Numbered from the stretch's first letter, positions 1-64,000 are shown. The stretch: 64,000 nt of DNA from an uncultured delta proteobacterium (GCA_963765675.1 CAVXXK010000004.1:128001-192000); one strand, 5' to 3'. Program-made: numbers and translations. The notes: generated by a model from the sequence alone, not told the origin.

Positions 1-861
1 CGGCACCAGCCCGGTGTCGGAAAACTGCTGCTGCGGATAGCAAAGGATCACGCGGCTCGACGATGTATCGAACGCGTTACCCGACACGCCCCGATTCGCG
101 AGCGCCGTGGCTACGGGAGTCGAGGGTGCAGAATCGATCAGCGCCATCGCGCGGATCGTATTCGCCATCACCGCGAGCGCGCTGGCGACGTCCTCGTTCT
201 GCGCGTAGCCGGGAGCGGCGAGCAGCTTCGCGAAGAAACCCATTGTGCCGTATGTAGTCTGCAGCGCCTGGATACCGGTGTAGACCCCGCTGGTCACCGC
301 TCCGATTATGTCCGCGTCGAGGACCTTGGTCGGATCGGCGTAATTGAACGAGACGGTTACCGCCTCTCCGGCGGTCAGCGCGCCGCCCGCGAGGGCGGTG
401 ATAACACCGTTGACGGCATCGAGCGAATAGTCAGTCCCAAGGACGTAGGTCGTCGAGCCCGCCTGGTTCTTTACTACTACCGCGCTGACGCCCATATGTC
501 CCAGATTCAGCGCCTGGGCGCCGGATGCCGGGAAGCTCATCGCCTGCGCCGTGATCGCGGTGAAGTGGCGCGTCGGGTCGAATACGTTGACGACAATCGC
601 CTGGCCCGCTCCCTGCTCCTGGATTGCCGCGAGCGCATAGGGAATCGTATATCCCTGGATGAGCGGGCCGAAGTTCGCGGCGTCGAGCGCCGAGCTGACC
701 AATGTCGGAGAATTAATCGCGGGTGCGACGGAGGGCGCGGCTACCGCCCACGATGGCGCGGTACCGATCAGTCCAATCACGGCGGACTTGACGACGGTGA
801 CCGGATTCGGCCCAGTAGTAACTTCGATCACTTCGACCCCGTGCAGGAAGCTTGCTGACAT
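1..861 (-). CDS. Contractile phage tail sheath protein (3' end outside window)
   Basis: Manual translation from ATG 861: MSASFLHGVEVIEVTTGPNPVTVVKSAVIGLIGTAP..., typical P2 FI-like sheath N-terminus; frame open to the window edge. Confidence 0.9.
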   Translation of the reverse strand, partial: MSASFLHGVEVIEVTTGPNPVTVVKSAVIGLIGTAPSWAVAAPSVAPAINSPTLVSSALDAANFGPLIQGYTIPYALAAIQEQGAGQAIVVNVFDPTRHFTAITAQAMSFPASGAQALNLGHMGVSAVVVKNQAGSTTYVLGTDYSLDAVNGVITALAGGALTAGEAVTVSFNYADPTKVLDADIIGAVTSGVYTGIQALQTTYGTMGFFAKLLAAPGYAQNEDVASALAVMANTIRAMALIDSAPSTPVATALANRGVSGNAFDTSSSRVILCYPQQQFSDTGLVP

Positions 862-902
862 GTCCTGTTACCTCGCGCGGGGACGCTGCCCCGCGAATTC
901 AA

Positions 903-1724
903 TTAGTTCGTGGGCACGGTTTCATCGGCCGCCGCGATCACCTGGTCTGCGAAGGTATAGCCGACCTGTACCGTCTCACCGGTGGAGACCGCGCCGCCCG
1001 CGAGCGCGGTAATAATTCCGTTTACCGCGTCGAGTGAGTAATCGGTTCCGAGACTCAACACCGCGCCGCCCGGCGCGGTGACGACCACCGCGGAGAGGTT
1101 GCCGTTGGGGAGCTGGATCGTTCCCGCCGGGCTGAAGGTAAACGGCGCCGGCGCGAGCGTGACCTGGCTCTGCCCGCTTTCTTCCATCGCGACGCCGCGA
1201 ATGAAAAGTGGAAAGTTCGGCGCCGATGACGATTGGACCGCGACCGTCGAGAGCTCGAAAGTGGTTCTATAAATCCACACCCCGCCCTGTTTGTCGCGCT
1301 CGACGAACTTTTCGGATCGCGGATAGATCTGGCGGCATCCGGGGATGCGGAATCCGGTCAGCGCCGCGCGAACCGCTTCGATTACTGAGTATGCGCCGGG
1401 ACTCGGGCCGCTAGGCTCCGCGCCATAGCTCCATCCGAGGTCGCGCATCATGATAGTCACACCGAACTCCATCAACCGTTCCTGGATAATCGCCGACGTG
1501 TCGAGCATCACGCCGTATTTGGAACCAAGATACTGCACCAGCGCGGCGCCGACGCGATGCGTCAGCCGGTAGGACTCGGGCTGATCGGGATAGTGAGCGA
1601 CCTCGATTCCCGCGACCTGCGCCGCAATTTGCGCGACGATAGCAACTTCGATCGTCGCGATATCGATCGCGGTCGGCGCAGTGAAGGTCTCGCCGTTCCA
1701 CGGCGTATCCAGCATCGCAGCCAT
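903..1724 (-). CDS. Mu gp37-like tail completion protein with extra C-terminal beta domain
   Basis: Position between gp36 and sheath; VAHYPDQPESYRLTHRVGAALVQYLGS...AYSVIEAVRAALTGF motif. Confidence 0.75.
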   Translation of the reverse strand: MAAMLDTPWNGETFTAPTAIDIATIEVAIVAQIAAQVAGIEVAHYPDQPESYRLTHRVGAALVQYLGSKYGVMLDTSAIIQERLMEFGVTIMMRDLGWSYGAEPSGPSPGAYSVIEAVRAALTGFRIPGCRQIYPRSEKFVERDKQGGVWIYRTTFELSTVAVQSSSAPNFPLFIRGVAMEESGQSQVTLAPAPFTFSPAGTIQLPNGNLSAVVVTAPGGAVLSLGTDYSLDAVNGIITALAGGAVSTGETVQVGYTFADQVIAAADETVPTN

Positions 1725-1727
1725 CGC

Positions 1728-2162
1728 CTAGTACCCCTTGAGCCGGCCGCGGCTGAACACGCGCCGGGGGCCGGTGACCTCTTCGGCCGCGCCCGCGACC
1801 GGAGGCTCGGCGTTGTCGGGCGCAAGGCCGAGTGTCAGCTCGCCCGCGCTGACTTTGGTCAGCATCGCGATCGCGTCGTCGTAGCGGCGCCGCGCGTCCG
1901 CGAGATCGTGCAGCGGCCGCAGCGCCTGCAGCCGGTACATCGCGATATCCGACGCGAGCCGGTTCAGCACCTGCGGCGGATCGCTGAGCGGCAGCGCGAA
2001 ACGCGCCTCGAGGTAGCTGTCGATCTCCGCCGACGCGTCGTCGAGCGCCTGAGTAAGCGAATCGGTGTTGACGGTGGTCGCGGCCGGATCCTCATTGGTG
2101 AGCTGAACCAGATCGCGATTCGGATAGCGATTGATAATGTCCTGTGGCTCCGCGTAACTCAC
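1728..2162 (-). CDS. Mu gp36 / DUF1320 head-tail adaptor
   Basis: MSYA...ALDDASAEIDSYLEARFALPL...RRYDDAIAML...RVFSRGRLKGY signature. Confidence 0.9.
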   Translation of the reverse strand: MSYAEPQDIINRYPNRDLVQLTNEDPAATTVNTDSLTQALDDASAEIDSYLEARFALPLSDPPQVLNRLASDIAMYRLQALRPLHDLADARRRYDDAIAMLTKVSAGELTLGLAPDNAEPPVAGAAEEVTGPRRVFSRGRLKGY

Positions 2163-2199
2163 GCCCGGATACCTCTGCTTGATGCGTTCGCGTTTGAGC

Positions 2200-2240
2200 G
2201 CCCCCGCAGGCTCGGCGCGAGGCCAAGACCTGCGGGGGTC
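2200..2240 (-). terminator. GC-rich hairpin downstream of capsid gene
   Basis: CCCCCGCAGG...CCTGCGGGGG inverted repeat in the capsid-gp36 gap. Confidence 0.45.
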
Positions 2241-2316
2241 ATGGACGAAGCCAGCGCGGCGGGAGGAGGAATCACCGCGCGGGCGCAGGGAGAATATGCA
2301 GTCAATCGCGTCATGA

Positions 2317-3264
2317 TTACGCCAGATACTCGCTGACGATCAGGTCCGCGCTGTTGCGCCAGATGTTGGTAGTCGCGACGCTTGCGCTTGCGCCGGTGCC
2401 GGCCATGAATTCGGAATTGAGTAATTGGCGAGCGACTTCTTCGAGCGACGGCGGGACGACCAGGAACACTCCTGCGCGGCCCGAGAGCGCTCCGAACGGC
2501 GCGCCGCCGTCGGTGGTGAACGATCGCATCGCGGCCCGGACCGCGCCGTAGTTGGCGGGATTACTCAGATCGGTATTGCTGGCGTATGCGAGCTGCCACA
2601 GCCCGACGCCGGTGTTCGCGCGTCCATCAACACCGTAGCGGAACTCGCGCCGGTTGAAGACCGCTTCGTCCGTCATCGCGCTCATCCGTGTGACCGCGTA
2701 TTCGCGGCGCAGCTGGAAGATAAACGGACGAATCGCGCGCGACGCGTCGACCAGGAACCAGTAATCTCCGGTGCCCGAGGTGTTGATATTGGCCGCCGTG
2801 GTACCGCCCGACTGATTGAGTAGTCCCACGGGATGCGCTGCGGAAAAGAACGGCTGACCGTCATAGCCAGTCACGGCACTGGGAGTAGCCACCGCGGTTT
2901 TGAGCATCGAGAACAGCAGCATGTCGGGATGCATCTTGGTGTCCCAGCCGAGCTGCTCGATGATCGGCTCATAGACGCCGTAGGTATCGTCCTCGATATC
3001 GTTGCGATCGATCGCGACCGTGTCTTCAAAGTTGCGGTTCACGATCGTGTAGGTATGCGCTTCGAGCGCCTGGACGACGCGGTCGCCGAGCCATTCGCGA
3101 AACCTGGTCGTGCGGCCGAGCCACGGATAGGTGGTCTGGCGCGAGCCGGAACGCACCACGCTCGCGATTTGCTCGTAGTAGGAGGGCGGCTTCTCGAATC
3201 CGCGCTGAAAGACCACGTCGAAGCCGGTGAACAATGCGGTCAGATTGGCGGCGCTGATTTCCAT
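2317..3264 (-). CDS. Mu-like major capsid protein (gpT)
   Basis: YPWLG...FREWLGDR, RNDIEDDTYGVY, YDGQPFF, FRYGVDGR motifs; 315 aa. Confidence 0.95.
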   Translation of the reverse strand: MEISAANLTALFTGFDVVFQRGFEKPPSYYEQIASVVRSGSRQTTYPWLGRTTRFREWLGDRVVQALEAHTYTIVNRNFEDTVAIDRNDIEDDTYGVYEPIIEQLGWDTKMHPDMLLFSMLKTAVATPSAVTGYDGQPFFSAAHPVGLLNQSGGTTAANINTSGTGDYWFLVDASRAIRPFIFQLRREYAVTRMSAMTDEAVFNRREFRYGVDGRANTGVGLWQLAYASNTDLSNPANYGAVRAAMRSFTTDGGAPFGALSGRAGVFLVVPPSLEEVARQLLNSEFMAGTGASASVATTNIWRNSADLIVSEYLA

Positions 3265-3295
3265 GATTGCAATTCCTCTTGCGGCTGACGCTCGG

Positions 3296-3778
3296 TTACG
3301 CGGCGGCGGACGCCTGATGCCAGAAATCGACCCACACCTGCCCGCTCGGATCGAGCGCGACCACTTCGCCCGCGGCGGCGTATTGCTGCACGCTCGCGCC
3401 GCTTGCGCGGTCGGTGGCGGTGAGGGTGTGATCGTCGAGCGCGAAGCAGATCGCGCCCAGGTCCGCGATCGTGATCGAGTTGTCCTGGTCGTAGAGGAAC
3501 ACGCCCTTGCGCGCCTTAACCGAGATCGCGCCGGCCGTGCCGGGATTGTTGATCGCGTTCTCTCCGGGAATCCCGTTTACGACGTTCTCGGCGCGTCCGA
3601 CGATCTTGAGCGCGTTGGCGGTCGTAGTGGTGGCCGATGCCGGCACCGCGTAGCCATTGGCGTCGATCGCGAGCATCCCGCCCAGGTACACGTTGGTGTT
3701 CGCTTCGACGCCGAACACGCGCATCCGGCCGTCGTCGGAAAGCTCGGGCGTGTTGCGTGAATTAGTCAATCCAGCCAT
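3296..3778 (-). CDS. Putative capsid cement/decoration protein
   Basis: Lies between protease and capsid; IDANGYAVPA...GQVWVDF pattern seen in Mu-like heads. Confidence 0.65.
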   Translation of the reverse strand: MAGLTNSRNTPELSDDGRMRVFGVEANTNVYLGGMLAIDANGYAVPASATTTTANALKIVGRAENVVNGIPGENAINNPGTAGAISVKARKGVFLYDQDNSITIADLGAICFALDDHTLTATDRASGASVQQYAAAGEVVALDPSGQVWVDFWHQASAAA

Positions 3779-3799
3779 GTCTGCACATGCTCCTTGCTG

Positions 3800-4378
3800 T
3801 TAGCGGTCGCCGCCGGGCGAAAGCAGGCTCAGGAAATCCGCGCGTCCGTTTTTGCGCCGGACGAAATCGGCCGCGCTGACGCCCAGTTGCGAGCAGATCG
3901 CGAGCTCGGTCGCGCCGAGCGAGGTGCGTGCCCCGGATGCTCCTGGGGCCATCGGGGGCTCGTTGTCGAAGCCCGATGCCGCACCCAGAATCGCGGGCTG
4001 GCGCGCGACGAAGGAGCTGAAGCCGGCGGGATCGGCGGCGCAGTAGGCTATAGCCCATTCGCGCTGCGCCGGGACGAGCTTGCCGGCGCGCGTCGCTTCG
4101 TCAACCGCCTGCGCGGCGCGGTCGCGCGCGCGTTCCGCGCGCATCGCATTGAGCTCGGTGAGCGCCTTCTGGAACTCCGCGATCGCGACGAAGCGCGCGG
4201 GGTCGAGCACGCGGGTGTTGGCCGCCGCCGCGTCGCCGCCCGCGCCGCTGTCGTCATTGCCGTCGTTGTCATCGTTGTCCCCGGCGAGATCGCGCACGGC
4301 GGCAAGCACCTGCTCAGGCGCCGCGCCGGGATCAAGGCCCAGGATCTCCCGCAGCTTGTTCAGGAACTCTTCCATCAT
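3800..4378 (-). CDS. Internally initiated scaffolding protein (Mu gpZ-like)
   Basis: In-frame ATGATG preceded by an AGAGGA Shine-Dalgarno just after the protease domain. Confidence 0.6.
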   Translation of the reverse strand: MMEEFLNKLREILGLDPGAAPEQVLAAVRDLAGDNDDNDGNDDSGAGGDAAAANTRVLDPARFVAIAEFQKALTELNAMRAERARDRAAQAVDEATRAGKLVPAQREWAIAYCAADPAGFSSFVARQPAILGAASGFDNEPPMAPGASGARTSLGATELAICSQLGVSAADFVRRKNGRADFLSLLSPGGDR

Positions 4379-4942
4379 GCTTTCCTCTGGGCTCGCGGCG
4401 TGGGTTGCCGCCGCGGCGATTGCGGTCAGGTAAAGATTTGGATTGTTGGTCAATCCCGCGCGCAGCAGCCGAGTCACGCGGCCGCTTGCCGGATCGAACT
4501 GGAACACCGGCGAGACGTAGCGATACTCGCGCGCGGCGATCGCGGCCGCCGCGCGCGCGGTCCATTCGACGCGGCCCCATACGGCGCCTGCGCGGACCGC
4601 AAACTCGACAATCCATCCGGCTGCGGGCGCAGGCCGTCCCGCGGGAGCGCCGAAGTCGGTCGCGTGGTCGTAGTCGATCGGCAGCCCGGCAGCCATCGCC
4701 AATGCGCGAGACGCAGCAATCACGTCCGCGGCATCTTCGACCCGGAACGGGCCGCGGCCGTCGCGGCCGTTGAAGACTCCCGCCGGCAGAAGCTCGATCC
4801 AGTCGGGCGCCACTGCGTCCTGCCCGCCCGGATTCGCGGGAGCGGCGGGCGCGCCGGCGGTATCGACCGCGGAAGGACGGTTCAGTTTGCCTGCGTCCAA
4901 TCTGCGGTCACCACCGGCGCGTGTCTGGAGGTGTTTGCCCAT
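3800..4942 (-). CDS. Mu-like prohead protease I (gp32) with scaffold domain
   Basis: WIELLPAG...GRDGRGPF, PIDYDHAT, EYRYVSPVF, GLTNNPNL motifs. Confidence 0.93.
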   Translation of the reverse strand: MGKHLQTRAGGDRRLDAGKLNRPSAVDTAGAPAAPANPGGQDAVAPDWIELLPAGVFNGRDGRGPFRVEDAADVIAASRALAMAAGLPIDYDHATDFGAPAGRPAPAAGWIVEFAVRAGAVWGRVEWTARAAAAIAAREYRYVSPVFQFDPASGRVTRLLRAGLTNNPNLYLTAIAAAATHAASPEESMMEEFLNKLREILGLDPGAAPEQVLAAVRDLAGDNDDNDGNDDSGAGGDAAAANTRVLDPARFVAIAEFQKALTELNAMRAERARDRAAQAVDEATRAGKLVPAQREWAIAYCAADPAGFSSFVARQPAILGAASGFDNEPPMAPGASGARTSLGATELAICSQLGVSAADFVRRKNGRADFLSLLSPGGDR

Positions 4943-4950
4943 CGAGAGGC

Positions 4951-4996
4951 ATTTTGCGGCGAATCAAAAAAATAAATAAGGCTGAACAGTTCAGCC
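4951..4996 (-). promoter_or_regulatory. Putative activator-dependent late promoter of head operon
   Basis: Perfect dyad GGCTGAAC-N-GTTCAGCC, T-tract, then CAAAAT -10; matches the motif at 18959-19004. Confidence 0.7.
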
Positions 4997-5335
4997 ATGA
5001 ACAAATCTGGCAAAAACCCGAACGACTGTTAGGGAGAAAAACGAGCGGCTGAAAAAGCCCGCAAAAACGGCGAAGCCGTTGTGGCAGTGGGACTTCCCGA
5101 AGGATGATGGAGCGCCTTTTTCGAGGTGCGCGCGTGCGACCTGGCCAAAATGGACGTGTCAAAATCCTACTTACAAAACCGGTTTTTCGGCATTGCGCCG
5201 GCGTGCAGACGACGCTTCGCGTCGCCCGACGAGCCGTCGGCATCCACTGGCAGAAGCGGGCTCAGAGCCAGTAGGACCGCCGGCCGCGGGGGATGCCCGG
5301 ATGGCTCGATCTGTGTAGTCTGCGGTTCGATCGCG

Positions 5336-6143
5336 ATGAAAAAATCTGATCCGATAATTGAAGTTTCGGGGCTGGTAATCGAGCGCGAGGCCGCGATCCT
5401 GCGCGGTATCGACTGGCGCGTCGACCGCGGGCAGAACTGGGCGATCCTGGGCGCCAATGGCTCGGGAAAAACCTCGATGCTCCGCGCGCTGACCGGATAC
5501 CTGCCGCCGACGCGCGGAACGATCCGCGTCCTGGTCGAGACCTTCGGCCGCTCCGACTGGCGCGAGCTGCGCACCCGGATCGGGATGGTCAGCTCATCGA
5601 TCCAGCAGCTCATGCCGGAGAACGAAACCGCGCTCGACGCCGTGCTCTCAGGCAAATTCGCGATGATCGGCTATTGGGGCGACGCCGCGCCGCGCGACCG
5701 CCGCGCCGCCGCCACGATTCTGCGCCGGGTCGAGGCGCACGCGCTCGCAGAGCGCCCGTGGGGCTATCTGTCGCAGGGTGAGCGCCAGCGCGTGCTGATC
5801 GGGCGCGCGCTGATGGCCGCGCCGCGGCTCCTGATCCTCGACGAACCGTGCGCGGGCCTCGATCCGGTCGCACGCGAGCATTTCCTGCAATTCATCGAGC
5901 GGATGGCGCGGCAGGCGCGCGGCGCCCGCGATGATTCTGGTGACGCATCATGTCGAAGAGATCACGCCCGCATTCTCGCACGTGCTCGTGCTGCGCAAGG
6001 GGCGCGTGCTCGCCGCCGGTCCGCGCGCGCGAGTGCTCAACTCGAAGACGCTGTCCGCGGCCTTCGGCGCTCCGGTGCACCTCGTGCGCAAGGGCCCGCG
6101 CTACGCGCTGACGGTGCATCGCACGGCCTCTCATGTGATGTAG
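5336..6143 (+). CDS. ABC ATP-binding protein (ModF/YlmA-like), frameshifted at ~5920
   Basis: GANGSGKT, LSQGE, LILDEP; C-terminus ILVTHHVEEI continues in another frame. Confidence 0.85.
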
Positions 6144-6156
6144 CTGGATCGCGAAA

Positions 6157-6195
6157 AGCGAAGGCCCGGATTGCTCCCAGGCCTTTCGCCGTTTC
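6157..6195. terminator. Probable terminator between convergent genes
   Basis: GCGAAGGCC...GGCCTTTCGC hairpin. Confidence 0.5.
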
Positions 6196-6242
6196 AGTGC
6201 GAATCCGGATCAATCCCGGTGATAAACGCTTAGACCGCCGTG

Positions 6243-9128
6243 TCACTTCCCGATTCCCGACAGTTCGACCGATCGGGGCGAACCTTCGGCGTTGTCGGAA
6301 ATCGCGATCGAGGCCTCGACGCGGCCCGCCGACTGTGGCGCGAAGGTCACGTCGATCGAGCAATTCGCTCCGGCAGCGAGCACTCGGGGGCACTGATTTG
6401 CGACCGTGAAAGGAGCCGGCGCCGGGTCAACGCTTTCGATTATCACCGCGACTGAGTGCTTCGACTTTTTGTTGATCACCTTCACTTGTCTGACGCGTGC
6501 AACGCCGAGCTTGACCTTCCCAAAATTCACGCGCAGCGGTTTGATCGTGATTCGCTCCGCGACGGCCGTCGGCGTCGCGGTCGGTGTCGTGGTGGCGGTG
6601 TCCGTCGGGGAGGCGGTCGCGGTCGGCGTCGGCGATACGGTCGCAGTCGCGATGGGAGTGGCGGATAGGGTCGCCGACGGGGTCGGCGTGAATGTCGGCG
6701 TCGCGGTCACGGTCGGCGTCGGCGAGGACGGTGGGTCCGGATACATCAGGACCCGATTATTCCCGCTGTCGGCGACGTAGAGATTGTCGGCGCTGTCGAG
6801 GGCGAGCGCGCCCGGCGCCCAGAGGCTATCGGGACCCAGGCCGTCGAGATCATCCGGCGCGGCGCCCTGGTTGGAGCCAATCGCGCTCATCGAGCTCTGT
6901 CCGAACACCGCGATCGCGGCGGGCGCGGCAGGATATGGCGGAGCAAACTCGAGCACGCGGCTGTTGCCGGAATCGACGATATACAGATTGCCACGAGGGT
7001 CGAGCGCGACCGCCGCAGGCGCGTCCAACGTCGAGGCCGACGCACCTCCGGCATTTGCGATACTCGAGGTAAAACTGCCGTTTTGCCCAAACACGACGCT
7101 CGCTTGAGGCGCGGCCGAAAAAGGCGCCGTGAACTCGAGCGCGCGATTGTTTTCCATGTCGGCGATAAACAGATCGCCCGCGATGTCGGCCGCGACCGCG
7201 CCGGGAGCGCATAGCGTGAGCGCCGTGCTCAAGCCTCCGCCGTTGCATTGATTAGTGGTGAAATTGCCGCTCTGTCCGAACACGCGTATCGCAGCAGGCG
7301 CCGCGACGAATGGCGGTGGGAATTCGAGCACGCGCGAGTTACCGCTATCCGAGATAAACAAGTCGCCAGCGCGATCGAACGCGACCGCGGAGGGACCGAG
7401 CAGCGACGACGCGCTCACCGACCCGGGAGGAGTGCACGCGCTCGCCTCGAAGCTGCCGCAGGTGCCGAAGACCCTGATTGCTGGAGCCGAATCGACGCAC
7501 GGATAAGGACCGCAGGCCGCCGCCGGCGCCGCGAACTCGAGCACGCGGTTGTTGCCTGAATCCGCGACGAACAGGTTGCCGCTCGAGTCGGTCGCCGCGC
7601 CCTCCGGTGCGGAAAGGGTCGTATCACTTTCCGCCACGCCTGCGTTGGGCCTCGACGAAATGAAATCGCTCTGCCCAATCACGATATCGGCCGTACCGCT
7701 GGCAGGGGCCGACGGACCGATCCATCCCAGTACGCGATTATTCTTCGTGTCGGCGAGGTAGACCGCGGTCTGCGCGCCCGCGACTGCGATCGCGACGCCG
7801 CCGGGAGCGTCGAGTCCGGCGCCGTCGACACGATTTATCGCGCCGTGCGCAAAATCCGGTTGCCCGAGCTCGCCGCTCGCCGACGCGGTCGGGAACGAGC
7901 TTCCCTCGTTGAACTCGAGCACACGATTATTGCCGGTATCAGCCGCATAGAGATTGCCGGCGCCGTCGATCGCAAGGCCGCCCGGGCCGGACAGGCTCGT
8001 GGAACTCGGATTTTCTTCGCTCAGTCCGATGGTGAGGTTCGCCGTCGTGTTCGATAAGGTAACCGCCTTTTCGTAGATCAGGATCTCGTCACCTTGATTC
8101 CATCCGATATATAGATTCCCTGCGCCATCGACGGCGATCCCGGACGGTTCGCTCACGACCTCGGTGCCCGCGAAAACCAGATTTGCCGCGGTCGAGTTGC
8201 GCCCCTTCGCGCCGAAGGGTCCGGTGTATTCGAGCGCGCGGTCGTTTCCGGTGTCGGCGACGAACAGATCTCCGGTACCATCGAGCGCAAGCCCGACGCT
8301 GCCGAAGGGCGCGCCTCCGATGTCGAAGCATAGCGTGGACGCGGTCGCGCTCGAGCCCTGGTTGCAGGCCGCTCCGCTCGCGACGCTCTGCCCGAAAATA
8401 AGACTCGCCGCCGTGCTGATGGGTTGCGTTACGCGACCGCCCGAAAATGGCGTGAAGTAAACTGTCACGCGATTATCACCCGCATCGACGACGAACAGAT
8501 TGCCGGCGCTATCGAGCGCGAGACCCTCGGGCCGGCACAGCGTCGCCGCCGAGACCTGACCACTCGCGCATCCAGCGCTGGATTGAAAATTTCCGCCTTG
8601 ACCGAACACGGCTGCGGCCACTGCGCCGGCGATTGGAGTACCATTGAATCCCGCGAGCGGGGCGCCGAACACCGTCACCCGATTATTCCCGCTGTCGGCG
8701 ACGTAGAGATTGCCCGAGCGATCCACGCCAACTCCTGCAGGAGCCGAGAGCGTGCCCGCGCCCGGCGCACCGCCCTGATTTGGCGCCGACGACAGGAAGT
8801 CAGGTTGCCCGATCACGATATCCGCCGCCGCTCCGCTGACGAATCCGCCCGCATCGTCCCATCCGAGCACGCGGTTGTTCGCGGTATCAGCGACCCAGAC
8901 GTGATTGGGCGAGGCGGAGGTATCGATCGCGACCGCGCTCGGCGCCGCCATCCCGGTGCCATCGACAAAGTTGGGTGCGTTTTTGTAGAAATCAGCCTGG
9001 CCGAAAACCAGGCTCGCGACCTGCTGATCGCCGGCAATCGCGACAAGCGCGGCCATCGCGCCCGCAGCGATCACCGCCGCGAAGGCATAGCAGGATCTGC
9101 GCCGGACGATAGTCCGCGCACTTGCCAT
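6243..9128 (-). CDS. Secreted NHL-repeat protein with Pro/Thr linker and C-terminal ASH/Ig-like domain
   Basis: Signal peptide; many GNLYVADSGNNRVL repeats; PTPTATPT linker; CSIDVTFAP...VELSGIG. Confidence 0.88.
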   Translation of the reverse strand: MASARTIVRRRSCYAFAAVIAAGAMAALVAIAGDQQVASLVFGQADFYKNAPNFVDGTGMAAPSAVAIDTSASPNHVWVADTANNRVLGWDDAGGFVSGAAADIVIGQPDFLSSAPNQGGAPGAGTLSAPAGVGVDRSGNLYVADSGNNRVTVFGAPLAGFNGTPIAGAVAAAVFGQGGNFQSSAGCASGQVSAATLCRPEGLALDSAGNLFVVDAGDNRVTVYFTPFSGGRVTQPISTAASLIFGQSVASGAACNQGSSATASTLCFDIGGAPFGSVGLALDGTGDLFVADTGNDRALEYTGPFGAKGRNSTAANLVFAGTEVVSEPSGIAVDGAGNLYIGWNQGDEILIYEKAVTLSNTTANLTIGLSEENPSSTSLSGPGGLAIDGAGNLYAADTGNNRVLEFNEGSSFPTASASGELGQPDFAHGAINRVDGAGLDAPGGVAIAVAGAQTAVYLADTKNNRVLGWIGPSAPASGTADIVIGQSDFISSRPNAGVAESDTTLSAPEGAATDSSGNLFVADSGNNRVLEFAAPAAACGPYPCVDSAPAIRVFGTCGSFEASACTPPGSVSASSLLGPSAVAFDRAGDLFISDSGNSRVLEFPPPFVAAPAAIRVFGQSGNFTTNQCNGGGLSTALTLCAPGAVAADIAGDLFIADMENNRALEFTAPFSAAPQASVVFGQNGSFTSSIANAGGASASTLDAPAAVALDPRGNLYIVDSGNSRVLEFAPPYPAAPAAIAVFGQSSMSAIGSNQGAAPDDLDGLGPDSLWAPGALALDSADNLYVADSGNNRVLMYPDPPSSPTPTVTATPTFTPTPSATLSATPIATATVSPTPTATASPTDTATTTPTATPTAVAERITIKPLRVNFGKVKLGVARVRQVKVINKKSKHSVAVIIESVDPAPAPFTVANQCPRVLAAGANCSIDVTFAPQSAGRVEASIAISDNAEGSPRSVELSGIGK

Positions 9129-9405
9129 CGCGCCCCCCTTTTTTGATCTCGCGCCTGACCGCTAGCTGGCCAACCAGCGCGACATCGCCCGTATAAGCGC
9201 ATTATGAACAAAATTCTGGTGAATTAGAATAGGAGCGTGTGCCGATCCCCCGGCCCGCGCTGGATCACGACAGACCATGCTCCCGCTTGATTTGTCTCCC
9301 AGATTACGTAATCTGCCGTCTCTCTTTTGTGGCTTTAACGACTTGGCGGCGCGATGCTACAGTGCGCCTAACTATTGATTCGGCGCTCGAAAGGAGACCG
9401 CAAAC

Positions 9406-10068
9406 ATGAGCATCAAGGAGCGACTTGGCATCTTCGCGACGGTAACCGCCGCCGCGATGATCGGTGGTGCTGTCGGTGGATATCTGATGAACGCGGCGAC
9501 GCTTGACGCCGCCGGCACGCCGAAATCGATGACGGCGCGCAAATTCGTCCTGGTCGACGACGCCGGCCGCACCCGCGGCGAACTCGGCGTCAACCCGCAA
9601 GGCGTCGCGCAGCTCGCGCTCTTCGACGACCAGCATCACATCCGCGCCGGCATCGGCGTCGCACACAACGGCGCACCCGGCCTTGCGATCTACAGCCCGA
9701 CCGGCCAGACCCGGATCGAGCTGGCTCTGTCGAACCATACCTCGCGGCTGCGCTTCTTCAATCCCGACGGCCGAACGGTTGCGGGCTTTGGCGCGACCTC
9801 GGCCGGCCAGCCCGGATTGGTGCTCGAGGATAATCAGGGCCGCACCCGCGCCTCGATCGAGGTCGCGTCCGATGGCTCGCCGACGCTGAGGCTCGGTGAC
9901 GCCAATGGCTCGCGCATCGGACTCGACGTGACTCCGGACGGACTGCCGGGGCTCGCGCTGCTCGGCACCAACGGCGTCACGCGCGCGACGCTGACGCTCA
10001 ACGCCGACGGAGCTGGCGCCCTGACCGTGTTCGATTCGTCGGGCAAAGCGGTAGGCGGCGGCGAATAA
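9406..10068 (+). CDS. Membrane-anchored/secreted beta-repeat protein
   Basis: GGAG RBS; N-terminal hydrophobic segment; ~22-aa repeats of LxDxxGxxRxxL. Confidence 0.75.
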   Translation: MSIKERLGIFATVTAAAMIGGAVGGYLMNAATLDAAGTPKSMTARKFVLVDDAGRTRGELGVNPQGVAQLALFDDQHHIRAGIGVAHNGAPGLAIYSPTGQTRIELALSNHTSRLRFFNPDGRTVAGFGATSAGQPGLVLEDNQGRTRASIEVASDGSPTLRLGDANGSRIGLDVTPDGLPGLALLGTNGVTRATLTLNADGAGALTVFDSSGKAVGGGE

Positions 10069-10142
10069 GTCGGCGGACGGAAATAAACAACGCAGATGGT
10101 TGGGCGGCGTTTGCGGTTCTGAAAGCGACCGCTCTTCAGATG

Positions 10143-10220
10143 CCCTCTCCCTCCGGGAGAGGGAAAGCGGCGCGATGCTTGCGTTTCTTTCGCAAGCATC
10201 GTGACGCGCGGATGAGGGCG
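10143..10220 (+). repeat. Interspersed palindromic repeat, copy A
   Basis: CCCTCTCCC..GGGAGAGGG, internal hairpin, GTGACGCGCGGxTGAGGGCG. Confidence 0.9.
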
Positions 10221-10284
10221 CGCAGGATGCACAAATCACGACTGAGTAATGCTGCTCCGAGACTGACTAATGCGGAACTAACTA

Positions 10285-10767
10285 ATGAATGACGCCCCAC
10301 TCCATCGCCGTGCCGCCCGCTCCGCAGCCGTCTTCGCGCTTGCGCTGGCGCTCGGCGGATGCGCCGCGCTCTCGCAATCCGACAAGCCAACACCCCAGCA
10401 GCGTTCGCAACAGCTCGAGCCGATGCTGGCCGCCGCGGGCTTTGCGATGCTGCCCGCCGATACGCCGCAGCGCCAGGAGCAGCTCTCCACGCTGCCACCG
10501 CTGACCGTGTCCTACTACGTCGGCCGCAAGGGTAAGCTGCACTACTGGATGGCGGATCCGCAGTATTGCAAATGCCTCTACCTCGGCACCGAAGAGAACT
10601 ACCAGAAATACGAGCAGATGCGCCTGCAGCAGAAATGGCAGCGCAAGGAAAACGAGGACGCGCGCGAAAACCTCGAGGCCAGCCAGGAAGAACAGATGGA
10701 ATTGCAGACCGAGATGTTCAATCCTTACGGCGGAATGGGATGGATCGGTCCCGGAATGTACTATTGA
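10285..10767 (+). CDS. Hypothetical lipoprotein
   Basis: Lipobox LGGC. Confidence 0.75.
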   Translation: MNDAPLHRRAARSAAVFALALALGGCAALSQSDKPTPQQRSQQLEPMLAAAGFAMLPADTPQRQEQLSTLPPLTVSYYVGRKGKLHYWMADPQYCKCLYLGTEENYQKYEQMRLQQKWQRKENEDARENLEASQEEQMELQTEMFNPYGGMGWIGPGMYY

Positions 10768-10791
10768 TCGGGCGGGCGATTTATATCCGCG

Positions 10792-11592
10792 ATGCGCTTC
10801 GACAGATTCATCCAGCGATGCCACTCCGAATGGCCGGAGTTCGGCGATCCTCGCCTCCTCGAGAAGTCGCGCAATCCCGCCACGCGCGACCTTTCCGAGG
10901 TCCTGTCGCGCGTGCCCGGGATGGCGACCGAGAACAAGCTCAAGCTGCTCAATCTCGCCGTCGCCTCGCTCGGCGACAGCGAGGTGTATGTCGAGGTCGG
11001 ATGCTACAAAGGCGCGAGCCTGGTCGGCGCGGCGACCGGAAATCCCGACGCGCGGATATACGCGTGCGATAACTTCTCCCAGTTCGACGGCGCCGCCGAA
11101 GCGCTCGAAGGAGTGCTGGCGCAATTCACGCAGCCGGGCCAGGTCGAGTTCCGCGATCTCGATTTCCGCAAGTTCATGACCGAAGCGCCGTGGCGGCCGG
11201 CGAAAATCGGCGCCTATTTCTACGACGGCGGCCATTCCTTCGAGGATCAGTACGACGGACTTCGCCTCGCAATACCGCATCTGGCCGATGACGCAATAGT
11301 CATTATCGACGATACCAACAAACGCGCCGCCCGTTCCGCCGACGCACTAATCGCGCGCCAGGTGCCCGGCTTCGAATTGATACTCAATCTGCGCACGCCG
11401 GGAAATCATCATCCAACCTGGTGGAACGGCATCCAGGTCTATCGTTACCGCGCCCAGGGCCCAGTTGATTCGGCAGCGCTCGCCGGAGCGTCCTTTTCCG
11501 CGCGCAAACTGATCTACGACGACCTGTTTCTGAATTTGAAACATCGTCGCCGCGCCTTGCGTACGAAGCTCAAGCAATCATTCAAGCCGTGA
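10792..11592 (+). CDS. Class I SAM-dependent methyltransferase (Methyltransf_24-like)
   Basis: YVEVGCYKGAS, FYDGGHSF, IIDD motifs. Confidence 0.85.
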   Translation: MRFDRFIQRCHSEWPEFGDPRLLEKSRNPATRDLSEVLSRVPGMATENKLKLLNLAVASLGDSEVYVEVGCYKGASLVGAATGNPDARIYACDNFSQFDGAAEALEGVLAQFTQPGQVEFRDLDFRKFMTEAPWRPAKIGAYFYDGGHSFEDQYDGLRLAIPHLADDAIVIIDDTNKRAARSADALIARQVPGFELILNLRTPGNHHPTWWNGIQVYRYRAQGPVDSAALAGASFSARKLIYDDLFLNLKHRRRALRTKLKQSFKP

Positions 11593-11634
11593 TCCCGGCC
11601 GTTACTCACCAACCCGCCCGGACCGAGGCACATC

Positions 11635-13018
11635 TTAATTCGAGCTCCGCTCTCCCGAACGCGCGGGACTGAGTATTGCGTCGCCGGCTGCCGCCTCAGG
11701 CAGACCCAGCTTGTCGAGCACCGCTTTTTGCGAGACGCGCAGACCGCGATCCGCCATCGCCCCGACGATATCGGCGAACTCCTTGGCGTCCTGATCGTCC
11801 GGCAGTCCCAGCACCAGCTTTGGGTATTGGCGCATCGGACCGAGATTCAGATCGACGATCGGCCGTACCAGGTCGCGACCGAGCGTCTCGCCCAGCCGGC
11901 GCGCATCCGCCACCAAAATATCGCGCCGCACCGCGTCGTGAACCTCGGCCGCCGCGCGCGATCCGCCCGACGACGACATCTCAGTCGTCAGCGTCTGGCC
12001 AAGCACCGCCTTCGAGACCTGCGCGTCCAGGTACTCGCAGAACGAGCGGTAGAGCTCCGAGCTTCCGCCCTGCCGCGCTTCGGTGAATTCGATCATCATC
12101 GACTCGGGGATTATCGCAGCCGCGTCGGTGCCGATATTCGCGACCGCCCGCAAGAGCGTCTGCTTGTCGATCTCAGTCGCGCCCGGATGATACTTGCCGA
12201 CTCGCAGCGGCTGCCCGAAGACTTCCGTGAACGTCACCCAGTCTTTCAGTATGTAGTTCTTGAACAGGTACGACCATCCCGCCGCGCGCGCGAGTCCGCC
12301 GCGAATCGGCAGACCGGCCTTCGCCTTCGAGAAGTGAGTAATGAACTTGAACGGAGCCAGCGGCGCCGTCATCGGCTGGATTCCGTCGCGCAGACTACCC
12401 GCCAGTCCGCCACCTGCGAAGTGCGGTGTCTTTCCGCCGTCGCTCGATGTCGTTGTCGCCGACGCACTGGTCATGGTCTGCTCTTTCAGCGTGCGGACCA
12501 GCAGCTCGTTGCCGGAAATCCAGTCGAACATGAACCAGCGCGGGTCGCGCCACTTGAGTTCGCGCGGAAACCATTCGCGTCCAGAGCGATCCCAGATTAT
12601 TTCGGTCGCTGAGAAACCTTTCCCGATCGCGTCGAGGATATCCACCAGCGCCGAATCGATCGACAGCGCTCCTCCGAGCAGGAGCTCGCGAATCATCGCG
12701 GCCGCGCGCTGATCCTCGGCCGAAGACGACGCTGCGCGCACGATCAGCTCGAGGCCAGCGACCGCCTGCTTGCGCGTGCCGAGCACCGCCAGGTAGTGCA
12801 GGTCCTTTTCTTCCATCTCCTCGGCGAGTTCGAGATAGAGAAACGGATCACCGAACTCCGCCTCGCGCAGAATTGACGCGAGCCGCTCCGGGCGTGAGCC
12901 CGACCGACGGATGCATCACGGAGAAGATATTGCGGATTCCCGCCATCGTCGGCGCCGCCTGTTCCGAGCGCAGGCTCTCGGTCTCGACCTCGCGCCCATA
13001 CGCGTCGTAAAGCTTCAT
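11635..13018 (-). CDS. Mu-like portal protein (gp29/DUF935), frameshifted at ~12890
   Basis: MKLYDAYGR...GLTP/ERLASIL...EEMEEKDLHY; FGQPLRVGKY; SKAVLGQTLTT. Confidence 0.92.
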
Positions 13019-13231
13019 GAGGCCGCCTCCTGATGTTTGCGGTCGGATTCACCTACTTTGCGGAACCATCCAGCGCCGCAAAGATGGCACGGCTCGGGCA
13101 GCCGCATAGTGGTAAGCAAAAACTGATACCCACAAGCTTCGCACCGCCATTCCCAATAAATACTCATTCAACCCTCAGTCGATTATATTAATTAACTAAT
13201 CACTCAAATTAGCTAATAGCTTCTGCCGATA

Positions 13232-13311
13232 CCCTCTCCCTCCGGGAGAGGGCAAGCGGCGCGATGCTTGCGATTCTTTTTCGCAAGCATCGTGACGCGC
13301 GGGTGAGGGCG
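13232..13311 (+). repeat. Interspersed palindromic repeat, copy B (between terminase and portal)
   Basis: Near-identical to copy A. Confidence 0.9.
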
Positions 13312-13334
13312 TGGGCGCTGCTCTGCAATCTCCT

Positions 13335-14813
13335 TCACCAAGCCCCCTCCCCAAACCGAACCGGCGCAGCCCCGCGCACCGGCGTATAGGCAATCTCCGC
13401 CACCTCCATTCGCGAGGCCGCGAACGCGAGCGCCGCCGCGACCGCGGAGTCTCCATGCCGCGGCATCCCGTCCGAGCCGCGAGCGCGCGCGTCGCCGACC
13501 TTCGCGATTCCCTGCTCGACCACGATCGCGCGATGGTCGGCCAGAATATCGGCGTCGCGCGGCAGCTCGATCGCGCCGTCCTCGAACGCCGCCTTGTAGC
13601 GCGGCATATTCTCGCGGTACCACTCGGCCGAGAGCATCACCTGCGCGATCCGCGCTCCGTAGCGCTGCGCCGCGGTCTCGGCGAGGTACTGGCCGTTACC
13701 CCGCGCGTCCATCGCGCCGGCGATAAACCTCGGCAGACGGTCTGCCAGGTAGAATAGAATCTGTTCCTGCTGCCGAAACGGAAGATTGCGCAGCTCCACC
13801 ACCATCGCGGTTCGGCGAGTAAGGTCCGGCGCAATCTGCATCACCCAGATTACAGTCAGATCGCCCGAGCGTCCGAAATCCTCGCCGAAGCAAGTTGCCG
13901 ACGCGCTGTCGAGCGCTCCCAGAGCCGACGCGAGACGATCTTCGCACCACGCCTCGGTCTCCGAGCACCGAACCTCCTCCGGCTTGAACGCAAAATCGTC
14001 GGCGACCGACCATCGGAGCACCGGAATTCCCTCGCGCATCCGCGATTCGATCGCAAGCGCACTCAGGAACGTTCCCGCCGACGCGCGCGGGATGCACATC
14101 AGCTCCTCGCCGGCATTGTCGGCGTAGAGCTCGAAGATCTCGCGCCGCCAGTCCGCCTCGCCCTCGGGCGACCATTCGCGCCCCAGCGTCTCGCAGATCT
14201 TTCGGTACAGTCCCTGCGCGAGCGCGTCGTCGAGGGTCACGCGATGGATCGAATACGGCAGGCGTCCGGCGCGGACGTCGCACACGAGCTGATTGAACGC
14301 GTTGGCGGCGCCGTTGTGGGTCGAGATGATCCGCACCAGCCCACCCCACATCGTAAACGCGAGCGCGGCTTTCAAAAGGCCCGCCAGATCATCGTGAAAG
14401 GCGGCCTCGTCGATCACGGCGCAGCCCTGCTTGCCGCGCAGATTCGACGGACGCGACGACAGCGCGACGATCTTGTGCCCCGACGCGAAGCGAATCCGGT
14501 AGGCAAGGATGTCGCGCGCTTCGTCGGTGACGGCGATCTCCTCGATCGCGCGCGCCGCCTTGTCGAATCGCCGCGCCCACATCGCGGCCGTCTCGACGAA
14601 TTCGAGCGCCATGTCCTTGTTGTAGCCGATGTACCAGCCGTCCATCCCGCCGCGTCCCGCGACTGCGGCGCCGAGCGCGCGATCGGCGGCCTCGGTCCAG
14701 GTGAGCCCGATACGCCGCGACTTCTCGGCGACTTTCACCTGCGCGCGATCGGCAATCCATCGCCGCTGATAGGGCAGGAGAATCGACAATCCATCGTTCA
14801 TTTCAGTCTCCAT
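13335..14813 (-). CDS. Mu-like terminase large subunit (gp28)
   Basis: LLPYQ, EKSRRIGLTW, VIDEAAF, GEDFGRSGD, HGDSAVA. Confidence 0.95.
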   Translation of the reverse strand: METEMNDGLSILLPYQRRWIADRAQVKVAEKSRRIGLTWTEAADRALGAAVAGRGGMDGWYIGYNKDMALEFVETAAMWARRFDKAARAIEEIAVTDEARDILAYRIRFASGHKIVALSSRPSNLRGKQGCAVIDEAAFHDDLAGLLKAALAFTMWGGLVRIISTHNGAANAFNQLVCDVRAGRLPYSIHRVTLDDALAQGLYRKICETLGREWSPEGEADWRREIFELYADNAGEELMCIPRASAGTFLSALAIESRMREGIPVLRWSVADDFAFKPEEVRCSETEAWCEDRLASALGALDSASATCFGEDFGRSGDLTVIWVMQIAPDLTRRTAMVVELRNLPFRQQEQILFYLADRLPRFIAGAMDARGNGQYLAETAAQRYGARIAQVMLSAEWYRENMPRYKAAFEDGAIELPRDADILADHRAIVVEQGIAKVGDARARGSDGMPRHGDSAVAAALAFAASRMEVAEIAYTPVRGAAPVRFGEGAW

Positions 14814-15837
14814 CAAAATTCCGTGCGCTCTCTGAACGCGCCCACTTGCCGCATCATCTCGTAGAGTCTCTCGGCGTGCTCTTCGAGCGCCTGCGCGACC
14901 GCGCGCGAGATCCCGCTCTCGCCGGGAGCAGTGGCTCCGGGAGGCAGATTGACCGTGATCGACGGCGACGAGTTGATCGTGATCGGCGCGGCCACGTTCG
15001 CGCTTCGGTTCCTGCCGGACGCACCAAAATCTCGCACTCGCTCGCGCGACGAATTTGCGAGGTCCGCGCGCAACGAGAATTCGTCAGCGGAAGGCGGTGC
15101 GCGCAAGCTTGCGAGCACGCGACGGATTCGCGCTGGCAGCATCGCGATCGCGCTGGCGGTTTCGCGGGTGCGCGTCGCGCCGCGATATCGCGCACCAGGC
15201 TCGATGGCTTCAGAAGCCATCGCAGGGTCTCAGATTGCCGGTCGGCCGCGATTGTACGGCGCGCGACGCCGCTCGCCGTCAGTACCGCGGCGAGATTGAG
15301 CGCTCGCGGCGCGGACGATATGTCGGGTTCGGAGATTGCGCTGCCGCCCGCTGCGCGGCCGCTCTGCTGCGAATCGGATTGCAGGTTCGCGCGCAACGTG
15401 AGTTGCCGCACGCGAGCGACCGCGATATTGCCTGCACGCACAGCGGCGAGCGCGCGCGTCATCGCCGCTCGCGGCGAGGGCGATCGGCGCTCCGGGCTTT
15501 CACCCTCTGAGCGAGTGCGATCACTTTGCCCTGCGACGATCGGTGCGTGCTGCGCGCGTCCGGCCGCGAGAACCGATGCCAGAGGCCGAGCGCTGCGCAG
15601 CATCGAGGTGACGCCGCGCTCTTGCGGACCTATCGCCTCAGCGGCTGAAGCGGCGCTTTGCGAGGACTTTGCGCGCGCGGGAACTTCGAGCGCATGCAGC
15701 ACTTCGGCAAGCGCATTCGTGCGTGCGCGAACAGATGCGCCCACGCGCGCGAAGGCCGCCAGGATATTCGCGGTCCGCGCGAACGACGCGATCCGTTCCT
15801 CGACGCTCGGGCGGTGCGGATTCAGACCTTCATTCAT
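14813..15837 (-). CDS. Hypothetical Ala/Arg-rich protein (two overlapping frames, possibly one frameshifted gene)
   Basis: Fills the gp27-gp28 gap; C-terminus TINSSPSITVNL...VAQALEEHAERLYEMM. Confidence 0.45.
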
Positions 15838-15870
15838 CGCAAGGCTCCTCGCGATACGCTCGCGGCCTCA

Positions 15871-16341
15871 TCAGAGCTTGATTTCGAGCAGCGCGCTGCG
15901 AATCTTCTCGGCCGCGTCCGGCGTGAGCCCGGATTCGCGCGCTTCCTCGACTCGCGCCGCCGCCGCGTCAACGCCGGCGTTCACGCGCGATCCGGCCTCG
16001 ACGCGCCATCGTTCCGTCTCGATCCCCTGCTTGCTCACCGCACAGATGGTTCTGGCGATCGCGTGGATATCAGGCGAATTTGTTCCTTTACGCTTCGCGT
16101 TGAGCATCTTCTGCATGATCGTGAACAGATGCGTTTGCACCATCCGAGCTAGTGCGCGCTCCATCGTTTCATCGTCGCCTGCGGTTTCCTCGGCGATCAC
16201 GCGCGCCTCTGCGATCGAGAGCCGCACTGCTTCGAGTTGTTCCGCGAAATCTTTTGAATCGTCGTGAGATTTCGCTTCGGCCCCTTTCTCTTTGCCGGCC
16301 CTTTTTTTCTCGTGATTCTCGTCCGTGCTGTTTTTAGCCAT
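15871..16341 (-). CDS. Mu gp27/DUF3486 putative small terminase, short N-terminus
   Basis: FAEQLEAVR..ARVIAEE..DD..ALARMVQTHLF...GLTPDAAEKIRSALL; synteny. Confidence 0.8.
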   Translation of the reverse strand: MAKNSTDENHEKKRAGKEKGAEAKSHDDSKDFAEQLEAVRLSIAEARVIAEETAGDDETMERALARMVQTHLFTIMQKMLNAKRKGTNSPDIHAIARTICAVSKQGIETERWRVEAGSRVNAGVDAAAARVEEARESGLTPDAAEKIRSALLEIKL

Positions 16342-16347
16342 CGCCGA

Positions 16348-16662
16348 TTACCAGTACTTGCGCGGACGGGCGACGCCGGCCGGCGCCGCCTGGTTGTACT
16401 CGACCATGTCGACGCCGCGCGCGGTGAGCCGAGCGAACCAGGTGCCGGTGTCCTGGCCCTCGAGCTCGATCAGATCGAGGTCGGCGAGGTAGCTTAGCTC
16501 GCGGCGAACCGCGTTGAGTGAAAACGGCAGCCGGATATCGATCAACACGCGCCAGATGATCTGTTCCGACACCACGCTTGGACGTCCGGCATCCACCACC
16601 CGCAAAATCCGCCAGCGGGCTTCCTCGCGCTGCTTTTGTTCGAGGTCGATTGCATCAGCCAT
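16348..16662 (-). CDS. Mu gp26-like winged-helix protein
   Basis: RWRIL...VRRELSYL...ARLTARGVD...GVARP. Confidence 0.85.
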   Translation of the reverse strand: MADAIDLEQKQREEARWRILRVVDAGRPSVVSEQIIWRVLIDIRLPFSLNAVRRELSYLADLDLIELEGQDTGTWFARLTARGVDMVEYNQAAPAGVARPRKYW

Positions 16663-16948
16663 AGAGTCTTTCCTTCAGAGTCGCGATTTCCTGGCGCATC
16701 TCTTCGCGCATGGCGTCGAGCTTCGCGTCGAGCGTGGCGCTGAACCTGATCCAGTCCTCGCGCCTGACGTATTCGAGCGGGAGAGACGCGCGCAGTTCGT
16801 AAAGTCCGCGCTCAATTTCGCTCCAGCGGGCCGAGTCGCGCAGCACGGCTTGCTGATGGCGCTCGAGAATCCAGCGCACCGTGCCCACGTTCAGGCCCGC
16901 CAGGGTTAATCCCGCGGTCAGGAAGGCCGCCACCGCGTCCCAGCTCAC
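16655..16948 (-). CDS. Phage membrane/coiled-coil protein (gp25 position)
   Basis: N-terminal TM; LPLEYVRREDW motif. Confidence 0.7.
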   Translation of the reverse strand: MSWDAVAAFLTAGLTLAGLNVGTVRWILERHQQAVLRDSARWSEIERGLYELRASLPLEYVRREDWIRFSATLDAKLDAMREEMRQEIATLKERLYG

Positions 16949-17289
16949 CTGACACCGCCGCGGTTGTCGGCGCGGTCATCCGGGCGATTTTCGGGACGGC
17001 CGTCTGGACGAATTTCGCCGCGGCCATCGGCGAGCCGCCGCTCGTCGTTCAGCTCGGCGGGATCGGGTTCGGTGGTTCGTTTGATCGCGCACGCACCCGC
17101 CATCGCCAGCATCACGACCCCCAGCCCGCGCCCATAGGCGTCGGCGTCGGAGGCGCCGAAATGGCGCGTGATCCCGACCTGGATACACCAGAACACGATG
17201 TAGGATAATGCGCCCAAGACACCGACGACCCGCGCCGCGTCGTAGGTGAGATTGTCCTTGCCCGTGAGGATGTCACTGAGAAATTTCAC
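16945..17289 (-). CDS. Putative holin
   Basis: Two TM segments, charged tail, inside lysis cassette. Confidence 0.6.
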   Translation of the reverse strand: MKFLSDILTGKDNLTYDAARVVGVLGALSYIVFWCIQVGITRHFGASDADAYGRGLGVVMLAMAGACAIKRTTEPDPAELNDERRLADGRGEIRPDGRPENRPDDRADNRGGVR

Positions 17290-17593
17290 CGGGATGCTTC
17301 CCTTGCGCCGGCGGAGCGGCGCAGGCCCGCAGCAACTGATCGCGCTCGACCACCGCGGCCTTCAGGACCACCACCGACGCGGCGTAGGCGCGAATCGTGT
17401 CGGCCGGCGCGGAGTCCGGCGTAAGGCTCGCGATCCGGAGCGCGGGCCGCGGCGGCGCTGCCGCGGCGCAATACACCGGCTCGGGAATCGGGACGCTGAC
17501 TTTCATCGGCACTGCGATCGGCGCCGCCGCACGCGCGCATCCGCCGATCGCCGCCGCAATCCACATCGCGATCAATCTGCGCCGCTTTACCAT
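17273..17593 (-). CDS. Putative outer-membrane spanin lipoprotein
   Basis: MVKRRR..IGGC lipobox, Pro-rich, overlaps the end of the upstream ORF. Confidence 0.6.
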   Translation of the reverse strand: MVKRRRLIAMWIAAAIGGCARAAAPIAVPMKVSVPIPEPVYCAAAAPPRPALRIASLTPDSAPADTIRAYAASVVVLKAAVVERDQLLRACAAPPAQGKHPGEISQ

Positions 17594-17994
17594 TGGCCTA
17601 ACTCCCGCGCCTGCGCGTTGCCCCACTTGATCGCCGCGTCGCATCCGGACGGGACCGCCGCTTGCGCGATCTGCGCGGCCTGCGCGCCGGCCTTTTCCAT
17701 CCCGGCGGACGCTTGAGCGGCGAGGTTGGCTTCGCGCGTGTCGGCCGCCTGTGCGACGCTCTGTGCCGACGCGCGTATCGCCTCGACCGCCGCGTTCTGC
17801 TGGGCGACCGCGCTCTGGCAGGCGGCGTTCTCGGCCTGAGCGGTGGCGAGTTGTGATTGAAACGCGGTAGCCTCTTTGCGCGCCGAGTCGCGCTCGTGAA
17901 TCAGCACGACGGCTCCCAGAGCCACTGCGCCGAGCACCGCCAGAAGAGCGAGCGGCCGCCAATTCGCCGCGAAAAGTGCCAGTAAGGCAGGCAT
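17587..17994 (-). CDS. Putative inner-membrane spanin
   Basis: N-terminal TM plus Ala/Gln coiled coil, downstream of endolysin. Confidence 0.65.
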   Translation of the reverse strand: MPALLALFAANWRPLALLAVLGAVALGAVVLIHERDSARKEATAFQSQLATAQAENAACQSAVAQQNAAVEAIRASAQSVAQAADTREANLAAQASAGMEKAGAQAAQIAQAAVPSGCDAAIKWGNAQARELGQW

Positions 17995-18006
17995 CGCGAT
18001 CGCGCC

Positions 18007-18312
18007 CTACTTCGCCGCCGCGGGCTTTGCGGCCGCCGCCGCGCTCGACTGGATCGCGTTTGCGAGTTTCTCGGTCGCTTGCGCATGATGCTCGATCGCG
18101 GCGCTATGCCGCGTTACCGCCGCCGTTGCGGGCGCCGCCGCAGCGGTGCTCGCCACCGCGGACTCGACCGAGGTCAGACGCGAATCGAGCGCCGTAACCA
18201 TCGCGACCAGGTCGGCGACCAGCTTGCGGCCGAACAGCGTGCCGAGCGCGAATCCGCCGGCGAGCGCGATCACGCCGGCCGCCAACGCGGTCATCTTCAG
18301 TGCATCAGTCAT
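18007..18312 (-). CDS. Hypothetical membrane protein in lysis cassette
   Basis: GGAGG RBS; N-terminal TM. Confidence 0.65.
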   Translation of the reverse strand: MTDALKMTALAAGVIALAGGFALGTLFGRKLVADLVAMVTALDSRLTSVESAVASTAAAAPATAAVTRHSAAIEHHAQATEKLANAIQSSAAAAAKPAAAK

Positions 18313-18351
18313 CGGAAACCTCCGTCGTGCGACGGTCGTTGATGCGGGCGT

Positions 18352-18915
18352 TTATTCGTAGGCTCGATTGAGCCATCCGGCCAGAAATTCCTGGTCGCCG
18401 TCCGGACCCGCGTCGCGCGCGAACGCAGCCATCACGCGGTAGTAACCGGCGGCTTCCGAGCGCGTCGCCGCCATCAGGGCCAGAGGCTCGGCCGCGTGCG
18501 CGGCGGCAGCGGTTTCCGGTCCGAGGACGTTGTCTTCAGTCACGCGGCGGCCGACCGCGCGCAGCGCTCGCTGCAGGCATCCGATCGCATGGGCCGGCCC
18601 GATATTTACCGCCAGATCGAAAATCTTGGCGGCGATCGCGCCGGGCGCCGCGTCGAAACCGAACGGACGCCAGTAGTCGCGATAGTAAATCGCGATCGCG
18701 TCGGCACGGGTCAGATTCGCGATGTCGAGCGTCGGGTACTCGCGCGCGGAAATTCCAAAGCGGGTGATTCCGCCCGGATCGTCGGGTGCGGTTTCGATGC
18801 CGCCCTCGTCGCCAAGGACGCGGTTTACCGCGGCGACAAACTCGGGCGAATAGGATTCGGTCAGCGATTCCGGGAGGCCAGATGCGTCGTCCACTGCAAG
18901 ACTCACTGCGGGCAA
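18352..18915 (-). CDS. Endolysin, glycoside hydrolase family 108
   Basis: EGG..DPGGITRFGIS, YYRDYW, FDLAVNIG, FLAGWLNR. Confidence 0.92.
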   Translation of the reverse strand: MPAVSLAVDDASGLPESLTESYSPEFVAAVNRVLGDEGGIETAPDDPGGITRFGISAREYPTLDIANLTRADAIAIYYRDYWRPFGFDAAPGAIAAKIFDLAVNIGPAHAIGCLQRALRAVGRRVTEDNVLGPETAAAAHAAEPLALMAATRSEAAGYYRVMAAFARDAGPDGDQEFLAGWLNRAYE

Positions 18916-18958
18916 CGCGGGCGTTTGGGCGGCGTGGATCGGAGCCGCCAGGAAGTAC

Positions 18959-19004
18959 AGTTTAGCGCAAACGCAAAAGTTTCGTAAGGCCGAGCAGTTC
19001 AGAC
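18959..19004 (-). promoter_or_regulatory. Putative activator-dependent late promoter of lysis/packaging operon
   Basis: CTGAACTGCTCGGCCTTA-N20-TAAACT, same spacing as 4951-4996. Confidence 0.7.
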
Positions 19005-19364
19005 CGGTTTTTTGCCCGATAATACTTTATAGACATACCTCTCCGTGCAGCCTAATGTTCTCGCGATTCTGGACACGCTGACGCCCGCTGTGCGTAGCGC
19101 AATTATCTGCGCGCGGCGCAGCACGCGGTCGGGATGAGCCGGAATCATCACGCGGTCGCCGCCAAACGAACGCGCAAGCCGCGCGGCCGCGCCGATTCCG
19201 ATCGATCGCGTGATCTGATCACTCGACGAAACTTTGTTCGGAATATAAACCCGCCGTCCGCCGAAATCGCGCGCCAGATGCGACGTCGCCTTCATCCCGA
19301 TCACCCGCGTGATATCCCTAATCAGCGACTCGCGGCTCAGGATGTAGCCCTCATGCGCGGGCAC
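18999..19364 (-). CDS. Mor/C-family transcriptional activator (start uncertain)
   Basis: FGGRRVYIP, FGGDRVMIP, C-terminal HTH SVSRIARTLGCTERYVYKVL. Confidence 0.85.
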   Translation of the reverse strand: MPAHEGYILSRESLIRDITRVIGMKATSHLARDFGGRRVYIPNKVSSSDQITRSIGIGAAARLARSFGGDRVMIPAHPDRVLRRAQIIALRTAGVSVSRIARTLGCTERYVYKVLSGKKPV

Positions 19365-19417
19365 GCGAGCAACGCGGGCAAGTAGCTGGAACAGCCTGCT
19401 ACTATGTCCGGCGGCTC

Positions 19418-19594
19418 TCACAGGCTGTACGCGGCGCGCAGATTCGGCGGGATCGAACCGATCCCACGATCGCGATCGTACACCACGCGCCATTTGAGCT
19501 CCGCGACTTCGGCGATGCACAGGGGACAGAGACCGCGACGCCTCGTCGCGACACCGTACCGCACTGGCGCGCGGCACCACAGGCACTTGGTCAT
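19418..19594 (-). CDS. Small CxxC...CxxC zinc-finger-like protein (may extend upstream)
   Basis: CLWC and CPLC pairs. Confidence 0.5.
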   Translation of the reverse strand: MTKCLWCRAPVRYGVATRRRGLCPLCIAEVAELKWRVVYDRDRGIGSIPPNLRAAYSL

Positions 19595-19812
19595 CCGGTC
19601 CGCGGACCGGACGTGGCGGCCGCGATGGTCCTGCTGGAGCATGTGGACTTCCAGACGGCATTCGCCGCGAGGCTCGGACGTGAAGGCGGCCGTGCGAAAG
19701 AACTTCGGACTCCGCGAACATCAGCGGCAGGTCGAGCGAGTCGATGCAGGGGAAGGGTTGTGGATAATCGGCGGGCGCATCCAATCCAAAGCTTGCTTTG
19801 CCTGTCATCCCC

Positions 19813-20526
19813 ATGCCAAAAACAGCTATTCCACAGATGGTGGATATTAGTCAACACAAAGTGTTTACACACGAAGACGCCGAATTCCGATCCCGCCTGG
19901 CCCAGGTGCTGGCCAAGTTCGGTTCGGTGGCCGCGCTGGCGCGCGCGATCGGCGTGTCCAACAACGCGATTTACAAGTGGCTGCAGGGGGACGGACAGCC
20001 AAATCTGTCCAACCTGGTGGGGCTTTCGCGCGCGGCCCGCGTCTCGGTCGAATGGCTCGCGACCGGGCGCGGCGCGGCCGCGCGCAGAGGGGCGGCGGCG
20101 CCGCGCGCGCTCGGAGAAGGATACACGTTCATGCCGCGTTTCGACGCTCGAGGCGGCGCGCGCGGCAAGCAAGGACTGATGAACGATCAGATCGTGGACA
20201 GTCTGGCGCTCAGCAGCGAATGGGTGCGAACGCGGCTGCATGCCGAGCCGCGCAATCTGCTGCTGCTCGAGATCGCGGGCGACACGATGGCGCCGACGCT
20301 GAACGCGACCGACCTCGCGATAGTGGATTTGGGAGAGCCGCGCTTTCGGCGCGACGCGATTTACGTGCTGCGCCATGCGGACGAGCTTGCGGTGCGCAGG
20401 TTGCAGCGCCGTCCCGACGGCAAGTTGATCATCAAGTGCGACAATCCAGCATACGAGCCGGTAGTAGCGGCGCCCGAGACGATCGCGATCATCGGCAACG
20501 TGATCTGGTCAGGCACGCGCCGGTAG
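19813..20526 (+). CDS. CI-like repressor (XRE HTH plus S24-like domain); start uncertain
   Basis: ALARAIGVSNNAIYKW...VSVEWLATG; GDTMAPTL, DNPAYEP. Confidence 0.9.
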   Translation: MPKTAIPQMVDISQHKVFTHEDAEFRSRLAQVLAKFGSVAALARAIGVSNNAIYKWLQGDGQPNLSNLVGLSRAARVSVEWLATGRGAAARRGAAAPRALGEGYTFMPRFDARGGARGKQGLMNDQIVDSLALSSEWVRTRLHAEPRNLLLLEIAGDTMAPTLNATDLAIVDLGEPRFRRDAIYVLRHADELAVRRLQRRPDGKLIIKCDNPAYEPVVAAPETIAIIGNVIWSGTRR

Positions 20527-20800
20527 AGCGCAGAGCAGTCCACTCTTCGCACTGTGCCACAAGGGTTTCGTGCTCGTACGCCGAAAGTCAGTCAACACCG
20601 CGAGCCGACCTCTCCCTTGATCCCTCTCCTTGGACAAGGAGAGGGTATCTCAGCGCTCAGGAAGGTTATGCAAAGGTCTCCTCCGGGAGAGGGTATATCC
20701 GAGCCTTCCACGCGGAAGGCGGACAGAGAGTGTCGATTTCAGAAAACCTCTCGTTCGGCAAAGTACGACTGGCACGCTGACGGCGCGACGGCTCCGAAAA

Positions 20801-20877
20801 CCCTCTCCCGCCGGGAGAGGGCAAGCGGCGCGGCGATTGCTTCTTTCAGCAATCGCCGTGACGCGCGGGTGAGGGCG
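20801..20877 (+). repeat. Interspersed palindromic repeat, copy C (partial copies at ~20621, 20677, 20938)
   Basis: Same flanks as A/B, different internal stem sequence. Confidence 0.88.
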
Positions 20878-20972
20878 GCCTTGCTCCATCGCGGATCCTC
20901 TTTAATCGCGCGTCGCTGCGCGCCGCGCTGACTAAGGTCCCTCACCTAACCTCTCCCTTTCAGGGCGAGGGA

Positions 20973-22028
20973 TCAGACGGGGATACGGCGGCCGGTGGAG
21001 GCGTCGAACAAATGGAGTTTCTTCGACGGCAAGTAGAAACGATGCGTCTGGCCGGCTTCGATGCGGCGGGAAGTTACCGCGCAGATCGGAGTTTCTCCGC
21101 CGTGCGCCAGCGTGCCGCGGACTATGAACGAAGCGCCGGAGAACTCTACGCTGGCTACCGCGATATCGATTGCCAGCGCTCCGGCGGTTTCGTCCGGTGA
21201 CAGATCGGCGGGACGGATTCCTGCGCGCAGCGACTGCGGGGCGTTTGCCGGTAGGTTGATTGGATAGCGGACGCCCCCGATTTCTAATGCGCCCTCCCCG
21301 GCTTTGCGGGCGTCGAATAGATTCATCGCCGGATCGCCTACGAACGACGCGACGAATTCGGTTTCGGGACGATTGAAGATTTCCTCGGGAGGACCCATCT
21401 GCTCGATTCGTCCCGCCCGCATCACCGCCATCCGATCGGCCAGCGCTAACGCTTCGACCTGGTCGTGCGTGACGTAGACGAACGTGCGGCCCGTCGCGCG
21501 TTGCAGGTTTTTCAGTTCGATTCGCAGGGACGCGCGCAAGCGGGCGTCGAGGCTCGCGAGCGCTTCGTCCATCAAGACGATTTCAGGCTCGCGCACGAGC
21601 GCGCGTGCGAGCGCGACGCGCTGTTGCTCGCCGCCGGAGAGCTCGGCGGGGCGGCGTTCCAGTCCGACCGTCAGGCCGGCCTTCGCGGCAGCATCCTTCA
21701 CCCGGCGATCGATCTCCGCGGACGGAACTTTTCCGAGCCGCAGCGGGAACGCGATATTCCCGAACGCGCTCATATGCGGATAGAGCGCGAAATTCTGAAA
21801 CACCATCGCGATTCGCGCTCGGTGAGAATCGGCCGCGTCCGCAAATTCGATCGCGCCGGAGTCGGGCTCGTCGAGTCCAGCGATCAGCCTGAGCAGCGTG
21901 CTTTTGCCGCATCCCGACGGCCCCAGCAGCACCAGGAACTCGCCGCTTGCGACGGTCAGCGACACGTCGCGCACGCCGCCGCCGGCGGCAAACACGCGGG
22001 TCAAGTTTTTGATCGTGAGCGCGTGCAT
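20973..22028 (-). CDS. Sugar ABC transporter ATP-binding protein
   Basis: GPSGCGKS, VFQNFALYPHM, LSGGEQQR. Confidence 0.93.
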   Translation of the reverse strand: MHALTIKNLTRVFAAGGGVRDVSLTVASGEFLVLLGPSGCGKSTLLRLIAGLDEPDSGAIEFADAADSHRARIAMVFQNFALYPHMSAFGNIAFPLRLGKVPSAEIDRRVKDAAAKAGLTVGLERRPAELSGGEQQRVALARALVREPEIVLMDEALASLDARLRASLRIELKNLQRATGRTFVYVTHDQVEALALADRMAVMRAGRIEQMGPPEEIFNRPETEFVASFVGDPAMNLFDARKAGEGALEIGGVRYPINLPANAPQSLRAGIRPADLSPDETAGALAIDIAVASVEFSGASFIVRGTLAHGGETPICAVTSRRIEAGQTHRFYLPSKKLHLFDASTGRRIPV

Positions 22029-22040
22029 CGGGCTTTCGCT

Positions 22041-22875
22041 CTAGCGCGATCCTCCCGTTACCAACGCGGTGCGCAGCGTCGGGCCGAGTGCGATCACGAC
22101 GCACACCGCCGGGATCATCATCAGGAGCGCCAGCGCGCTGGCCGGTCCGACGTTACCGAAGACCGTATAGTAATAAAGCAAAGGCGGGAGCGTGCGATTA
22201 GTCTGCTGGAGCAGCAGCGCGAAGCCGAACTCGTCCCAGCTCAGGATGAAGCAGAGCACGAACGCCGCTGAGAGCGCGCCGCGCACTATAGGCAGATCGA
22301 TCGTCAGGAACACGCGCGCAGGCGACGCGCCGTCGAGCCACGCGGCTTCTTCGATTTCGCGCGGCACCGCGACGAAGGCGGCGTAGAGTGTGAGCGCGGC
22401 GGTCGGAATCGCGATCGCGCAATGGATAATCGCAAGGCCGAGCGCGCTCGGGATATCGTAGAGGCCGATCGACGCGAGCATAATCCCGGCCGGAATCGCG
22501 ACCGCGATCATCGGAAGCAGGCGCACGCCCGAGACCGCGCCGAAGCCCGCGCTGCGCGCCGCCGTTCCACGCGCCATCGCATACGCGAGCATCGCGCCGA
22601 GCGCGGTTGCGCCGGCCGCGGAGATCACGCCGACAGCGAGGCTGCGCACGATCGCGCCGCGCAACTCACCGACCGCGAAGACGGTCACAAAATGCTCGAG
22701 CGTCAGATGACGCGGAATCCACGCGGGCGGCCACACGAACGTCTCGAGCTCGGGTGTCAGCGCCTGCTTGGCGAGCAGGTAGAGCGGCACGACAGCGGCG
22801 GCGATCACGAGCGCGCTGACCGCCGATTCGCACCGCCGCGAGAGCGGTAGGTTCGCTGCGCGTGGCCGTGCTCAT
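22041..22875 (-). CDS. Carbohydrate ABC permease (MalG-like), frameshifted at ~22825
   Basis: EEAAWLDGAS EAA motif; upstream ATG 22875 is in another frame. Confidence 0.85.
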
Positions 22876-22887
22876 GCTCTCGCTCCT

Positions 22888-23724
22888 TCATCCGACGACC
22901 ACCTGCGCGCGGCGACCGCTCCCGCCGAGCGCGAAGATCGTCACCACCAGCGCCAGCACCATCGCGGCCGCCATCGCGACTCTCGGCGCCTGCGCGTCGC
23001 TCCACTGCCCGTATGAGTAAGTGGACAGGACGGGAACCGCCTCCGGCCCGGTCAGCACCAGCACGGTCGAGAAAATTCTGAGCGCGTCGATTCCGCGCAG
23101 CACCGTCGCTCCGACGATCGCCGGCGCAAGCATCGGCAGCGTCACGTAGCGGAAGGCAGCGAGCCTGCCGGCGCCGTCGAGTTGCGCGGCTTCGTAGAGC
23201 TCGCGCGGAATCGTCTGCAAGCCCGCCATCAGCATCAGCATCACGATCGGCGTGACGTGCCACGCGTCGACCACCGCGACCGAGAGCATCGCGAGCGAGC
23301 CGCGCGGCGAGAGCCACGCTACGCCATGCATTCCGAACGCCTCGAGCGCGCCGTTTAAGTATCCCCGCGGCATCAGCAGGTAGCGCGCGATCGTCAGGAT
23401 GACGATTTCTGGAATTGCGAACGGCAGAATCGCGGCGACTTCGACGATCGGAGAGCGCCGCTTGCGCGCCGTGAGCATCAGCGCGAGTCCGAGTCCGATC
23501 GCGAGTTCGAGGATAAGGCTCGCGATCGGAAGGACCAGGTTGTCGAGCAGCGCCCGCCAGAACATCGGATCATGCGCCAGCACCGAATAATTCCTTAGCG
23601 AGGGGCCGCGATAGTCGAACGAGCCGACCAGACCGCCGAGAGCCGGGAGCACCAGCGTGGCGAGCATGAAGACCGCCGGAATCACGACGAAAGCGGTCCT
23701 GAGATTTCGTGCGCGCGCGTTCAT
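22888..23724 (-). CDS. Carbohydrate ABC permease (MalF-like)
   Basis: LYEAAQLDGA...FRYVTLP. Confidence 0.9.
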   Translation of the reverse strand: MNARARNLRTAFVVIPAVFMLATLVLPALGGLVGSFDYRGPSLRNYSVLAHDPMFWRALLDNLVLPIASLILELAIGLGLALMLTARKRRSPIVEVAAILPFAIPEIVILTIARYLLMPRGYLNGALEAFGMHGVAWLSPRGSLAMLSVAVVDAWHVTPIVMLMLMAGLQTIPRELYEAAQLDGAGRLAAFRYVTLPMLAPAIVGATVLRGIDALRIFSTVLVLTGPEAVPVLSTYSYGQWSDAQAPRVAMAAAMVLALVVTIFALGGSGRRAQVVVG

Positions 23725-24905
23725 TGTTCGAGTCCCGCGCAGCATCGCGACTCACTAGATTCGCCAACCGAAACAGTATCTGTTGACGGACTGAGTATAG
23801 TGGCGAGAGCGGCTGCAGGAGCGGTTCCGCGCAGCAATACTTCGCGAATCGCTTGTTGCCATCGATTACTCAGTTGTGGATAGCAGTCGAGGACGGGACG
23901 CGCGCGCACGTGATCGCGCATCGCGGTGAAACCCGCGTAGAGTTTCGCGTCCTCGCTGCCCGCGGCTGGCGGGACTGAGCCGTACCATCCGAGCTCACTG
24001 CTCAGGCGAGCCTGCACCTCAGGCGTGAGCAACCAGGCAAGGAATGCGCGCGCGAGCTCCGGATGCGGCGCGGAAACCGGAATCGCAAGGTAGCCGCCGC
24101 CCAGAGGCGTCGCCATCCCGTCGGGACCGGCGGGGATTGGCGCGCTCAGGTCGACCTCGGGAGCGAGGCCCTTGGACTTCAAGTATCCGATCGCGAAGGG
24201 CCAGTTAAAATGAATCCACACGGTGCCGCGGGCCTGCGCCTCGAGCACCGACATTTCGCGGAACACGGCGGATTCGTCGTTCAGATCCGGCGCGAGGAGA
24301 TGCAGGAAATCTAACGCGCGAAGCGAGCCGCTCGAATCGGGATCGCATTCGCTGCCCCCCGCACTCCACACGAACGCCATCGCGTCGCAGGCGGCGCCCT
24401 CGTAACGCGCAGCCTTCAGCGCGAGCTTGCCCGGATGAGCGCGGGCGAAGCGCGCGAGATCGTCCCAGGTGCGCGGCGGATCGGGAACTTCGATCCGATT
24501 ATAGATCATCGCCTGCCACATCAAGCGATGCGGAATGAAATATATGTGATGATTTTCGGTTGCCGCGGCCCATGCCGCTTCGGAGAATAGAGAATGTGCG
24601 GAAGGCGGCACGAGGCCGTCGAGCACGGCGGCATTCGAGCGCGCCTCGCCGAGCATCGCAAGGTCGAGCTCGACCAAATCGAGCGATCCGCGGCGTCCGC
24701 GGGCCTGAACGCGCAGGGCCTGCAGGATATCGCCGTAGGATTGTGCGACGATATTGATACGGACATGATGAGCGGCCTCGAAGGGAGAGACGAAATCAGC
24801 GTAGCGCGCGGCCTCCGACGGAAAGACTGCCAGCGCGAGATTCAGTTGGCCGCGCGCAGCCTCGGTGCGGCCGCATCCTGCGACAACGGCGAGCGCGATC
24901 GCCAT
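23721..24905 (-). CDS. Sugar ABC substrate-binding lipoprotein (start uncertain)
   Basis: VAGC lipobox; PPRTWDDL, LGGGYLAI. Confidence 0.85.
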   Translation of the reverse strand: MAIALAVVAGCGRTEAARGQLNLALAVFPSEAARYADFVSPFEAAHHVRINIVAQSYGDILQALRVQARGRRGSLDLVELDLAMLGEARSNAAVLDGLVPPSAHSLFSEAAWAAATENHHIYFIPHRLMWQAMIYNRIEVPDPPRTWDDLARFARAHPGKLALKAARYEGAACDAMAFVWSAGGSECDPDSSGSLRALDFLHLLAPDLNDESAVFREMSVLEAQARGTVWIHFNWPFAIGYLKSKGLAPEVDLSAPIPAGPDGMATPLGGGYLAIPVSAPHPELARAFLAWLLTPEVQARLSSELGWYGSVPPAAGSEDAKLYAGFTAMRDHVRARPVLDCYPQLSNRWQQAIREVLLRGTAPAAALATILSPSTDTVSVGESSESRCCAGLEQ

Positions 24906-25014
24906 GCAGGCAAGCGCGGCGCAAGCGCGGATGCAATACTTCGAGGAGCGGATTCCTGGATAGCCTGAAAGACGTATCACAATTCTTGAAACCCGCGTTA
25001 ATGGAAAATCAGCA

Positions 25015-25689
25015 ATGAACGAGAGCAAGAACCTCACCACCGCGAAGCAACCGTTCGAGTTTTGCTCGCGCCTCAATTTGACCCTGCTGACCGGACGCAA
25101 AGCGCAGGACCTGGCCGAGATGGCCGAGAACCTGCGCAGCGTGCCCGGCTCCGTGATCTATCATCACACTCACCATTTTCTGGTGCAGCATCAACACCTT
25201 TCGCCGGAGCCGCCCAACGATTTCGCGTACTGGGTGTCGAACATCCTGCTCGACGCGCGGCTGGGCGAGGAGCTGGCGTCGATCGACGTGATGCGATTCT
25301 CGACGATCCATGAACTGCGCGAGGCGCTGGTCAGAGTCATCGAGGCGTCGCTGGAACGCAACAGCGAGGTTCGGGCCGCGCCGCGGGGACAGGAGTTTCA
25401 CTTTATGCGATCGGTATCGTTCGTGATGCCGACGGGGGTGCGCGCCGCCGACTTGCGCGAGTTTCGCAACGCGCTGACCTATGCCTCGCTGAGCGCGATC
25501 TCCTATCACATGTTCGACGCGCGGCTGCGGCTGGAAACGGGCGACAATGATTTCGCGGCGTGGGTCGAAGGACAGCTCGGAGAGAAAGCGCTGGCCGAGT
25601 CGCTGCGGACGCTCGATCCATACACCTACACCGAAGAAGGGCTGCGGCGCAGGATGATCACCCTGGTCGAACAGCGATTGGGCAACTGA
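25015..25689 (+). CDS. DUF5752-like protein
   Basis: Duplicated SxxYH...NDFAxWV motif; adjacent to TreT. Confidence 0.8.
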   Translation: MNESKNLTTAKQPFEFCSRLNLTLLTGRKAQDLAEMAENLRSVPGSVIYHHTHHFLVQHQHLSPEPPNDFAYWVSNILLDARLGEELASIDVMRFSTIHELREALVRVIEASLERNSEVRAAPRGQEFHFMRSVSFVMPTGVRAADLREFRNALTYASLSAISYHMFDARLRLETGDNDFAAWVEGQLGEKALAESLRTLDPYTYTEEGLRRRMITLVEQRLGN

Positions 25690-25690
25690 A

Positions 25691-26917
25691 ATGGGCGCAA
25701 AGCTTTCCGAATATATACCGATCGTCGGCGAGGGCGTGGTGCAGGAGCTGACGGTGCTCGGCGCGCGGCTGGCGGGAAAAAAAGTGGTGAACGTCAACTC
25801 GACCCGCAGCGGCGGCGGAGTGGCGGAGATACTGCAGCGGTTGATTCCGCTTCTTGGAGAAGTCGGGATCAACGCGCAATGGGAAGTGGTCGAAGGCACC
25901 CAGGATTTTTTCGCCCTGACCAAGCATCTGCACAACGCGCTGCATGGTACTCCGCACATCTTTACGGCCGAGGACCAGGGCGTCTTCGACCTGACCACGA
26001 AGTCCAACCTCGAGCGGCTCAACCTGAACGGCGACATCATGTTCATCCACGATCCGCAACCCGCGGGGCTGGTGCGCAACCGCGGCGCGATTGGCGGGAA
26101 ATGGATCTGGCGATGCCATATCGACCTGTCGGCGCCGGCGCCGGGAGCGTGGGAATTTATCGAACCGATGGTGCGGCAGTTTGATCTGAGCGTGTTCTCG
26201 GCGCCGCAGTTCACCCGCGCACTGCCGATTCCGCAGATCCTGATCTCGCCATCGATCGATCCGCTGGCGGACAAGAACCGCGAGCTCAGCCGCACCGAGA
26301 TCGACGCGATCCTGACCAGGCTCGGGATTCGCAGCGACAAGCCGATGGTGACGCAGATCTCGCGCTTCGATCGGCTGAAGGATCCGCTCGGAGTGCTCGA
26401 GGCGTGGCAGCTCGCGCGGCGCCGGGTGGATTGCCAACTCGTGCTCGCGGGAGGAGGCGCCAGCGACGACCCCGAAGGCGCGGAGGTTCTGCGCGAGGTG
26501 CGTGAGCGCGCGGGCACTGACGTTGACGTGCATATCCTGGATCTTCCGCCGACCTCGCATATCGAGGTCAACGCGATCCAGAGCGCGTCGGCGGTGGTGA
26601 TCCAGAAATCGCTGAAGGAAGGATTCGGATTGACGGTCTCCGAGGCGCTATGGAAATCGAAGCCGGTCATTGCGGGTGCGGCGGGCGGCATTCCACTTCA
26701 AATCACGCACAAGTATTCGGGCATCCTGACCCACACGATCGAAGGTACCGCTTTCTGGATAAAGCAGTTGCTATCCGAGCCGGAATTCGCGCGGCAACTG
26801 GGGCGCAATGGCCACAATCATGTGCGTTCGAATTTCCTGCTGACGCGGCATATGCGCGACTACATGCTCGCGTTCCTGCTGCTGGACCATCCGAACGTCG
26901 ACGTGATCAGGCTCTAG
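25691..26917 (+). CDS. treT: Trehalose glycosyltransferring synthase
   Basis: VNSTxxGGGVAEIL, TKHLHNALHG, IHDPQP, ISRFDRLKDP, EGFGLTVSEA. Confidence 0.85.
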   Translation: MGAKLSEYIPIVGEGVVQELTVLGARLAGKKVVNVNSTRSGGGVAEILQRLIPLLGEVGINAQWEVVEGTQDFFALTKHLHNALHGTPHIFTAEDQGVFDLTTKSNLERLNLNGDIMFIHDPQPAGLVRNRGAIGGKWIWRCHIDLSAPAPGAWEFIEPMVRQFDLSVFSAPQFTRALPIPQILISPSIDPLADKNRELSRTEIDAILTRLGIRSDKPMVTQISRFDRLKDPLGVLEAWQLARRRVDCQLVLAGGGASDDPEGAEVLREVRERAGTDVDVHILDLPPTSHIEVNAIQSASAVVIQKSLKEGFGLTVSEALWKSKPVIAGAAGGIPLQITHKYSGILTHTIEGTAFWIKQLLSEPEFARQLGRNGHNHVRSNFLLTRHMRDYMLAFLLLDHPNVDVIRL

Positions 26918-26935
26918 GCGCACGGCCGGCAGCGA

Positions 26936-27196
26936 TTAGAAGATCAGGCCAAGTGCATCGCCGATCAGGCGAAACGGGAAGAGGATAATCGTGCCCACGG
27001 CGTTCAGGGTCGAGCCGACTACGCTGTCAGGTTCGTTGGTCGTGGTGGTTGTCGTGCTGGTGGTGCCGGCGGGCGCGTCGGGGTCGGCCGGCTGAACGGT
27101 GGTGGTGGTGGTCTGTTGATCGGAGCATCCGGACAGAATCGCGGGTCCTGCGAGGGTAATCGCCAGAAGCAGGATCGGAAAGGCGCGTCGTTTCAT
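26936..27196 (-). CDS. Small Thr-rich lipoprotein
   Basis: LSGC lipobox; GGAG RBS. Confidence 0.75.
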   Translation of the reverse strand: MKRRAFPILLLAITLAGPAILSGCSDQQTTTTTVQPADPDAPAGTTSTTTTTTNEPDSVVGSTLNAVGTIILFPFRLIGDALGLIF

Positions 27197-27272
27197 TGTT
27201 GGTTCTCCATCTGACTATTTGCCGATTTCAGGATCGTGCTGCCGGAAACTGGTAAAAGTTAGGAGCAAGGGG

Positions 27273-27288
27273 AGCAAAAGCTGAGCCA
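27273..27288 (-). promoter_or_regulatory. Sigma54 -24/-12 promoter
   Basis: TGGCTCAGCTTTTGCT (GG-N10-GC). Confidence 0.65.
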
Positions 27289-27375
27289 TCGGAATTCGTG
27301 GGGATTATTGGATCGAGAGAAACGCATTGCTGGAAATTTTTTCATGCTCGGATGGATCGTGGGATTGTAGTCGTG

Positions 27376-27452
27376 CGCCCTCACCCGCGCGTCACGACGC
27401 TTGCGAGAAAAACGCAAGCCTCGCGCCGCTTCACCCTCTCCCGGTGGGAGAG
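27376..27452 (-). repeat. Interspersed palindromic repeat, copy D (inverted)
   Basis: Reverse complement of A/B. Confidence 0.85.
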
Positions 27453-27487
27453 CGGATTGAAAAGAGTATTGAATAATCCTCCACCGG

Positions 27488-28849
27488 TCAGTTTTCCTGT
27501 GAGTAACGATCCAGTTTGTTGTAAAGGGTCTTGGCGCTCACGCCGAGGACTTGGGCGGCGCGGGTTTTGTTGCCGCCGGTGAATTCGATCGTGCGCGAAA
27601 TGATCTCGCGCTCGACCTCGTCGAGCGAGGAGCCCAAGCGAACCTTGAAGAATCCGCTGTCGCTCTGCGAGGCGGAGCGGAACTCCTCGGGCAGATCGTG
27701 CAGGCCGATCATGCGGCCGTCGCAGACGATCATCGCGCGCTCGATCACGTTGCGCAGTTGGCGGACGTTGCCGGGCCACGGATGCGATCGCAGCGCGGCG
27801 AGGCACTCTTCATCGACGCCCGCGATCTGCTTGTTGTTGCGCTCGGCGTAGTGCGCAACGAACGAATCGATCAGCAGCGGCAGGTCGTCCGAGCGCTCGC
27901 GCAGCGGCGGCAGCCGAATCGAGAAGACGTTCAGCCGATAGAACAAATCCTCGCGCAGCTTGTTGTCGCGCACCGCCTGCTCGATATCCCGGTTCGAGGC
28001 CGCGAGCACGCGCACGTCGAGCGGAATTTCGGCGGAGCCGCCAAGACGGCGCATCCGCTGTTCCTCGATCACTCGGAGCAGCTTGGCCTGCAGCTCGGGT
28101 TTCATCTCGGTGATCTCGTCGAGCAAGAGTGTTCCGCCGTTGGCCAGCTCGAAGCATCCTTCGCGCCTGCGATCGGCGCCGGTGAATGCGCCGCGCTCGT
28201 GGCCGAACAGCTCGCTCTCCATCAGGGTCTCTGGAATCGCGGCGCAGTTGACGCCGACATATGCGGCGCCGCGCCGCGGCGACATCTCGTGGATCGTCCG
28301 CGCGACCAGCTCTTTACCGGTGCCGCTTTCGCCCGAAATTACGACTGAGGCCGCCGACTGCGCGACGCGCTCGATCGCGGCCAGCACTTTGCGCATCGCG
28401 GGCGAGCGGCCGTAGAGCGGACCGAGCTCGCCGACCTCGGCCAGGCGGCGGCGCAGCGCGAGGTTCTCTTCGCGGACCTCGATACTATCGGCCAGCGTGC
28501 GGAGCATCTGGCGCAGATGCGGCGGATCGACGGGCTTGCGCAGATAGTCGAGTGCGCCGAGCTTAATCGCCTCGACCGCTTCGGGAATATCGCCTTCCCC
28601 GGAAATCATGATGGTCGGCAGATTGACGCCCATCTCGCGGATGTCGCGCAGGAGCTCGATGCCGTTCTTGCGCGGCATCTTGACGTCGGCCAGCAGAAGA
28701 TGCGGGTTGAAGGTCTTGATCAACTCGAGCGCACGCACGCCGTCTTCGGCGACTTCGACGGTGTAACCCCAAGTGGTCAGCGACTCGCGCCAGGTCTCAT
28801 GCGTAGAAGTGTCGTCTTCTGCGACCAGGATTCGAGTTGGATGTGCCAT
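27488..28849 (-). CDS. Sigma54-dependent response regulator (NtrC family)
   Basis: REC domain, GESGTGKE, GAFTGA, Fis HTH. Confidence 0.95.
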   Translation of the reverse strand: MAHPTRILVAEDDTSTHETWRESLTTWGYTVEVAEDGVRALELIKTFNPHLLLADVKMPRKNGIELLRDIREMGVNLPTIMISGEGDIPEAVEAIKLGALDYLRKPVDPPHLRQMLRTLADSIEVREENLALRRRLAEVGELGPLYGRSPAMRKVLAAIERVAQSAASVVISGESGTGKELVARTIHEMSPRRGAAYVGVNCAAIPETLMESELFGHERGAFTGADRRREGCFELANGGTLLLDEITEMKPELQAKLLRVIEEQRMRRLGGSAEIPLDVRVLAASNRDIEQAVRDNKLREDLFYRLNVFSIRLPPLRERSDDLPLLIDSFVAHYAERNNKQIAGVDEECLAALRSHPWPGNVRQLRNVIERAMIVCDGRMIGLHDLPEEFRSASQSDSGFFKVRLGSSLDEVEREIISRTIEFTGGNKTRAAQVLGVSAKTLYNKLDRYSQEN

Positions 28850-29001
28850 TGCTGAACCTCGTCCGGAGAAAAGCGCAATTGTCATACCGGAAGAAAGACT
28901 AGCAACCCATTGAGCAAAGTTAGACGGGGCCGGAAAAATTTACCGTATGTGGAGAAACTATACACCCCGCGAAAGCGGGTTGCACGGTCCGCCCGAGCCG
29001 A

Positions 29002-29472
29002 TCAGCGAACCTCGATCGTACCGAGAAGGATAGAGGCTTTGTGCGCGAGGCTGGTAGCAGCCTCGTACTGCTTTTCGTCCAGAGACTTGCGCGCGCTTGT
29101 GAGCAAGTTCGCCGCAAGGTCATAGCTCTCGGCATCGGCGTCGTCCAGGCGGTTTCGATCGATTCTTCCGATCGTAGCGCTCGCCTCTCCCACCGATTTC
29201 GCGGCGGCATCGCGTTGCCCCGGAGTTGAGTCCGTGATCAGCGCGGGCCTCGGCGCCGCTCTTAACGCCGCCGGATCTTTGAGCCGCGCGGTAGGAGTGG
29301 GTGTCGCGGACGGCGAGGGAGCCGCAGTCGGCGTCGGCAATGCAGCTCGCGACGACGCGGGGTCGGGTGTGACTGTGGCTGCCGGCGGCTGATAGAACGG
29401 CTGCCAGGTGGCGCACGCGGCGATCGTGACCGTCAGGATTGCCGCGCCAAGAAAGGCGATGGTGATGCGCAA
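29002..29472 (-). CDS. Hypothetical lipoprotein in two-component operon
   Basis: IAAC lipobox, Pro-rich linker; start uncertain. Confidence 0.6.
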   Translation of the reverse strand: MRITIAFLGAAILTVTIAACATWQPFYQPPAATVTPDPASSRAALPTPTAAPSPSATPTPTARLKDPAALRAAPRPALITDSTPGQRDAAAKSVGEASATIGRIDRNRLDDADAESYDLAANLLTSARKSLDEKQYEAATSLAHKASILLGTIEVR

Positions 29473-29494
29473 TGTTTCGATGCCCCGGCTGATA

Positions 29495-31315
29495 CTAATC
29501 GCGCGGATCGATCGAGAGCCGGGACGCGTCGGCCGCGACCGGAAATTTGACGGTGCAGGCGGTTCCTTCACCGACTGTGGATGCAATCTCAATCGTCCCT
29601 TGGTTCAATTCGATCGCGCGCAGGGCGAGCGGCAGTCCAAGTCCGTTACCTTCGCGTTTGGTTGTGTAGTACAGGTCGAATATCTGTTCCATTTTGTCCG
29701 GCGGAATTCCTTCGCCAAGATCTGAAATCTCGAGCTCGACTATTCCGTTGCGCGCGGTGCTGAGCAGCGTTACTGATCCGCCGTTCGGCATCGCCTGTAC
29801 CGCATTCTGGATCAGGTTTGCAAGCGCCTCCGACACCATCGCGCGATCAGCACGAATAGAGGGTAGTTCGGGATCCAGCCGCAACGCCACCGTCACGTTA
29901 CCGCCGGGTTTGACTGTCGAGCTCAACTCGGTCAGCAGGTCGTTCGGATTGAACTCGCTCAACTTGAGCTCGGCCGGACGCATAAAGCGCAGCATCGCTT
30001 CGACCGATTGATCGAGCCGGCGTACGTCGTTGCGCAGATGATCGAGATGGCGGCCGATGTCGCGGCCCGCAGCGGCGTCGTCGCGCAAGAGCCCGATGCG
30101 CAGGCTCATCGATTGGAGCGGGCTACGCAATTGATGCGCGACGCCGGAGATCAGTGCGCCGAGGCGGGCCAGCCGGCTCGAAAATTCCACCACGGTTTCG
30201 AGCTCGTGAACCGCGTTCATGTCGCGCAACACCAGCAGCAGGCCCATCGGACTGCGGCTGCTGCCGAGCCGGAAGAACGACACCAGCATCGAGGCGCGCT
30301 CGGAATCCGGATGGTCGGCCTTGATCGGAACGTCGTGCGCCTCCGCGCCAGACTCGATCGCCGCCTCCGCCATCAGGACCAGCGGATGGTTCTTGCGCAG
30401 GAGCACGCTCAGCAGCCGTCCTTCCGCGCTCCCGGTGCGCGGAATTCCCAGGACCTGGTGCGCCTCCGGGTTGGCGAACAGCAGGATGCCGTCGCCGTCG
30501 AGCAGGATCACGCCGTCGCGAATCGATCGAATCATCTCGAACGCGTGGCTCGGCTTGGTCTCCCAGCGGCCGGATTCGGAGTGGACCTGGCGCGACAGGC
30601 GTTTGAAGCGATCGGCAAGGCCGCCCAGGTCGTTGCCGGCGCCAACGATCGAGCGCGCTTCATCGGAACGGCCAAGGCCGGCGGCGATAAGGCTGAAGCC
30701 CTGGAACATCAGGTTGCGCAGGAGAATCGCGGCCAGGGTAACCGCGACCAGATCAACCGCAATAAACGCTGCGAACACCAGCGCAAGCCTGCGTGCCTGC
30801 GCGGCGATAAGCACGGTCGTGATGGTCACAGAGACGGATGCGAATGGCTTGCCTGCGATCTCGATCGACCGCGTGATCGCGTATTCCCGCTCGACCGACA
30901 ACGCGTGGAGCGCCGGCAGCGGCCACCAGCTCGAAAGCTTATCTTGCAGCACGTTCATCGAAAGCAGAGGGCGCTGCGGTTTGCCGCCGTCTTCGTCATC
31001 TGGCGCCACCATCACGACGCCCTGCGCGTCGAGCACGCGCGCCCGCACGACAGCCCATCCGAATGCCTGGGTGGATGCGAGCAGAGATTTGAGCGCGGCG
31101 TTGCTCTTGAGCGCGGTCGTGGGATCGGTGTGCGAGGTCTCAAGGGTCGTGCGGATCTGCTGGTAGATCTGCTCGGTCATCAGATTGCCGGAATCGGCGA
31201 TACCGTTGACGACGTTTTTGATCGTGTAGGAGAGCGAGAACATCGCGATCGCGATGGTCGGGATCAGTTGCAGGAGCAGGAACGCAACCAGGAATCGTCC
31301 GCGCAAGCGGTTCAT
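29495..31315 (-). CDS. Membrane sensor histidine kinase with PAS domain
   Basis: VAHQLRSPL, NLIQNAVQAM, DLGEG, GNGLGL. Confidence 0.93.
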   Translation of the reverse strand: MNRLRGRFLVAFLLLQLIPTIAIAMFSLSYTIKNVVNGIADSGNLMTEQIYQQIRTTLETSHTDPTTALKSNAALKSLLASTQAFGWAVVRARVLDAQGVVMVAPDDEDGGKPQRPLLSMNVLQDKLSSWWPLPALHALSVEREYAITRSIEIAGKPFASVSVTITTVLIAAQARRLALVFAAFIAVDLVAVTLAAILLRNLMFQGFSLIAAGLGRSDEARSIVGAGNDLGGLADRFKRLSRQVHSESGRWETKPSHAFEMIRSIRDGVILLDGDGILLFANPEAHQVLGIPRTGSAEGRLLSVLLRKNHPLVLMAEAAIESGAEAHDVPIKADHPDSERASMLVSFFRLGSSRSPMGLLLVLRDMNAVHELETVVEFSSRLARLGALISGVAHQLRSPLQSMSLRIGLLRDDAAAGRDIGRHLDHLRNDVRRLDQSVEAMLRFMRPAELKLSEFNPNDLLTELSSTVKPGGNVTVALRLDPELPSIRADRAMVSEALANLIQNAVQAMPNGGSVTLLSTARNGIVELEISDLGEGIPPDKMEQIFDLYYTTKREGNGLGLPLALRAIELNQGTIEIASTVGEGTACTVKFPVAADASRLSIDPRD

Positions 31316-31539
31316 GTTAATCCGAGCTTTTCGAGCCGAGGCTCGAGGTCTTGCGATCGGTCAATTTCCAGTTAGCGACTGTTTTGCTGGATCACTTTAG
31401 ACAACAGAGCACTTTACCTGTGTTCCGTAAAGAACAGGTTGTCATCGACGCGACTGGGTACGCGGCGTTTCGTTTTTACACGATCCGGAATCGATCTTAA
31501 CAAAGCTTCGATAATGCGGCAATTTTTGGTTCGGTTCGA

Positions 31540-31555
31540 TGGCAACGATATTGCT
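31540..31555 (+). promoter_or_regulatory. Sigma54 -24/-12 promoter
   Basis: TGGCAACGATATTGCT. Confidence 0.75.
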
Positions 31556-31645
31556 CCGTCTTTCGTCTCCAACGCGCGGCGCCCTTGACGCTGGCGCGGC
31601 CAATCTTTTGAATTTCAAGCATCGCCCTCAGGAGGTTCGATTAAA

Positions 31646-31900
31646 ATGGTGGACAACAAGCTCGAAGACGGCATCGCCGCTGGATCCGAGGCGTTCGAGA
31701 AGGCGCGCAAGGCCGGCCGCGAGGCGCTCGAGGACGGTTACGAGAACGTGCGCGAGTACGGTGAGAAATCGCTCGAATACGCGAGCCAAGCCGGCGAAGG
31801 CTTGCTCGATTTCGTAAAGCGCGAGCCGCTTTTGGCGGTCGCCGGAGCATTTCTGGTCGGATACGTCGCCGCTCAAATCATCCGCCGGATTTCGGCGTAA
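31646..31900 (+). CDS. DUF883/ElaB-like small tail-anchored protein
   Basis: AGGAGG RBS; FVKREPLLAVAGAFLVGY. Confidence 0.75.
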   Translation: MVDNKLEDGIAAGSEAFEKARKAGREALEDGYENVREYGEKSLEYASQAGEGLLDFVKREPLLAVAGAFLVGYVAAQIIRRISA

Positions 31901-31912
31901 GGCCCGAACACA

Positions 31913-32254
31913 ATGGAGTCGCAAGACGAGTCGACGGTCCTGGTATTCGATAAATCCGCTCTGGCGGACAGAATCAGAGAAAATCCGCTGGCCGCGGTCG
32001 GCATAGCCGCCGGAGCGGGATTCGTTCTGGGCGGCGGCCTGAACACCTGGATTGGCCGATTGATGCTCGTGTCGGCAATACGGTTCGCGGCGCCAAAACT
32101 GGTGATGGACGCGATCGCCGGATTGGGTGAGAACAATGGCAAACGATACAGATCGACTCGAAACAGAGCTGGCACAGGCAAAGAGACGGCTTCATCGGAC
32201 CCTGACGGAAGTGAACGAAAGGGCCGAAGCCGTCGGCGATCAGCTTCAGCCTGA
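31913..32254 (+). CDS. Small membrane protein
   Basis: IRENPLAAVGIAAGAGFVLGGG. Confidence 0.65.
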   Translation: MESQDESTVLVFDKSALADRIRENPLAAVGIAAGAGFVLGGGLNTWIGRLMLVSAIRFAAPKLVMDAIAGLGENNGKRYRSTRNRAGTGKETASSDPDGSERKGRSRRRSASA

Positions 32255-32435
32255 AAAATTGATCGAACGCTACTCGATGCCAGTGCTGTGCGCCGCGGGC
32301 GCGGCGGGCTTTCTGCTCGGCGCCGTCGACGAGAGTTTTCTCGCGCTCGGTCTGATGGTGGCGGGAACCGCGATCGTGCTGGCCGGCACTTCCGGTCGCT
32401 CGCCCAAATCTTTGCCGGATGGCGAGCCGCGATGA
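32136..32435 (+). CDS. DUF3618-like small membrane protein
   Basis: LETELAQAKRRLHRTLTEV coil followed by TM. Confidence 0.6.
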   Translation: MANDTDRLETELAQAKRRLHRTLTEVNERAEAVGDQLQPEKLIERYSMPVLCAAGAAGFLLGAVDESFLALGLMVAGTAIVLAGTSGRSPKSLPDGEPR

Positions 32436-32803
32436 GTTCTCCACGAGAAGATCCGGTCCACCGCCAGCCACCGGGAGAGATAACCTGGCCCGAACTGGCC
32501 GAACGGGTTATCAGCGATCTGACGCATGTGATTCGCGTAGAGATCGAGCTGTTCCGCAATTCGCTCATCCCGATTTTTTCCGATCTTACCGATCGCGTGG
32601 TCGCGGGCCTGATCGCGGGGTTTGTGATGCTCGCGGGCGGAGTGACTCTGCTGGCGGCGCTGATCATGCTCCTGCATGAATGGCTGCCGTGGTGGCAGTC
32701 GCTTGCGATCAGCGGCGCCGCCGCGATCCTGGCCGGGTACCTGCTCACTCGGTTCGCTATGCGCTCGGCGAGCCATCACGAATCGAACGACAACGCCGCA
32801 TAG
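32432..32803 (+). CDS. Phage_holin_3_6/YqjE-like membrane protein
   Basis: VIRVEIELFR, two TMs, LPWW. Confidence 0.7.
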   Translation: MSSPREDPVHRQPPGEITWPELAERVISDLTHVIRVEIELFRNSLIPIFSDLTDRVVAGLIAGFVMLAGGVTLLAALIMLLHEWLPWWQSLAISGAAAILAGYLLTRFAMRSASHHESNDNAA

Positions 32804-32823
32804 GCGGCGCCTGGGAGATCTCT

Positions 32824-33054
32824 ATGAAACCACTTGCCGGTCTCGGAGCGGTGCTGCTGCTGCTCGGCATCATTGGGATGGCGATGCCGTTTTTCACCAC
32901 GCAAGACACTCATCAGGTCGCCAAGCTGGGCAACCTTTCGGTCCAGAGCACGCAGCAGACTACACACGTTATTCCGGTCCAGGTGAGTATCGGTGCGATC
33001 GTCATTGGCATCGTGCTGCTGGGGGCCGGAATTTATAGCGGACGCGCGCGATGA
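32824..33054 (+). CDS. Small two-TM protein
   Basis: GGAG RBS; TM-loop-TM. Confidence 0.7.
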   Translation: MKPLAGLGAVLLLLGIIGMAMPFFTTQDTHQVAKLGNLSVQSTQQTTHVIPVQVSIGAIVIGIVLLGAGIYSGRAR

Positions 33055-33089
33055 CCAGCGGTGATTCTTCGTGCCTATGCGTTTCTTGA

Positions 33090-33105
33090 TGGCACAGGTA
33101 GTGCT
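33090..33105 (+). promoter_or_regulatory. Sigma54 -24/-12 promoter
   Basis: TGGCACAGGTAGTGCT. Confidence 0.65.
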
Positions 33106-33295
33106 CTATCTTCCGATATGCCTGCGCGGATCCGCGTTTATTCACGGCTTCTCGGACACGCACCAGGAATCGTGAAATTTTTTTATGCTGCGGCGGAAAG
33201 CCGCTCTCCCCTCTGGCTGGGGCGGCGTCGCTGCGTCTTAGACGGCCTTTCAAGCACGATCCAGCTCCGCGTCTGTGGCATCCGGTGAAACTGCG

Positions 33296-34894
33296 ATGCG
33301 ACGGCAATCATTGCGCGCCGGAATACGGCAAATCGCCCGAGAGACGACGCGCTTGGGCGGCAGGATCGCCGATTTTGCAAGCGGCTGGTCGCGCTCCGAC
33401 CTGTTCGAAAAATTCTCGCTGTCGATAAAAGACTCCGCAATTCTGACCCTCGACCGAGCCGGGAAAATTACCGGCTGGAGCGAGGGCGCCACGCGCATGA
33501 CCGGGTACCGCGGCGAAGATATAGTCGGGCGCTCCTTCAGCCTGCTCTACCTTCCGCAAGAATTGATGCGCGACCGGCCCGGCGAGGCGCTTCGTGTCGC
33601 ATCGGAGCTGGGCAGTTTCTCCGAAGAGGGCATCCGCGTGCGCCGCGACGGCAGCATCCTGTGGGTCGCAATGACCATCCGCAAAGAGCATTCGCGATGG
33701 CGCCCCGGTACGCGCTTCACCTGCGTTCTGACTGACATCACCGAAACGATGCGACTGCGCAGCGAGGTCCTGCGCATGCGCGAAGCGGTATCGCCAACCG
33801 GGGTTGCCCGTCAGGGACGTTTGCAGTCGTCGGCGCTGGCGCACGATCTGAACAATATCCTGAACGCGATGGCGCTACGGCTTGAAGCGATGCGTTCGGC
33901 GGTGCCCGCTCAGATTGAAAATATCGACCGGCTCCGGCGCCTGCTAGGCGACGCCAGCGACGTCACCAAGCACGTGCAGAAAGGCCAGGGCGCCGAGTCC
34001 CCGATGACTGGACCGATTGATCCATCGGAATCCATTCGCGCCGCAGTCGAGCACGTGCGTGGCCAGTTGCGTCAGCGCTATCCGGTGAAAGATCGCGTGT
34101 TTCACGTCGATCTGGAAATAGCCGCGTTCGAACCGATGACGATCGTCGCGGAAGATCTCGGCGACGCGCTTGAACGGCTGCTGCTGAGCATTTGCGACAC
34201 GATGCCGTCGGGCGGAGCGGTGATGATCAACGCATCAGCCAACTCAACCCGTCTGACTATTGCGATCGAGCCGCATCCATTGACCACGCCGGGCGGGGAT
34301 GGCTGGAATCGATCGATCGACAGTTCGATTTTCGAGGCGGGCGAGATCTCGCGCTCACTTGCGCAGTCGGGCTTGATCGCGCGTCTCGGCGCCAGCCTTC
34401 GGGTTGAAGATCGCAGCGACACTAATGCAGTGATCCTCCTGTCAGTTCCCATTGCCGAGGCCGCGCATCGGACTTCTGTTCGTCCAGCCGACACGGGACA
34501 CGACGGAAACGGCAGCGCGTCATCGGACGGCCGCTTGCGGGTCCTGATAATCGACGACGACCGAGACAATCTGGACGCGCTGGGCGAGGCGCTGGAGGGC
34601 AAGGGCTACTTCGTCGCGACGGCGATGAACGGGTACGAAGGACTGCGCCATCTGCGCGATGGTACGCACTTCGATTTCGTTATCTGCGATATCGGGATGC
34701 CCGGCCTCAACGGCTGGGAGATCGCCGAAAAGACGGCGGAGATCGCGCCCGGCACTCAGGTTCTATTGGTCACTGGATGGAGCAGTGAAGTTGGCCGGCT
34801 CGATCCGCGGCGCAAACTGGTAGTCGACGTGCTCGCAAAACCAATCGACCTCGAGGTCGTCAGCGCGCTTATCGCGCGCTCCGGTGCGAAATGA
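33296..34894 (+). CDS. PAS-HisKA-(degenerate HATPase)-REC hybrid protein
   Basis: PAS WSEGATRMTGY; LAHDLNNIL; C-terminal REC CDIGMPGLNG. Confidence 0.8.
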   Translation: MRRQSLRAGIRQIARETTRLGGRIADFASGWSRSDLFEKFSLSIKDSAILTLDRAGKITGWSEGATRMTGYRGEDIVGRSFSLLYLPQELMRDRPGEALRVASELGSFSEEGIRVRRDGSILWVAMTIRKEHSRWRPGTRFTCVLTDITETMRLRSEVLRMREAVSPTGVARQGRLQSSALAHDLNNILNAMALRLEAMRSAVPAQIENIDRLRRLLGDASDVTKHVQKGQGAESPMTGPIDPSESIRAAVEHVRGQLRQRYPVKDRVFHVDLEIAAFEPMTIVAEDLGDALERLLLSICDTMPSGGAVMINASANSTRLTIAIEPHPLTTPGGDGWNRSIDSSIFEAGEISRSLAQSGLIARLGASLRVEDRSDTNAVILLSVPIAEAAHRTSVRPADTGHDGNGSASSDGRLRVLIIDDDRDNLDALGEALEGKGYFVATAMNGYEGLRHLRDGTHFDFVICDIGMPGLNGWEIAEKTAEIAPGTQVLLVTGWSSEVGRLDPRRKLVVDVLAKPIDLEVVSALIARSGAK

Positions 34895-34933
34895 GTCTTT
34901 GCTGCGGCGCCCTGGTCAGGGCGCCCGGCGCTA

Positions 34934-35932
34934 TTACTCACTTGTAGTCACTCGCACCTCTGAATCGGCTGCAGGGATGGTTTCGTGGGAGGCGAATTGC
35001 AGGTTTCCTCCATCGGCTTCTTCGATCAGATTGCGCTCGAGGCGCTGCGAACGCGGAATCCGTAGCACGATTTCGCGCGCGTCGTCTTCCTCTGAGCGCG
35101 CCAACTCGATGTCGCGTAATTGCAGCAGGCCCATCGCCGAATTTATCGCGATATCAATCGGGTCCCACGCTGGCTGCAGGTTGACGTCATAGCGGCTCCC
35201 CTGGGCCGCGAAGAGCTGCTCTCCGTCCTGGGTCGAAACCATCTTCACGTCTGCGCTGACCTGCCATGCTGAGATCAGGCCCGCGTAGTAGGCCTCGTAA
35301 TGGGTTATTCTTCCGTAAATCACCGCGTCGACGCCGAGCCATTTGCCCAGCGTTTGTGGCGGCACCTGGTCGAGCTTTTTCTCGTCGTCGATTCCATGTT
35401 CTTTCAGGACTGCATCAACTTGAAATAGATTCGCTTCCACGAATTCCCGTTCGGCCAGATAGCCAGTTACAGCCCGGCGCATCCGATTCGCATCGGTCCA
35501 GGCCCAGTTCTCGCGCTCGGTTGCGTCGCGATGCGTCAGCGGAATCTTGTCAACGACGTAGTTGGCGCTGCCCCAATCGGTGAACGGAAGCACCGCGATT
35601 CGTTGCGGCGCATCGCTGTCGTAGTTGGACGCAATCTCGGTTTTTATTCCGCCCGGATCGACTTCCACCAGATGATCGAACCAGGTTTTGCGCCCGTGCG
35701 TTTCAAGTCCGTACTCGGGGCGGAAGAAACGCCGCTGGTCAGGCCTCGCGGTCGACGCGCAGGCGCTCAGGCTCACGGCCATTGCAAGCAGCGCCACGAA
35801 GGCTCCTGCCGCGGTCGTCAGCGCATGGCGCGCTGGCAGTATCTGGGAGCTGAGTGAGGGAATTTGTCGATGCGGGCGCGATACGCGAGGTGCGCAGCAT
35901 GAGGGACTGAAGCTCCATCGGCAATTCAGCAT
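34934..35932 (-). CDS. GNA1162/DUF799-like lipoprotein (start likely downstream)
   Basis: LSAC lipobox; RIAVLPF, LGVDAVIYG. Confidence 0.65.
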   Translation of the reverse strand: MLNCRWSFSPSCCAPRVSRPHRQIPSLSSQILPARHALTTAAGAFVALLAMAVSLSACASTARPDQRRFFRPEYGLETHGRKTWFDHLVEVDPGGIKTEIASNYDSDAPQRIAVLPFTDWGSANYVVDKIPLTHRDATERENWAWTDANRMRRAVTGYLAEREFVEANLFQVDAVLKEHGIDDEKKLDQVPPQTLGKWLGVDAVIYGRITHYEAYYAGLISAWQVSADVKMVSTQDGEQLFAAQGSRYDVNLQPAWDPIDIAINSAMGLLQLRDIELARSEEDDAREIVLRIPRSQRLERNLIEEADGGNLQFASHETIPAADSEVRVTTSE

Positions 35933-36058
35933 ATGGATACCCCTGCTGCTTTATTATCGCTCGCGCATTTGGCACGGCGCCATAAAAAAATTTGATCAGC
36001 GCGCGAATTGGCGCATTCGCCGCGATATCCGTGTAACATCTACATGGTACTTAACCTT

Positions 36059-37855
36059 ATGAGCTCCAAGATCGAAGACTACGCACTCATCGGAAATACT
36101 CACACGGCCGCGTTGGTCGGACGCGACGGATCGATCGATTGGCTATGTATGCCGCGGTTCGATTCCGGCGCGTGCTTCGCCGCGCTGTTGGGCGGCCCTG
36201 ACAATGGCCGCTGGCTAATCGCACCCGAGGGGGAAACGAGCGCGGTGCGGCGGCGTTACCGCGACTCGACTCTGGTGCTCGAAACCGAGTTCGAGACCAA
36301 AGACGGGGTCGCGCAGGTCGTCGACTTCATGCCGATCGCGGAGCATCGCGATCGCGTCGATTTGACCAGGATTGTTCGCGGAGTGCGCGGACACGTGCGC
36401 ATGCACACCGACCTTGCGCTCAGATTCGACTACGGGCGGACGATCCCGTGGGTCACCGGCCACGATTTCGGTCTGCGCGCCGTCGCGGGACCCAACGCCG
36501 TGCGGATTAGAACTTCTGCGCGGCTGCATGGAAAGGATTTCACTTCTGTCGGTTCCTTCAACGTCGTCGAGGGCCAGAACATCCCCTTCTCGCTGACGTG
36601 GTATCCCTCGAACGATCATGAACCGGGAACGCGTCATCCATTGAGGATGCTCACGGAGACCGAAAAGTTCTGGCAGGAATGGTCCGCAAAATTCACCGGT
36701 ATCGGGCCGTGGCGCGACGCGGTCCTGCGGTCGCTCATCACGCTCAAGGCATTGACCCATCAGCGCACCGGCGGGATGGTCGCGGCGGTGACGACCTCGC
36801 TCCCCGAATGTATCGGGGGTCAACGCAACTGGGACTACAGGTACTGCTGGCTGCGTGACGCGACGCTGACACTCTACGCGCTGTTGATCTCCGGCTATAC
36901 GCAAGAGGCGATCGAATGGCGCGAGTGGCTGGTGCGCGCGGTCGCCGGACATCCGCAGGACACCCGCATCATGTACGGAATCGCGGGCGAACGGATGCTT
37001 CAGGAGTTCGAGCTGCCGTGGTTGTCCGGGTACGAGAACAGCAGCCCGGTGCGGGTGGGCAATGCCGCAGATGATCAGCTTCAGCTCGACGTGTATGGCG
37101 AAGTGATGGACTCGATGCACGTGTCGATGAAATACGGAATCGCTCCACAGAATGAAGCATGGCGCGTGCAGCTGGCGCTGATGGATTTCCTCGAGAGCGG
37201 ATGGCGTCAGCCCGACAGCGGAATCTGGGAAGTGCGCGGACCGCGCCGCGATTTCACCCATTCCAAGGTGATGGCGTGGGTCGCGGCCGATCGCGCGGTC
37301 AAGGCGGTCGAGCGTTTTAAAGCCGAGGGTCCGGTCGAGAAATGGCGCGCGATGCGCGACGAGATTCATCGCGACGCGTGCACCCGCGGCTTCAACACCG
37401 AGCGCAACGCCTTCGTGCAATATTATGGCTCGAAGGCGCTCGACGCGTCGCTGCTGATGATCCCGCTGGTCGGATTTCTCCCCGCCAAAGATCCGCGCGT
37501 GATCGGGACTATCGCCGCCATCCAGCGCGAGCTGGTACACGACGGCCTGGTCAGCCGCTATCAGACCGAAACGGGTGTGGACGGGCTTCCGCCCGGCGAA
37601 GGCGCGTTTCTGGCCTGCACCTTCTGGTTAGTCGATAATCTTGCGCTGACCGGCCGCTACAGCGAGGCGCGTGAGATCTTCGAGCGTTTGCTTGCGCTGC
37701 GCAACGACGTGGGCCTGCTCTCGGAAGAATACGATCCCCGGCTGAACCGGCAGGTCGGAAACTTCCCGCAAGCGTTCACGCATGTAAGCCTGGTCAATAG
37801 CGCACATAACCTGACTTTGGCCGAGCAGGCTCCAGCAACGCATCGGGCGGAGTGA
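36059..37855 (+). CDS. Glycoside hydrolase family 15 (trehalase/glucoamylase)
   Basis: IEDYALIG, RNWDYRYCWLRD, GLLSEEYD, GNFPQAFTH. Confidence 0.95.
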   Translation: MSSKIEDYALIGNTHTAALVGRDGSIDWLCMPRFDSGACFAALLGGPDNGRWLIAPEGETSAVRRRYRDSTLVLETEFETKDGVAQVVDFMPIAEHRDRVDLTRIVRGVRGHVRMHTDLALRFDYGRTIPWVTGHDFGLRAVAGPNAVRIRTSARLHGKDFTSVGSFNVVEGQNIPFSLTWYPSNDHEPGTRHPLRMLTETEKFWQEWSAKFTGIGPWRDAVLRSLITLKALTHQRTGGMVAAVTTSLPECIGGQRNWDYRYCWLRDATLTLYALLISGYTQEAIEWREWLVRAVAGHPQDTRIMYGIAGERMLQEFELPWLSGYENSSPVRVGNAADDQLQLDVYGEVMDSMHVSMKYGIAPQNEAWRVQLALMDFLESGWRQPDSGIWEVRGPRRDFTHSKVMAWVAADRAVKAVERFKAEGPVEKWRAMRDEIHRDACTRGFNTERNAFVQYYGSKALDASLLMIPLVGFLPAKDPRVIGTIAAIQRELVHDGLVSRYQTETGVDGLPPGEGAFLACTFWLVDNLALTGRYSEAREIFERLLALRNDVGLLSEEYDPRLNRQVGNFPQAFTHVSLVNSAHNLTLAEQAPATHRAE

Positions 37856-37966
37856 CTTCGCGTCTGTCTCGAACGATCAGGCGGCGAAGCACTGTAAGTG
37901 TGAAATATTTGCTCACCGCGACAAGCGTTTTTTTGGGATTGGGCGCATCTTCATTAGACAAATCCG

Positions 37967-37982
37967 TGGCCCCGCTATTGCT
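37967..37982 (+). promoter_or_regulatory. Sigma54 -24/-12 promoter
   Basis: TGGCCCCGCTATTGCT. Confidence 0.65.
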
Positions 37983-38041
37983 GTTATTCCCCAAACCAAT
38001 CGCCGCGCATTAGCGCCGGCGTCATTGGAGGAGAACTAAGC

Positions 38042-38470
38042 ATGAAGCGATCATTTGGATATCTCGCGATTATTCCGGCGATGGCGTTTGGGCTCTCGCT
38101 TTCCGGACCAGCTTTCGCGCAAGACGCCGGTGCTCCGAACGCCAGTGCGTCAACCGGCATGACCCAGACCATGAAGAATGCTGGAACTGACACCGAGAAC
38201 GCGGCCAAGGGCGCATACAACACCACCGCGACTGCGGTCGGCGACACTGGCCTGACGGCAAAGGTGAAGATGGAGTTGGATAAGAACTCCGAAACCGAGC
38301 ATGCCCATATTCACGTCAAGACCAAGTCCGCCGTGGTCTATTTGACCGGACATGTTCCCAGCGCTGCCGTGTCGCAAGAGGCCGAGCAGATCGCAAAGGG
38401 CGTCTCCGGAGTTGATCACGTGAGCAATCACCTGAAAGTCCGTGCATCATCTTCTTCGAACAACAGCTGA
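38042..38470 (+). CDS. BON-domain (OsmY-like) protein
   Basis: Signal peptide; DTGLTAKVK...VYLTG...VSGVDHVSNHLKV. Confidence 0.9.
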   Translation: MKRSFGYLAIIPAMAFGLSLSGPAFAQDAGAPNASASTGMTQTMKNAGTDTENAAKGAYNTTATAVGDTGLTAKVKMELDKNSETEHAHIHVKTKSAVVYLTGHVPSAAVSQEAEQIAKGVSGVDHVSNHLKVRASSSSNNS

Positions 38471-38772
38471 GCTACCGCTCCGCTGTGAGTGATGACCAAG
38501 GGCGCTTGCGGGTGATGCCTTGAAGAAATAGACCTCGAGCACGACGCACGCCCTTCCCCTCGACCAGATCCTCCCCCCTCCCCACACACATGTGACTTGC
38601 CCGCGCGGACTAAATTTCGTCCGCGCGGGCACGGTTGCGTCTTGCGGCCGCGCGCGAGCATTGCGGCAAGCGTGCGGATGTTAGATCGTAATCTGCGGAG
38701 CGCGAATCGGTCCGACTGACTCGCCCGCACGAAAAACGAGCCGGTCACAAGCTGCTCTCGGAGGAAACGATT

Positions 38773-38934
38773 ATGCCCGCTGCGTTAATCAGTGTAATGG
38801 ACGCGAAAGAGCGCACCCGTTACGCCAAGCAAATGGATGAGCTGATAAAGCTGCTGCGCAAAAACAACGAGCAAGTGACCAAACTGGCCATCTTAATGGA
38901 AAAAATGGTCAGAGCGATGGGCGGTTCCGCGTAA
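38773..38934 (+). CDS. Small coiled-coil protein (53 aa; not in ORF track)
   Basis: GGAGGA RBS; MPAALISVMDAKERTRYAKQMDELIKLL... Confidence 0.55.
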   Translation: MPAALISVMDAKERTRYAKQMDELIKLLRKNNEQVTKLAILMEKMVRAMGGSA

Positions 38935-38992
38935 CAATCTCCAAACGAACCAGTCTCCGCATCACGCGCGCAATTCGGCGCGTCGCGGTGAA

Positions 38993-41900
38993 ATGACTAA
39001 TCCGGGCTCCAGGCTTATCGGGCGGACGCCCGAACTGATCGAGGTGCGCACCGCGCTGGCCGACGCGATAGCGGGTCGCGGCAGCTTACTGATGCTCGGC
39101 GGCGAACCGGGTATCGGCAAGACCGCGCTCGCCGACGAGATCTCGACTGAAGCGGCCGCGTGCGGCGCGCAAGTCGCGTGGGGCCGATGTTCGGAAGATA
39201 GCGGCGCGCCCGCGTACTGGCCATGGACGGAGATTCTGCGCACGCTGGTGCGGGGGCGTGATCGCAATTCGGTCGACGCGATACTTGGCGATCGCACGGC
39301 ACAGTTGACGGCGCTGATACCGGAGTTGGCCGCCTCCGCACCCTCCTCCGCCGGTCTGGCGCCCGCGCCGCGGGCAACCGGGATGGGTTCCGACGAGCCC
39401 GCCGATCAACGCTTTCGCCTGTTTGATTCGATCGCGACTCTGATCGGCGCGATTGCGCGCGAGCGTCCGCTGCTGATCGTTTTCGATGACGCGCACGACG
39501 CCGATCCCGCATCGCTGCTGCTGCTCCGGTTTGTCGCCCGCAGCGTGCGCCGACTCCCGCTGCTGCTGGTCGTCACCTATCGCGAAAACGAGCTGCGGCT
39601 CGATCCGAAACGGGCCGAGTCGCTGGCGGCCCTGCGCCGCGAAGGCTCAACCATGGTGCTCACCGGCCTGACGGCACCCGAGGTTGCGGTCTTCGTCGAA
39701 TCACGCATGCCGAGCGCGCCCGATGCGTCGCTGGTTGCGGAGCTGCGCAAGGTCACGGAAGGCAATCCATTTTTCTTAAGCGAGATTGTCCGTCTGTTGG
39801 CGGCCGAAGGTCCGGGCAGAGGCACCAAAAGTCCGTCGGCGTTCCGCATTCCCGATGGAGTCCGCGCCGCGATCCTGCGCCGGGTCGCGATGGTCTCGCA
39901 AACTGCGCGCGATGCACTCGGCGTCGCGGCGGTCGCGGGACGCGAGTTCGACCTCGCCACAATTCGCGAAGCATGCGCGATGCCGATCGAGTCGCTGCTG
40001 GCCGCGCTTGACGAGGCCGAGGCAGGAGGCCTGGTTACGACGCGACACGATCACATGGGCGGCTACCGCTTCAGCCATGCTCTGATTCCCGAGACCCTCT
40101 ACGCCGATCTGGGCAAAACAGCCGCGCGCGAGCTGCATCTGCGGATCGCACAAACCCTCGAAACGCTGCATCACTCGAACCTCGAGCCGCAGCTCGCCAA
40201 GCTCGCGTATCATTACGCCGCCGCGCTGCCGGCAGGCCCTCTCGACAAGGCGATTGCGTACACACGCCAGGCGGCGCAACACGCGCAGGCGATGCTCGCC
40301 TATGAAGAAGCAGTGCGGATGTACGAGATGGCAATCTCCGCGCTCGAACTCGGGCATCCCGACGCGGAGCGGTTGCGCTGCGAGATGCTCTTGAACCTGG
40401 GCGAGGCGCTCTACGGCGCGGGGTTGTTCGATCGCGCGCGGACTGCCTTCGCACGCGCGTCAGCGAGTGCGCGGCAAATCGGCAGCGCAGAAGATATGGC
40501 GCGCGCGGCATTGGGATTCGGGATGCCGCCGTCAACCCCGGATCGCGCCGATCGCGATCTGATCACGATGCTGGAGCAGGCGCGCGATGCTCTTGGCGCG
40601 TCCGATTCCGCGCTGCACGCGATGATCCTGGCGCGGATGTCAGTCGAATATTTCTGGGCGCACGACTCGCGCCGCGCCGAGCTTTCGCGCCAGGCCGTCG
40701 AGATCGCGCGGCGCTCCGGCGACCCGGCAACCCTGCTGTACGTTCTGTATGCGCGCCACACGGCGGTGTGGGAGCCTGACAATCTCGAAGAGCGCCTGGC
40801 GATCGCGAGCGAAATAATCGCGCTGGCGGGGCAGACCGGAAATCGGCGCTGGGCGCTCCGGGTCTGGGGTCTCGGCGCGCACTACATGCGCTTCGCCGAC
40901 CTGCTCGAAGCCGGGGATATTCCAGCGGTCGATCGGGAGATCGCGGAGTACTCGCGCCTCGCAGCCGAGCTGCGCCAGGACCTCGGATACGAGGAGCTGA
41001 TTCGCGCGACGCGCGCCCTGATGGACGGGCGCTTCGACGAGGCCGAACGGCTGGGAGTCAAGACGCTGGAAGTCGCGATGCGCCTGGAGCGGCGACTGGG
41101 TCCGTTTCGCGCGGCGGTGAATTCGCAATTGCTAATCCTGCGGCGCGAACAAGGCCGGCTCGCGGAGCTCGAGCCCGTCCTGCGCGCCGGTCTGGCGCGA
41201 ACTCCGGGCTCGGCGCTCAGGCGCTGCGCGATCGCTTTTCTATACTCGCAGACCGGCCGCCGCGCCGAAGCGCGCGCGAGTTTCGAGGAGCTGGCCGCCG
41301 GCAACTTCGCCGCGATGCCGCGCGACATGAGCGGGTACGCGACGATGGTGCTGCTGACGGAAGTGTGCGCGTACCTAGGCGACGCACCGCGCGCGCGGAT
41401 GCTGTACCAGTTGCTCGAACCGTACGCCGGCCGCAACGCCGTGCTCGATATCCACGTTTGCTACGGCTCGGTCGCGCACTACCTCGCGATGCTGGCGGCG
41501 ACGATTGGTGAGCTGGACCAGGCCGAGCGTCATTTTGAGGCCGCGCTGCGCTTCAATCTCGCAATGGGCGCCAGCGCCTGGGTCGCGCGCACGCGCTACG
41601 AATTCGCCGCGATGCTGCTCGCGCGCGACCAGCCCGGCGACCGCGAGCGCGCCCTCGAGCTCGCGGAGCTTGCACTGGCGACAGCCGAATCGCTCGGGAT
41701 GATCGCGCTCAAGGAAAATCTGCGCGAACTGACCGGCCCCGCTCCTCGCGCCGACGCCGGTCCCGACGGCACCGTCACGATCATGTTCACCGATATCGAG
41801 GATTCCACCGGCACCACCGAGCGCCTGGGCGATGTCCGCGCTCAAGCGTGGCTGCGCGAGCATAACGCGATCGTCCGCGAAAAGATTAAGGAGCATCAGG

Positions 41901-42289
41901 GGTTCGAAGTAAAATCGATGGGTGACGGATTCATGGTCGCCTTTCCCAGCGCGCGCCGCGCGCTCAATTGCGCGATCGCGATTCAGCGCGCGTGCTCGGC
42001 CTACTCGGAGAAGCATCGCGACGCACCGATCCGCGTGTCGATCGGTGCGCACACTGGCGAAGCGATAAAAGAGACCGGCGATTTTTACGGCAAGACGGTA
42101 ATCGTCGCATCGCGAATTGGCGCACGCGCGCGCGGCGGCGAAATTCTGGTCTCGGCAACGCTCAGAGAGCTGACCGTGAGCGCCGGCGATCTGATTTTCG
42201 ATGCCGGACGCGACCTCGAACTCAAAGGCCTGACCGGCGCGCATCGCGTGTACGCTCTCGAATGGGCAAACGCCAGCCCGCCGAAGTGA
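38993..42289 (+). CDS. STAND/AAA ATPase with TPR-like region and C-terminal class III adenylate/guanylate cyclase
   Basis: GEPGIGKT, FDDAHDAD, TEGNPFF; IMFTDIEDST, KSMGDGFM. Confidence 0.9.
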   Translation: MTNPGSRLIGRTPELIEVRTALADAIAGRGSLLMLGGEPGIGKTALADEISTEAAACGAQVAWGRCSEDSGAPAYWPWTEILRTLVRGRDRNSVDAILGDRTAQLTALIPELAASAPSSAGLAPAPRATGMGSDEPADQRFRLFDSIATLIGAIARERPLLIVFDDAHDADPASLLLLRFVARSVRRLPLLLVVTYRENELRLDPKRAESLAALRREGSTMVLTGLTAPEVAVFVESRMPSAPDASLVAELRKVTEGNPFFLSEIVRLLAAEGPGRGTKSPSAFRIPDGVRAAILRRVAMVSQTARDALGVAAVAGREFDLATIREACAMPIESLLAALDEAEAGGLVTTRHDHMGGYRFSHALIPETLYADLGKTAARELHLRIAQTLETLHHSNLEPQLAKLAYHYAAALPAGPLDKAIAYTRQAAQHAQAMLAYEEAVRMYEMAISALELGHPDAERLRCEMLLNLGEALYGAGLFDRARTAFARASASARQIGSAEDMARAALGFGMPPSTPDRADRDLITMLEQARDALGASDSALHAMILARMSVEYFWAHDSRRAELSRQAVEIARRSGDPATLLYVLYARHTAVWEPDNLEERLAIASEIIALAGQTGNRRWALRVWGLGAHYMRFADLLEAGDIPAVDREIAEYSRLAAELRQDLGYEELIRATRALMDGRFDEAERLGVKTLEVAMRLERRLGPFRAAVNSQLLILRREQGRLAELEPVLRAGLARTPGSALRRCAIAFLYSQTGRRAEARASFEELAAGNFAAMPRDMSGYATMVLLTEVCAYLGDAPRARMLYQLLEPYAGRNAVLDIHVCYGSVAHYLAMLAATIGELDQAERHFEAALRFNLAMGASAWVARTRYEFAAMLLARDQPGDRERALELAELALATAESLGMIALKENLRELTGPAPRADAGPDGTVTIMFTDIEDSTGTTERLGDVRAQAWLREHNAIVREKIKEHQGFEVKSMGDGFMVAFPSARRALNCAIAIQRACSAYSEKHRDAPIRVSIGAHTGEAIKETGDFYGKTVIVASRIGARARGGEILVSATLRELTVSAGDLIFDAGRDLELKGLTGAHRVYALEWANASPPK

Positions 42290-42342
42290 TCCCGCCGGCT
42301 CATTCCATCGGGCGGGATTTCGCTGCTAGGATTTCGATCGCC

Positions 42343-42684
42343 ATGAAAAAAGTTCTGATGATCTGCACGGGCAACAAGGATCGCAGCCCGACCGCAGCGA
42401 TGCTGGTGGCGGAGATGTGCGCGCCGATGTGGGTGACGTCGGCCGGCACCGAGCCGTGGGCTAAGAATCCGGTCAATTCGGAATTGATCGAAGAGGCCGA
42501 CGTGATCTGCGTAATGGAGGAAGCGCATCGCCGCTTCATCCTGGAGCGCTTTGGCTCCGCGCACGCCGAGAAGGTCGTCGTGCTCGATATCCCCGATAAT
42601 TACATCTGCTGGGAAGCCGAGCTGGTGCATCTGCTGAAGCCGAAGCTGCGCGCCGCGCTGGGGCTTGCAGCGCCCACTCGCTAG
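42343..42684 (+). CDS. Low-molecular-weight phosphotyrosine phosphatase-like protein
   Basis: CTGNKDRS P-loop; LDIPDNY. Confidence 0.85.
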   Translation: MKKVLMICTGNKDRSPTAAMLVAEMCAPMWVTSAGTEPWAKNPVNSELIEEADVICVMEEAHRRFILERFGSAHAEKVVVLDIPDNYICWEAELVHLLKPKLRAALGLAAPTR

Positions 42685-42735
42685 CGCGTCCATCTGGTGT
42701 AAGTTGGGAAAACGAACCCAACGGAGGCCCGCACG

Positions 42736-43221
42736 ATGGAAGACGCCCGGCTTAAACTGCTGCTCGATCGATCCGAGATAAGCGACGTTCAATTGCGCTA
42801 CGCGACCGGCCTGGATTTCCGCGACTGGACCGCATTCCGCTCCTGCTTTGCCGATGAAGTCGAGGTGGACTTCACTTCGCTGTTCCCCGGCCCGCCGCGC
42901 ACCGTCAGCGCCGATCGGTGGACCGAGTCGGCGCGCCGAACGGTCAGCGGACTCGCCGCGACTCAGCACATGATCACGAATCATGTCATCACCGTCGACG
43001 GCGACCGAGCCCTGTGCGTCGCATACGTGCAGGCGCAGCACTATCTTCCCAATGACAAGGGCGACAGCACGCAGACGATGGGCGGCTACTATACCAATCA
43101 GTTCGTCCGCACCTCCGCCGGATGGAAAATCAGCGCGTGCAAGCTGACGCTCACCTGGACCACCGGCAACTGGCACATCTTCGCGCTCGCGCGCGAGCGG
43201 CTGAAAGCCTCGGGCGGCTGA
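42736..43221 (+). CDS. NTF2/SnoaL-like protein
   Basis: RYATGLDFRDW, TQHMITNH, GWKI. Confidence 0.85.
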   Translation: MEDARLKLLLDRSEISDVQLRYATGLDFRDWTAFRSCFADEVEVDFTSLFPGPPRTVSADRWTESARRTVSGLAATQHMITNHVITVDGDRALCVAYVQAQHYLPNDKGDSTQTMGGYYTNQFVRTSAGWKISACKLTLTWTTGNWHIFALARERLKASGG

Positions 43222-43285
43222 GCGTCCCTTCGCGCTCACGCGGCGAAGTTAGCTATGCTGGATACGTCGCGCAGGAGAAAGATCG

Positions 43286-44824
43286 ATGGCAGAGCATGTT
43301 GTCGCTGATACGACCTCAGGAAAAATTCGCGGGACGGTTGACCAGGGCGTCAACATCTTCAAGGGAATCCCGTACGCCGCGCCGCCGATTGGTGCGAATC
43401 GGTTCAAGCCTCCGCTGAAAGCGGCGCCGTGGGCGGGAGTGCGCGACGCACTGAAGTTCGGCGCGCGCGCGATGCAGGACGACAACGCGTTCGCACTGCC
43501 TCCCGCGCTGCTGAAACTATTTGGCAGCGTCGAGCCTCAACCGATGAGCGAGGACTGCCTGGTCCTCAACGTGTGGACGCCCGCGCTCGCCGACGGCCGC
43601 AAACGCCCGGTGATGTTCTGGTGCCACGGCGGCGCGTTCATCGCTGGCTCCGGGTCCGCGCCGTGGTATGACGGCACCAATCTGGCACGCAAGGGCGACG
43701 TGGTCGTCGTGACGATCAACCATCGCCTGGGCGCATTCGGCTATACGCACCTGGCGGATATCGCCGGCGCCGAGTTCGATTCGTCAGGCAACGCCGGGAT
43801 GCTCGATATCGTCGCGGCGCTCGAATGGGTGCGTGACAATATCGCGAACTTCGGCGGCGATGCCGGCAACGTCACGATCTTCGGGGAGTCGGGCGGCGGC
43901 GCCAAAGTGTGCGTCCTGATGGCGATGCCGGAGGCGCACGGATTATTCCATAAAGCGATCATCCAGAGCGGACCGGCGGTGGAGATGGCGAGCCGCGACG
44001 ATGCGAGCGAAACCGCGCGCCAGCTTTTGTCCGAGTTAGGACTCACACCCGCACAAGCTGCAGAGCTGCGCGCGACCCCCGCTGAGCGCATCGCAAAGGC
44101 GCAAGCGGCGCTGTTAAGGCGCGTCAGCATGATGTCGTTCGCGAACCGGCGCAGGGTCGGGTTTAATCCTGTCGTCGATGGGAAACATCTGCCAGGCGGC
44201 CCATTCGCACCCGTCGCGCCGGCGATTTCTGCTCGCATACCGCTGATGATCGGAACCAACAAAGACGAAATGACGCTCTTCTTCGGATTTGCGCCGTGGC
44301 TCGACGGGATGGACGATGCCGCGATGCGCTCGCGCGTCGCGATGTTCGTGGGCGACCGCGCCGACTCGATTATCGCGTCGTACCGGAGCGCGCGGCCGTC
44401 GGACTCGCCGCGCGATATTGTGCTCGCGATCGCAACCGACCAGTCGATGCGCATCCCGTCGCTCGTCATCGCGGATCGCAAGGTCGCGCAGAACGGCGCG
44501 CCGGTCTTCGTCTACATGTTCACTTGGGAGACGCCGGTGCTCGAGGGCAGGCTCAAATCTCCCCACGCGCTCGAAATTCCATTCGTGTTCGATACGCTCC
44601 GCACCTCGAACCTGGCCGGTGAGGCACCGACGCGTTTCGCGTTGGGTGAAAAGATGAGCACGGCGTGGCTCGCGTTCGCGCGCACGGGAAATCCAAATCA
44701 TGGCGGGCTGCCGGATTGGCCCCATTACTCGCCCGAGCGTCGCGCAACTATGATTTTCGACAATCAATGCCGAGTCGAGGATGATCCGTACCGCGCGGAA
44801 CGGCTCGCGTGGAGCGGTCAATAG
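43286..44824 (+). CDS. Type B carboxylesterase
   Basis: [31 protein letters not shown]. Confidence 0.95.
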
Positions 44825-44868
44825 CATTTCGACTGGCGGCGCTCCAGGTAACAACACGTGAGTGCCGA

Positions 44869-45447
44869 ATGACCGTGGCTGAGTATATTCACCGTGCGCG
44901 GCGAGCGCCGCGAATCTCCGCTCTCGTACTGGCTATCCTCGTGTACGGCTGTGCGGCGGAACAGGCTACCGTCGTCGAGCCACCACCGGTCCCGCCGACT
45001 GTCGAAGCGTTGCCGTTTCAGGGACGCTTAGTCGAGGGCGATCCGACCGAGATTCCGCAGGCGGTAGCGATGTCATTGTCAGATACTTCTCCGATTCGAT
45101 TTTCGTACCGCGAAGAGCTAACTCACGACGAGCATCACACGCCGCTCTGGCTGACGGCGCTCGCTCCGACTACCTATTTGGGCGGAACGCTCGGCACCTA
45201 TGACGTTACTGCATTCGCTACCCTGTCCATCTCAAATCGAGACACGGTAATCGGGTACTATACGGCCAAAGCGCTGGTCTCACGATCCTATACTATTTAT
45301 TCGGAACCCACCCACGCGGAACTCGAGCGTGACGCGCGCGCCGAGGTGCGGGATAAGATCGACACGGAACTGGCTTTCGACAGGAATCGGCTGGCGGGCG
45401 CGCTCGCCGAATCAAGGAACCTGGCGAACGCTCCGGCAGCACCATGA
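44869..45447 (+). CDS. Hypothetical lipoprotein
   Basis: VYGC lipobox. Confidence 0.65.
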   Translation: MTVAEYIHRARRAPRISALVLAILVYGCAAEQATVVEPPPVPPTVEALPFQGRLVEGDPTEIPQAVAMSLSDTSPIRFSYREELTHDEHHTPLWLTALAPTTYLGGTLGTYDVTAFATLSISNRDTVIGYYTAKALVSRSYTIYSEPTHAELERDARAEVRDKIDTELAFDRNRLAGALAESRNLANAPAAP

Positions 45448-45860
45448 ATCGTCGCACTAGATTGTGGATGCTTTGCATCGCGATGCTGCCGGCGGCGGGT
45501 TGCGCCGTACAAGGTCAGCCGTTCGAGAAGGTGGAATTTCCGCCGAATCACGCCGTGATTTATGTGTATCGACCGTACAACTACGCCGGATCGTTGTTGC
45601 GGCCTGCTGTGACTTGCGGCGGCGAGAGCGCGGAAATCGGCCCGGGAGGCTATCACGCGTTTATTGTTCCGGCGGGCAAGGTCACGTGCACCGTTGCGGG
45701 GAGCGAAAGTTTCGACCAGGTTGAGATATTAGCGGAGCCACGAAATTACTATATCAAAGAGGAATACGCGTGGGGCATTCTCGACGGGCATCCGCATTTG
45801 AACCCGATTGATACGGACACTGCACACGACGAGATCGAGAGCTGCGTCCTCGAGCCGTGA
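45444..45860 (+). CDS. DUF2846-like lipoprotein
   Basis: AAGC lipobox; AVIYVYRP. Confidence 0.7.
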   Translation: MNRRTRLWMLCIAMLPAAGCAVQGQPFEKVEFPPNHAVIYVYRPYNYAGSLLRPAVTCGGESAEIGPGGYHAFIVPAGKVTCTVAGSESFDQVEILAEPRNYYIKEEYAWGILDGHPHLNPIDTDTAHDEIESCVLEP

Positions 45861-45872
45861 ATAGACGAGTTG

Positions 45873-47522
45873 CTACTTACTCTTCGCCCGGTTCGCGCGG
45901 TACTTGGTAATCAACGCGTTGGTCGAGCTGTCGTGCTTGAGCGCCGAATCGCTCTCCAACTCGGGGACGATTTTCTGCGCGAGTACCTTGCCCAGCTCGA
46001 CTCCCCATTGATCGAACGAGTCGATACTCCAGACCGTCCCCTGCGTGAATACGCTGTGCTCATAGATCGCGACCAGTTTGCCGAGGGTTTCTGGAGTAAG
46101 CTTTTCGGCGAGAATCGTGGTCGAAGGACGATTGCCCTCGAACACGCGATGCGGCACCAGCCAATCGGGAGTGCCTTCGGCCTTCACCTCTTCGGCAGTT
46201 TTGCCGAACGCAAGCGCCTCGGCTTGTGCGAATACGTTGGCCATCAGCAAATCATGATGACGTCCGAGCGGATTGAGCGTGCGGTAGAATCCGATGAAGT
46301 CGCAGGGAATGAGTTTCGTGCCCTGATGGATCAGTTGATAGAACGAGTGCTGCCCGTTGGTGCCGGGCTCGCCCCAGTAGATTGGACCGGTCTGGTAGTT
46401 AACTGTGGCGCCGTCGAGCGTGACGTGCTTGCCATTTGATTCCATCGTGAGCTGCTGCAGGTAGGCGGGAAAGCGTTTCAGATATTGCTCATAAGGAAAT
46501 ACGCCGACGGTTTGCGCGTCGAAGAAATCGTTGTACCAAACGGCGAGCAAGCCCATCAGTGCCGGCAGGTTTTTTTCAAATGGCGCGGTGCGGAAATGCT
46601 CGTCGACCGCGTGGAACCCGGACAGCATCGCGAGAAAATTCTCCGGACCGACCGCGATCATCGTCGAAAGCCCAATCGCCGAGTCCATCGAATAGCGTCC
46701 GCCCACCCAGTCCCAGAAGCCGAACATATTGGCGGTGTCGATTCCGAACTTCGCGACACCCTCGGCATTGGTCGAGACCGCCACGAAGTGCTTCGCGATC
46801 GCCTTCTCGTCGCCGAGTGCCCGCAGGCTCCAGTCGCGCGCGGTATGCGCGTTGGTCATCGTCTCGAGCGTGGTGAAAGTCTTGGACGAGATGATGAACA
46901 GGGTCTCGGCGGCGTCGAGGTCGCGTGTGGCCTCGGCGAAATCGGTTCCATCGACGTTCGAGACAAAGCGCATCGTCAGGTTGCGGTCGCTGTAATGGCG
47001 CAGCGCCTCGTACGCCATCACCGGGCCGAGATCCGAACCACCGATGCCGATATTGATCACGTTGCGGATGCGTTTGCCGGTGTGGCCGAGCCAGGCGCCG
47101 CTGCGCACCCGATTCGAAAAGTCGGACATCCTATCGAGGACCGCGTGAACTGCCGGCACGACGTTCTCGCCGTCGACGGTGATCGAGGCACCACGCGGCG
47201 CGCGCAGCGCGACGTGCAGCACCGCGCGTTTTTCGGTCACATTGATTTTCTCGCCCGAGAACATCGCGTCGATTCGCGAACGAAGTCCCGACTGCTCGGC
47301 GAGCGCGAGCAGCAGTCGGACAGTCTCGTCGGTGATGCGATGCTTCGAATAATCGGCGTGAAGGCCAACGGCGTCGAGCGTGAAGCGTTCGGCGCGGCCC
47401 GGATCATCTTTGAACATCGTCCGCAGATGGACGCTGCGAATCTTGCGATAGTGCTCGGCGAGCGCCTTCCACGCGGGACGTTCGGTTAACGGCACAATTT
47501 TCGCGGATACGGCGGTCGCCAT
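45873..47522 (-). CDS. pgi: Glucose-6-phosphate isomerase
   Basis: [29 protein letters not shown]. Confidence 0.98.
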
Positions 47523-47525
47523 CGC

Positions 47526-48611
47526 TCAGCTTGCCTTTTTGATCGCGGCGCTCTTGTCCTTGATGCATGACAACAGGTCATCCCAGGACTTGACGAACGA
47601 CGCGGCGCCTTCTTTCTGAAGCTGCTCAGCCAGAGCGTCGATATCGATACCCGCTTTCGTGAACTCGGCGAGTTCGCGTTCGGCGTCGCCGCCGTCGCGC
47701 GAGAGCATCGCACCGACTTCACCGTGATCCGCCATCGCGTGCAAAGTCTTTTCCGGAATCGTGTTAACAGTATGCGGCGAGGCGAGAGCTTTGACGTACA
47801 GAATGTCCGACGATTTGGGATCCTTGGTGCCGGTGCTTGCCCACAGCAAACGCTGCGCGCGCGCACCAAGGTTCGCGAGCCGCAGCCATCGGTCGCTGTC
47901 GAGCAGATCGCGATAAGCCTTGTAGGTGCGCTTCGCAATCGCAATTCCGAGCCTATCGCGCATCGCAGGCGGGACCTTCTGCGCGACGGCGACATCCCAT
48001 CGACTGATGAACACCGATGCGACCGAGCCGACGAACGGATTGAGGCCAGCGGCGACGCGGCGCTCGATTCCGCGCAGGTACGCCTCGGCGGCGGCGACAT
48101 ACTGCTCGCGCGAGAACAGCAGGGTGACGTTGATCGAGACGCCGGCGAAGATTGCTTCCTCGATCGCAGGCAGACCTTCGCGCGTGCCGGGAATCTTGAT
48201 GAACAGATTGGGGCGCGCTGCGCGGGCGAAAAGATCTTTGGCGGCCTTCACCGTGCTGGCGGTGTCGTACGCGAGTTTCGGGGAAACCTCGAGCGAGACC
48301 CATCCGTCCACGCGGTTGGTGTGCTCGTGCACCGGGCGGAACAGATCGGCCGCGCCGGTGAGATCTTCAAGCGCGAGATCGAAGAACAGTTCCTCGCCGT
48401 GGCGTCCGGCGGCGTTCTTTTTCGCGATCGCGGAATCGTAATCACCGCCGTTTTTGATCGCCTGGTCGAAGATGGTCGGATTGGAGGTAAGGCCGGTGAC
48501 CGAAAACTCGTCGATGTAGCGTTTAAGTCCGCCGCTGGTGAGCAGCGCGCGCGTGATGTTATCGAGCCACAGGCTTTGGCCTGCGTCGTGAAGCTGTTTG
48601 GTCGCTTTCAT
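47526..48611 (-). CDS. tal: Transaldolase
   Basis: GQSLWLD, GLTSNPTIF, IKIPGT, LWASTGTK. Confidence 0.96.
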   Translation of the reverse strand: MKATKQLHDAGQSLWLDNITRALLTSGGLKRYIDEFSVTGLTSNPTIFDQAIKNGGDYDSAIAKKNAAGRHGEELFFDLALEDLTGAADLFRPVHEHTNRVDGWVSLEVSPKLAYDTASTVKAAKDLFARAARPNLFIKIPGTREGLPAIEEAIFAGVSINVTLLFSREQYVAAAEAYLRGIERRVAAGLNPFVGSVASVFISRWDVAVAQKVPPAMRDRLGIAIAKRTYKAYRDLLDSDRWLRLANLGARAQRLLWASTGTKDPKSSDILYVKALASPHTVNTIPEKTLHAMADHGEVGAMLSRDGGDAERELAEFTKAGIDIDALAEQLQKEGAASFVKSWDDLLSCIKDKSAAIKKAS

Positions 48612-48668
48612 ACGGTCTCCTGCCGGATCGTCTTCTTCATTGATCATCCTCGCGGCGCGGACCGCGGG

Positions 48669-49880
48669 TCAATCGACGATCGCGGAATAAATTATGTTGC
48701 GTAACTGGCCGCGGAAGTTAAAGGTTCCCGAGGGCATGAGCTGGGTCATGAAGATCACGACCAGGTCTTCCTTCGGATCGACCCAGAAGATGGTCGAGGC
48801 GGCGCCGCCCCAGTAGTAGTCGCCCTCACCCAGCGCGCCGTGCGCGACCTGCCCGAGCGTCATCGCGAAGCCGAGTCCGAAGCCCACGCCTTCGTACGCG
48901 GTCTCGGAAAAATCTCCCGCCGCCATCTGGGTCAGGTCTTTGCCGCCAGCCAAATGATTCTGCCGCATCAGGTCGATCGTGCGCGAGCCGAGGATACGCG
49001 CGCCGTCGAGCTCTCCGCCGCGCCGGAGCATCTCGCAGAAGCGGAGGTAGTCGGCGGTGGTGCCGGTGAGTCCGCCACCGCCCGAGAAGAACGAGGGCTG
49101 CCTGAGATATGCGCTGCGTTCAGGATCGTCGATCAGCTTGAGAGTCTTGTCGGGTTTGCGTTCGTAATTCGCGGCGAAGCGGCCGGCGTTCTTCGGTGCG
49201 ACCGAGAACGCGGTGTCGGCCATGCCGAGCGGATCGAAAATCGTATCCTGCAAATACTGATCGAACCGCTTGCCCGAAATCGCTTCGACCAAGTAACCGC
49301 ACACGTCGGTCGAGAACGAGTACATCCACTGCTCACCGGGAGTATAACGCAGCGGCACTTTTGCGAGCTTGTGGACGAAGCTCGCGAGCGTCTCGCCCTC
49401 GGCACGGTTTACTCCTGCCGCGCGGTAGGCGCGATCGACAGGATGATTGGTCGCGCCGTAAGTCAGGCCGCCCTGATGGCTAAGCACGTGGCGCATCGTC
49501 ATCGGACGCGCAGGAACGGCCGTCTCCATCGCGGCGCCCTCGCCGGAAATCCAGACCTTGTGATCGCGCCATTCCGGAATAAATCGCGAGACCGGATCAT
49601 TGAGCTGGAAATACCCCTGCTCGTAGAGGCTCATCAGCGCGACCGAGGTAATCGGCTTCGACATCGAGTAGAGGCGAAAGATCGTGTCGTCGGCCATCGG
49701 CGTTTTGCGCTCGCGATCCGCCATGCCCATCGACTTGAAGTAGGCGACGTGGCCGTGGCGCGCGACGAGCGTCTGGCATCCGGAGATTTTCCCGGACTCA
49801 ATATAGTTGCGGTTCAGGTGATCGGTAATTCGATCGAGCCGATCGGGCGCGAATCCTGCGCGTTTCGGTGAGGTCTCCAT
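48669..49880 (-). CDS. Serine hydrolase, beta-lactamase family
   Basis: SMSK, PGEQWMYS, YYWGG. Confidence 0.9.
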   Translation of the reverse strand: METSPKRAGFAPDRLDRITDHLNRNYIESGKISGCQTLVARHGHVAYFKSMGMADRERKTPMADDTIFRLYSMSKPITSVALMSLYEQGYFQLNDPVSRFIPEWRDHKVWISGEGAAMETAVPARPMTMRHVLSHQGGLTYGATNHPVDRAYRAAGVNRAEGETLASFVHKLAKVPLRYTPGEQWMYSFSTDVCGYLVEAISGKRFDQYLQDTIFDPLGMADTAFSVAPKNAGRFAANYERKPDKTLKLIDDPERSAYLRQPSFFSGGGGLTGTTADYLRFCEMLRRGGELDGARILGSRTIDLMRQNHLAGGKDLTQMAAGDFSETAYEGVGFGLGFAMTLGQVAHGALGEGDYYWGGAASTIFWVDPKEDLVVIFMTQLMPSGTFNFRGQLRNIIYSAIVD

Positions 49881-49924
49881 CCCGGTCTCCTCTGTACGTC
49901 TTGTGCGAATGAATGAGCGCCGCG

Positions 49925-50341
49925 CTACGCGATGCGTTCGAGCGTGAACACCGGAATCTCGCGCTTGGTCTTTTGCCGATATTCATTGAATTGCGGCATC
50001 TGCGCCGCTTGCGCGTTGAACAGACGCTCGCGCTCGGCTCCCGAGGTCACGTGCGCTCGCGCCTGAAACTTTTCGGTCCCGACTTCGACCGTGATGACGG
50101 AGTTCGCGACCAGATTGTGGTACCAGTCGGGATTCTTGGGCGCTCCCGCCTTGGACGCGATTATTACGAGCCGATCGCCGTCGCGCGTATAGACCAGCGG
50201 GGTCGTGTAGGTCTTGCCGCTCTTGGCGCCCTTGGTCGTCAGCAGGATCATCGAAGCGCCCGCGAACGGACCGCCGACCTTTCCGCCGTTGGCGCGAAAT
50301 TCCTCGATCACCTTCCGATTAAAATCATTCATGTCCGCCAT
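49925..50341 (-). CDS. F420-dependent nitroreductase/quinone reductase (Ddn family)
   Basis: IEEFRANGG, LLTTKGAKSG, ASKAG..PDWYHNL. Confidence 0.92.
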   Translation of the reverse strand: MADMNDFNRKVIEEFRANGGKVGGPFAGASMILLTTKGAKSGKTYTTPLVYTRDGDRLVIIASKAGAPKNPDWYHNLVANSVITVEVGTEKFQARAHVTSGAERERLFNAQAAQMPQFNEYRQKTKREIPVFTLERIA

Positions 50342-50411
50342 GATTCCTCCGTGCTCGCGCGCAGGATGTGCGAGTCCACTTGTCAGAGTAGCAGACCGTG
50401 CGAAATCTCGG

Positions 50412-51455
50412 CTAGCGTGCTCGCTCAGAGGAAGGAACTGCGATTCGATAGGTCTCCGCGGCAGTGCGATGGAACATCCACGCCTTGTCAGCGGTGCTGA
50501 ACCCTGCCGCGATCTTCTTGAACGCGTTCCACAGCACCAGGTACGAGCACGAGGCGCGATCCACCGGAAAATTGCTCTCGAACATGCATCGCGACGGACC
50601 GAATCGATCGATCGTGTGGAGATAGTAGTCGCGCGTCGCCGCCACGAGTTCATCTGAGGTCGCCGGCGATGGCCGCTTGTGCCATCCAAATCCGTTGACC
50701 GGCATGTTGATACCGCCGAGCTTGACGACCACGTTGGAGCATCGCGCAAGCTCAGCGATGTCGCGCTTCCATTGATCGAAGACCTCGCGGCGGTGGCCTT
50801 CGTAGGGACCGAGTCCAAGCGGACCGCCGAAGTGATCCAGAACAATCTTCGTGTCGGGAAACGCTCTCGCCAAGTCCGTCAGTTCCGGCATCTGAGGATG
50901 GTATTGCCACGCATCGAACACGAGCCCGAGCTTCGCTAGCTGAGCGAAGCCTTCGCGAAAGCGCGGCAACTTGTACAGGCCGACAGGAGGATTGGTGTGG
51001 GAGTTGCGAATCTCGGGCGACGCGTCAAAACCTCCGGCGTGGCGGATTCCGCGAAATCGCGCGGGCGCCGCCGCAAGGTGCGCGCGCAATACAGGCTCAA
51101 CCGCCGCGCCGAGGCTCAAGTCGGCGAAGCCGACTATCCCCGCCGCGATTCGGGTGTCTCCATATCCGCCGCTCGCACTCTGCGCGGCGATGCCATTGAC
51201 GAACTCGGTCTCGCCGACCGGCTTCATCGCCGGGTCGCCGTCGGCGCGGTACATCGACATGCATTCGACGAACACGGTCGCGAGCACGCGATGGCCGGAG
51301 CTAGTGTCGTGCAGAATTTCGTCGAGCAGGAAGCGGCTGCCCGGATGGTCCCAAAGATGATGATGCGGATCGATAATCGGCAGCGCGGGCTCGAGCGGCG
51401 CTTCGATAACTTTAGCGAGCCACGCTTCCCTTTCAGTCTCAGCACTAGTCGGCAT
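50412..51455 (-). CDS. Amidohydrolase family 2 protein
   Basis: IIDPHHHLWD, MFESNFPVD. Confidence 0.9.
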   Translation of the reverse strand: MPTSAETEREAWLAKVIEAPLEPALPIIDPHHHLWDHPGSRFLLDEILHDTSSGHRVLATVFVECMSMYRADGDPAMKPVGETEFVNGIAAQSASGGYGDTRIAAGIVGFADLSLGAAVEPVLRAHLAAAPARFRGIRHAGGFDASPEIRNSHTNPPVGLYKLPRFREGFAQLAKLGLVFDAWQYHPQMPELTDLARAFPDTKIVLDHFGGPLGLGPYEGHRREVFDQWKRDIAELARCSNVVVKLGGINMPVNGFGWHKRPSPATSDELVAATRDYYLHTIDRFGPSRCMFESNFPVDRASCSYLVLWNAFKKIAAGFSTADKAWMFHRTAAETYRIAVPSSERAR

Positions 51456-51497
51456 CTGAATTTCTCCCTCGCGCTAACGGCGTCGCAAAGGTTTCGA

Positions 51498-51587
51498 TGG
51501 CGGAGGGGGTGGGATTCGAACCCACGAGCGACGCTAGCCGCTGCCGATTTTCAAGACCGGTGCCTTCAACCACTCGGCCACCCCTCC
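51498..51587 (-). tRNA. tRNA-Ser(TGA)
   Basis: GGAGGGG...CT-TGA-AA...long variable arm...GGTTCGAATCC...GCCA; 90 nt. Confidence 0.96.
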
Positions 51588-51657
51588 AAGGTTTGTCTAT
51601 AAACCAAGTATAGCATCCCGGCTATCGGCGCGACTGTTCCGGCTTCACGACTGATTC

Positions 51658-52188
51658 CTATTTCAGACTGTCGGCAATCGTCGCCGCACCGGCGCGGGCA
51701 CAGGCTTCGTCCTTTGCGCCGAAGGGAGATCCCGAAGCACCGATCGCGCCGATAATCTCGTGGTTGAACACGATCACGACGCCGCCCGGCGCCAGAATCA
51801 GCCGGGGTAACCGATTGAGCGCCGGCGACATCTCCGCCCCGCTCTTGGCCTTCGCTACGAGAGCGCTGGTATCGACCTTGTAGGCGACCGCTGTGTAGGC
51901 CTTGTGGTCGGCGTTCTCCAGTGTTGCCAGCCCCGCGCCGTCTCCACGCAAGCATGCCTGCTGATTGCCCCCTGCGTCCACCAGCACGGCGCTTTCGGTA
52001 TAACCCCCGGCCGCGCAGACCTTGACCGCCTCACCAACCGCCTTGAGCGCCAGCGTCGCCGGGATGCGATGAGTCACGATAAGCGTGTCTGCCGCGAGCG
52101 CGGGGCCGGCGGTGACCGTTACGATCGCCGCCACAGCAATCAGCGCGGCGAGGGCAATCATCGAAAGCGAGCGGGCAATACGCCTCAT
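51658..52188 (-). CDS. Secreted heme-binding GlcG/HbpS-family protein
   Basis: VLVDAGG, KAYTA, IGAIGASG...DEACA. Confidence 0.88.
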   Translation of the reverse strand: MRRIARSLSMIALAALIAVAAIVTVTAGPALAADTLIVTHRIPATLALKAVGEAVKVCAAGGYTESAVLVDAGGNQQACLRGDGAGLATLENADHKAYTAVAYKVDTSALVAKAKSGAEMSPALNRLPRLILAPGGVVIVFNHEIIGAIGASGSPFGAKDEACARAGAATIADSLK

Positions 52189-52431
52189 TCAAATCTCCGT
52201 CCAGCTTGTTATTAAGTTATTGTCGCCGTACAACTAGCTCCGCTGGTAGACAGATGTCAACTTCTAATGAACTCATTAGCTAGCGTTGACCGCACAATGA
52301 GGTCGACGTAAAGTATTGCTATATTAAGCCGTCAAGTAGATACACGCACTAGTCTCTAGCACTACTGCTCTATCAGCAGTGAGAACTCGTATCGATAACC
52401 TCACTGAGCCAACTATGAAGAACGACGCGAT

Positions 52432-53439
52432 ATGAAGATCCTGATTGAACGAAGGCCTACGGAGAACCACAATCGCAGTCGGTTGCGTTGTGCCGTCGCG
52501 ATCGCCGTCGCGCTCATCTGTTTACTCATTTTGGTAAATCCTGCAAGCAGCGAAAGTAGCGACGACTGGATAACCGGCTTGCCGCGGGAAGCTATTCACG
52601 TAAAAGCATGGCCGGAAGGGAAGAAAGTTGCGGTCTGCTTCATCCTGTATGTTGAAGTGTGGGGTCATGGACAAGGGCCGGACCTCAGGCCGGATACGAT
52701 AACGCGACAGCCAGACGTTGTGAATGAAGCATTTCGTCAATATGCAATAAATTGGGGCCTTCCGCGCGTCGGCAGAGTCTTTAATGAACAAGGTCTACCG
52801 CTGAGCATTGCTCTCAATGCACTCTTTCCCAAACAGAACCCCCACGTGTGGCGACAGTTCCGTTCCCTGGTCCCTAAGGCACCTATCATCGCCCATGGAA
52901 TCAATAATTCGACGGACCTACTACCTCTCCGGGACGGCCTCGCCGCTCAGCAGGCATATATTCATCGGACACTGGATATAGTAGAGAAAGAAACGGGTAT
53001 GAGGCCGCGTGGATGGAGCAGTCCGAGTGTATACCCGAATGCCGATACGTTTACCGCAACCAGAGCGGAGGGAATTACCTACTCGCTCGACGCGATGGAC
53101 TCCGATATCCTGTCTCGCCTTGTCACCAAATCAGGACCTCAGGTCTTGATTCCTTATCCGACAGTCACAGTCGACATGGGGCAGTATTTTGAGCGATTGA
53201 AGAACGCGAGTGATATAGAGCGGCTGTGGATTGATTACGTAACTGAATTGATCAAAGAGGCTGAGATCGATCCAGATCGTGAAGCAACTGTCGTCGCGAT
53301 CGGTATCCATCCTTTCGTGTTTGGAACCCCTGATGGTGCCGCGGCATTGCGACGCGTGCTCGAACATTTCAAGAGTCAGAAACTGGTCTGGGTAACTGAC
53401 GTTCAAGCCGTTCTTGACGCAGCAGGAGTGAGTCGGTAA
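52432..53439 (+). CDS. Polysaccharide deacetylase (PuuE-like) family protein
   Basis: WPEGKKVAV, RPRGWSSP, IGIHPFV. Confidence 0.8.
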   Translation: MKILIERRPTENHNRSRLRCAVAIAVALICLLILVNPASSESSDDWITGLPREAIHVKAWPEGKKVAVCFILYVEVWGHGQGPDLRPDTITRQPDVVNEAFRQYAINWGLPRVGRVFNEQGLPLSIALNALFPKQNPHVWRQFRSLVPKAPIIAHGINNSTDLLPLRDGLAAQQAYIHRTLDIVEKETGMRPRGWSSPSVYPNADTFTATRAEGITYSLDAMDSDILSRLVTKSGPQVLIPYPTVTVDMGQYFERLKNASDIERLWIDYVTELIKEAEIDPDREATVVAIGIHPFVFGTPDGAAALRRVLEHFKSQKLVWVTDVQAVLDAAGVSR

Positions 53440-53492
53440 ATGCCAGCGGTTTTCCTATTCGGACGAACGATGAACGCCCTGGACGAATACCA

Positions 53493-54119
53493 ATGCGCCT
53501 GATCCTGATCCGGCACGGAGAATCTCGTATTCAGAAACGCGAGATTATTGCTGGTGTCCGGAGCTGCGAGGGGTTGACCGATCGTGGCGTTCGGCAGGCA
53601 GAGATGTTGGCCGAGCGGTTTCGTATTGCGGGCGAAATTCGCGACTGCGCCGCGCTGCTCAGCAGTCCGGTGCTCCGAGCACGTCAGACCGCGGAAAGGC
53701 TGATACACAGTCTACCAGTGCGCGAGATTGAGGAAGATCCCGCGTTGACGGAGATAGATACGGGCGTGGCCGACGGCATCACACGCGAGGAGTACCGATC
53801 GAGACACGGCGAGTTCAACCTGATCGAGCATCCGGATCGGCTCTTCGCTCCCGGCGGCGAGAGCTGGACCCAATACCTGAACCGCGTTCGCCTGAAAATG
53901 GACCGATTGGCGGAGCGATTCAGCGATCAGACGGTGGTCGCGGTCACGCACGCCGGATTCATCGTCGTCTCAATCCTGGCGACTTTCGGCATCCCGCGGC
54001 CCGGGACCAGCGCACGGCTTGAGCCCGAGAATACTTCGCTGACCGAATGGTGTTTCGATCAAGGGAATTGGCGGCTTCAGCGATACAACGACGCGTATCA
54101 CCTGCTGAATCGCCAATAG
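53493..54119 (+). CDS. Histidine phosphatase family protein
   Basis: LIRHGES, RARQTA, VTHAG, YND. Confidence 0.9.
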   Translation: MRLILIRHGESRIQKREIIAGVRSCEGLTDRGVRQAEMLAERFRIAGEIRDCAALLSSPVLRARQTAERLIHSLPVREIEEDPALTEIDTGVADGITREEYRSRHGEFNLIEHPDRLFAPGGESWTQYLNRVRLKMDRLAERFSDQTVVAVTHAGFIVVSILATFGIPRPGTSARLEPENTSLTEWCFDQGNWRLQRYNDAYHLLNRQ

Positions 54120-54138
54120 TTACTTGTTTGGGTATCGG

Positions 54139-55162
54139 TCACTTCGCTTCGGGCCATACGCCCGGAACCGCAGTTGCAAGCCACTTCGTCAGCGCGGCAT
54201 TGACTTCGAGCGGTCTCTCCTGCGCCATCCAGTGACCCGAGCGAATAGTCTGTTCAGTCAGATTGGGGCAAAAGCTGCGCATCGGCTCGGCCAGCCGTGA
54301 ATGCGTGCACTCGCAGACATAGTCATAGCGTGCATTGAGGAACAACGCCGGCATTTCGAGGTAGCCGCCATTGCGCGCCGTCTTTGAGTATTCCGCGTTC
54401 GCGGAATGATTCATGTACCACGAGGATGGTCCGAAGAAACCGTTGCGCTCGAGCGCCGAGGCGTAGGCGCAGAGATCCTCTTCGGTGAGGACGTCGCCGT
54501 CGCGAGGAACATCGCGCAACGCGCCCCCAAGCATGCCCTGGTTGCGGCGAGCCGAAGCGGTGATGGCAGGTTTGCCTTCGCCGGCAGGATCGCCCTTGCG
54601 CAACGCGAGCTTCACGAAGTTGCGCGGGTTCGCGTCCATCGGCGCTATCGCCACGGCAAAGTTCTCCTCGTAATGGCGCATGTAGTCCCATTGCCCATTG
54701 GGAAATTCCTTCTCGGGATAAAGCTCGCGGTCGACTAGCGTCAACGCGTGATCGAGTCCGCGTTCCAGCGTGAAGTACGGAACGCACAGGCTCGCGACGG
54801 CGCTACATCGTTCCGGATGATGGCTCGCAATATTCCATACCACGGGGCTGCCCCAGTCGTGGCCGACCCACACTGCTTTGTCCCGGCCGATCGTGGTCGA
54901 TGAGATCGATCATATCGCGCACGATATGTTCCTGCGCATAGTCACTATGACGATTGTAGACTGTAGACCGGCCGTATCCGCGCATGTCCGGCGCGATCGT
55001 GCGAAAGCCAAGCGCCGCCAGCGCGGGCAATTGATGACGCCAACTGATCGACAGCTCGGGCCATCCGTGAGCGAAGATTATGAGTGGTCCATCCTCCGGC
55101 CCGGCGGCTAGATAGAATGTCGTGTGCCGGTTGGTTTTGACGACGTGCTCGGAGATTGCCAT
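54139..55162 (-). CDS. Epoxide hydrolase-like alpha/beta hydrolase, frameshifted at ~54890
   Basis: HGWPE, PDMRGYG in one frame; GHDWG and SGHW in the other. Confidence 0.88.
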
Positions 55163-56061
55163 CAGCGAGATTCTTTGGGTGGCGGCCCGAACCCGCCAGC
55201 TTCGGGCATGTGGCCGTAAACATCTTCGGAATAGTATTCGGACTGATAGGTAGCCGGACGCGCGCCCCATCCGTATTCCAGCATCCATCCAGACGGTGTC
55301 CGGAAGTAGAACGAATACATATGATCGTTCGAATGTTTACCGGGCGTGATATTCACGGGAATCTTCTCGCGGCGAACGATATCATGCGTCAGCCCAACGT
55401 CGTCGAGATTGTCCACTTCGATCATCAAGTGATTAAAGCGCTTCTCCGGGCCGGCGAGCCCGAAAGCGACGGTATGATCGCGATCGTTGCAATGCATGAA
55501 AGTGAGCGCGACTGTATGCTGGCCCATTTTGATTTTATATTCGACTCCTCCACGCATCCCGAGTTGCGTATAGAAACGATACGCCGCTTGAGGATCTTTC
55601 TCACGAATAATGCAGTGTCCGAGGCCTCCGGCGCCGGTCTTGAACCTGCCGTGCATACCTCTGGCCGGATGAAAGGGCTTGGCGAACTGCAGGTGCGGCC
55701 CATGAAAGATTTCGATCGGGTTACCGTCGGGGTCATCCAGCTTCATAATTTCAAGCACGTGACGCTCGGAGGCCTCGTCTTCGGAACCGACGGTGAACTT
55801 GATCCCGGCCTCCTTTAACTGGTTTTGCATCTCGCGGAATTCTTCGCCCCCGGCCACCCGGAAGCCGAGATACATCAAGTCGTCGGACGGATCGGAATGA
55901 AGAGCGATTCGATGATGCCAGTAATCCATGCGCAGGTAGCAGCGGTCCCTTTCGCCATCGTCGACGACTTCCAAACCGAGAACGTCGGCGGCAAACTTTT
56001 TCCACGCCTCGAGGTCTTTCACCCCGAAGCCGATGTATCCGAGCTCTGTTACCTGAATCAT
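55162..56061 (-). CDS. Extradiol ring-cleavage dioxygenase (VOC, BphC/HsaC-like)
   Basis: ELGYIG, GLGH, FMHCNDRDHT, GKHSND..SFYF.TPSG..EYGW. Confidence 0.93.
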   Translation of the reverse strand: MIQVTELGYIGFGVKDLEAWKKFAADVLGLEVVDDGERDRCYLRMDYWHHRIALHSDPSDDLMYLGFRVAGGEEFREMQNQLKEAGIKFTVGSEDEASERHVLEIMKLDDPDGNPIEIFHGPHLQFAKPFHPARGMHGRFKTGAGGLGHCIIREKDPQAAYRFYTQLGMRGGVEYKIKMGQHTVALTFMHCNDRDHTVAFGLAGPEKRFNHLMIEVDNLDDVGLTHDIVRREKIPVNITPGKHSNDHMYSFYFRTPSGWMLEYGWGARPATYQSEYYSEDVYGHMPEAGGFGPPPKESR

Positions 56062-56131
56062 GTTCTTGCCTCCATGGGCGATATCTAGTTCAGCGACCGC
56101 TTCTGCTGCAAGGTTTTTCGGTCGTTCCAGA

Positions 56132-56989
56132 TCACTTTGGATCAGTGCGCACCCAATCAGAGCCGAGCGCGACTCGGCGGACCGCGTCAGTGTCGGTCGG
56201 CTGATGACCTACCTTATGCGCTGGCGCCGGCGCTTCGGCAACCCGATTCGAAAGCCGCCCGAGGCCGGTCACTTCGACTTCGACCAGATCACCGATATTC
56301 ATCGGCCGCGAATTCCTGGGCGTGCCGGAAAGAATAATGTCGCCGGGCAGCAGCGTGATGAAGCGGCTAAGGTCAGCCAGGATGTAGTCGATCGGAAAGA
56401 TCATCTCGCTGATCGCGCCTTCCTGGACCATCTTGCCGTTGATGTATGTACGCAACGTCGATTTGCGTATATCGACCCCACTGACTAATCCCGGTCCAAT
56501 CGGGCAGAAACCGTCCTGACCTTTCACCCGCAGCATCGAACCCGCATCAGTCTCCCGATAGTCCTGACATCCGACATCGTTGGCCGGCGCGAATCCCGCT
56601 ATGTAGTCCCATGCTTCAGCGCGTCCGACATTCCGCATCGGCTTGCCTATGATAACTCCGACTTCGCCTTCGTAGTTCAGAAACTTGTGCCCGGCGGGCC
56701 GGAGCAAAGTTCCACGATGACTGTTGAGCGCGGTGGTCGGCTTTTGAAAATAGGTCGGCGTTGGAATCTCCGGAGCGCGAAACTCGATCCGGCGCGAATC
56801 GTAGTTCAAATGAATGCATAGAATCTTGGTCGGATCGCAGGGCGGCAAGTAGGTCGCTTCAGCATCGGCGACGTTGCGGCCATCGCCGAGCACCAGACGG
56901 TCGCCGACCGGCCTGACCCACTTCGGCTGCCCTTCGTGGAGAATCCGCCGCCATTCCTCTTTTGGTCCGTCAAGAACGCTCATTTTCAT
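56132..56989 (-). CDS. Fumarylacetoacetate hydrolase family protein
   Basis: NYEGEVGV, KGQDGFCPIGP, GDIILSGTP. Confidence 0.9.
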   Translation of the reverse strand: MKMSVLDGPKEEWRRILHEGQPKWVRPVGDRLVLGDGRNVADAEATYLPPCDPTKILCIHLNYDSRRIEFRAPEIPTPTYFQKPTTALNSHRGTLLRPAGHKFLNYEGEVGVIIGKPMRNVGRAEAWDYIAGFAPANDVGCQDYRETDAGSMLRVKGQDGFCPIGPGLVSGVDIRKSTLRTYINGKMVQEGAISEMIFPIDYILADLSRFITLLPGDIILSGTPRNSRPMNIGDLVEVEVTGLGRLSNRVAEAPAPAHKVGHQPTDTDAVRRVALGSDWVRTDPK

Positions 56990-57028
56990 TTTCTCCGGCT
57001 GCTTTGTTCGTTACCCATTTAGGAGTTT

Positions 57029-58483
57029 TCAGGCAAACGACCCTTTCATCGCCGCGATATTCTTCACGTCACAGTAGAAATCAAAGCTCCAGTTGCCGCC
57101 CTCGCGGCCGATACCCGAGTTGCGGCTGCCACCGAACGGTGCGGCCAGCTCGCGCACGAAAAAGCAATTCACCCACACAGTGCCGGCGACGACCTGACGC
57201 GCCAGACGCATCGCACGTTCCTCATTCTTGCTGAAGATGACGGCGGCGAGTCCGTAGTTGGTGCCGTTGGCCAGCTTCATCGCTTCGTCTTCGTCGCGGA
57301 AGGTCTGCCACGTGAGGACCGGCCCGAACACCTCGCGCTGCACAATCTCCTGCTCCTGCGATACGCCCTCGAGCAGGGTCGGCTCGAAATAAAGTTCGCC
57401 AGCGCTGTGGCGATGCCCACCCCAGAGCGGCTTGACGCCGGCCTTGAGCGCGCGATCTACGAAGCCTTCGACCCGCTGGTAGTGCTCAGGCGTGATTAGC
57501 GGCCCGATACGAGTGGTCTTCTCGCGCGGATCGCCGACCGTCATCTGCGAGGCTGCGGCGCGGAATTTCGACTGAAACTGGTCCGCGACTTTCGCGTCGA
57601 CCAGAATTCGCGTACCCGCAAGGCATACCTGACCCGCGTTGAAATACTGCCCCGCGGCGGTCTGCGCCGCCGCATCCAGGTCGGCATCGGCACACACGAT
57701 GAACGGCGACTTGCCGCCGAGCTCAAAGCTCGTCGCGGTTATCGAGCGCGCCGTCGATGCGCCAATCAGTCGCGCGGTGTCGGTCGAGCCGGTGAAGCTC
57801 AGCCGATCGATGTCGGGATGCGCGGCGAGCGCCGCGCCCGCCTCCTCGCCGATTCCTTGCACGACGTTGAGGACGCCGGGCGGTATTCCCGCTTCGGTCG
57901 CGAGGTCGGCCATCATCGAGCAGGTGAGCGGCGCCCACTCCGGCGGCTTGACCACGGCGGTATCGCCAGCGGCGAGGCACGGACCGACTTTCCAGGTCGT
58001 CAGCATGAACGGACCGTTCCACGGCGTGATCAGTGCGGCGACACCGGCGGGATCGAAGCGAACCTGGTTGACGACCTCCGGCGAATCGATCATCTCGTCG
58101 TTCAGCTTGCGCGCCCGATCGGCGAAGAACTGGATATTGAGCGCCGCGCGCGGAACCATCCGCGTCGCGTTGCCTATCAGGAGCGACCCGTTGTCCTCGG
58201 TCTCGACTGCGGCGATCTCCTTGGCGTGATCGTGAATCGCCTTGGCGAAGCGGCTCAGAATCGGATGCCGCCCCTCGGGTCCCAGCGCCGCCCATTTCGG
58301 AAACGCGCGGCGCGCCGCCGCCACTGCCGCATCGATCTCCTCGGCGCCGCCCGCACTCACGTCGCCCAGATGCTTGCCGTTGATGGGCGAGCAGGTCTGA
58401 AAGGTGCGTTTCGACTCGACCCGCTTGCCGTCAATAAAGTGCGCGGTTGAAACTTCCACTCCCGCTACTTTGCTACTTGCCAT
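57029..58483 (-). CDS. Aldehyde dehydrogenase (muconic semialdehyde type)
   Basis: PWN, FTGST, FELGGKSP, GQVC, EVFGPV. Confidence 0.92.
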   Translation of the reverse strand: MASSKVAGVEVSTAHFIDGKRVESKRTFQTCSPINGKHLGDVSAGGAEEIDAAVAAARRAFPKWAALGPEGRHPILSRFAKAIHDHAKEIAAVETEDNGSLLIGNATRMVPRAALNIQFFADRARKLNDEMIDSPEVVNQVRFDPAGVAALITPWNGPFMLTTWKVGPCLAAGDTAVVKPPEWAPLTCSMMADLATEAGIPPGVLNVVQGIGEEAGAALAAHPDIDRLSFTGSTDTARLIGASTARSITATSFELGGKSPFIVCADADLDAAAQTAAGQYFNAGQVCLAGTRILVDAKVADQFQSKFRAAASQMTVGDPREKTTRIGPLITPEHYQRVEGFVDRALKAGVKPLWGGHRHSAGELYFEPTLLEGVSQEQEIVQREVFGPVLTWQTFRDEDEAMKLANGTNYGLAAVIFSKNEERAMRLARQVVAGTVWVNCFFVRELAAPFGGSRNSGIGREGGNWSFDFYCDVKNIAAMKGSFA

Positions 58484-58587
58484 TTCAAAACCTCCGAAGG
58501 TTTCAAGCTGTGTCGAGAAAAGAACGATTAAACTCTGGCTTGCAGCCGTCCATGACTGAAGTCAATTCTGACCATAGTCGAAATTTA

Positions 58588-60105
58588 TTATTTTCGCACC
58601 CATTCGGCAGCCGCTCGCGGCAAACCCATCACCTTCTTTTCATCGCCTGTCTCGCCGGAAGCCTCTCGAGGTTCCAGCCCAAGCAGTTGATTCACCAGGC
58701 GTTTGCCGCGCTCGCGCGGCGCAAGCGTATGCGCGAGCGCGTAGTTGCGAGCTCCGGAAGCGAGGTAGAAGCGTTCGTACAATTCATTGCGTCCGGCCAG
58801 CGCGCTGCCGGTGAAATCCCACGCGAGCCGGAAGATGCGCGCGCGGTCGCGCGCGGAGACTCCCTTGGCGCCGCGCAAATAGCGGTTCACCAAATCGCGG
58901 AGCCCCGGATCATCGAACTGCGTCTCGGCAGGAGTCGCGAGCAGGTTGTGCGAGCCGATCAGGGTGAGAATCTCGCCGACGCGCGGAAACCATGCCGGCA
59001 ATGCGGCGCGCAGCGCCGCGAGCGGACCGCCGTTGGGGAACCATACCCCGTTGCCGTACTCGAACGCGTCGATTTCCGCGCTATGAACGGCGGCGCGCGC
59101 GAACTCGGCGTAGGTCCAAATTTCGCCGAGCATCTGCGAGGTTGCAGGCGACTTGTCGTTGATGATCTCCGCCATCGCGCAGCCCAGCCCGTATGCGAAC
59201 TCAAGCTTGGTCTGCGCGCGGATCATCGTCTGCTGCATGATGTTCGGGTACCAGCCCGTCGTCATCACGGTGTTGTAGGCCATCCAGTTCGCATTGATGA
59301 AAATGCGGTCGCGCGGCACTTCCACGTTGTCGAAGATCACGAATGCGTCCTGCTCGTCGAAGCGGCTGGAGAGCGGATGGTCGAAGCTGCTGCGGCCGCT
59401 CGAGCAACTGTCGCGGCACAGCAGCTTGAGTCCCGGCGTGCCCGTCGGAATACAGAACGACAGCGCGTAAGCGTCGGCGCCCTCGGGCAGCGGCACCGCG
59501 GGATAGACCGCAATTTCATCCGCAAACGGCGCAAGCGTCGCGAGGATCCGCGCGCCATTCACGACGATCCCGCGCGAGGTATCTTCAACCTTTCGCAATG
59601 CGACATCGTTGCCGGCCACCGGCGCGTCGCCCCAGGATTTGTCGATCGTCGGCTGGACGATGGTGTGGGTCAGCGCGATATCTTTGCGCGCCAGAAATTT
59701 CTGGTATGCGACCAGGTTGGCGGCGCCTTGTTCATTGGCGTTGATCGCCCATTCGTCCGCGCGTCCGGCGAATCCGGCGAAGGTGACGTTCATATAGTCG
59801 GGCGTGCGGCCCATCAGGCCGACGGTGAATTCCGCCGTCAATTGCAAAGCGCGATGCCGCCGTTCGAGGTCCGCCTTCGAGCGGGGAATCATGTGGCTCA
59901 GGTTGATCGGCTCGCGGGTCTCCGGATCCGGCATCAGGCAGACATCCGCCGCCTGGTGCTGCAGATCGAAGACCTCAGCGAGCGTGGCGGCGGCGCCGGC
60001 AAACGCCGGATGCGACGCGACGTCACGGACTTTTTCGCCTCCGACCCAGACCTCGCGCGGGCTCTTCAGTCCCTGCAGAAATTCTTTTCCCGTTCGTGCG
60101 GCCAT
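58588..60105 (-). CDS. HpaB-family phenol monooxygenase, oxygenase component
   Basis: GLMGRTPDY, GARILATL, DHPLSSRFDEQDA, RNELYERF. Confidence 0.92.
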   Translation of the reverse strand: MAARTGKEFLQGLKSPREVWVGGEKVRDVASHPAFAGAAATLAEVFDLQHQAADVCLMPDPETREPINLSHMIPRSKADLERRHRALQLTAEFTVGLMGRTPDYMNVTFAGFAGRADEWAINANEQGAANLVAYQKFLARKDIALTHTIVQPTIDKSWGDAPVAGNDVALRKVEDTSRGIVVNGARILATLAPFADEIAVYPAVPLPEGADAYALSFCIPTGTPGLKLLCRDSCSSGRSSFDHPLSSRFDEQDAFVIFDNVEVPRDRIFINANWMAYNTVMTTGWYPNIMQQTMIRAQTKLEFAYGLGCAMAEIINDKSPATSQMLGEIWTYAEFARAAVHSAEIDAFEYGNGVWFPNGGPLAALRAALPAWFPRVGEILTLIGSHNLLATPAETQFDDPGLRDLVNRYLRGAKGVSARDRARIFRLAWDFTGSALAGRNELYERFYLASGARNYALAHTLAPRERGKRLVNQLLGLEPREASGETGDEKKVMGLPRAAAEWVRK

Positions 60106-60783
60106 CTATTTTTCTCCTGAAGGACGAAATCCCTCGAGGTGCAATTCCAAAGAAGCGCGGAGCACCGCGTCACGTTCTTCCGGCGTGACCACTCCCGCTC
60201 CAAGCCATTCATGAAGACACGCGAAATAGAGCGCGAACAGATTCTTCGCAAGACGGTGAGACGGAATTCCCGCGCGCAATTCGCCGCGTGCCTGCGCGCG
60301 ATCGATCAGTGCCGCCATCCGCCTGAACAAATCAGCCATGAAGGCCGCGCGTCCGTGCCGCTCGTCGTCGACGAAGGGCAGTTCCTTGACGAAGACGCGC
60401 GCGAGACCGATGTTGCGCTCGTGATGAGCGATCAGGGCGCCAAACACGCGCAGAAGTTGATCGATCAGGCGCCGCTCGGTCATGGTCTTGAATGCCGCAT
60501 CGACTGCTCGCCCCGCTTCCTCGCGGAAGATCATGACCAGCAAATCCTGCTTGCTGCCCGCGTGCAGGAACACGGTGCCGGCTCCAACATCCGCCGCCTG
60601 CGCGATTTCCCGGGTGGTGGTCAGCTCGAAGCCTTTGCGGGCGAAGAGCGCGCGAGCGGCGCGCTTGATCCGGTTGAGTTTGTCGAGCTTGTTGCGCTCG
60701 ACCCGGCCGAGAGCGGCTTCCTTGCGGCGATCACGCTTGCTGGCCGGAATAAGTATAGTGGTCGATGCAGGCATTCTGAGCAC
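60106..60783 (-). CDS. TetR family regulator
   Basis: LFARKGF..TTTREIAQAADVGAGTVF. Confidence 0.9.
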   Translation of the reverse strand: MLRMPASTTILIPASKRDRRKEAALGRVERNKLDKLNRIKRAARALFARKGFELTTTREIAQAADVGAGTVFLHAGSKQDLLVMIFREEAGRAVDAAFKTMTERRLIDQLLRVFGALIAHHERNIGLARVFVKELPFVDDERHGRAAFMADLFRRMAALIDRAQARGELRAGIPSHRLAKNLFALYFACLHEWLGAGVVTPEERDAVLRASLELHLEGFRPSGEK

Positions 60784-60879
60784 GCTCAGTTTTGAGCGTG
60801 CTCATCGGATAACCCGAATCTCCCTGGAATGTCAAGCGCGGACAATGCCGCCGCGCGGGCGGTTTGATATCCTTCAATC

Positions 60880-61719
60880 ATGGCAGCCGACAAACTGACC
60901 GAGTACACGATCACCGAGGTCGTCCGCAGCCGTATCGCGGACGTTCCCAATCCCCGCCTCAAGCAGGTGATGCAATCGCTCATCGATCATCTCCATCAAT
61001 TTGCGCGCGACGTGCAGCTCACCCCCGAGGAATGGAATGCGGGAATCAAGTTTCTCACGGCGGCTGGCCATATCACTGACGACAAGCGCCAGGAATTCAT
61101 TCTGCTTTCGGACACGCTCGGGCTAAGTGCATTGGTTGATCTGATGCATCATCAGGGCGAATCGAATCGCACGACGGAATCGAGCTTGCTCGGACCGTTC
61201 TATCGCAACGGAGCGCCCGAGCTTGCGCTGGGTTCGGATATCTCGAACGGCACCGCGGGGGAACCGCTGACAATCCGGGGACGGGTTCTTTCGAGCGAAG
61301 GCACAACGATTCCGGGCGCCGTGCTCGACGTGTGGCAAGCGGCACCAAACGGTCTTTATGACGTCCAGGATGCAGGACAGCCGGAAATCAATCTGCGCGC
61401 GCGCTTTCGCACCGACACTCAGGGCCGCTTCGAGTTTCGCACGATCAAGCCCGCAAGCTATCCGGTGCCCCACGACGGTCCCGTAGGTCGAATGCTCCGC
61501 TCGCTCGGGCGGCATCCGTTTCGGCCTGCGCACATACATTTCATAGTATCTGCGCCCGGGTTTGAGACCCTTACCACCGCGCTATATATCGCCGGCGATA
61601 AGTATCTGGACTCGGATGCGGTGTTTGGATCGCGGCCGTCGCTGGTCGTTGACTATCATCACGCGGACGGCCGCCGTCCCGATTCGATCGAGTTCGATTT
61701 CGTGCTGCCAGAATCGTGA
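60880..61719 (+). CDS. Intradiol dioxygenase (hydroxyquinol 1,2-dioxygenase-like)
   Basis: RQEFILLSDTLG, LGPFY, GLYD, YPVP, RPAHIHF. Confidence 0.92.
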   Translation: MAADKLTEYTITEVVRSRIADVPNPRLKQVMQSLIDHLHQFARDVQLTPEEWNAGIKFLTAAGHITDDKRQEFILLSDTLGLSALVDLMHHQGESNRTTESSLLGPFYRNGAPELALGSDISNGTAGEPLTIRGRVLSSEGTTIPGAVLDVWQAAPNGLYDVQDAGQPEINLRARFRTDTQGRFEFRTIKPASYPVPHDGPVGRMLRSLGRHPFRPAHIHFIVSAPGFETLTTALYIAGDKYLDSDAVFGSRPSLVVDYHHADGRRPDSIEFDFVLPES

Positions 61720-61743
61720 GCGCCGGATCAGCGGGCGCGCGTA

Positions 61744-62716
61744 TCAGAATTTCACCGGACGGAGCGGAAGTTTCCCGCTCGCGATTTTCTCCGGGATATC
61801 GGGCGATGCGTTCTCCCACACCAGCAGCATCGAGCGCTTGGGCGAGTACCCGCGATGGCGAATATCGGCGGGCATCGCGGCAACGTCGCCCGGCTTCATC
61901 ACGACCTTGGCGCGCGGCGCGCCGGTTGCACCATCTTCGACCTCCCAGTGGATCTCGTCGCTGAACTGGACGAACCATTCCACCCGATCGTTGCCGTGGA
62001 TTATCGGCAGCACATACTCCTCGGTCGTCGGACACATCAGGCTATGCTTGCAAACCGAAACGACGCTCGGATTCCAGGTCACGTCCGAACGCGAAAGATA
62101 CGCCGCGAGGTTGAACGCGCGAACCTCGTTCTCGAATCCGGGCTCCGCGCTGATTTCCGGTTCGTCCTGCGCGACGTCGGCGAATTGGCGATTCACGGTG
62201 AATCCATTCTGGTCACTGCGCAGTTGTTCGTCGTCCGGAACATTGACCATCCGCTTGGCGGTGACGCGATGGCGGCCGATCGCCGCGCGATTGTTTCCAT
62301 GCTTCGGGTCCGAACGCACTTCCGGTTTCGGTCGGGCTTGCGAATGGATCGAAGCCTTCGTTGGTCCAGTCATCGAGCATCGCGGCAAACAGCGCTTTGA
62401 TTTTTTCGCTATCGAATGTCTCCGCAAAATCAGTTTTCGCTTCACGGTAGGCAGCATTGAACCGCCCCGCGGAAAGATCGACGGTGCCGTAGTGATTCTG
62501 TGTCGCGATGACGGCATCAAAATTCACGGTGCCGTAGAAAAATCCCCACGCCACATCGCGCTGCAACGCGCGCAGGAACGCGTCGGCGGCCATCAGGTGG
62601 CGACCCTTGGGCCATTCGATGTGCACGAAGTACTCATCGCGCGAGAATTTGAAGCTCCCGAGAGAGAAGCTGCGGTAGCCCTGCGCGTTAGCCGAATCGT
62701 TTTGTGAGTTTGCCAT
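61744..62716 (-). CDS. Hydroquinone 1,2-dioxygenase large subunit (HapD-like), frameshifted at ~62308
   Basis: FLRALQRDVAWGFFYG, DPFASP.ETG, HGNDRVEWF, PADIRH. Confidence 0.88.
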
Positions 62717-62730
62717 GATGTTTTCTCTGG

Positions 62731-63234
62731 TCACTTGCGCGCCTGGCAGATCTCGGCCCATCGCTCGATCGTATCCACGCCCTTCATTGTCTGCATCAGG
62801 ATTACCGCGGGGCGTTCAGCGTGAAATTGGTAAGCGGCGCCCGCGGGCAAGAGAGCCATATGGCCGCGGCGGGTCTTGATCGTTCCCATCCTGCGGCCGG
62901 CCGGCGGTCCTTCCAGCGCGATCGAGCCCTGCTGGCCATCCGGCACCAGCGAATTGTCGTCAGGCTTGAGGAGTCGCACTTCGACTTCGCCGTCCATCGT
63001 CAGCGCGAACTCGTCGTGCGCCGCGATGCGCCATTCCGAGGTGCCTTCGGCGCGAATCGCCTCGAGCACGTACTCGACGTTCTGCCCGACCGCGACCTTC
63101 TCGTACGGACGCGACTTCGACGCCACCTCGAATACGTTCGAGAAGGCGTAGTTGCGAGGGTCGTCGTTGATGACCTCGACGCCGCCCTTTTCAAAATTGC
63201 CGAGCGAGGCGAAACGGGTTTCGTATTTGCCCAC
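62731..63234 (-). CDS. Hydroquinone 1,2-dioxygenase small subunit (HapC-like)
   Basis: NYAFSNVFEVA, PYEKVAVG.N.EYV, HDEF, GHMALLP. Confidence 0.88.
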   Translation of the reverse strand: MGKYETRFASLGNFEKGGVEVINDDPRNYAFSNVFEVASKSRPYEKVAVGQNVEYVLEAIRAEGTSEWRIAAHDEFALTMDGEVEVRLLKPDDNSLVPDGQQGSIALEGPPAGRRMGTIKTRRGHMALLPAGAAYQFHAERPAVILMQTMKGVDTIERWAEICQARK

Positions 63235-63249
63235 GGCGATGCTCCTGGA

Positions 63250-64000
63250 TCAATGATGTCCCGCGGCGCGGACCATCGTGGGCAGTCCGGCGGGAAATTC
63301 TATCCTCGGCTTACGCTTCATTGCTTTTTCGGAGAGCCGCGCGACCAGGGCCGCTTTCTCGCGCTTGCGCCGCGCGTCACGCTCTTTTATCTCGGGTAGC
63401 ACTTCGCGGCCGAACAACTCGATCGAGGAACTCAGCAATTCGTGCGGAATCCTGCCCGCCTGCGACAGGAACAGCACCTGGTCGACGCCGGAATCCTCGA
63501 AGCCTTGCAGCGCAGCGCGGATCTGATCGGGCGTGCCGACGCAGTTCTGCGCCTGCGATCCCGAAGCGAGCGGATCATCGATCACCGGCTTCACCGTCTG
63601 ATTCTTATAGCTCTGCCACAGGTTAGTCTTGCCCGGCTCGTGCTGTCCGAAAAACGCGTAGTGGCCGAGTCCATACATGAAAAAGCCGTGGTTCTCTTTA
63701 GCCATGCCGCGCACGAGGGTTTCATCGCGATCGCACAGGAATGGACACGCCATCGCGATGTTTGGATTGATCGCGTAACCGACGGGCTCGCATTCGTTCT
63801 CGATCGTCGCGTAATAGTCGTGCACCCATTGGCGCGATTCCTCCGGCGACACGAACGCGAAAGTCAACGCGCCGAGCCCGAGCCGCGCGGCAAGCAGGAT
63901 CGTCTCGCGCCGCGAGCACGCGAGCCACAAAGGGGGATGCGGTTTCTGCAGCGGCTTCGGCACTACATTGCGGACGGGGGCATTGACGAATTTTCCCTCG
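63250..64000 (-). CDS. LLM-class flavin-dependent oxidoreductase (5' end outside window)
   Basis: PKPLQKPHPPLW, VGTPDQI, SIELFGREVLP. Confidence 0.88.
   Translation of the reverse strand, partial: EGKFVNAPVRNVVPKPLQKPHPPLWLACSRRETILLAARLGLGALTFAFVSPEESRQWVHDYYATIENECEPVGYAINPNIAMACPFLCDRDETLVRGMAKENHGFFMYGLGHYAFFGQHEPGKTNLWQSYKNQTVKPVIDDPLASGSQAQNCVGTPDQIRAALQGFEDSGVDQVLFLSQAGRIPHELLSSSIELFGREVLPEIKERDARRKREKAALVARLSEKAMKRKPRIEFPAGLPTMVRAAGHH

What the first reader, a model, noticed from the sequence alone, without database searches (positions are those of the whole stretch)
1..20526. Candidate domesticated Mu-derived particle system (possible new gene transfer agent)
Seen: Mu-like late genes (activator, lysis, gp25-28, portal, protease/scaffold, cement, capsid, gp36, gp37, sheath) in Mu order with intact motifs. 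The repressor sits under 1 kb from the Mor/C gene. Established: in Mu this interval holds ner, transposase A, B and the semi-essential region; none is present here. The cluster is split by host-type genes, contains a host repeat and has host-like GC. Inference: a non-replicating element that still encodes packaging, a tailed virion and lysis fits a GTA or other host-maintained particle. Mu already packages from the chromosome, so this conversion is plausible.
Basis: partly seen in the sequence, partly recalled or inferred. Interest (0 to 1): 0.92.

Follow-up and report, generated by a model that had tools for sequence, protein, structure and literature searches.

The report
Host-kept Mu-like particle genes, Binataceae
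A set of phage Mu-like head, tail and lysis genes that lacks the phage's transposition genes has been passed down with the chromosome through much of a family of uncultured soil bacteria, which marks it as a host-kept particle system and a candidate for a new kind of gene transfer agent.

Summary
Window 1-20526 carries an S24-type repressor, a Mor-like activator, a lysis cassette, gp25/26/27-like genes, large terminase, portal, protease/scaffold, capsid, gp36, gp37 and the start of a sheath gene, in Mu order. The tail module runs about 11 kb past the window's left edge.

No MuA transposase (Pfam DDE_2) was found in this genome (95.6% complete), and repressor and activator lie about 430 bp apart.

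- The capsid gene is in 10/10 other species of the genus, 80/121 genomes of the family (Candidatus Binataceae) and 0/16 outside it.
- The tail end abuts the same host genes in four genera.
- dS equals that of flanking host genes, and median dN/dS is 0.08.
- Capsid and RpoB distances correlate.
- MuA occurs in 5/121 genomes, never on the capsid's contig.
- In four species the cluster is split into two loci; all element genes compared read full-length in G005, and TerL reads open in all four.

So this is a vertically inherited, host-maintained element that makes DNA-packaging particles. GTA function is inferred, not shown.

Derived traits are a small-terminase-like protein without its N-terminal domain, lost S24 catalytic residues and a relocated tape-measure-like gene. 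This copy has frameshifts in portal and tape-measure-like genes; assembly error cannot be excluded.

The parts
1..861 (-). 5' part of the tail sheath gene (first 287 of 512 codons). The gene and the rest of the tail module (tube, chaperone, RRM protein, gpU-, gpX-, gpD-like, spike, baseplate wedge, fibre genes) continue left of the window to G000:C4:117011.
   Evidence: phrog_23 tail sheath 3.7e-34; ORF map and PHROGs/Pfam of L001
903..1724 (-). Mu gp37-like head-tail joining / tail terminator protein
   Evidence: Pfam Gp37 1e-30
1728..2162 (-). Mu gp36-like head completion protein
   Evidence: Pfam Phage_Mu_Gp36 1.2e-34
2317..3264 (-). Major capsid protein (Mu gpT family). It is the most conserved gene of the element.
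   Evidence: Pfam Mu-like_gpT 4.1e-96; full length in 80 of 80 related loci; dN/dS 0.02-0.13
3296..3778 (-).
   Evidence: phrog_1731 4.5e-25
3800..4942 (-). Mu gpI-like head protease/scaffold
   Evidence: Pfam Mu-like_Pro 1.3e-77
4943..11634 (.). Insert of non-phage-type genes between protease and portal. It holds an ABC-type ATPase 5126-6409 (+; frameshifted at about 5912 in this genome), an NHL-repeat protein 6243-9128 (-), a TM/secreted ORF 9406-10068 (+), a lipoprotein-like ORF 10285-10767 (+) and a SAM methyltransferase 10792-11592 (+). Dispersed host repeats are included.
   Evidence: Pfam; padloc found nothing specific; the insert is present only in the clade with capsid identity of 83% or more; repeats; frameshift
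11635..13018 (-). Portal gene. In this assembly one extra base at about 12888-12892 splits it into a 56-codon 5' piece and a 393-codon body.
   Evidence: Pfam Portal_Mu 8.4e-100; single ORF in G009, G005, G012, G022, G014; three related contigs lack the base
13220..13330 (.). Copy of a genome-wide dispersed repeat, in the gap between terminase and portal
   Evidence: many blastn matches of 80-96% on most contigs of the genome
13335..14816 (-). Large terminase subunit
   Evidence: phrog_2 5.5e-31; dN/dS 0.02 and 0.08; open frames without stops in 10 relatives
14816..15837 (-). Tape-measure-like gene (low-complexity, conserved C-terminus). It has been relocated here from the tail module and is frameshifted near 15224 in this genome.
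   Evidence: C-terminal profile hits in 57 stop-to-stop ORFs over about 53 distinct places; most lie in the tape-measure slot, but those of this genus and G013 lie between gp27 and the terminase; intact in G009 and G005; low-confidence helical model
15871..16341 (-). Mu gp27-like (small-terminase-like) protein that lacks the N-terminal domain of the family
   Evidence: Pfam Phage_Mu_Gp27 matches only positions 49-172 of 173 here but 2-172 and 4-172 in G012 and G023; alignment A1
16348..16948 (-). gp26-like (16348-16662) and gp25-like (16655-16948) genes
   Evidence: phrog_436 3e-26, phrog_462 2e-15
16945..18915 (-). Lysis cassette: holin-like ORF with two hydrophobic segments 16945-17289, o-spanin with lipobox 17273-17593, i-spanin 17587-17994, single-TM ORF 18007-18312, GH108 endolysin 18352-18915
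   Evidence: Pfam Glyco_hydro_108 + PG_binding_3; phrog_214; hydropathy and lipobox read from translations
18999..19364 (-). Mor/C-type late activator (likely start GTG 19364; the long ORF to 19814 is probably not all coding)
   Evidence: Pfam Mor 8e-11, phrog_836 2.8e-22 on residues 164-268; start candidates; dN/dS 0.40 over the long ORF
19365..19797 (.). Divergent control region between activator and repressor. It takes the place of ner, A, B and the early region of Mu.
   Evidence: no ORF with a family hit; compare RS138 and the G081 prophage, where transposase and early genes fill this interval
19798..20526 (+). HTH + S24 (LexA/CI-like) repressor; the catalytic Ser and Lys are replaced (Thr, Arg)
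   Evidence: Pfam Peptidase_S24 1.3e-17, HTH_3; alignment of 12 orthologues
20790..20980 (.). Dispersed host repeats at the right border, before the host ABC-transporter operon (20973 onwards)
   Evidence: host operon in Pfam

Best explanation
This is a domesticated descendant of a Mu-like phage. It is about 31.5 kb long (G000:C4:117011-148526; window part 1-20526) and sits at a fixed chromosomal site.

Shown:
- It has kept the late half of the phage: repressor, Mor-type activator, lysis cassette, small-terminase-like gp27, large terminase, portal, protease/scaffold, capsid, head completion proteins and a complete-looking contractile tail.
- It has no transposase, early region, integrase or replication genes.
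- It has been inherited vertically through much of Candidatus Binataceae under purifying selection, and is kept even where it is split into two distant loci.

Inferred mechanism:
- Release of repression lets the Mor-like activator switch on the late operons.
- Heads are filled by the terminase with chromosomal DNA, because the element cannot replicate or excise.
- Tails are attached and the cell lyses through endolysin, holin and spanins.
- The particles deliver DNA that can persist only by recombination, so the element would act like a gene transfer agent.

In the window's genus the gp27-like protein has lost its N-terminal, probably DNA-recognising, domain. That would favour packaging without sequence specificity.
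For: Gene content and order.

Absence of mobility genes:
- MuA DDE_2 gave 0 hits in this genome. It was detected in 5 of 121 family genomes, always on a different contig from the conserved capsid.
- Repressor and Mor are adjacent in 12 of the 13 genomes whose Mor end was examined (own window plus 12 fetched loci).

Vertical descent:
- The capsid is found in 10/10 other species of the genus, 9/14 genomes of other genera in the first sample and 0/16 outside the family.
- It is found in 80/121 family genomes, 58/77 high-quality ones and 22/30 genera.
- The same Ala-racemase-like and Mur-ligase-like genes flank the tail end in 7 of 11 assessable genomes from four genera.
- The same ABC-transporter operon flanks the repressor in G009 and G005.
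- Median dS is 0.25 for the element against 0.31 for flanks (G009), and 0.51 against 0.48 (G005).
- Median dN/dS is 0.08 for 26 and 28 element genes (medians are my arithmetic on its table).
- Mantel r between RpoB and capsid distances is 0.72 (16 genomes, p=0.0003) and 0.94 without three outliers.
- The RpoB and capsid trees agree broadly.

Host embedding:
- Dispersed host repeats lie in intergenic gaps and host-type genes lie inside the cluster.
- The cluster is split into two loci in G005, G023, G125 (1.25 Mb apart on a closed chromosome) and G127. TerL reads open in all four, and all element genes compared are full-length in G005.

Head genes are as constrained as tail genes (capsid 80/80 full length), so this is not a mere tailocin.

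The gp27 N-terminal domain is lost in the genus.
Against: - No particle, packaged DNA, expression or transfer has been observed. All genomes are uncultured MAGs.
- This genome's portal, tape-measure-like gene and ABC ATPase each carry an own-specific frameshift.
- G009 has frame breaks in sheath, gp37 and the gpD-like gene.
- G099 has lost about 6 kb of baseplate genes. G024 has lost most of the protease gene. G023 has no repressor. Decay therefore does occur in some lineages.
- 41 of 121 family genomes lack the capsid.
- G012, G014 and G020 do not fit the host tree, so some replacement or transfer has happened.
- The S24 catalytic dyad is lost in several lineages. This could mean a permanently silenced element.
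- No Mu F homologue was found, and the tape-measure assignment is weak.
- If the head holds a Mu-sized headful, a contiguous 31.5-kb cluster could fit inside it. The classical GTA criterion 'too small to carry itself' is therefore not met on present evidence.
Confidence: 0.6

Rival explanations
1. PBSX-like or pyocin-like killer particle. The host keeps the element as a weapon. The particles kill related cells through the contractile tail, and DNA packaging is a by-product kept only because heads are needed for assembly or stability.
For: - The contractile tail module looks complete, and the distal fibre gene (899 aa) is only 43% identical between two species whose RpoB is 99% identical. That fits selection on target range.
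- An S24 repressor placed divergently from an activator, followed by lysis genes, resembles R-pyocin control as I recall it.
Against: - Capsid, portal and terminase are among the most constrained genes (dN/dS 0.02-0.08 within the genus). Known tailocins have shed them.
- Fibre diversification fits a GTA equally well.
Confidence: 0.15
2. Inert remnant. A defective prophage that lost its early region long ago is decaying slowly, and any conserved genes are kept for side functions such as immunity or lysis.
For: - Frameshifts in this genome and in G009.
- Deletions in G099 and G024.
- Loss of the element from whole clades.
- A non-catalytic S24 domain in several lineages.
Against: - About 30 genes stay open across genomes whose synonymous sites are saturated (dS above 1 to G023 and G012), with dN/dS of 0.1-0.3. 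Neutral decay cannot give this.
- Frame discordance is as common in flanking host genes: 4/23 and 3/23, against 5/30 and 2/31 in element genes. Frame breaks also cluster in a few long-read MAG loci. Much of the apparent damage may therefore be assembly noise.
- The element is kept after being split into two loci.
Confidence: 0.12
3. An ordinary, still-infectious temperate phage that integrates at one preferred site and has infected each species separately.
For: - Mu-like phages with transposase do exist in this family (5/121 genomes). One of them shares a Mor (41%) and an endolysin (63%) with the element.
- Three genomes (G012, G014, G020) carry capsids that do not fit the host tree.
Against: - No transposase, integrase or replication gene lies in or beside the element.
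- In G009 and G005 only about 110 bp separate the repressor from the host gene.
- dS matches that of the flanks.
- Host repeats and host genes lie inside the cluster.
- Four species carry it as two loci.
Confidence: 0.03

Closest known systems
RcGTA-type gene transfer agents of Alphaproteobacteria
   Same: - A phage-derived head, tail and lysis gene set without replication or integration genes.
- Fixed in the chromosome, vertically inherited over a large clade under purifying selection, and tolerant of being spread over several loci.
- A small terminase that lacks a DNA-recognition domain. For RcGTA this is recalled from the literature, not taken from a call.
   Different: - Different ancestry: Mu-type head genes and a contractile P2/Mu-type tail, against an HK97-type head with a short non-contractile tail.
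- A phage-type repressor/activator pair is retained here, rather than host cell-cycle and quorum control.
- No evidence here for a reduced head or for random packaging.
- Different phylum (Binatota).
Transposable Mu-like phages (Mu; Ralstonia phage RS138, the best capsid match in the phage collection at 44%)
   Same: Order and families of the late genes: late activator, endolysin, spanin, gp27-like, terminase, portal, protease, structural protein, capsid, gp36-like.
   Different: - RS138 has a transposase, transposition proteins and about 10 kb of early genes between repressor and late activator, and a minor head protein (F) and a gpG-like gene after the portal. The element has none of these.
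- RS138 has a siphovirus tail; the element's tail is contractile.
Genuine Mu-like prophage of Binataceae genome G081 (contig C16)
   Same: Same host family. It shares the HTH repressor (36%), Mor (41%), endolysin (63%) and even an RRM-domain gene (55%).
   Different: It carries MuA (809-aa open frame, DDE_2 6e-39) and about 6 kb between repressor and Mor. Its terminase is only 28% identical and its capsid is not detectably related. It occurs sporadically (5/121).
PBSX of Bacillus subtilis and R-type pyocins (recalled, not from a call)
   Same: Chromosomally fixed, defective phage-derived particles released by lysis. They have a repressor-controlled late activator and contractile tails. PBSX also packages host DNA.
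   Different: Unrelated gene families. Pyocins have no head genes. PBSX kills rather than transfers. None derives from a Mu-like phage as far as I know.

Membership tests
Mu-like transposable phage | MuA-type DDE transposase | tested here: not met
   PF02914 gave no hit in the own genome and 0/10 in the genus. The search works in this family: 5/121 genomes were positive.
Mu-like transposable phage | Early region (ner, A, B, semi-essential genes) between repressor and late activator | tested here: not met
   About 430 bp lie between the repressor start and the likely Mor start, with no ORF that has a family hit. RS138 and the G081 prophage have 6-10 kb there.
Mu-like transposable phage | Mor/C activator and late head genes gp25-gp37 in Mu order | tested here: met
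   Pfam Mor, Phage_Mu_Gp27, Portal_Mu, Mu-like_Pro, Mu-like_gpT, Phage_Mu_Gp36, Gp37, and PHROGs for gp25/26-like genes and terminase.
Mu-like transposable phage | Minor head protein F (gp30) | tested here: not met
   PF04233 gave no hit in the genome. In G022 the portal abuts the protease gene.
Mu-like transposable phage | Mu ends (attL/attR with transposase binding sites, pac) | tested here: inconclusive
   No search with end sequences was possible. Only about 110 bp separate the repressor stop from the host gene in G009 and G005, and 34 bp separate the last fibre-like gene from the host gene on the left. That leaves little room.
Gene transfer agent | Phage-derived structural gene set fixed in the host genome, vertically inherited under purifying selection | tested here: met
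Gene transfer agent | No means of self-propagation (no replication, integration or transposition genes) | tested here: met
   Every ORF of about 100 aa or more in C4:117011-148526 was scanned. MuA is absent.
Gene transfer agent | Particles package essentially random host DNA | not testable with these tools
   The only hint is indirect: loss of the N-terminal domain of the gp27-like protein in the genus.
Gene transfer agent | Head capacity too small to carry all genes needed for particle production | not testable with these tools
   Head size is unknown. In G005, G023, G125 and G127 the genes lie in two distant loci and could not travel together. In this genome the cluster is contiguous and 31.5 kb long.
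Gene transfer agent | Transfer of DNA to recipient cells | not testable with these tools
   There are no cultures; all genomes are MAGs.
R-type tailocin | Tail-only particle: head and packaging genes lost | tested here: not met
   Capsid, portal, terminase and protease are present and constrained.
LexA/CI-type self-cleaving S24 repressor | Catalytic Ser (GDSM motif) and Lys (VKRL motif) | tested here: not met
   This genome reads GDTM and VRRL. Lys is replaced by Arg in all three species of the genus compared, and Ser by Ala in G012, G048 and G052. The dyad is intact in six other genomes. The identity of the catalytic positions is recalled from LexA.

The most novel reading that the evidence does not exclude
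Binataceae carry an independently evolved gene transfer agent derived from a transposable Mu-like phage. Mu-type terminases already package from integrated copies, so loss of the transposition module and of the DNA-recognising domain of the small-terminase-like protein would have turned in-situ packaging into packaging of chromosomal DNA at large. A now non-cleavable repressor and a Mor-type activator would keep production under cellular control. This would be a further independent origin of GTAs, the first from a Mu-like ancestor with a contractile tail, and the first in the phylum Binatota.
Probability: 0.35. Interest if true: 0.85.

Novelty: new variant of a known kind. Interest (0 to 1): 0.72.

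Why it matters
- Only a handful of independent GTA origins are known, and none is known to derive from a Mu-like phage. I base this on recall and on searches that found no such report.
- A family-wide, vertically inherited Mu-type particle system would add a new route of phage domestication. It starts from a phage whose packaging machinery already works on integrated DNA.
- It would also point to a mechanism of gene exchange in an abundant but uncultured soil and peat lineage.
- The series of states within one family is a natural experiment on how a prophage becomes a host organ. The states are: a contiguous cluster, inserts of host genes, two loci, loss of the terminase DNA-binding domain and loss of repressor self-cleavage.

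Tried and rejected
- Tape measure. Pfam PhageMin_Tail gave no hit in the genome. The ORF in the tape-measure slot of this genus is an RRM_1 RNA-binding protein. The tape-measure-like gene was then traced by a C-terminal profile. It has no Pfam family and no match in the phage collection, and its fold model is poor (mean pLDDT 52.8). The assignment rests mainly on position and composition.
- gp27 N-terminal domain. The PDB sequence search gave nothing below E=0.3. Foldseek on the model (pLDDT 77.8) gave no match with E below 1. Homeodomain-like three-helix folds appear only as insignificant hits. 'DNA-binding' therefore remains an inference.
- Defence function of the insert. padloc gave only generic ABC-ATPase and repeat similarities.
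- Expression. No RNA holder was listed for window 11600-16400.
- Laid contigs. They come from related strains (93-96% identity at the portal site). No contig of 99% or more covers the frameshift sites, so error against real mutation is unresolved.
- Element-specific decay. I considered reading the own-specific frameshifts as element-specific decay and rejected it. Flanking host genes show the same rate of frame discordance between these assemblies.
- G014 and G020. They carry a divergent relative (capsid 57-62%) with another gene order. I did not analyse them further.
- Supplements of papers were not consulted.
- Papers. For some searches I saw only search listings and abstract starts. For 10.1101/2022.03.11.484050 I saw one passage, which was irrelevant.
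- Recalled, from no call: RcGTA, PBSX, pyocin PrtR/PrtN, the LexA dyad and the Mu gene order beyond what one search shows.
- Rows dropped from the dN/dS medians: partial matches (sheath, gp37, p101 for G009; p101 for G005), the 899-aa fibre-like gene and the insert genes.

Full report
**What is in the window.** The window is G000:C4:128001-192000. The genome has 4.52 Mb in 16 contigs, is 95.6% complete and 4.3% contaminated.

Family searches confirm a run of Mu-type late genes on the minus strand between 1 and 19814:
- a Mor-type activator (domain in the last 105 residues of the ORF 18999-19814);
- a GH108 endolysin;
- an Rz-like i-spanin with an overlapping lipobox o-spanin, plus two small membrane ORFs;
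- gp25-, gp26- and gp27-like genes;
- large terminase, portal and gpI protease/scaffold;
- a phrog_1731 structural protein and gpT capsid;
- gp36, gp37 and the first 287 codons of a sheath gene.

A repressor with HTH and S24 domains lies on the plus strand at 19798-20526. To its right, from 20973, a host ABC-transporter operon begins.

The cluster does not end at position 1. Upstream in the contig (L001) follow, in this order:
- the rest of the sheath (512 aa) and the tube;
- a tail chaperone;
- an RRM_1 RNA-binding protein;
- gpU-, gpX- and gpD-like proteins;
- spike, gpW-, gpJ- and gpI-like baseplate proteins;
- a 158-aa ORF, a fibre protein with a gp53-like C-terminus, and an 899-aa ORF without a family.

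Host genes then follow: one Mur-ligase-like and one alanine-racemase-like. The element therefore spans C4:117011-148526, about 31.5 kb.

**What is missing.** No MuA core domain (PF02914) was found in the genome. The same search found it in 5 of 121 genomes of the family, so it is able to find it there. About 430 bp separate the repressor from the likely Mor start.

The phage with the best capsid match in the phage collection is Ralstonia phage RS138 (44%). It is a transposable Mu-like phage. Transposase, transposition proteins and about 10 kb of early genes separate its repressor from its late activator, and a minor head protein and a gpG-like gene follow its portal.

A genuine MuA-bearing prophage in Binataceae genome G081 has repressor (36%), MuA, about 6 kb, then Mor (41%) and endolysin (63%). 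The element therefore looks like such a phage with the early region removed. Mu F is also absent.

**Host material inside the cluster.** Between protease and portal (4943-11634) lie an ABC-type ATPase, a 961-aa NHL-repeat protein, a TM/secreted ORF, a lipoprotein-like ORF and a SAM methyltransferase. padloc gave no specific defence family.

Short dispersed repeats with many copies on most contigs of the genome lie in five intergenic gaps. One of these is the gap between terminase and portal. GC is 63.4%, against 61.5% for the genome.

**Distribution.** Record titles place the relatives in Candidatus Binataceae; all are MAGs.
- The capsid gene was found in 10/10 other species of the genus (91-99% identity).
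- It was found in 9/14 genomes of other genera in the first sample (60-89%) and in 0/16 genomes outside the family.
- In a wider sample it was found in 80/121 family genomes, 58/77 high-quality ones and 22/30 genera. It was mostly a single copy without stops.
- Genomes without it cluster. G011, G015, G016 and G017 form one RpoB clade, and whole genera lack it (g9 0/5, g36 0/6).
- A scan of species-representative genomes found 119 related stretches. The best 80 were kept, and all 80 hold a full-length capsid gene with the neighbouring head and tail genes.
- MuA occurs in 5/121 genomes, each time on a contig other than that of the conserved capsid.

**Same locus.** The Ala-racemase-like and Mur-ligase-like genes flank the tail-fibre end in G009, G005, G023, G125, G115, G099 and G048. 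That is 7 of the 11 genomes for which this end was fetched and assessable, from four genera. They do not flank it in G012, G014, G052 and G071. The ABC-transporter operon flanks the repressor in G009 and G005. Repressor and Mor are neighbours, without a transposase, in 12 of the 13 genomes whose Mor end was examined (this window plus 12 fetched loci). G023 has Mor but no repressor anywhere in its genome.

**Selection and descent.** Pairwise NG86 estimates give the medians below; the medians are my arithmetic on that table.

| Comparison | Element genes (n) | Median dN/dS, element | Median dN/dS, host flanks (6 genes) | Median dS, element | Median dS, host flanks |
|---|---|---|---|---|---|
| vs G009 | 26 | 0.08 | 0.12 | 0.25 | 0.31 |
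| vs G005 | 28 | 0.08 | 0.09 | 0.51 | 0.48 |

Against G023 and G012, synonymous sites are near or beyond saturation (dS about 0.8 to above 2.5, some not computable). The genes are nevertheless open, with dN/dS mostly 0.1-0.4.

RpoB and capsid distances correlate (Mantel r=0.72, 16 genomes, p=0.0003; r=0.94 without G012, G014 and G020), and the two trees agree in their main groups. G012 sits too close, and G014 and G020 carry a divergent version with another gene order. Descent is therefore mainly, but not purely, vertical.

**Split loci.**
- In G005 the tail and head genes up to the NHL gene lie on contig C1. The ORFs from p220 through portal and terminase to the repressor lie on C2, next to the usual ABC-transporter flank.
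- G023 is split in the same way (C84 and C1).
- In the closed chromosome of G125 the capsid lies at 3.96 Mb and the terminase and repressor at 2.71 Mb.
- In G127 the two genes lie on different contigs of a six-contig assembly.
- Twelve other genomes are contiguous: G000, G009, G012, G022, G024, G115, G099, G048, G052, G071, G136 and G051.

The terminase frame is open in all four split cases, and all element genes compared are full-length in G005. A phage cannot travel as two loci, so the continued constraint must act through the host.

**Derived features.**
1. *Tape-measure-like gene.* A low-complexity gene of about 270-440 codons with a conserved C-terminus occupies the tape-measure slot (between the RRM gene and gpU) in most of the family. 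In the window's genus and in G013 it lies between gp27 and the terminase. It has no Pfam family and no phage match, and its model is of low confidence but helical.
2. *gp27-like protein.* In six other genera it has a conserved N-terminal segment of about 45 residues and matches the Pfam model over positions 2-172. In G000, G009 and G005 that segment is replaced by about 30 charged, low-complexity residues, and the match starts at position 49. The model of the full-length form shows three short helices before long helices, but no significant structural match was found.
3. *Repressor.* The S24 domain has Arg in place of the catalytic Lys in the three species of the genus compared, and Thr in place of Ser in this genome. 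It has Ala in place of Ser in G012, G048 and G052. Six other genomes keep both residues.
4. *Distal fibre-like gene.* The 899-aa gene is 43% identical between G000 and G009, whose capsids and RpoB are 99% identical.

**Damage.** This genome has own-specific single-base indels in the portal (about 12890), the tape-measure-like gene (about 15224) and the ABC ATPase (about 5912). Three contigs from public runs lack the extra portal base, but they come from relatives (93-96% identity).

Frame discordance between these assemblies:

| Comparison | Element genes | Flanking host genes |
|---|---|---|
| vs G009 | 5/30 | 4/23 |
| vs G005 | 2/31 | 3/23 |

In the 80 loci, frame breaks pile up in a few long-read MAGs. 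Assembly error is therefore a sufficient explanation, though real recent decay cannot be excluded.

Clear lesions do exist elsewhere. G099 has a deletion of about 6 kb from the gpJ-like gene to the tube gene. G024 has lost most of the protease gene.

**Reading.** Vertical inheritance, a fixed locus and purifying selection on head, packaging, tail and lysis genes are shown. So are the absence of any mobility or replication gene and persistence as two loci. These are the hallmarks of a domesticated, host-maintained particle system.

The rest is inference from the kept functions. The particles would carry chromosomal DNA, because nothing else is available to the terminase, and would deliver it to other cells. 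A killer particle of the PBSX kind is the main rival. The tailocin reading fails because head genes are kept, and the active-phage reading fails on every count. How induction works is open, especially where the repressor can no longer cleave itself.

**Novelty.** Full-text searches found no paper linking Binatota with gene transfer agents. The three papers that mention both Binatia and prophages appear unrelated by their titles; one was checked by passage. Nothing in the listings seen describes a GTA derived from a Mu-like phage (20 of 36 papers listed). I file this as a new variant of a known kind: a GTA-like domesticated prophage.

**Limits.**
- All genomes are MAGs.
- The trees rest on single genes.
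- The medians are my own arithmetic.
- Several counts include genomes flagged unpublished: G010, G043, G067, G083, G095 and G108.

Noticed in passing
L001:17968-18258 (- strand; G000:C4:125968-126258, just left of the window): A 96-aa RRM_1 RNA-binding protein gene (Pfam 1.2e-22) sits inside the tail module between chaperone and gpU. It is conserved there in 55 of the 80 related loci (44-95% identity). A 55% relative also lies in the MuA-bearing prophage of G081. Its role is unknown.
   Followed up: partly
window 4976-5037, 5206-5260, 10130-10221, 13220-13330, 20790-20980: A family of short (about 60-180 bp) dispersed repeats with many copies on most contigs of the genome (REP/MITE-like). It has colonised intergenic gaps of the element.
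   Followed up: partly
L001:9011-11710 (- strand; G000:C4:117011-119710): The 899-aa ORF at the distal end of the tail module has no family hit. It is 43% identical between G000 and G009 but 82% identical to G005, and is absent from G115. It behaves like an exchangeable receptor-binding cassette.
   Followed up: partly
window 5126-9128: A stand-alone ABC-type ATPase and a 961-aa NHL-repeat/Ig-like protein lie convergently inside the cluster. They are co-inherited with it in the clade whose capsid identity is 83% or more. padloc gave only generic similarities.
   Followed up: partly
L161-L163 (G081:C16:158001-218000): A genuine Mu-like transposable prophage in a Binataceae genome: MuA with an 809-aa open frame; the Mor and endolysin are related to those of the element.
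   Followed up: partly
G099 (L173-L175), G024 (L117), G023: Lineage-specific lesions. G099 has a deletion of about 6 kb from the gpJ-like gene to the tube gene. G024 has lost most of the protease gene. G023 has no S24 repressor anywhere in its genome.
   Followed up: partly
L059, L060, L085, L032 and flanking host genes of G009 and G005: Several long-read MAG assemblies show many single-base frame breaks in phage-derived and host genes alike. This limits any pseudogene call from these records.
   Followed up: yes
G004:C22:7835-8785; G042:C15:1814-2797: Second, more distant capsid copies (73% and 49%) occur in two genomes. These may be related active phages, extra elements or contamination.
   Followed up: no
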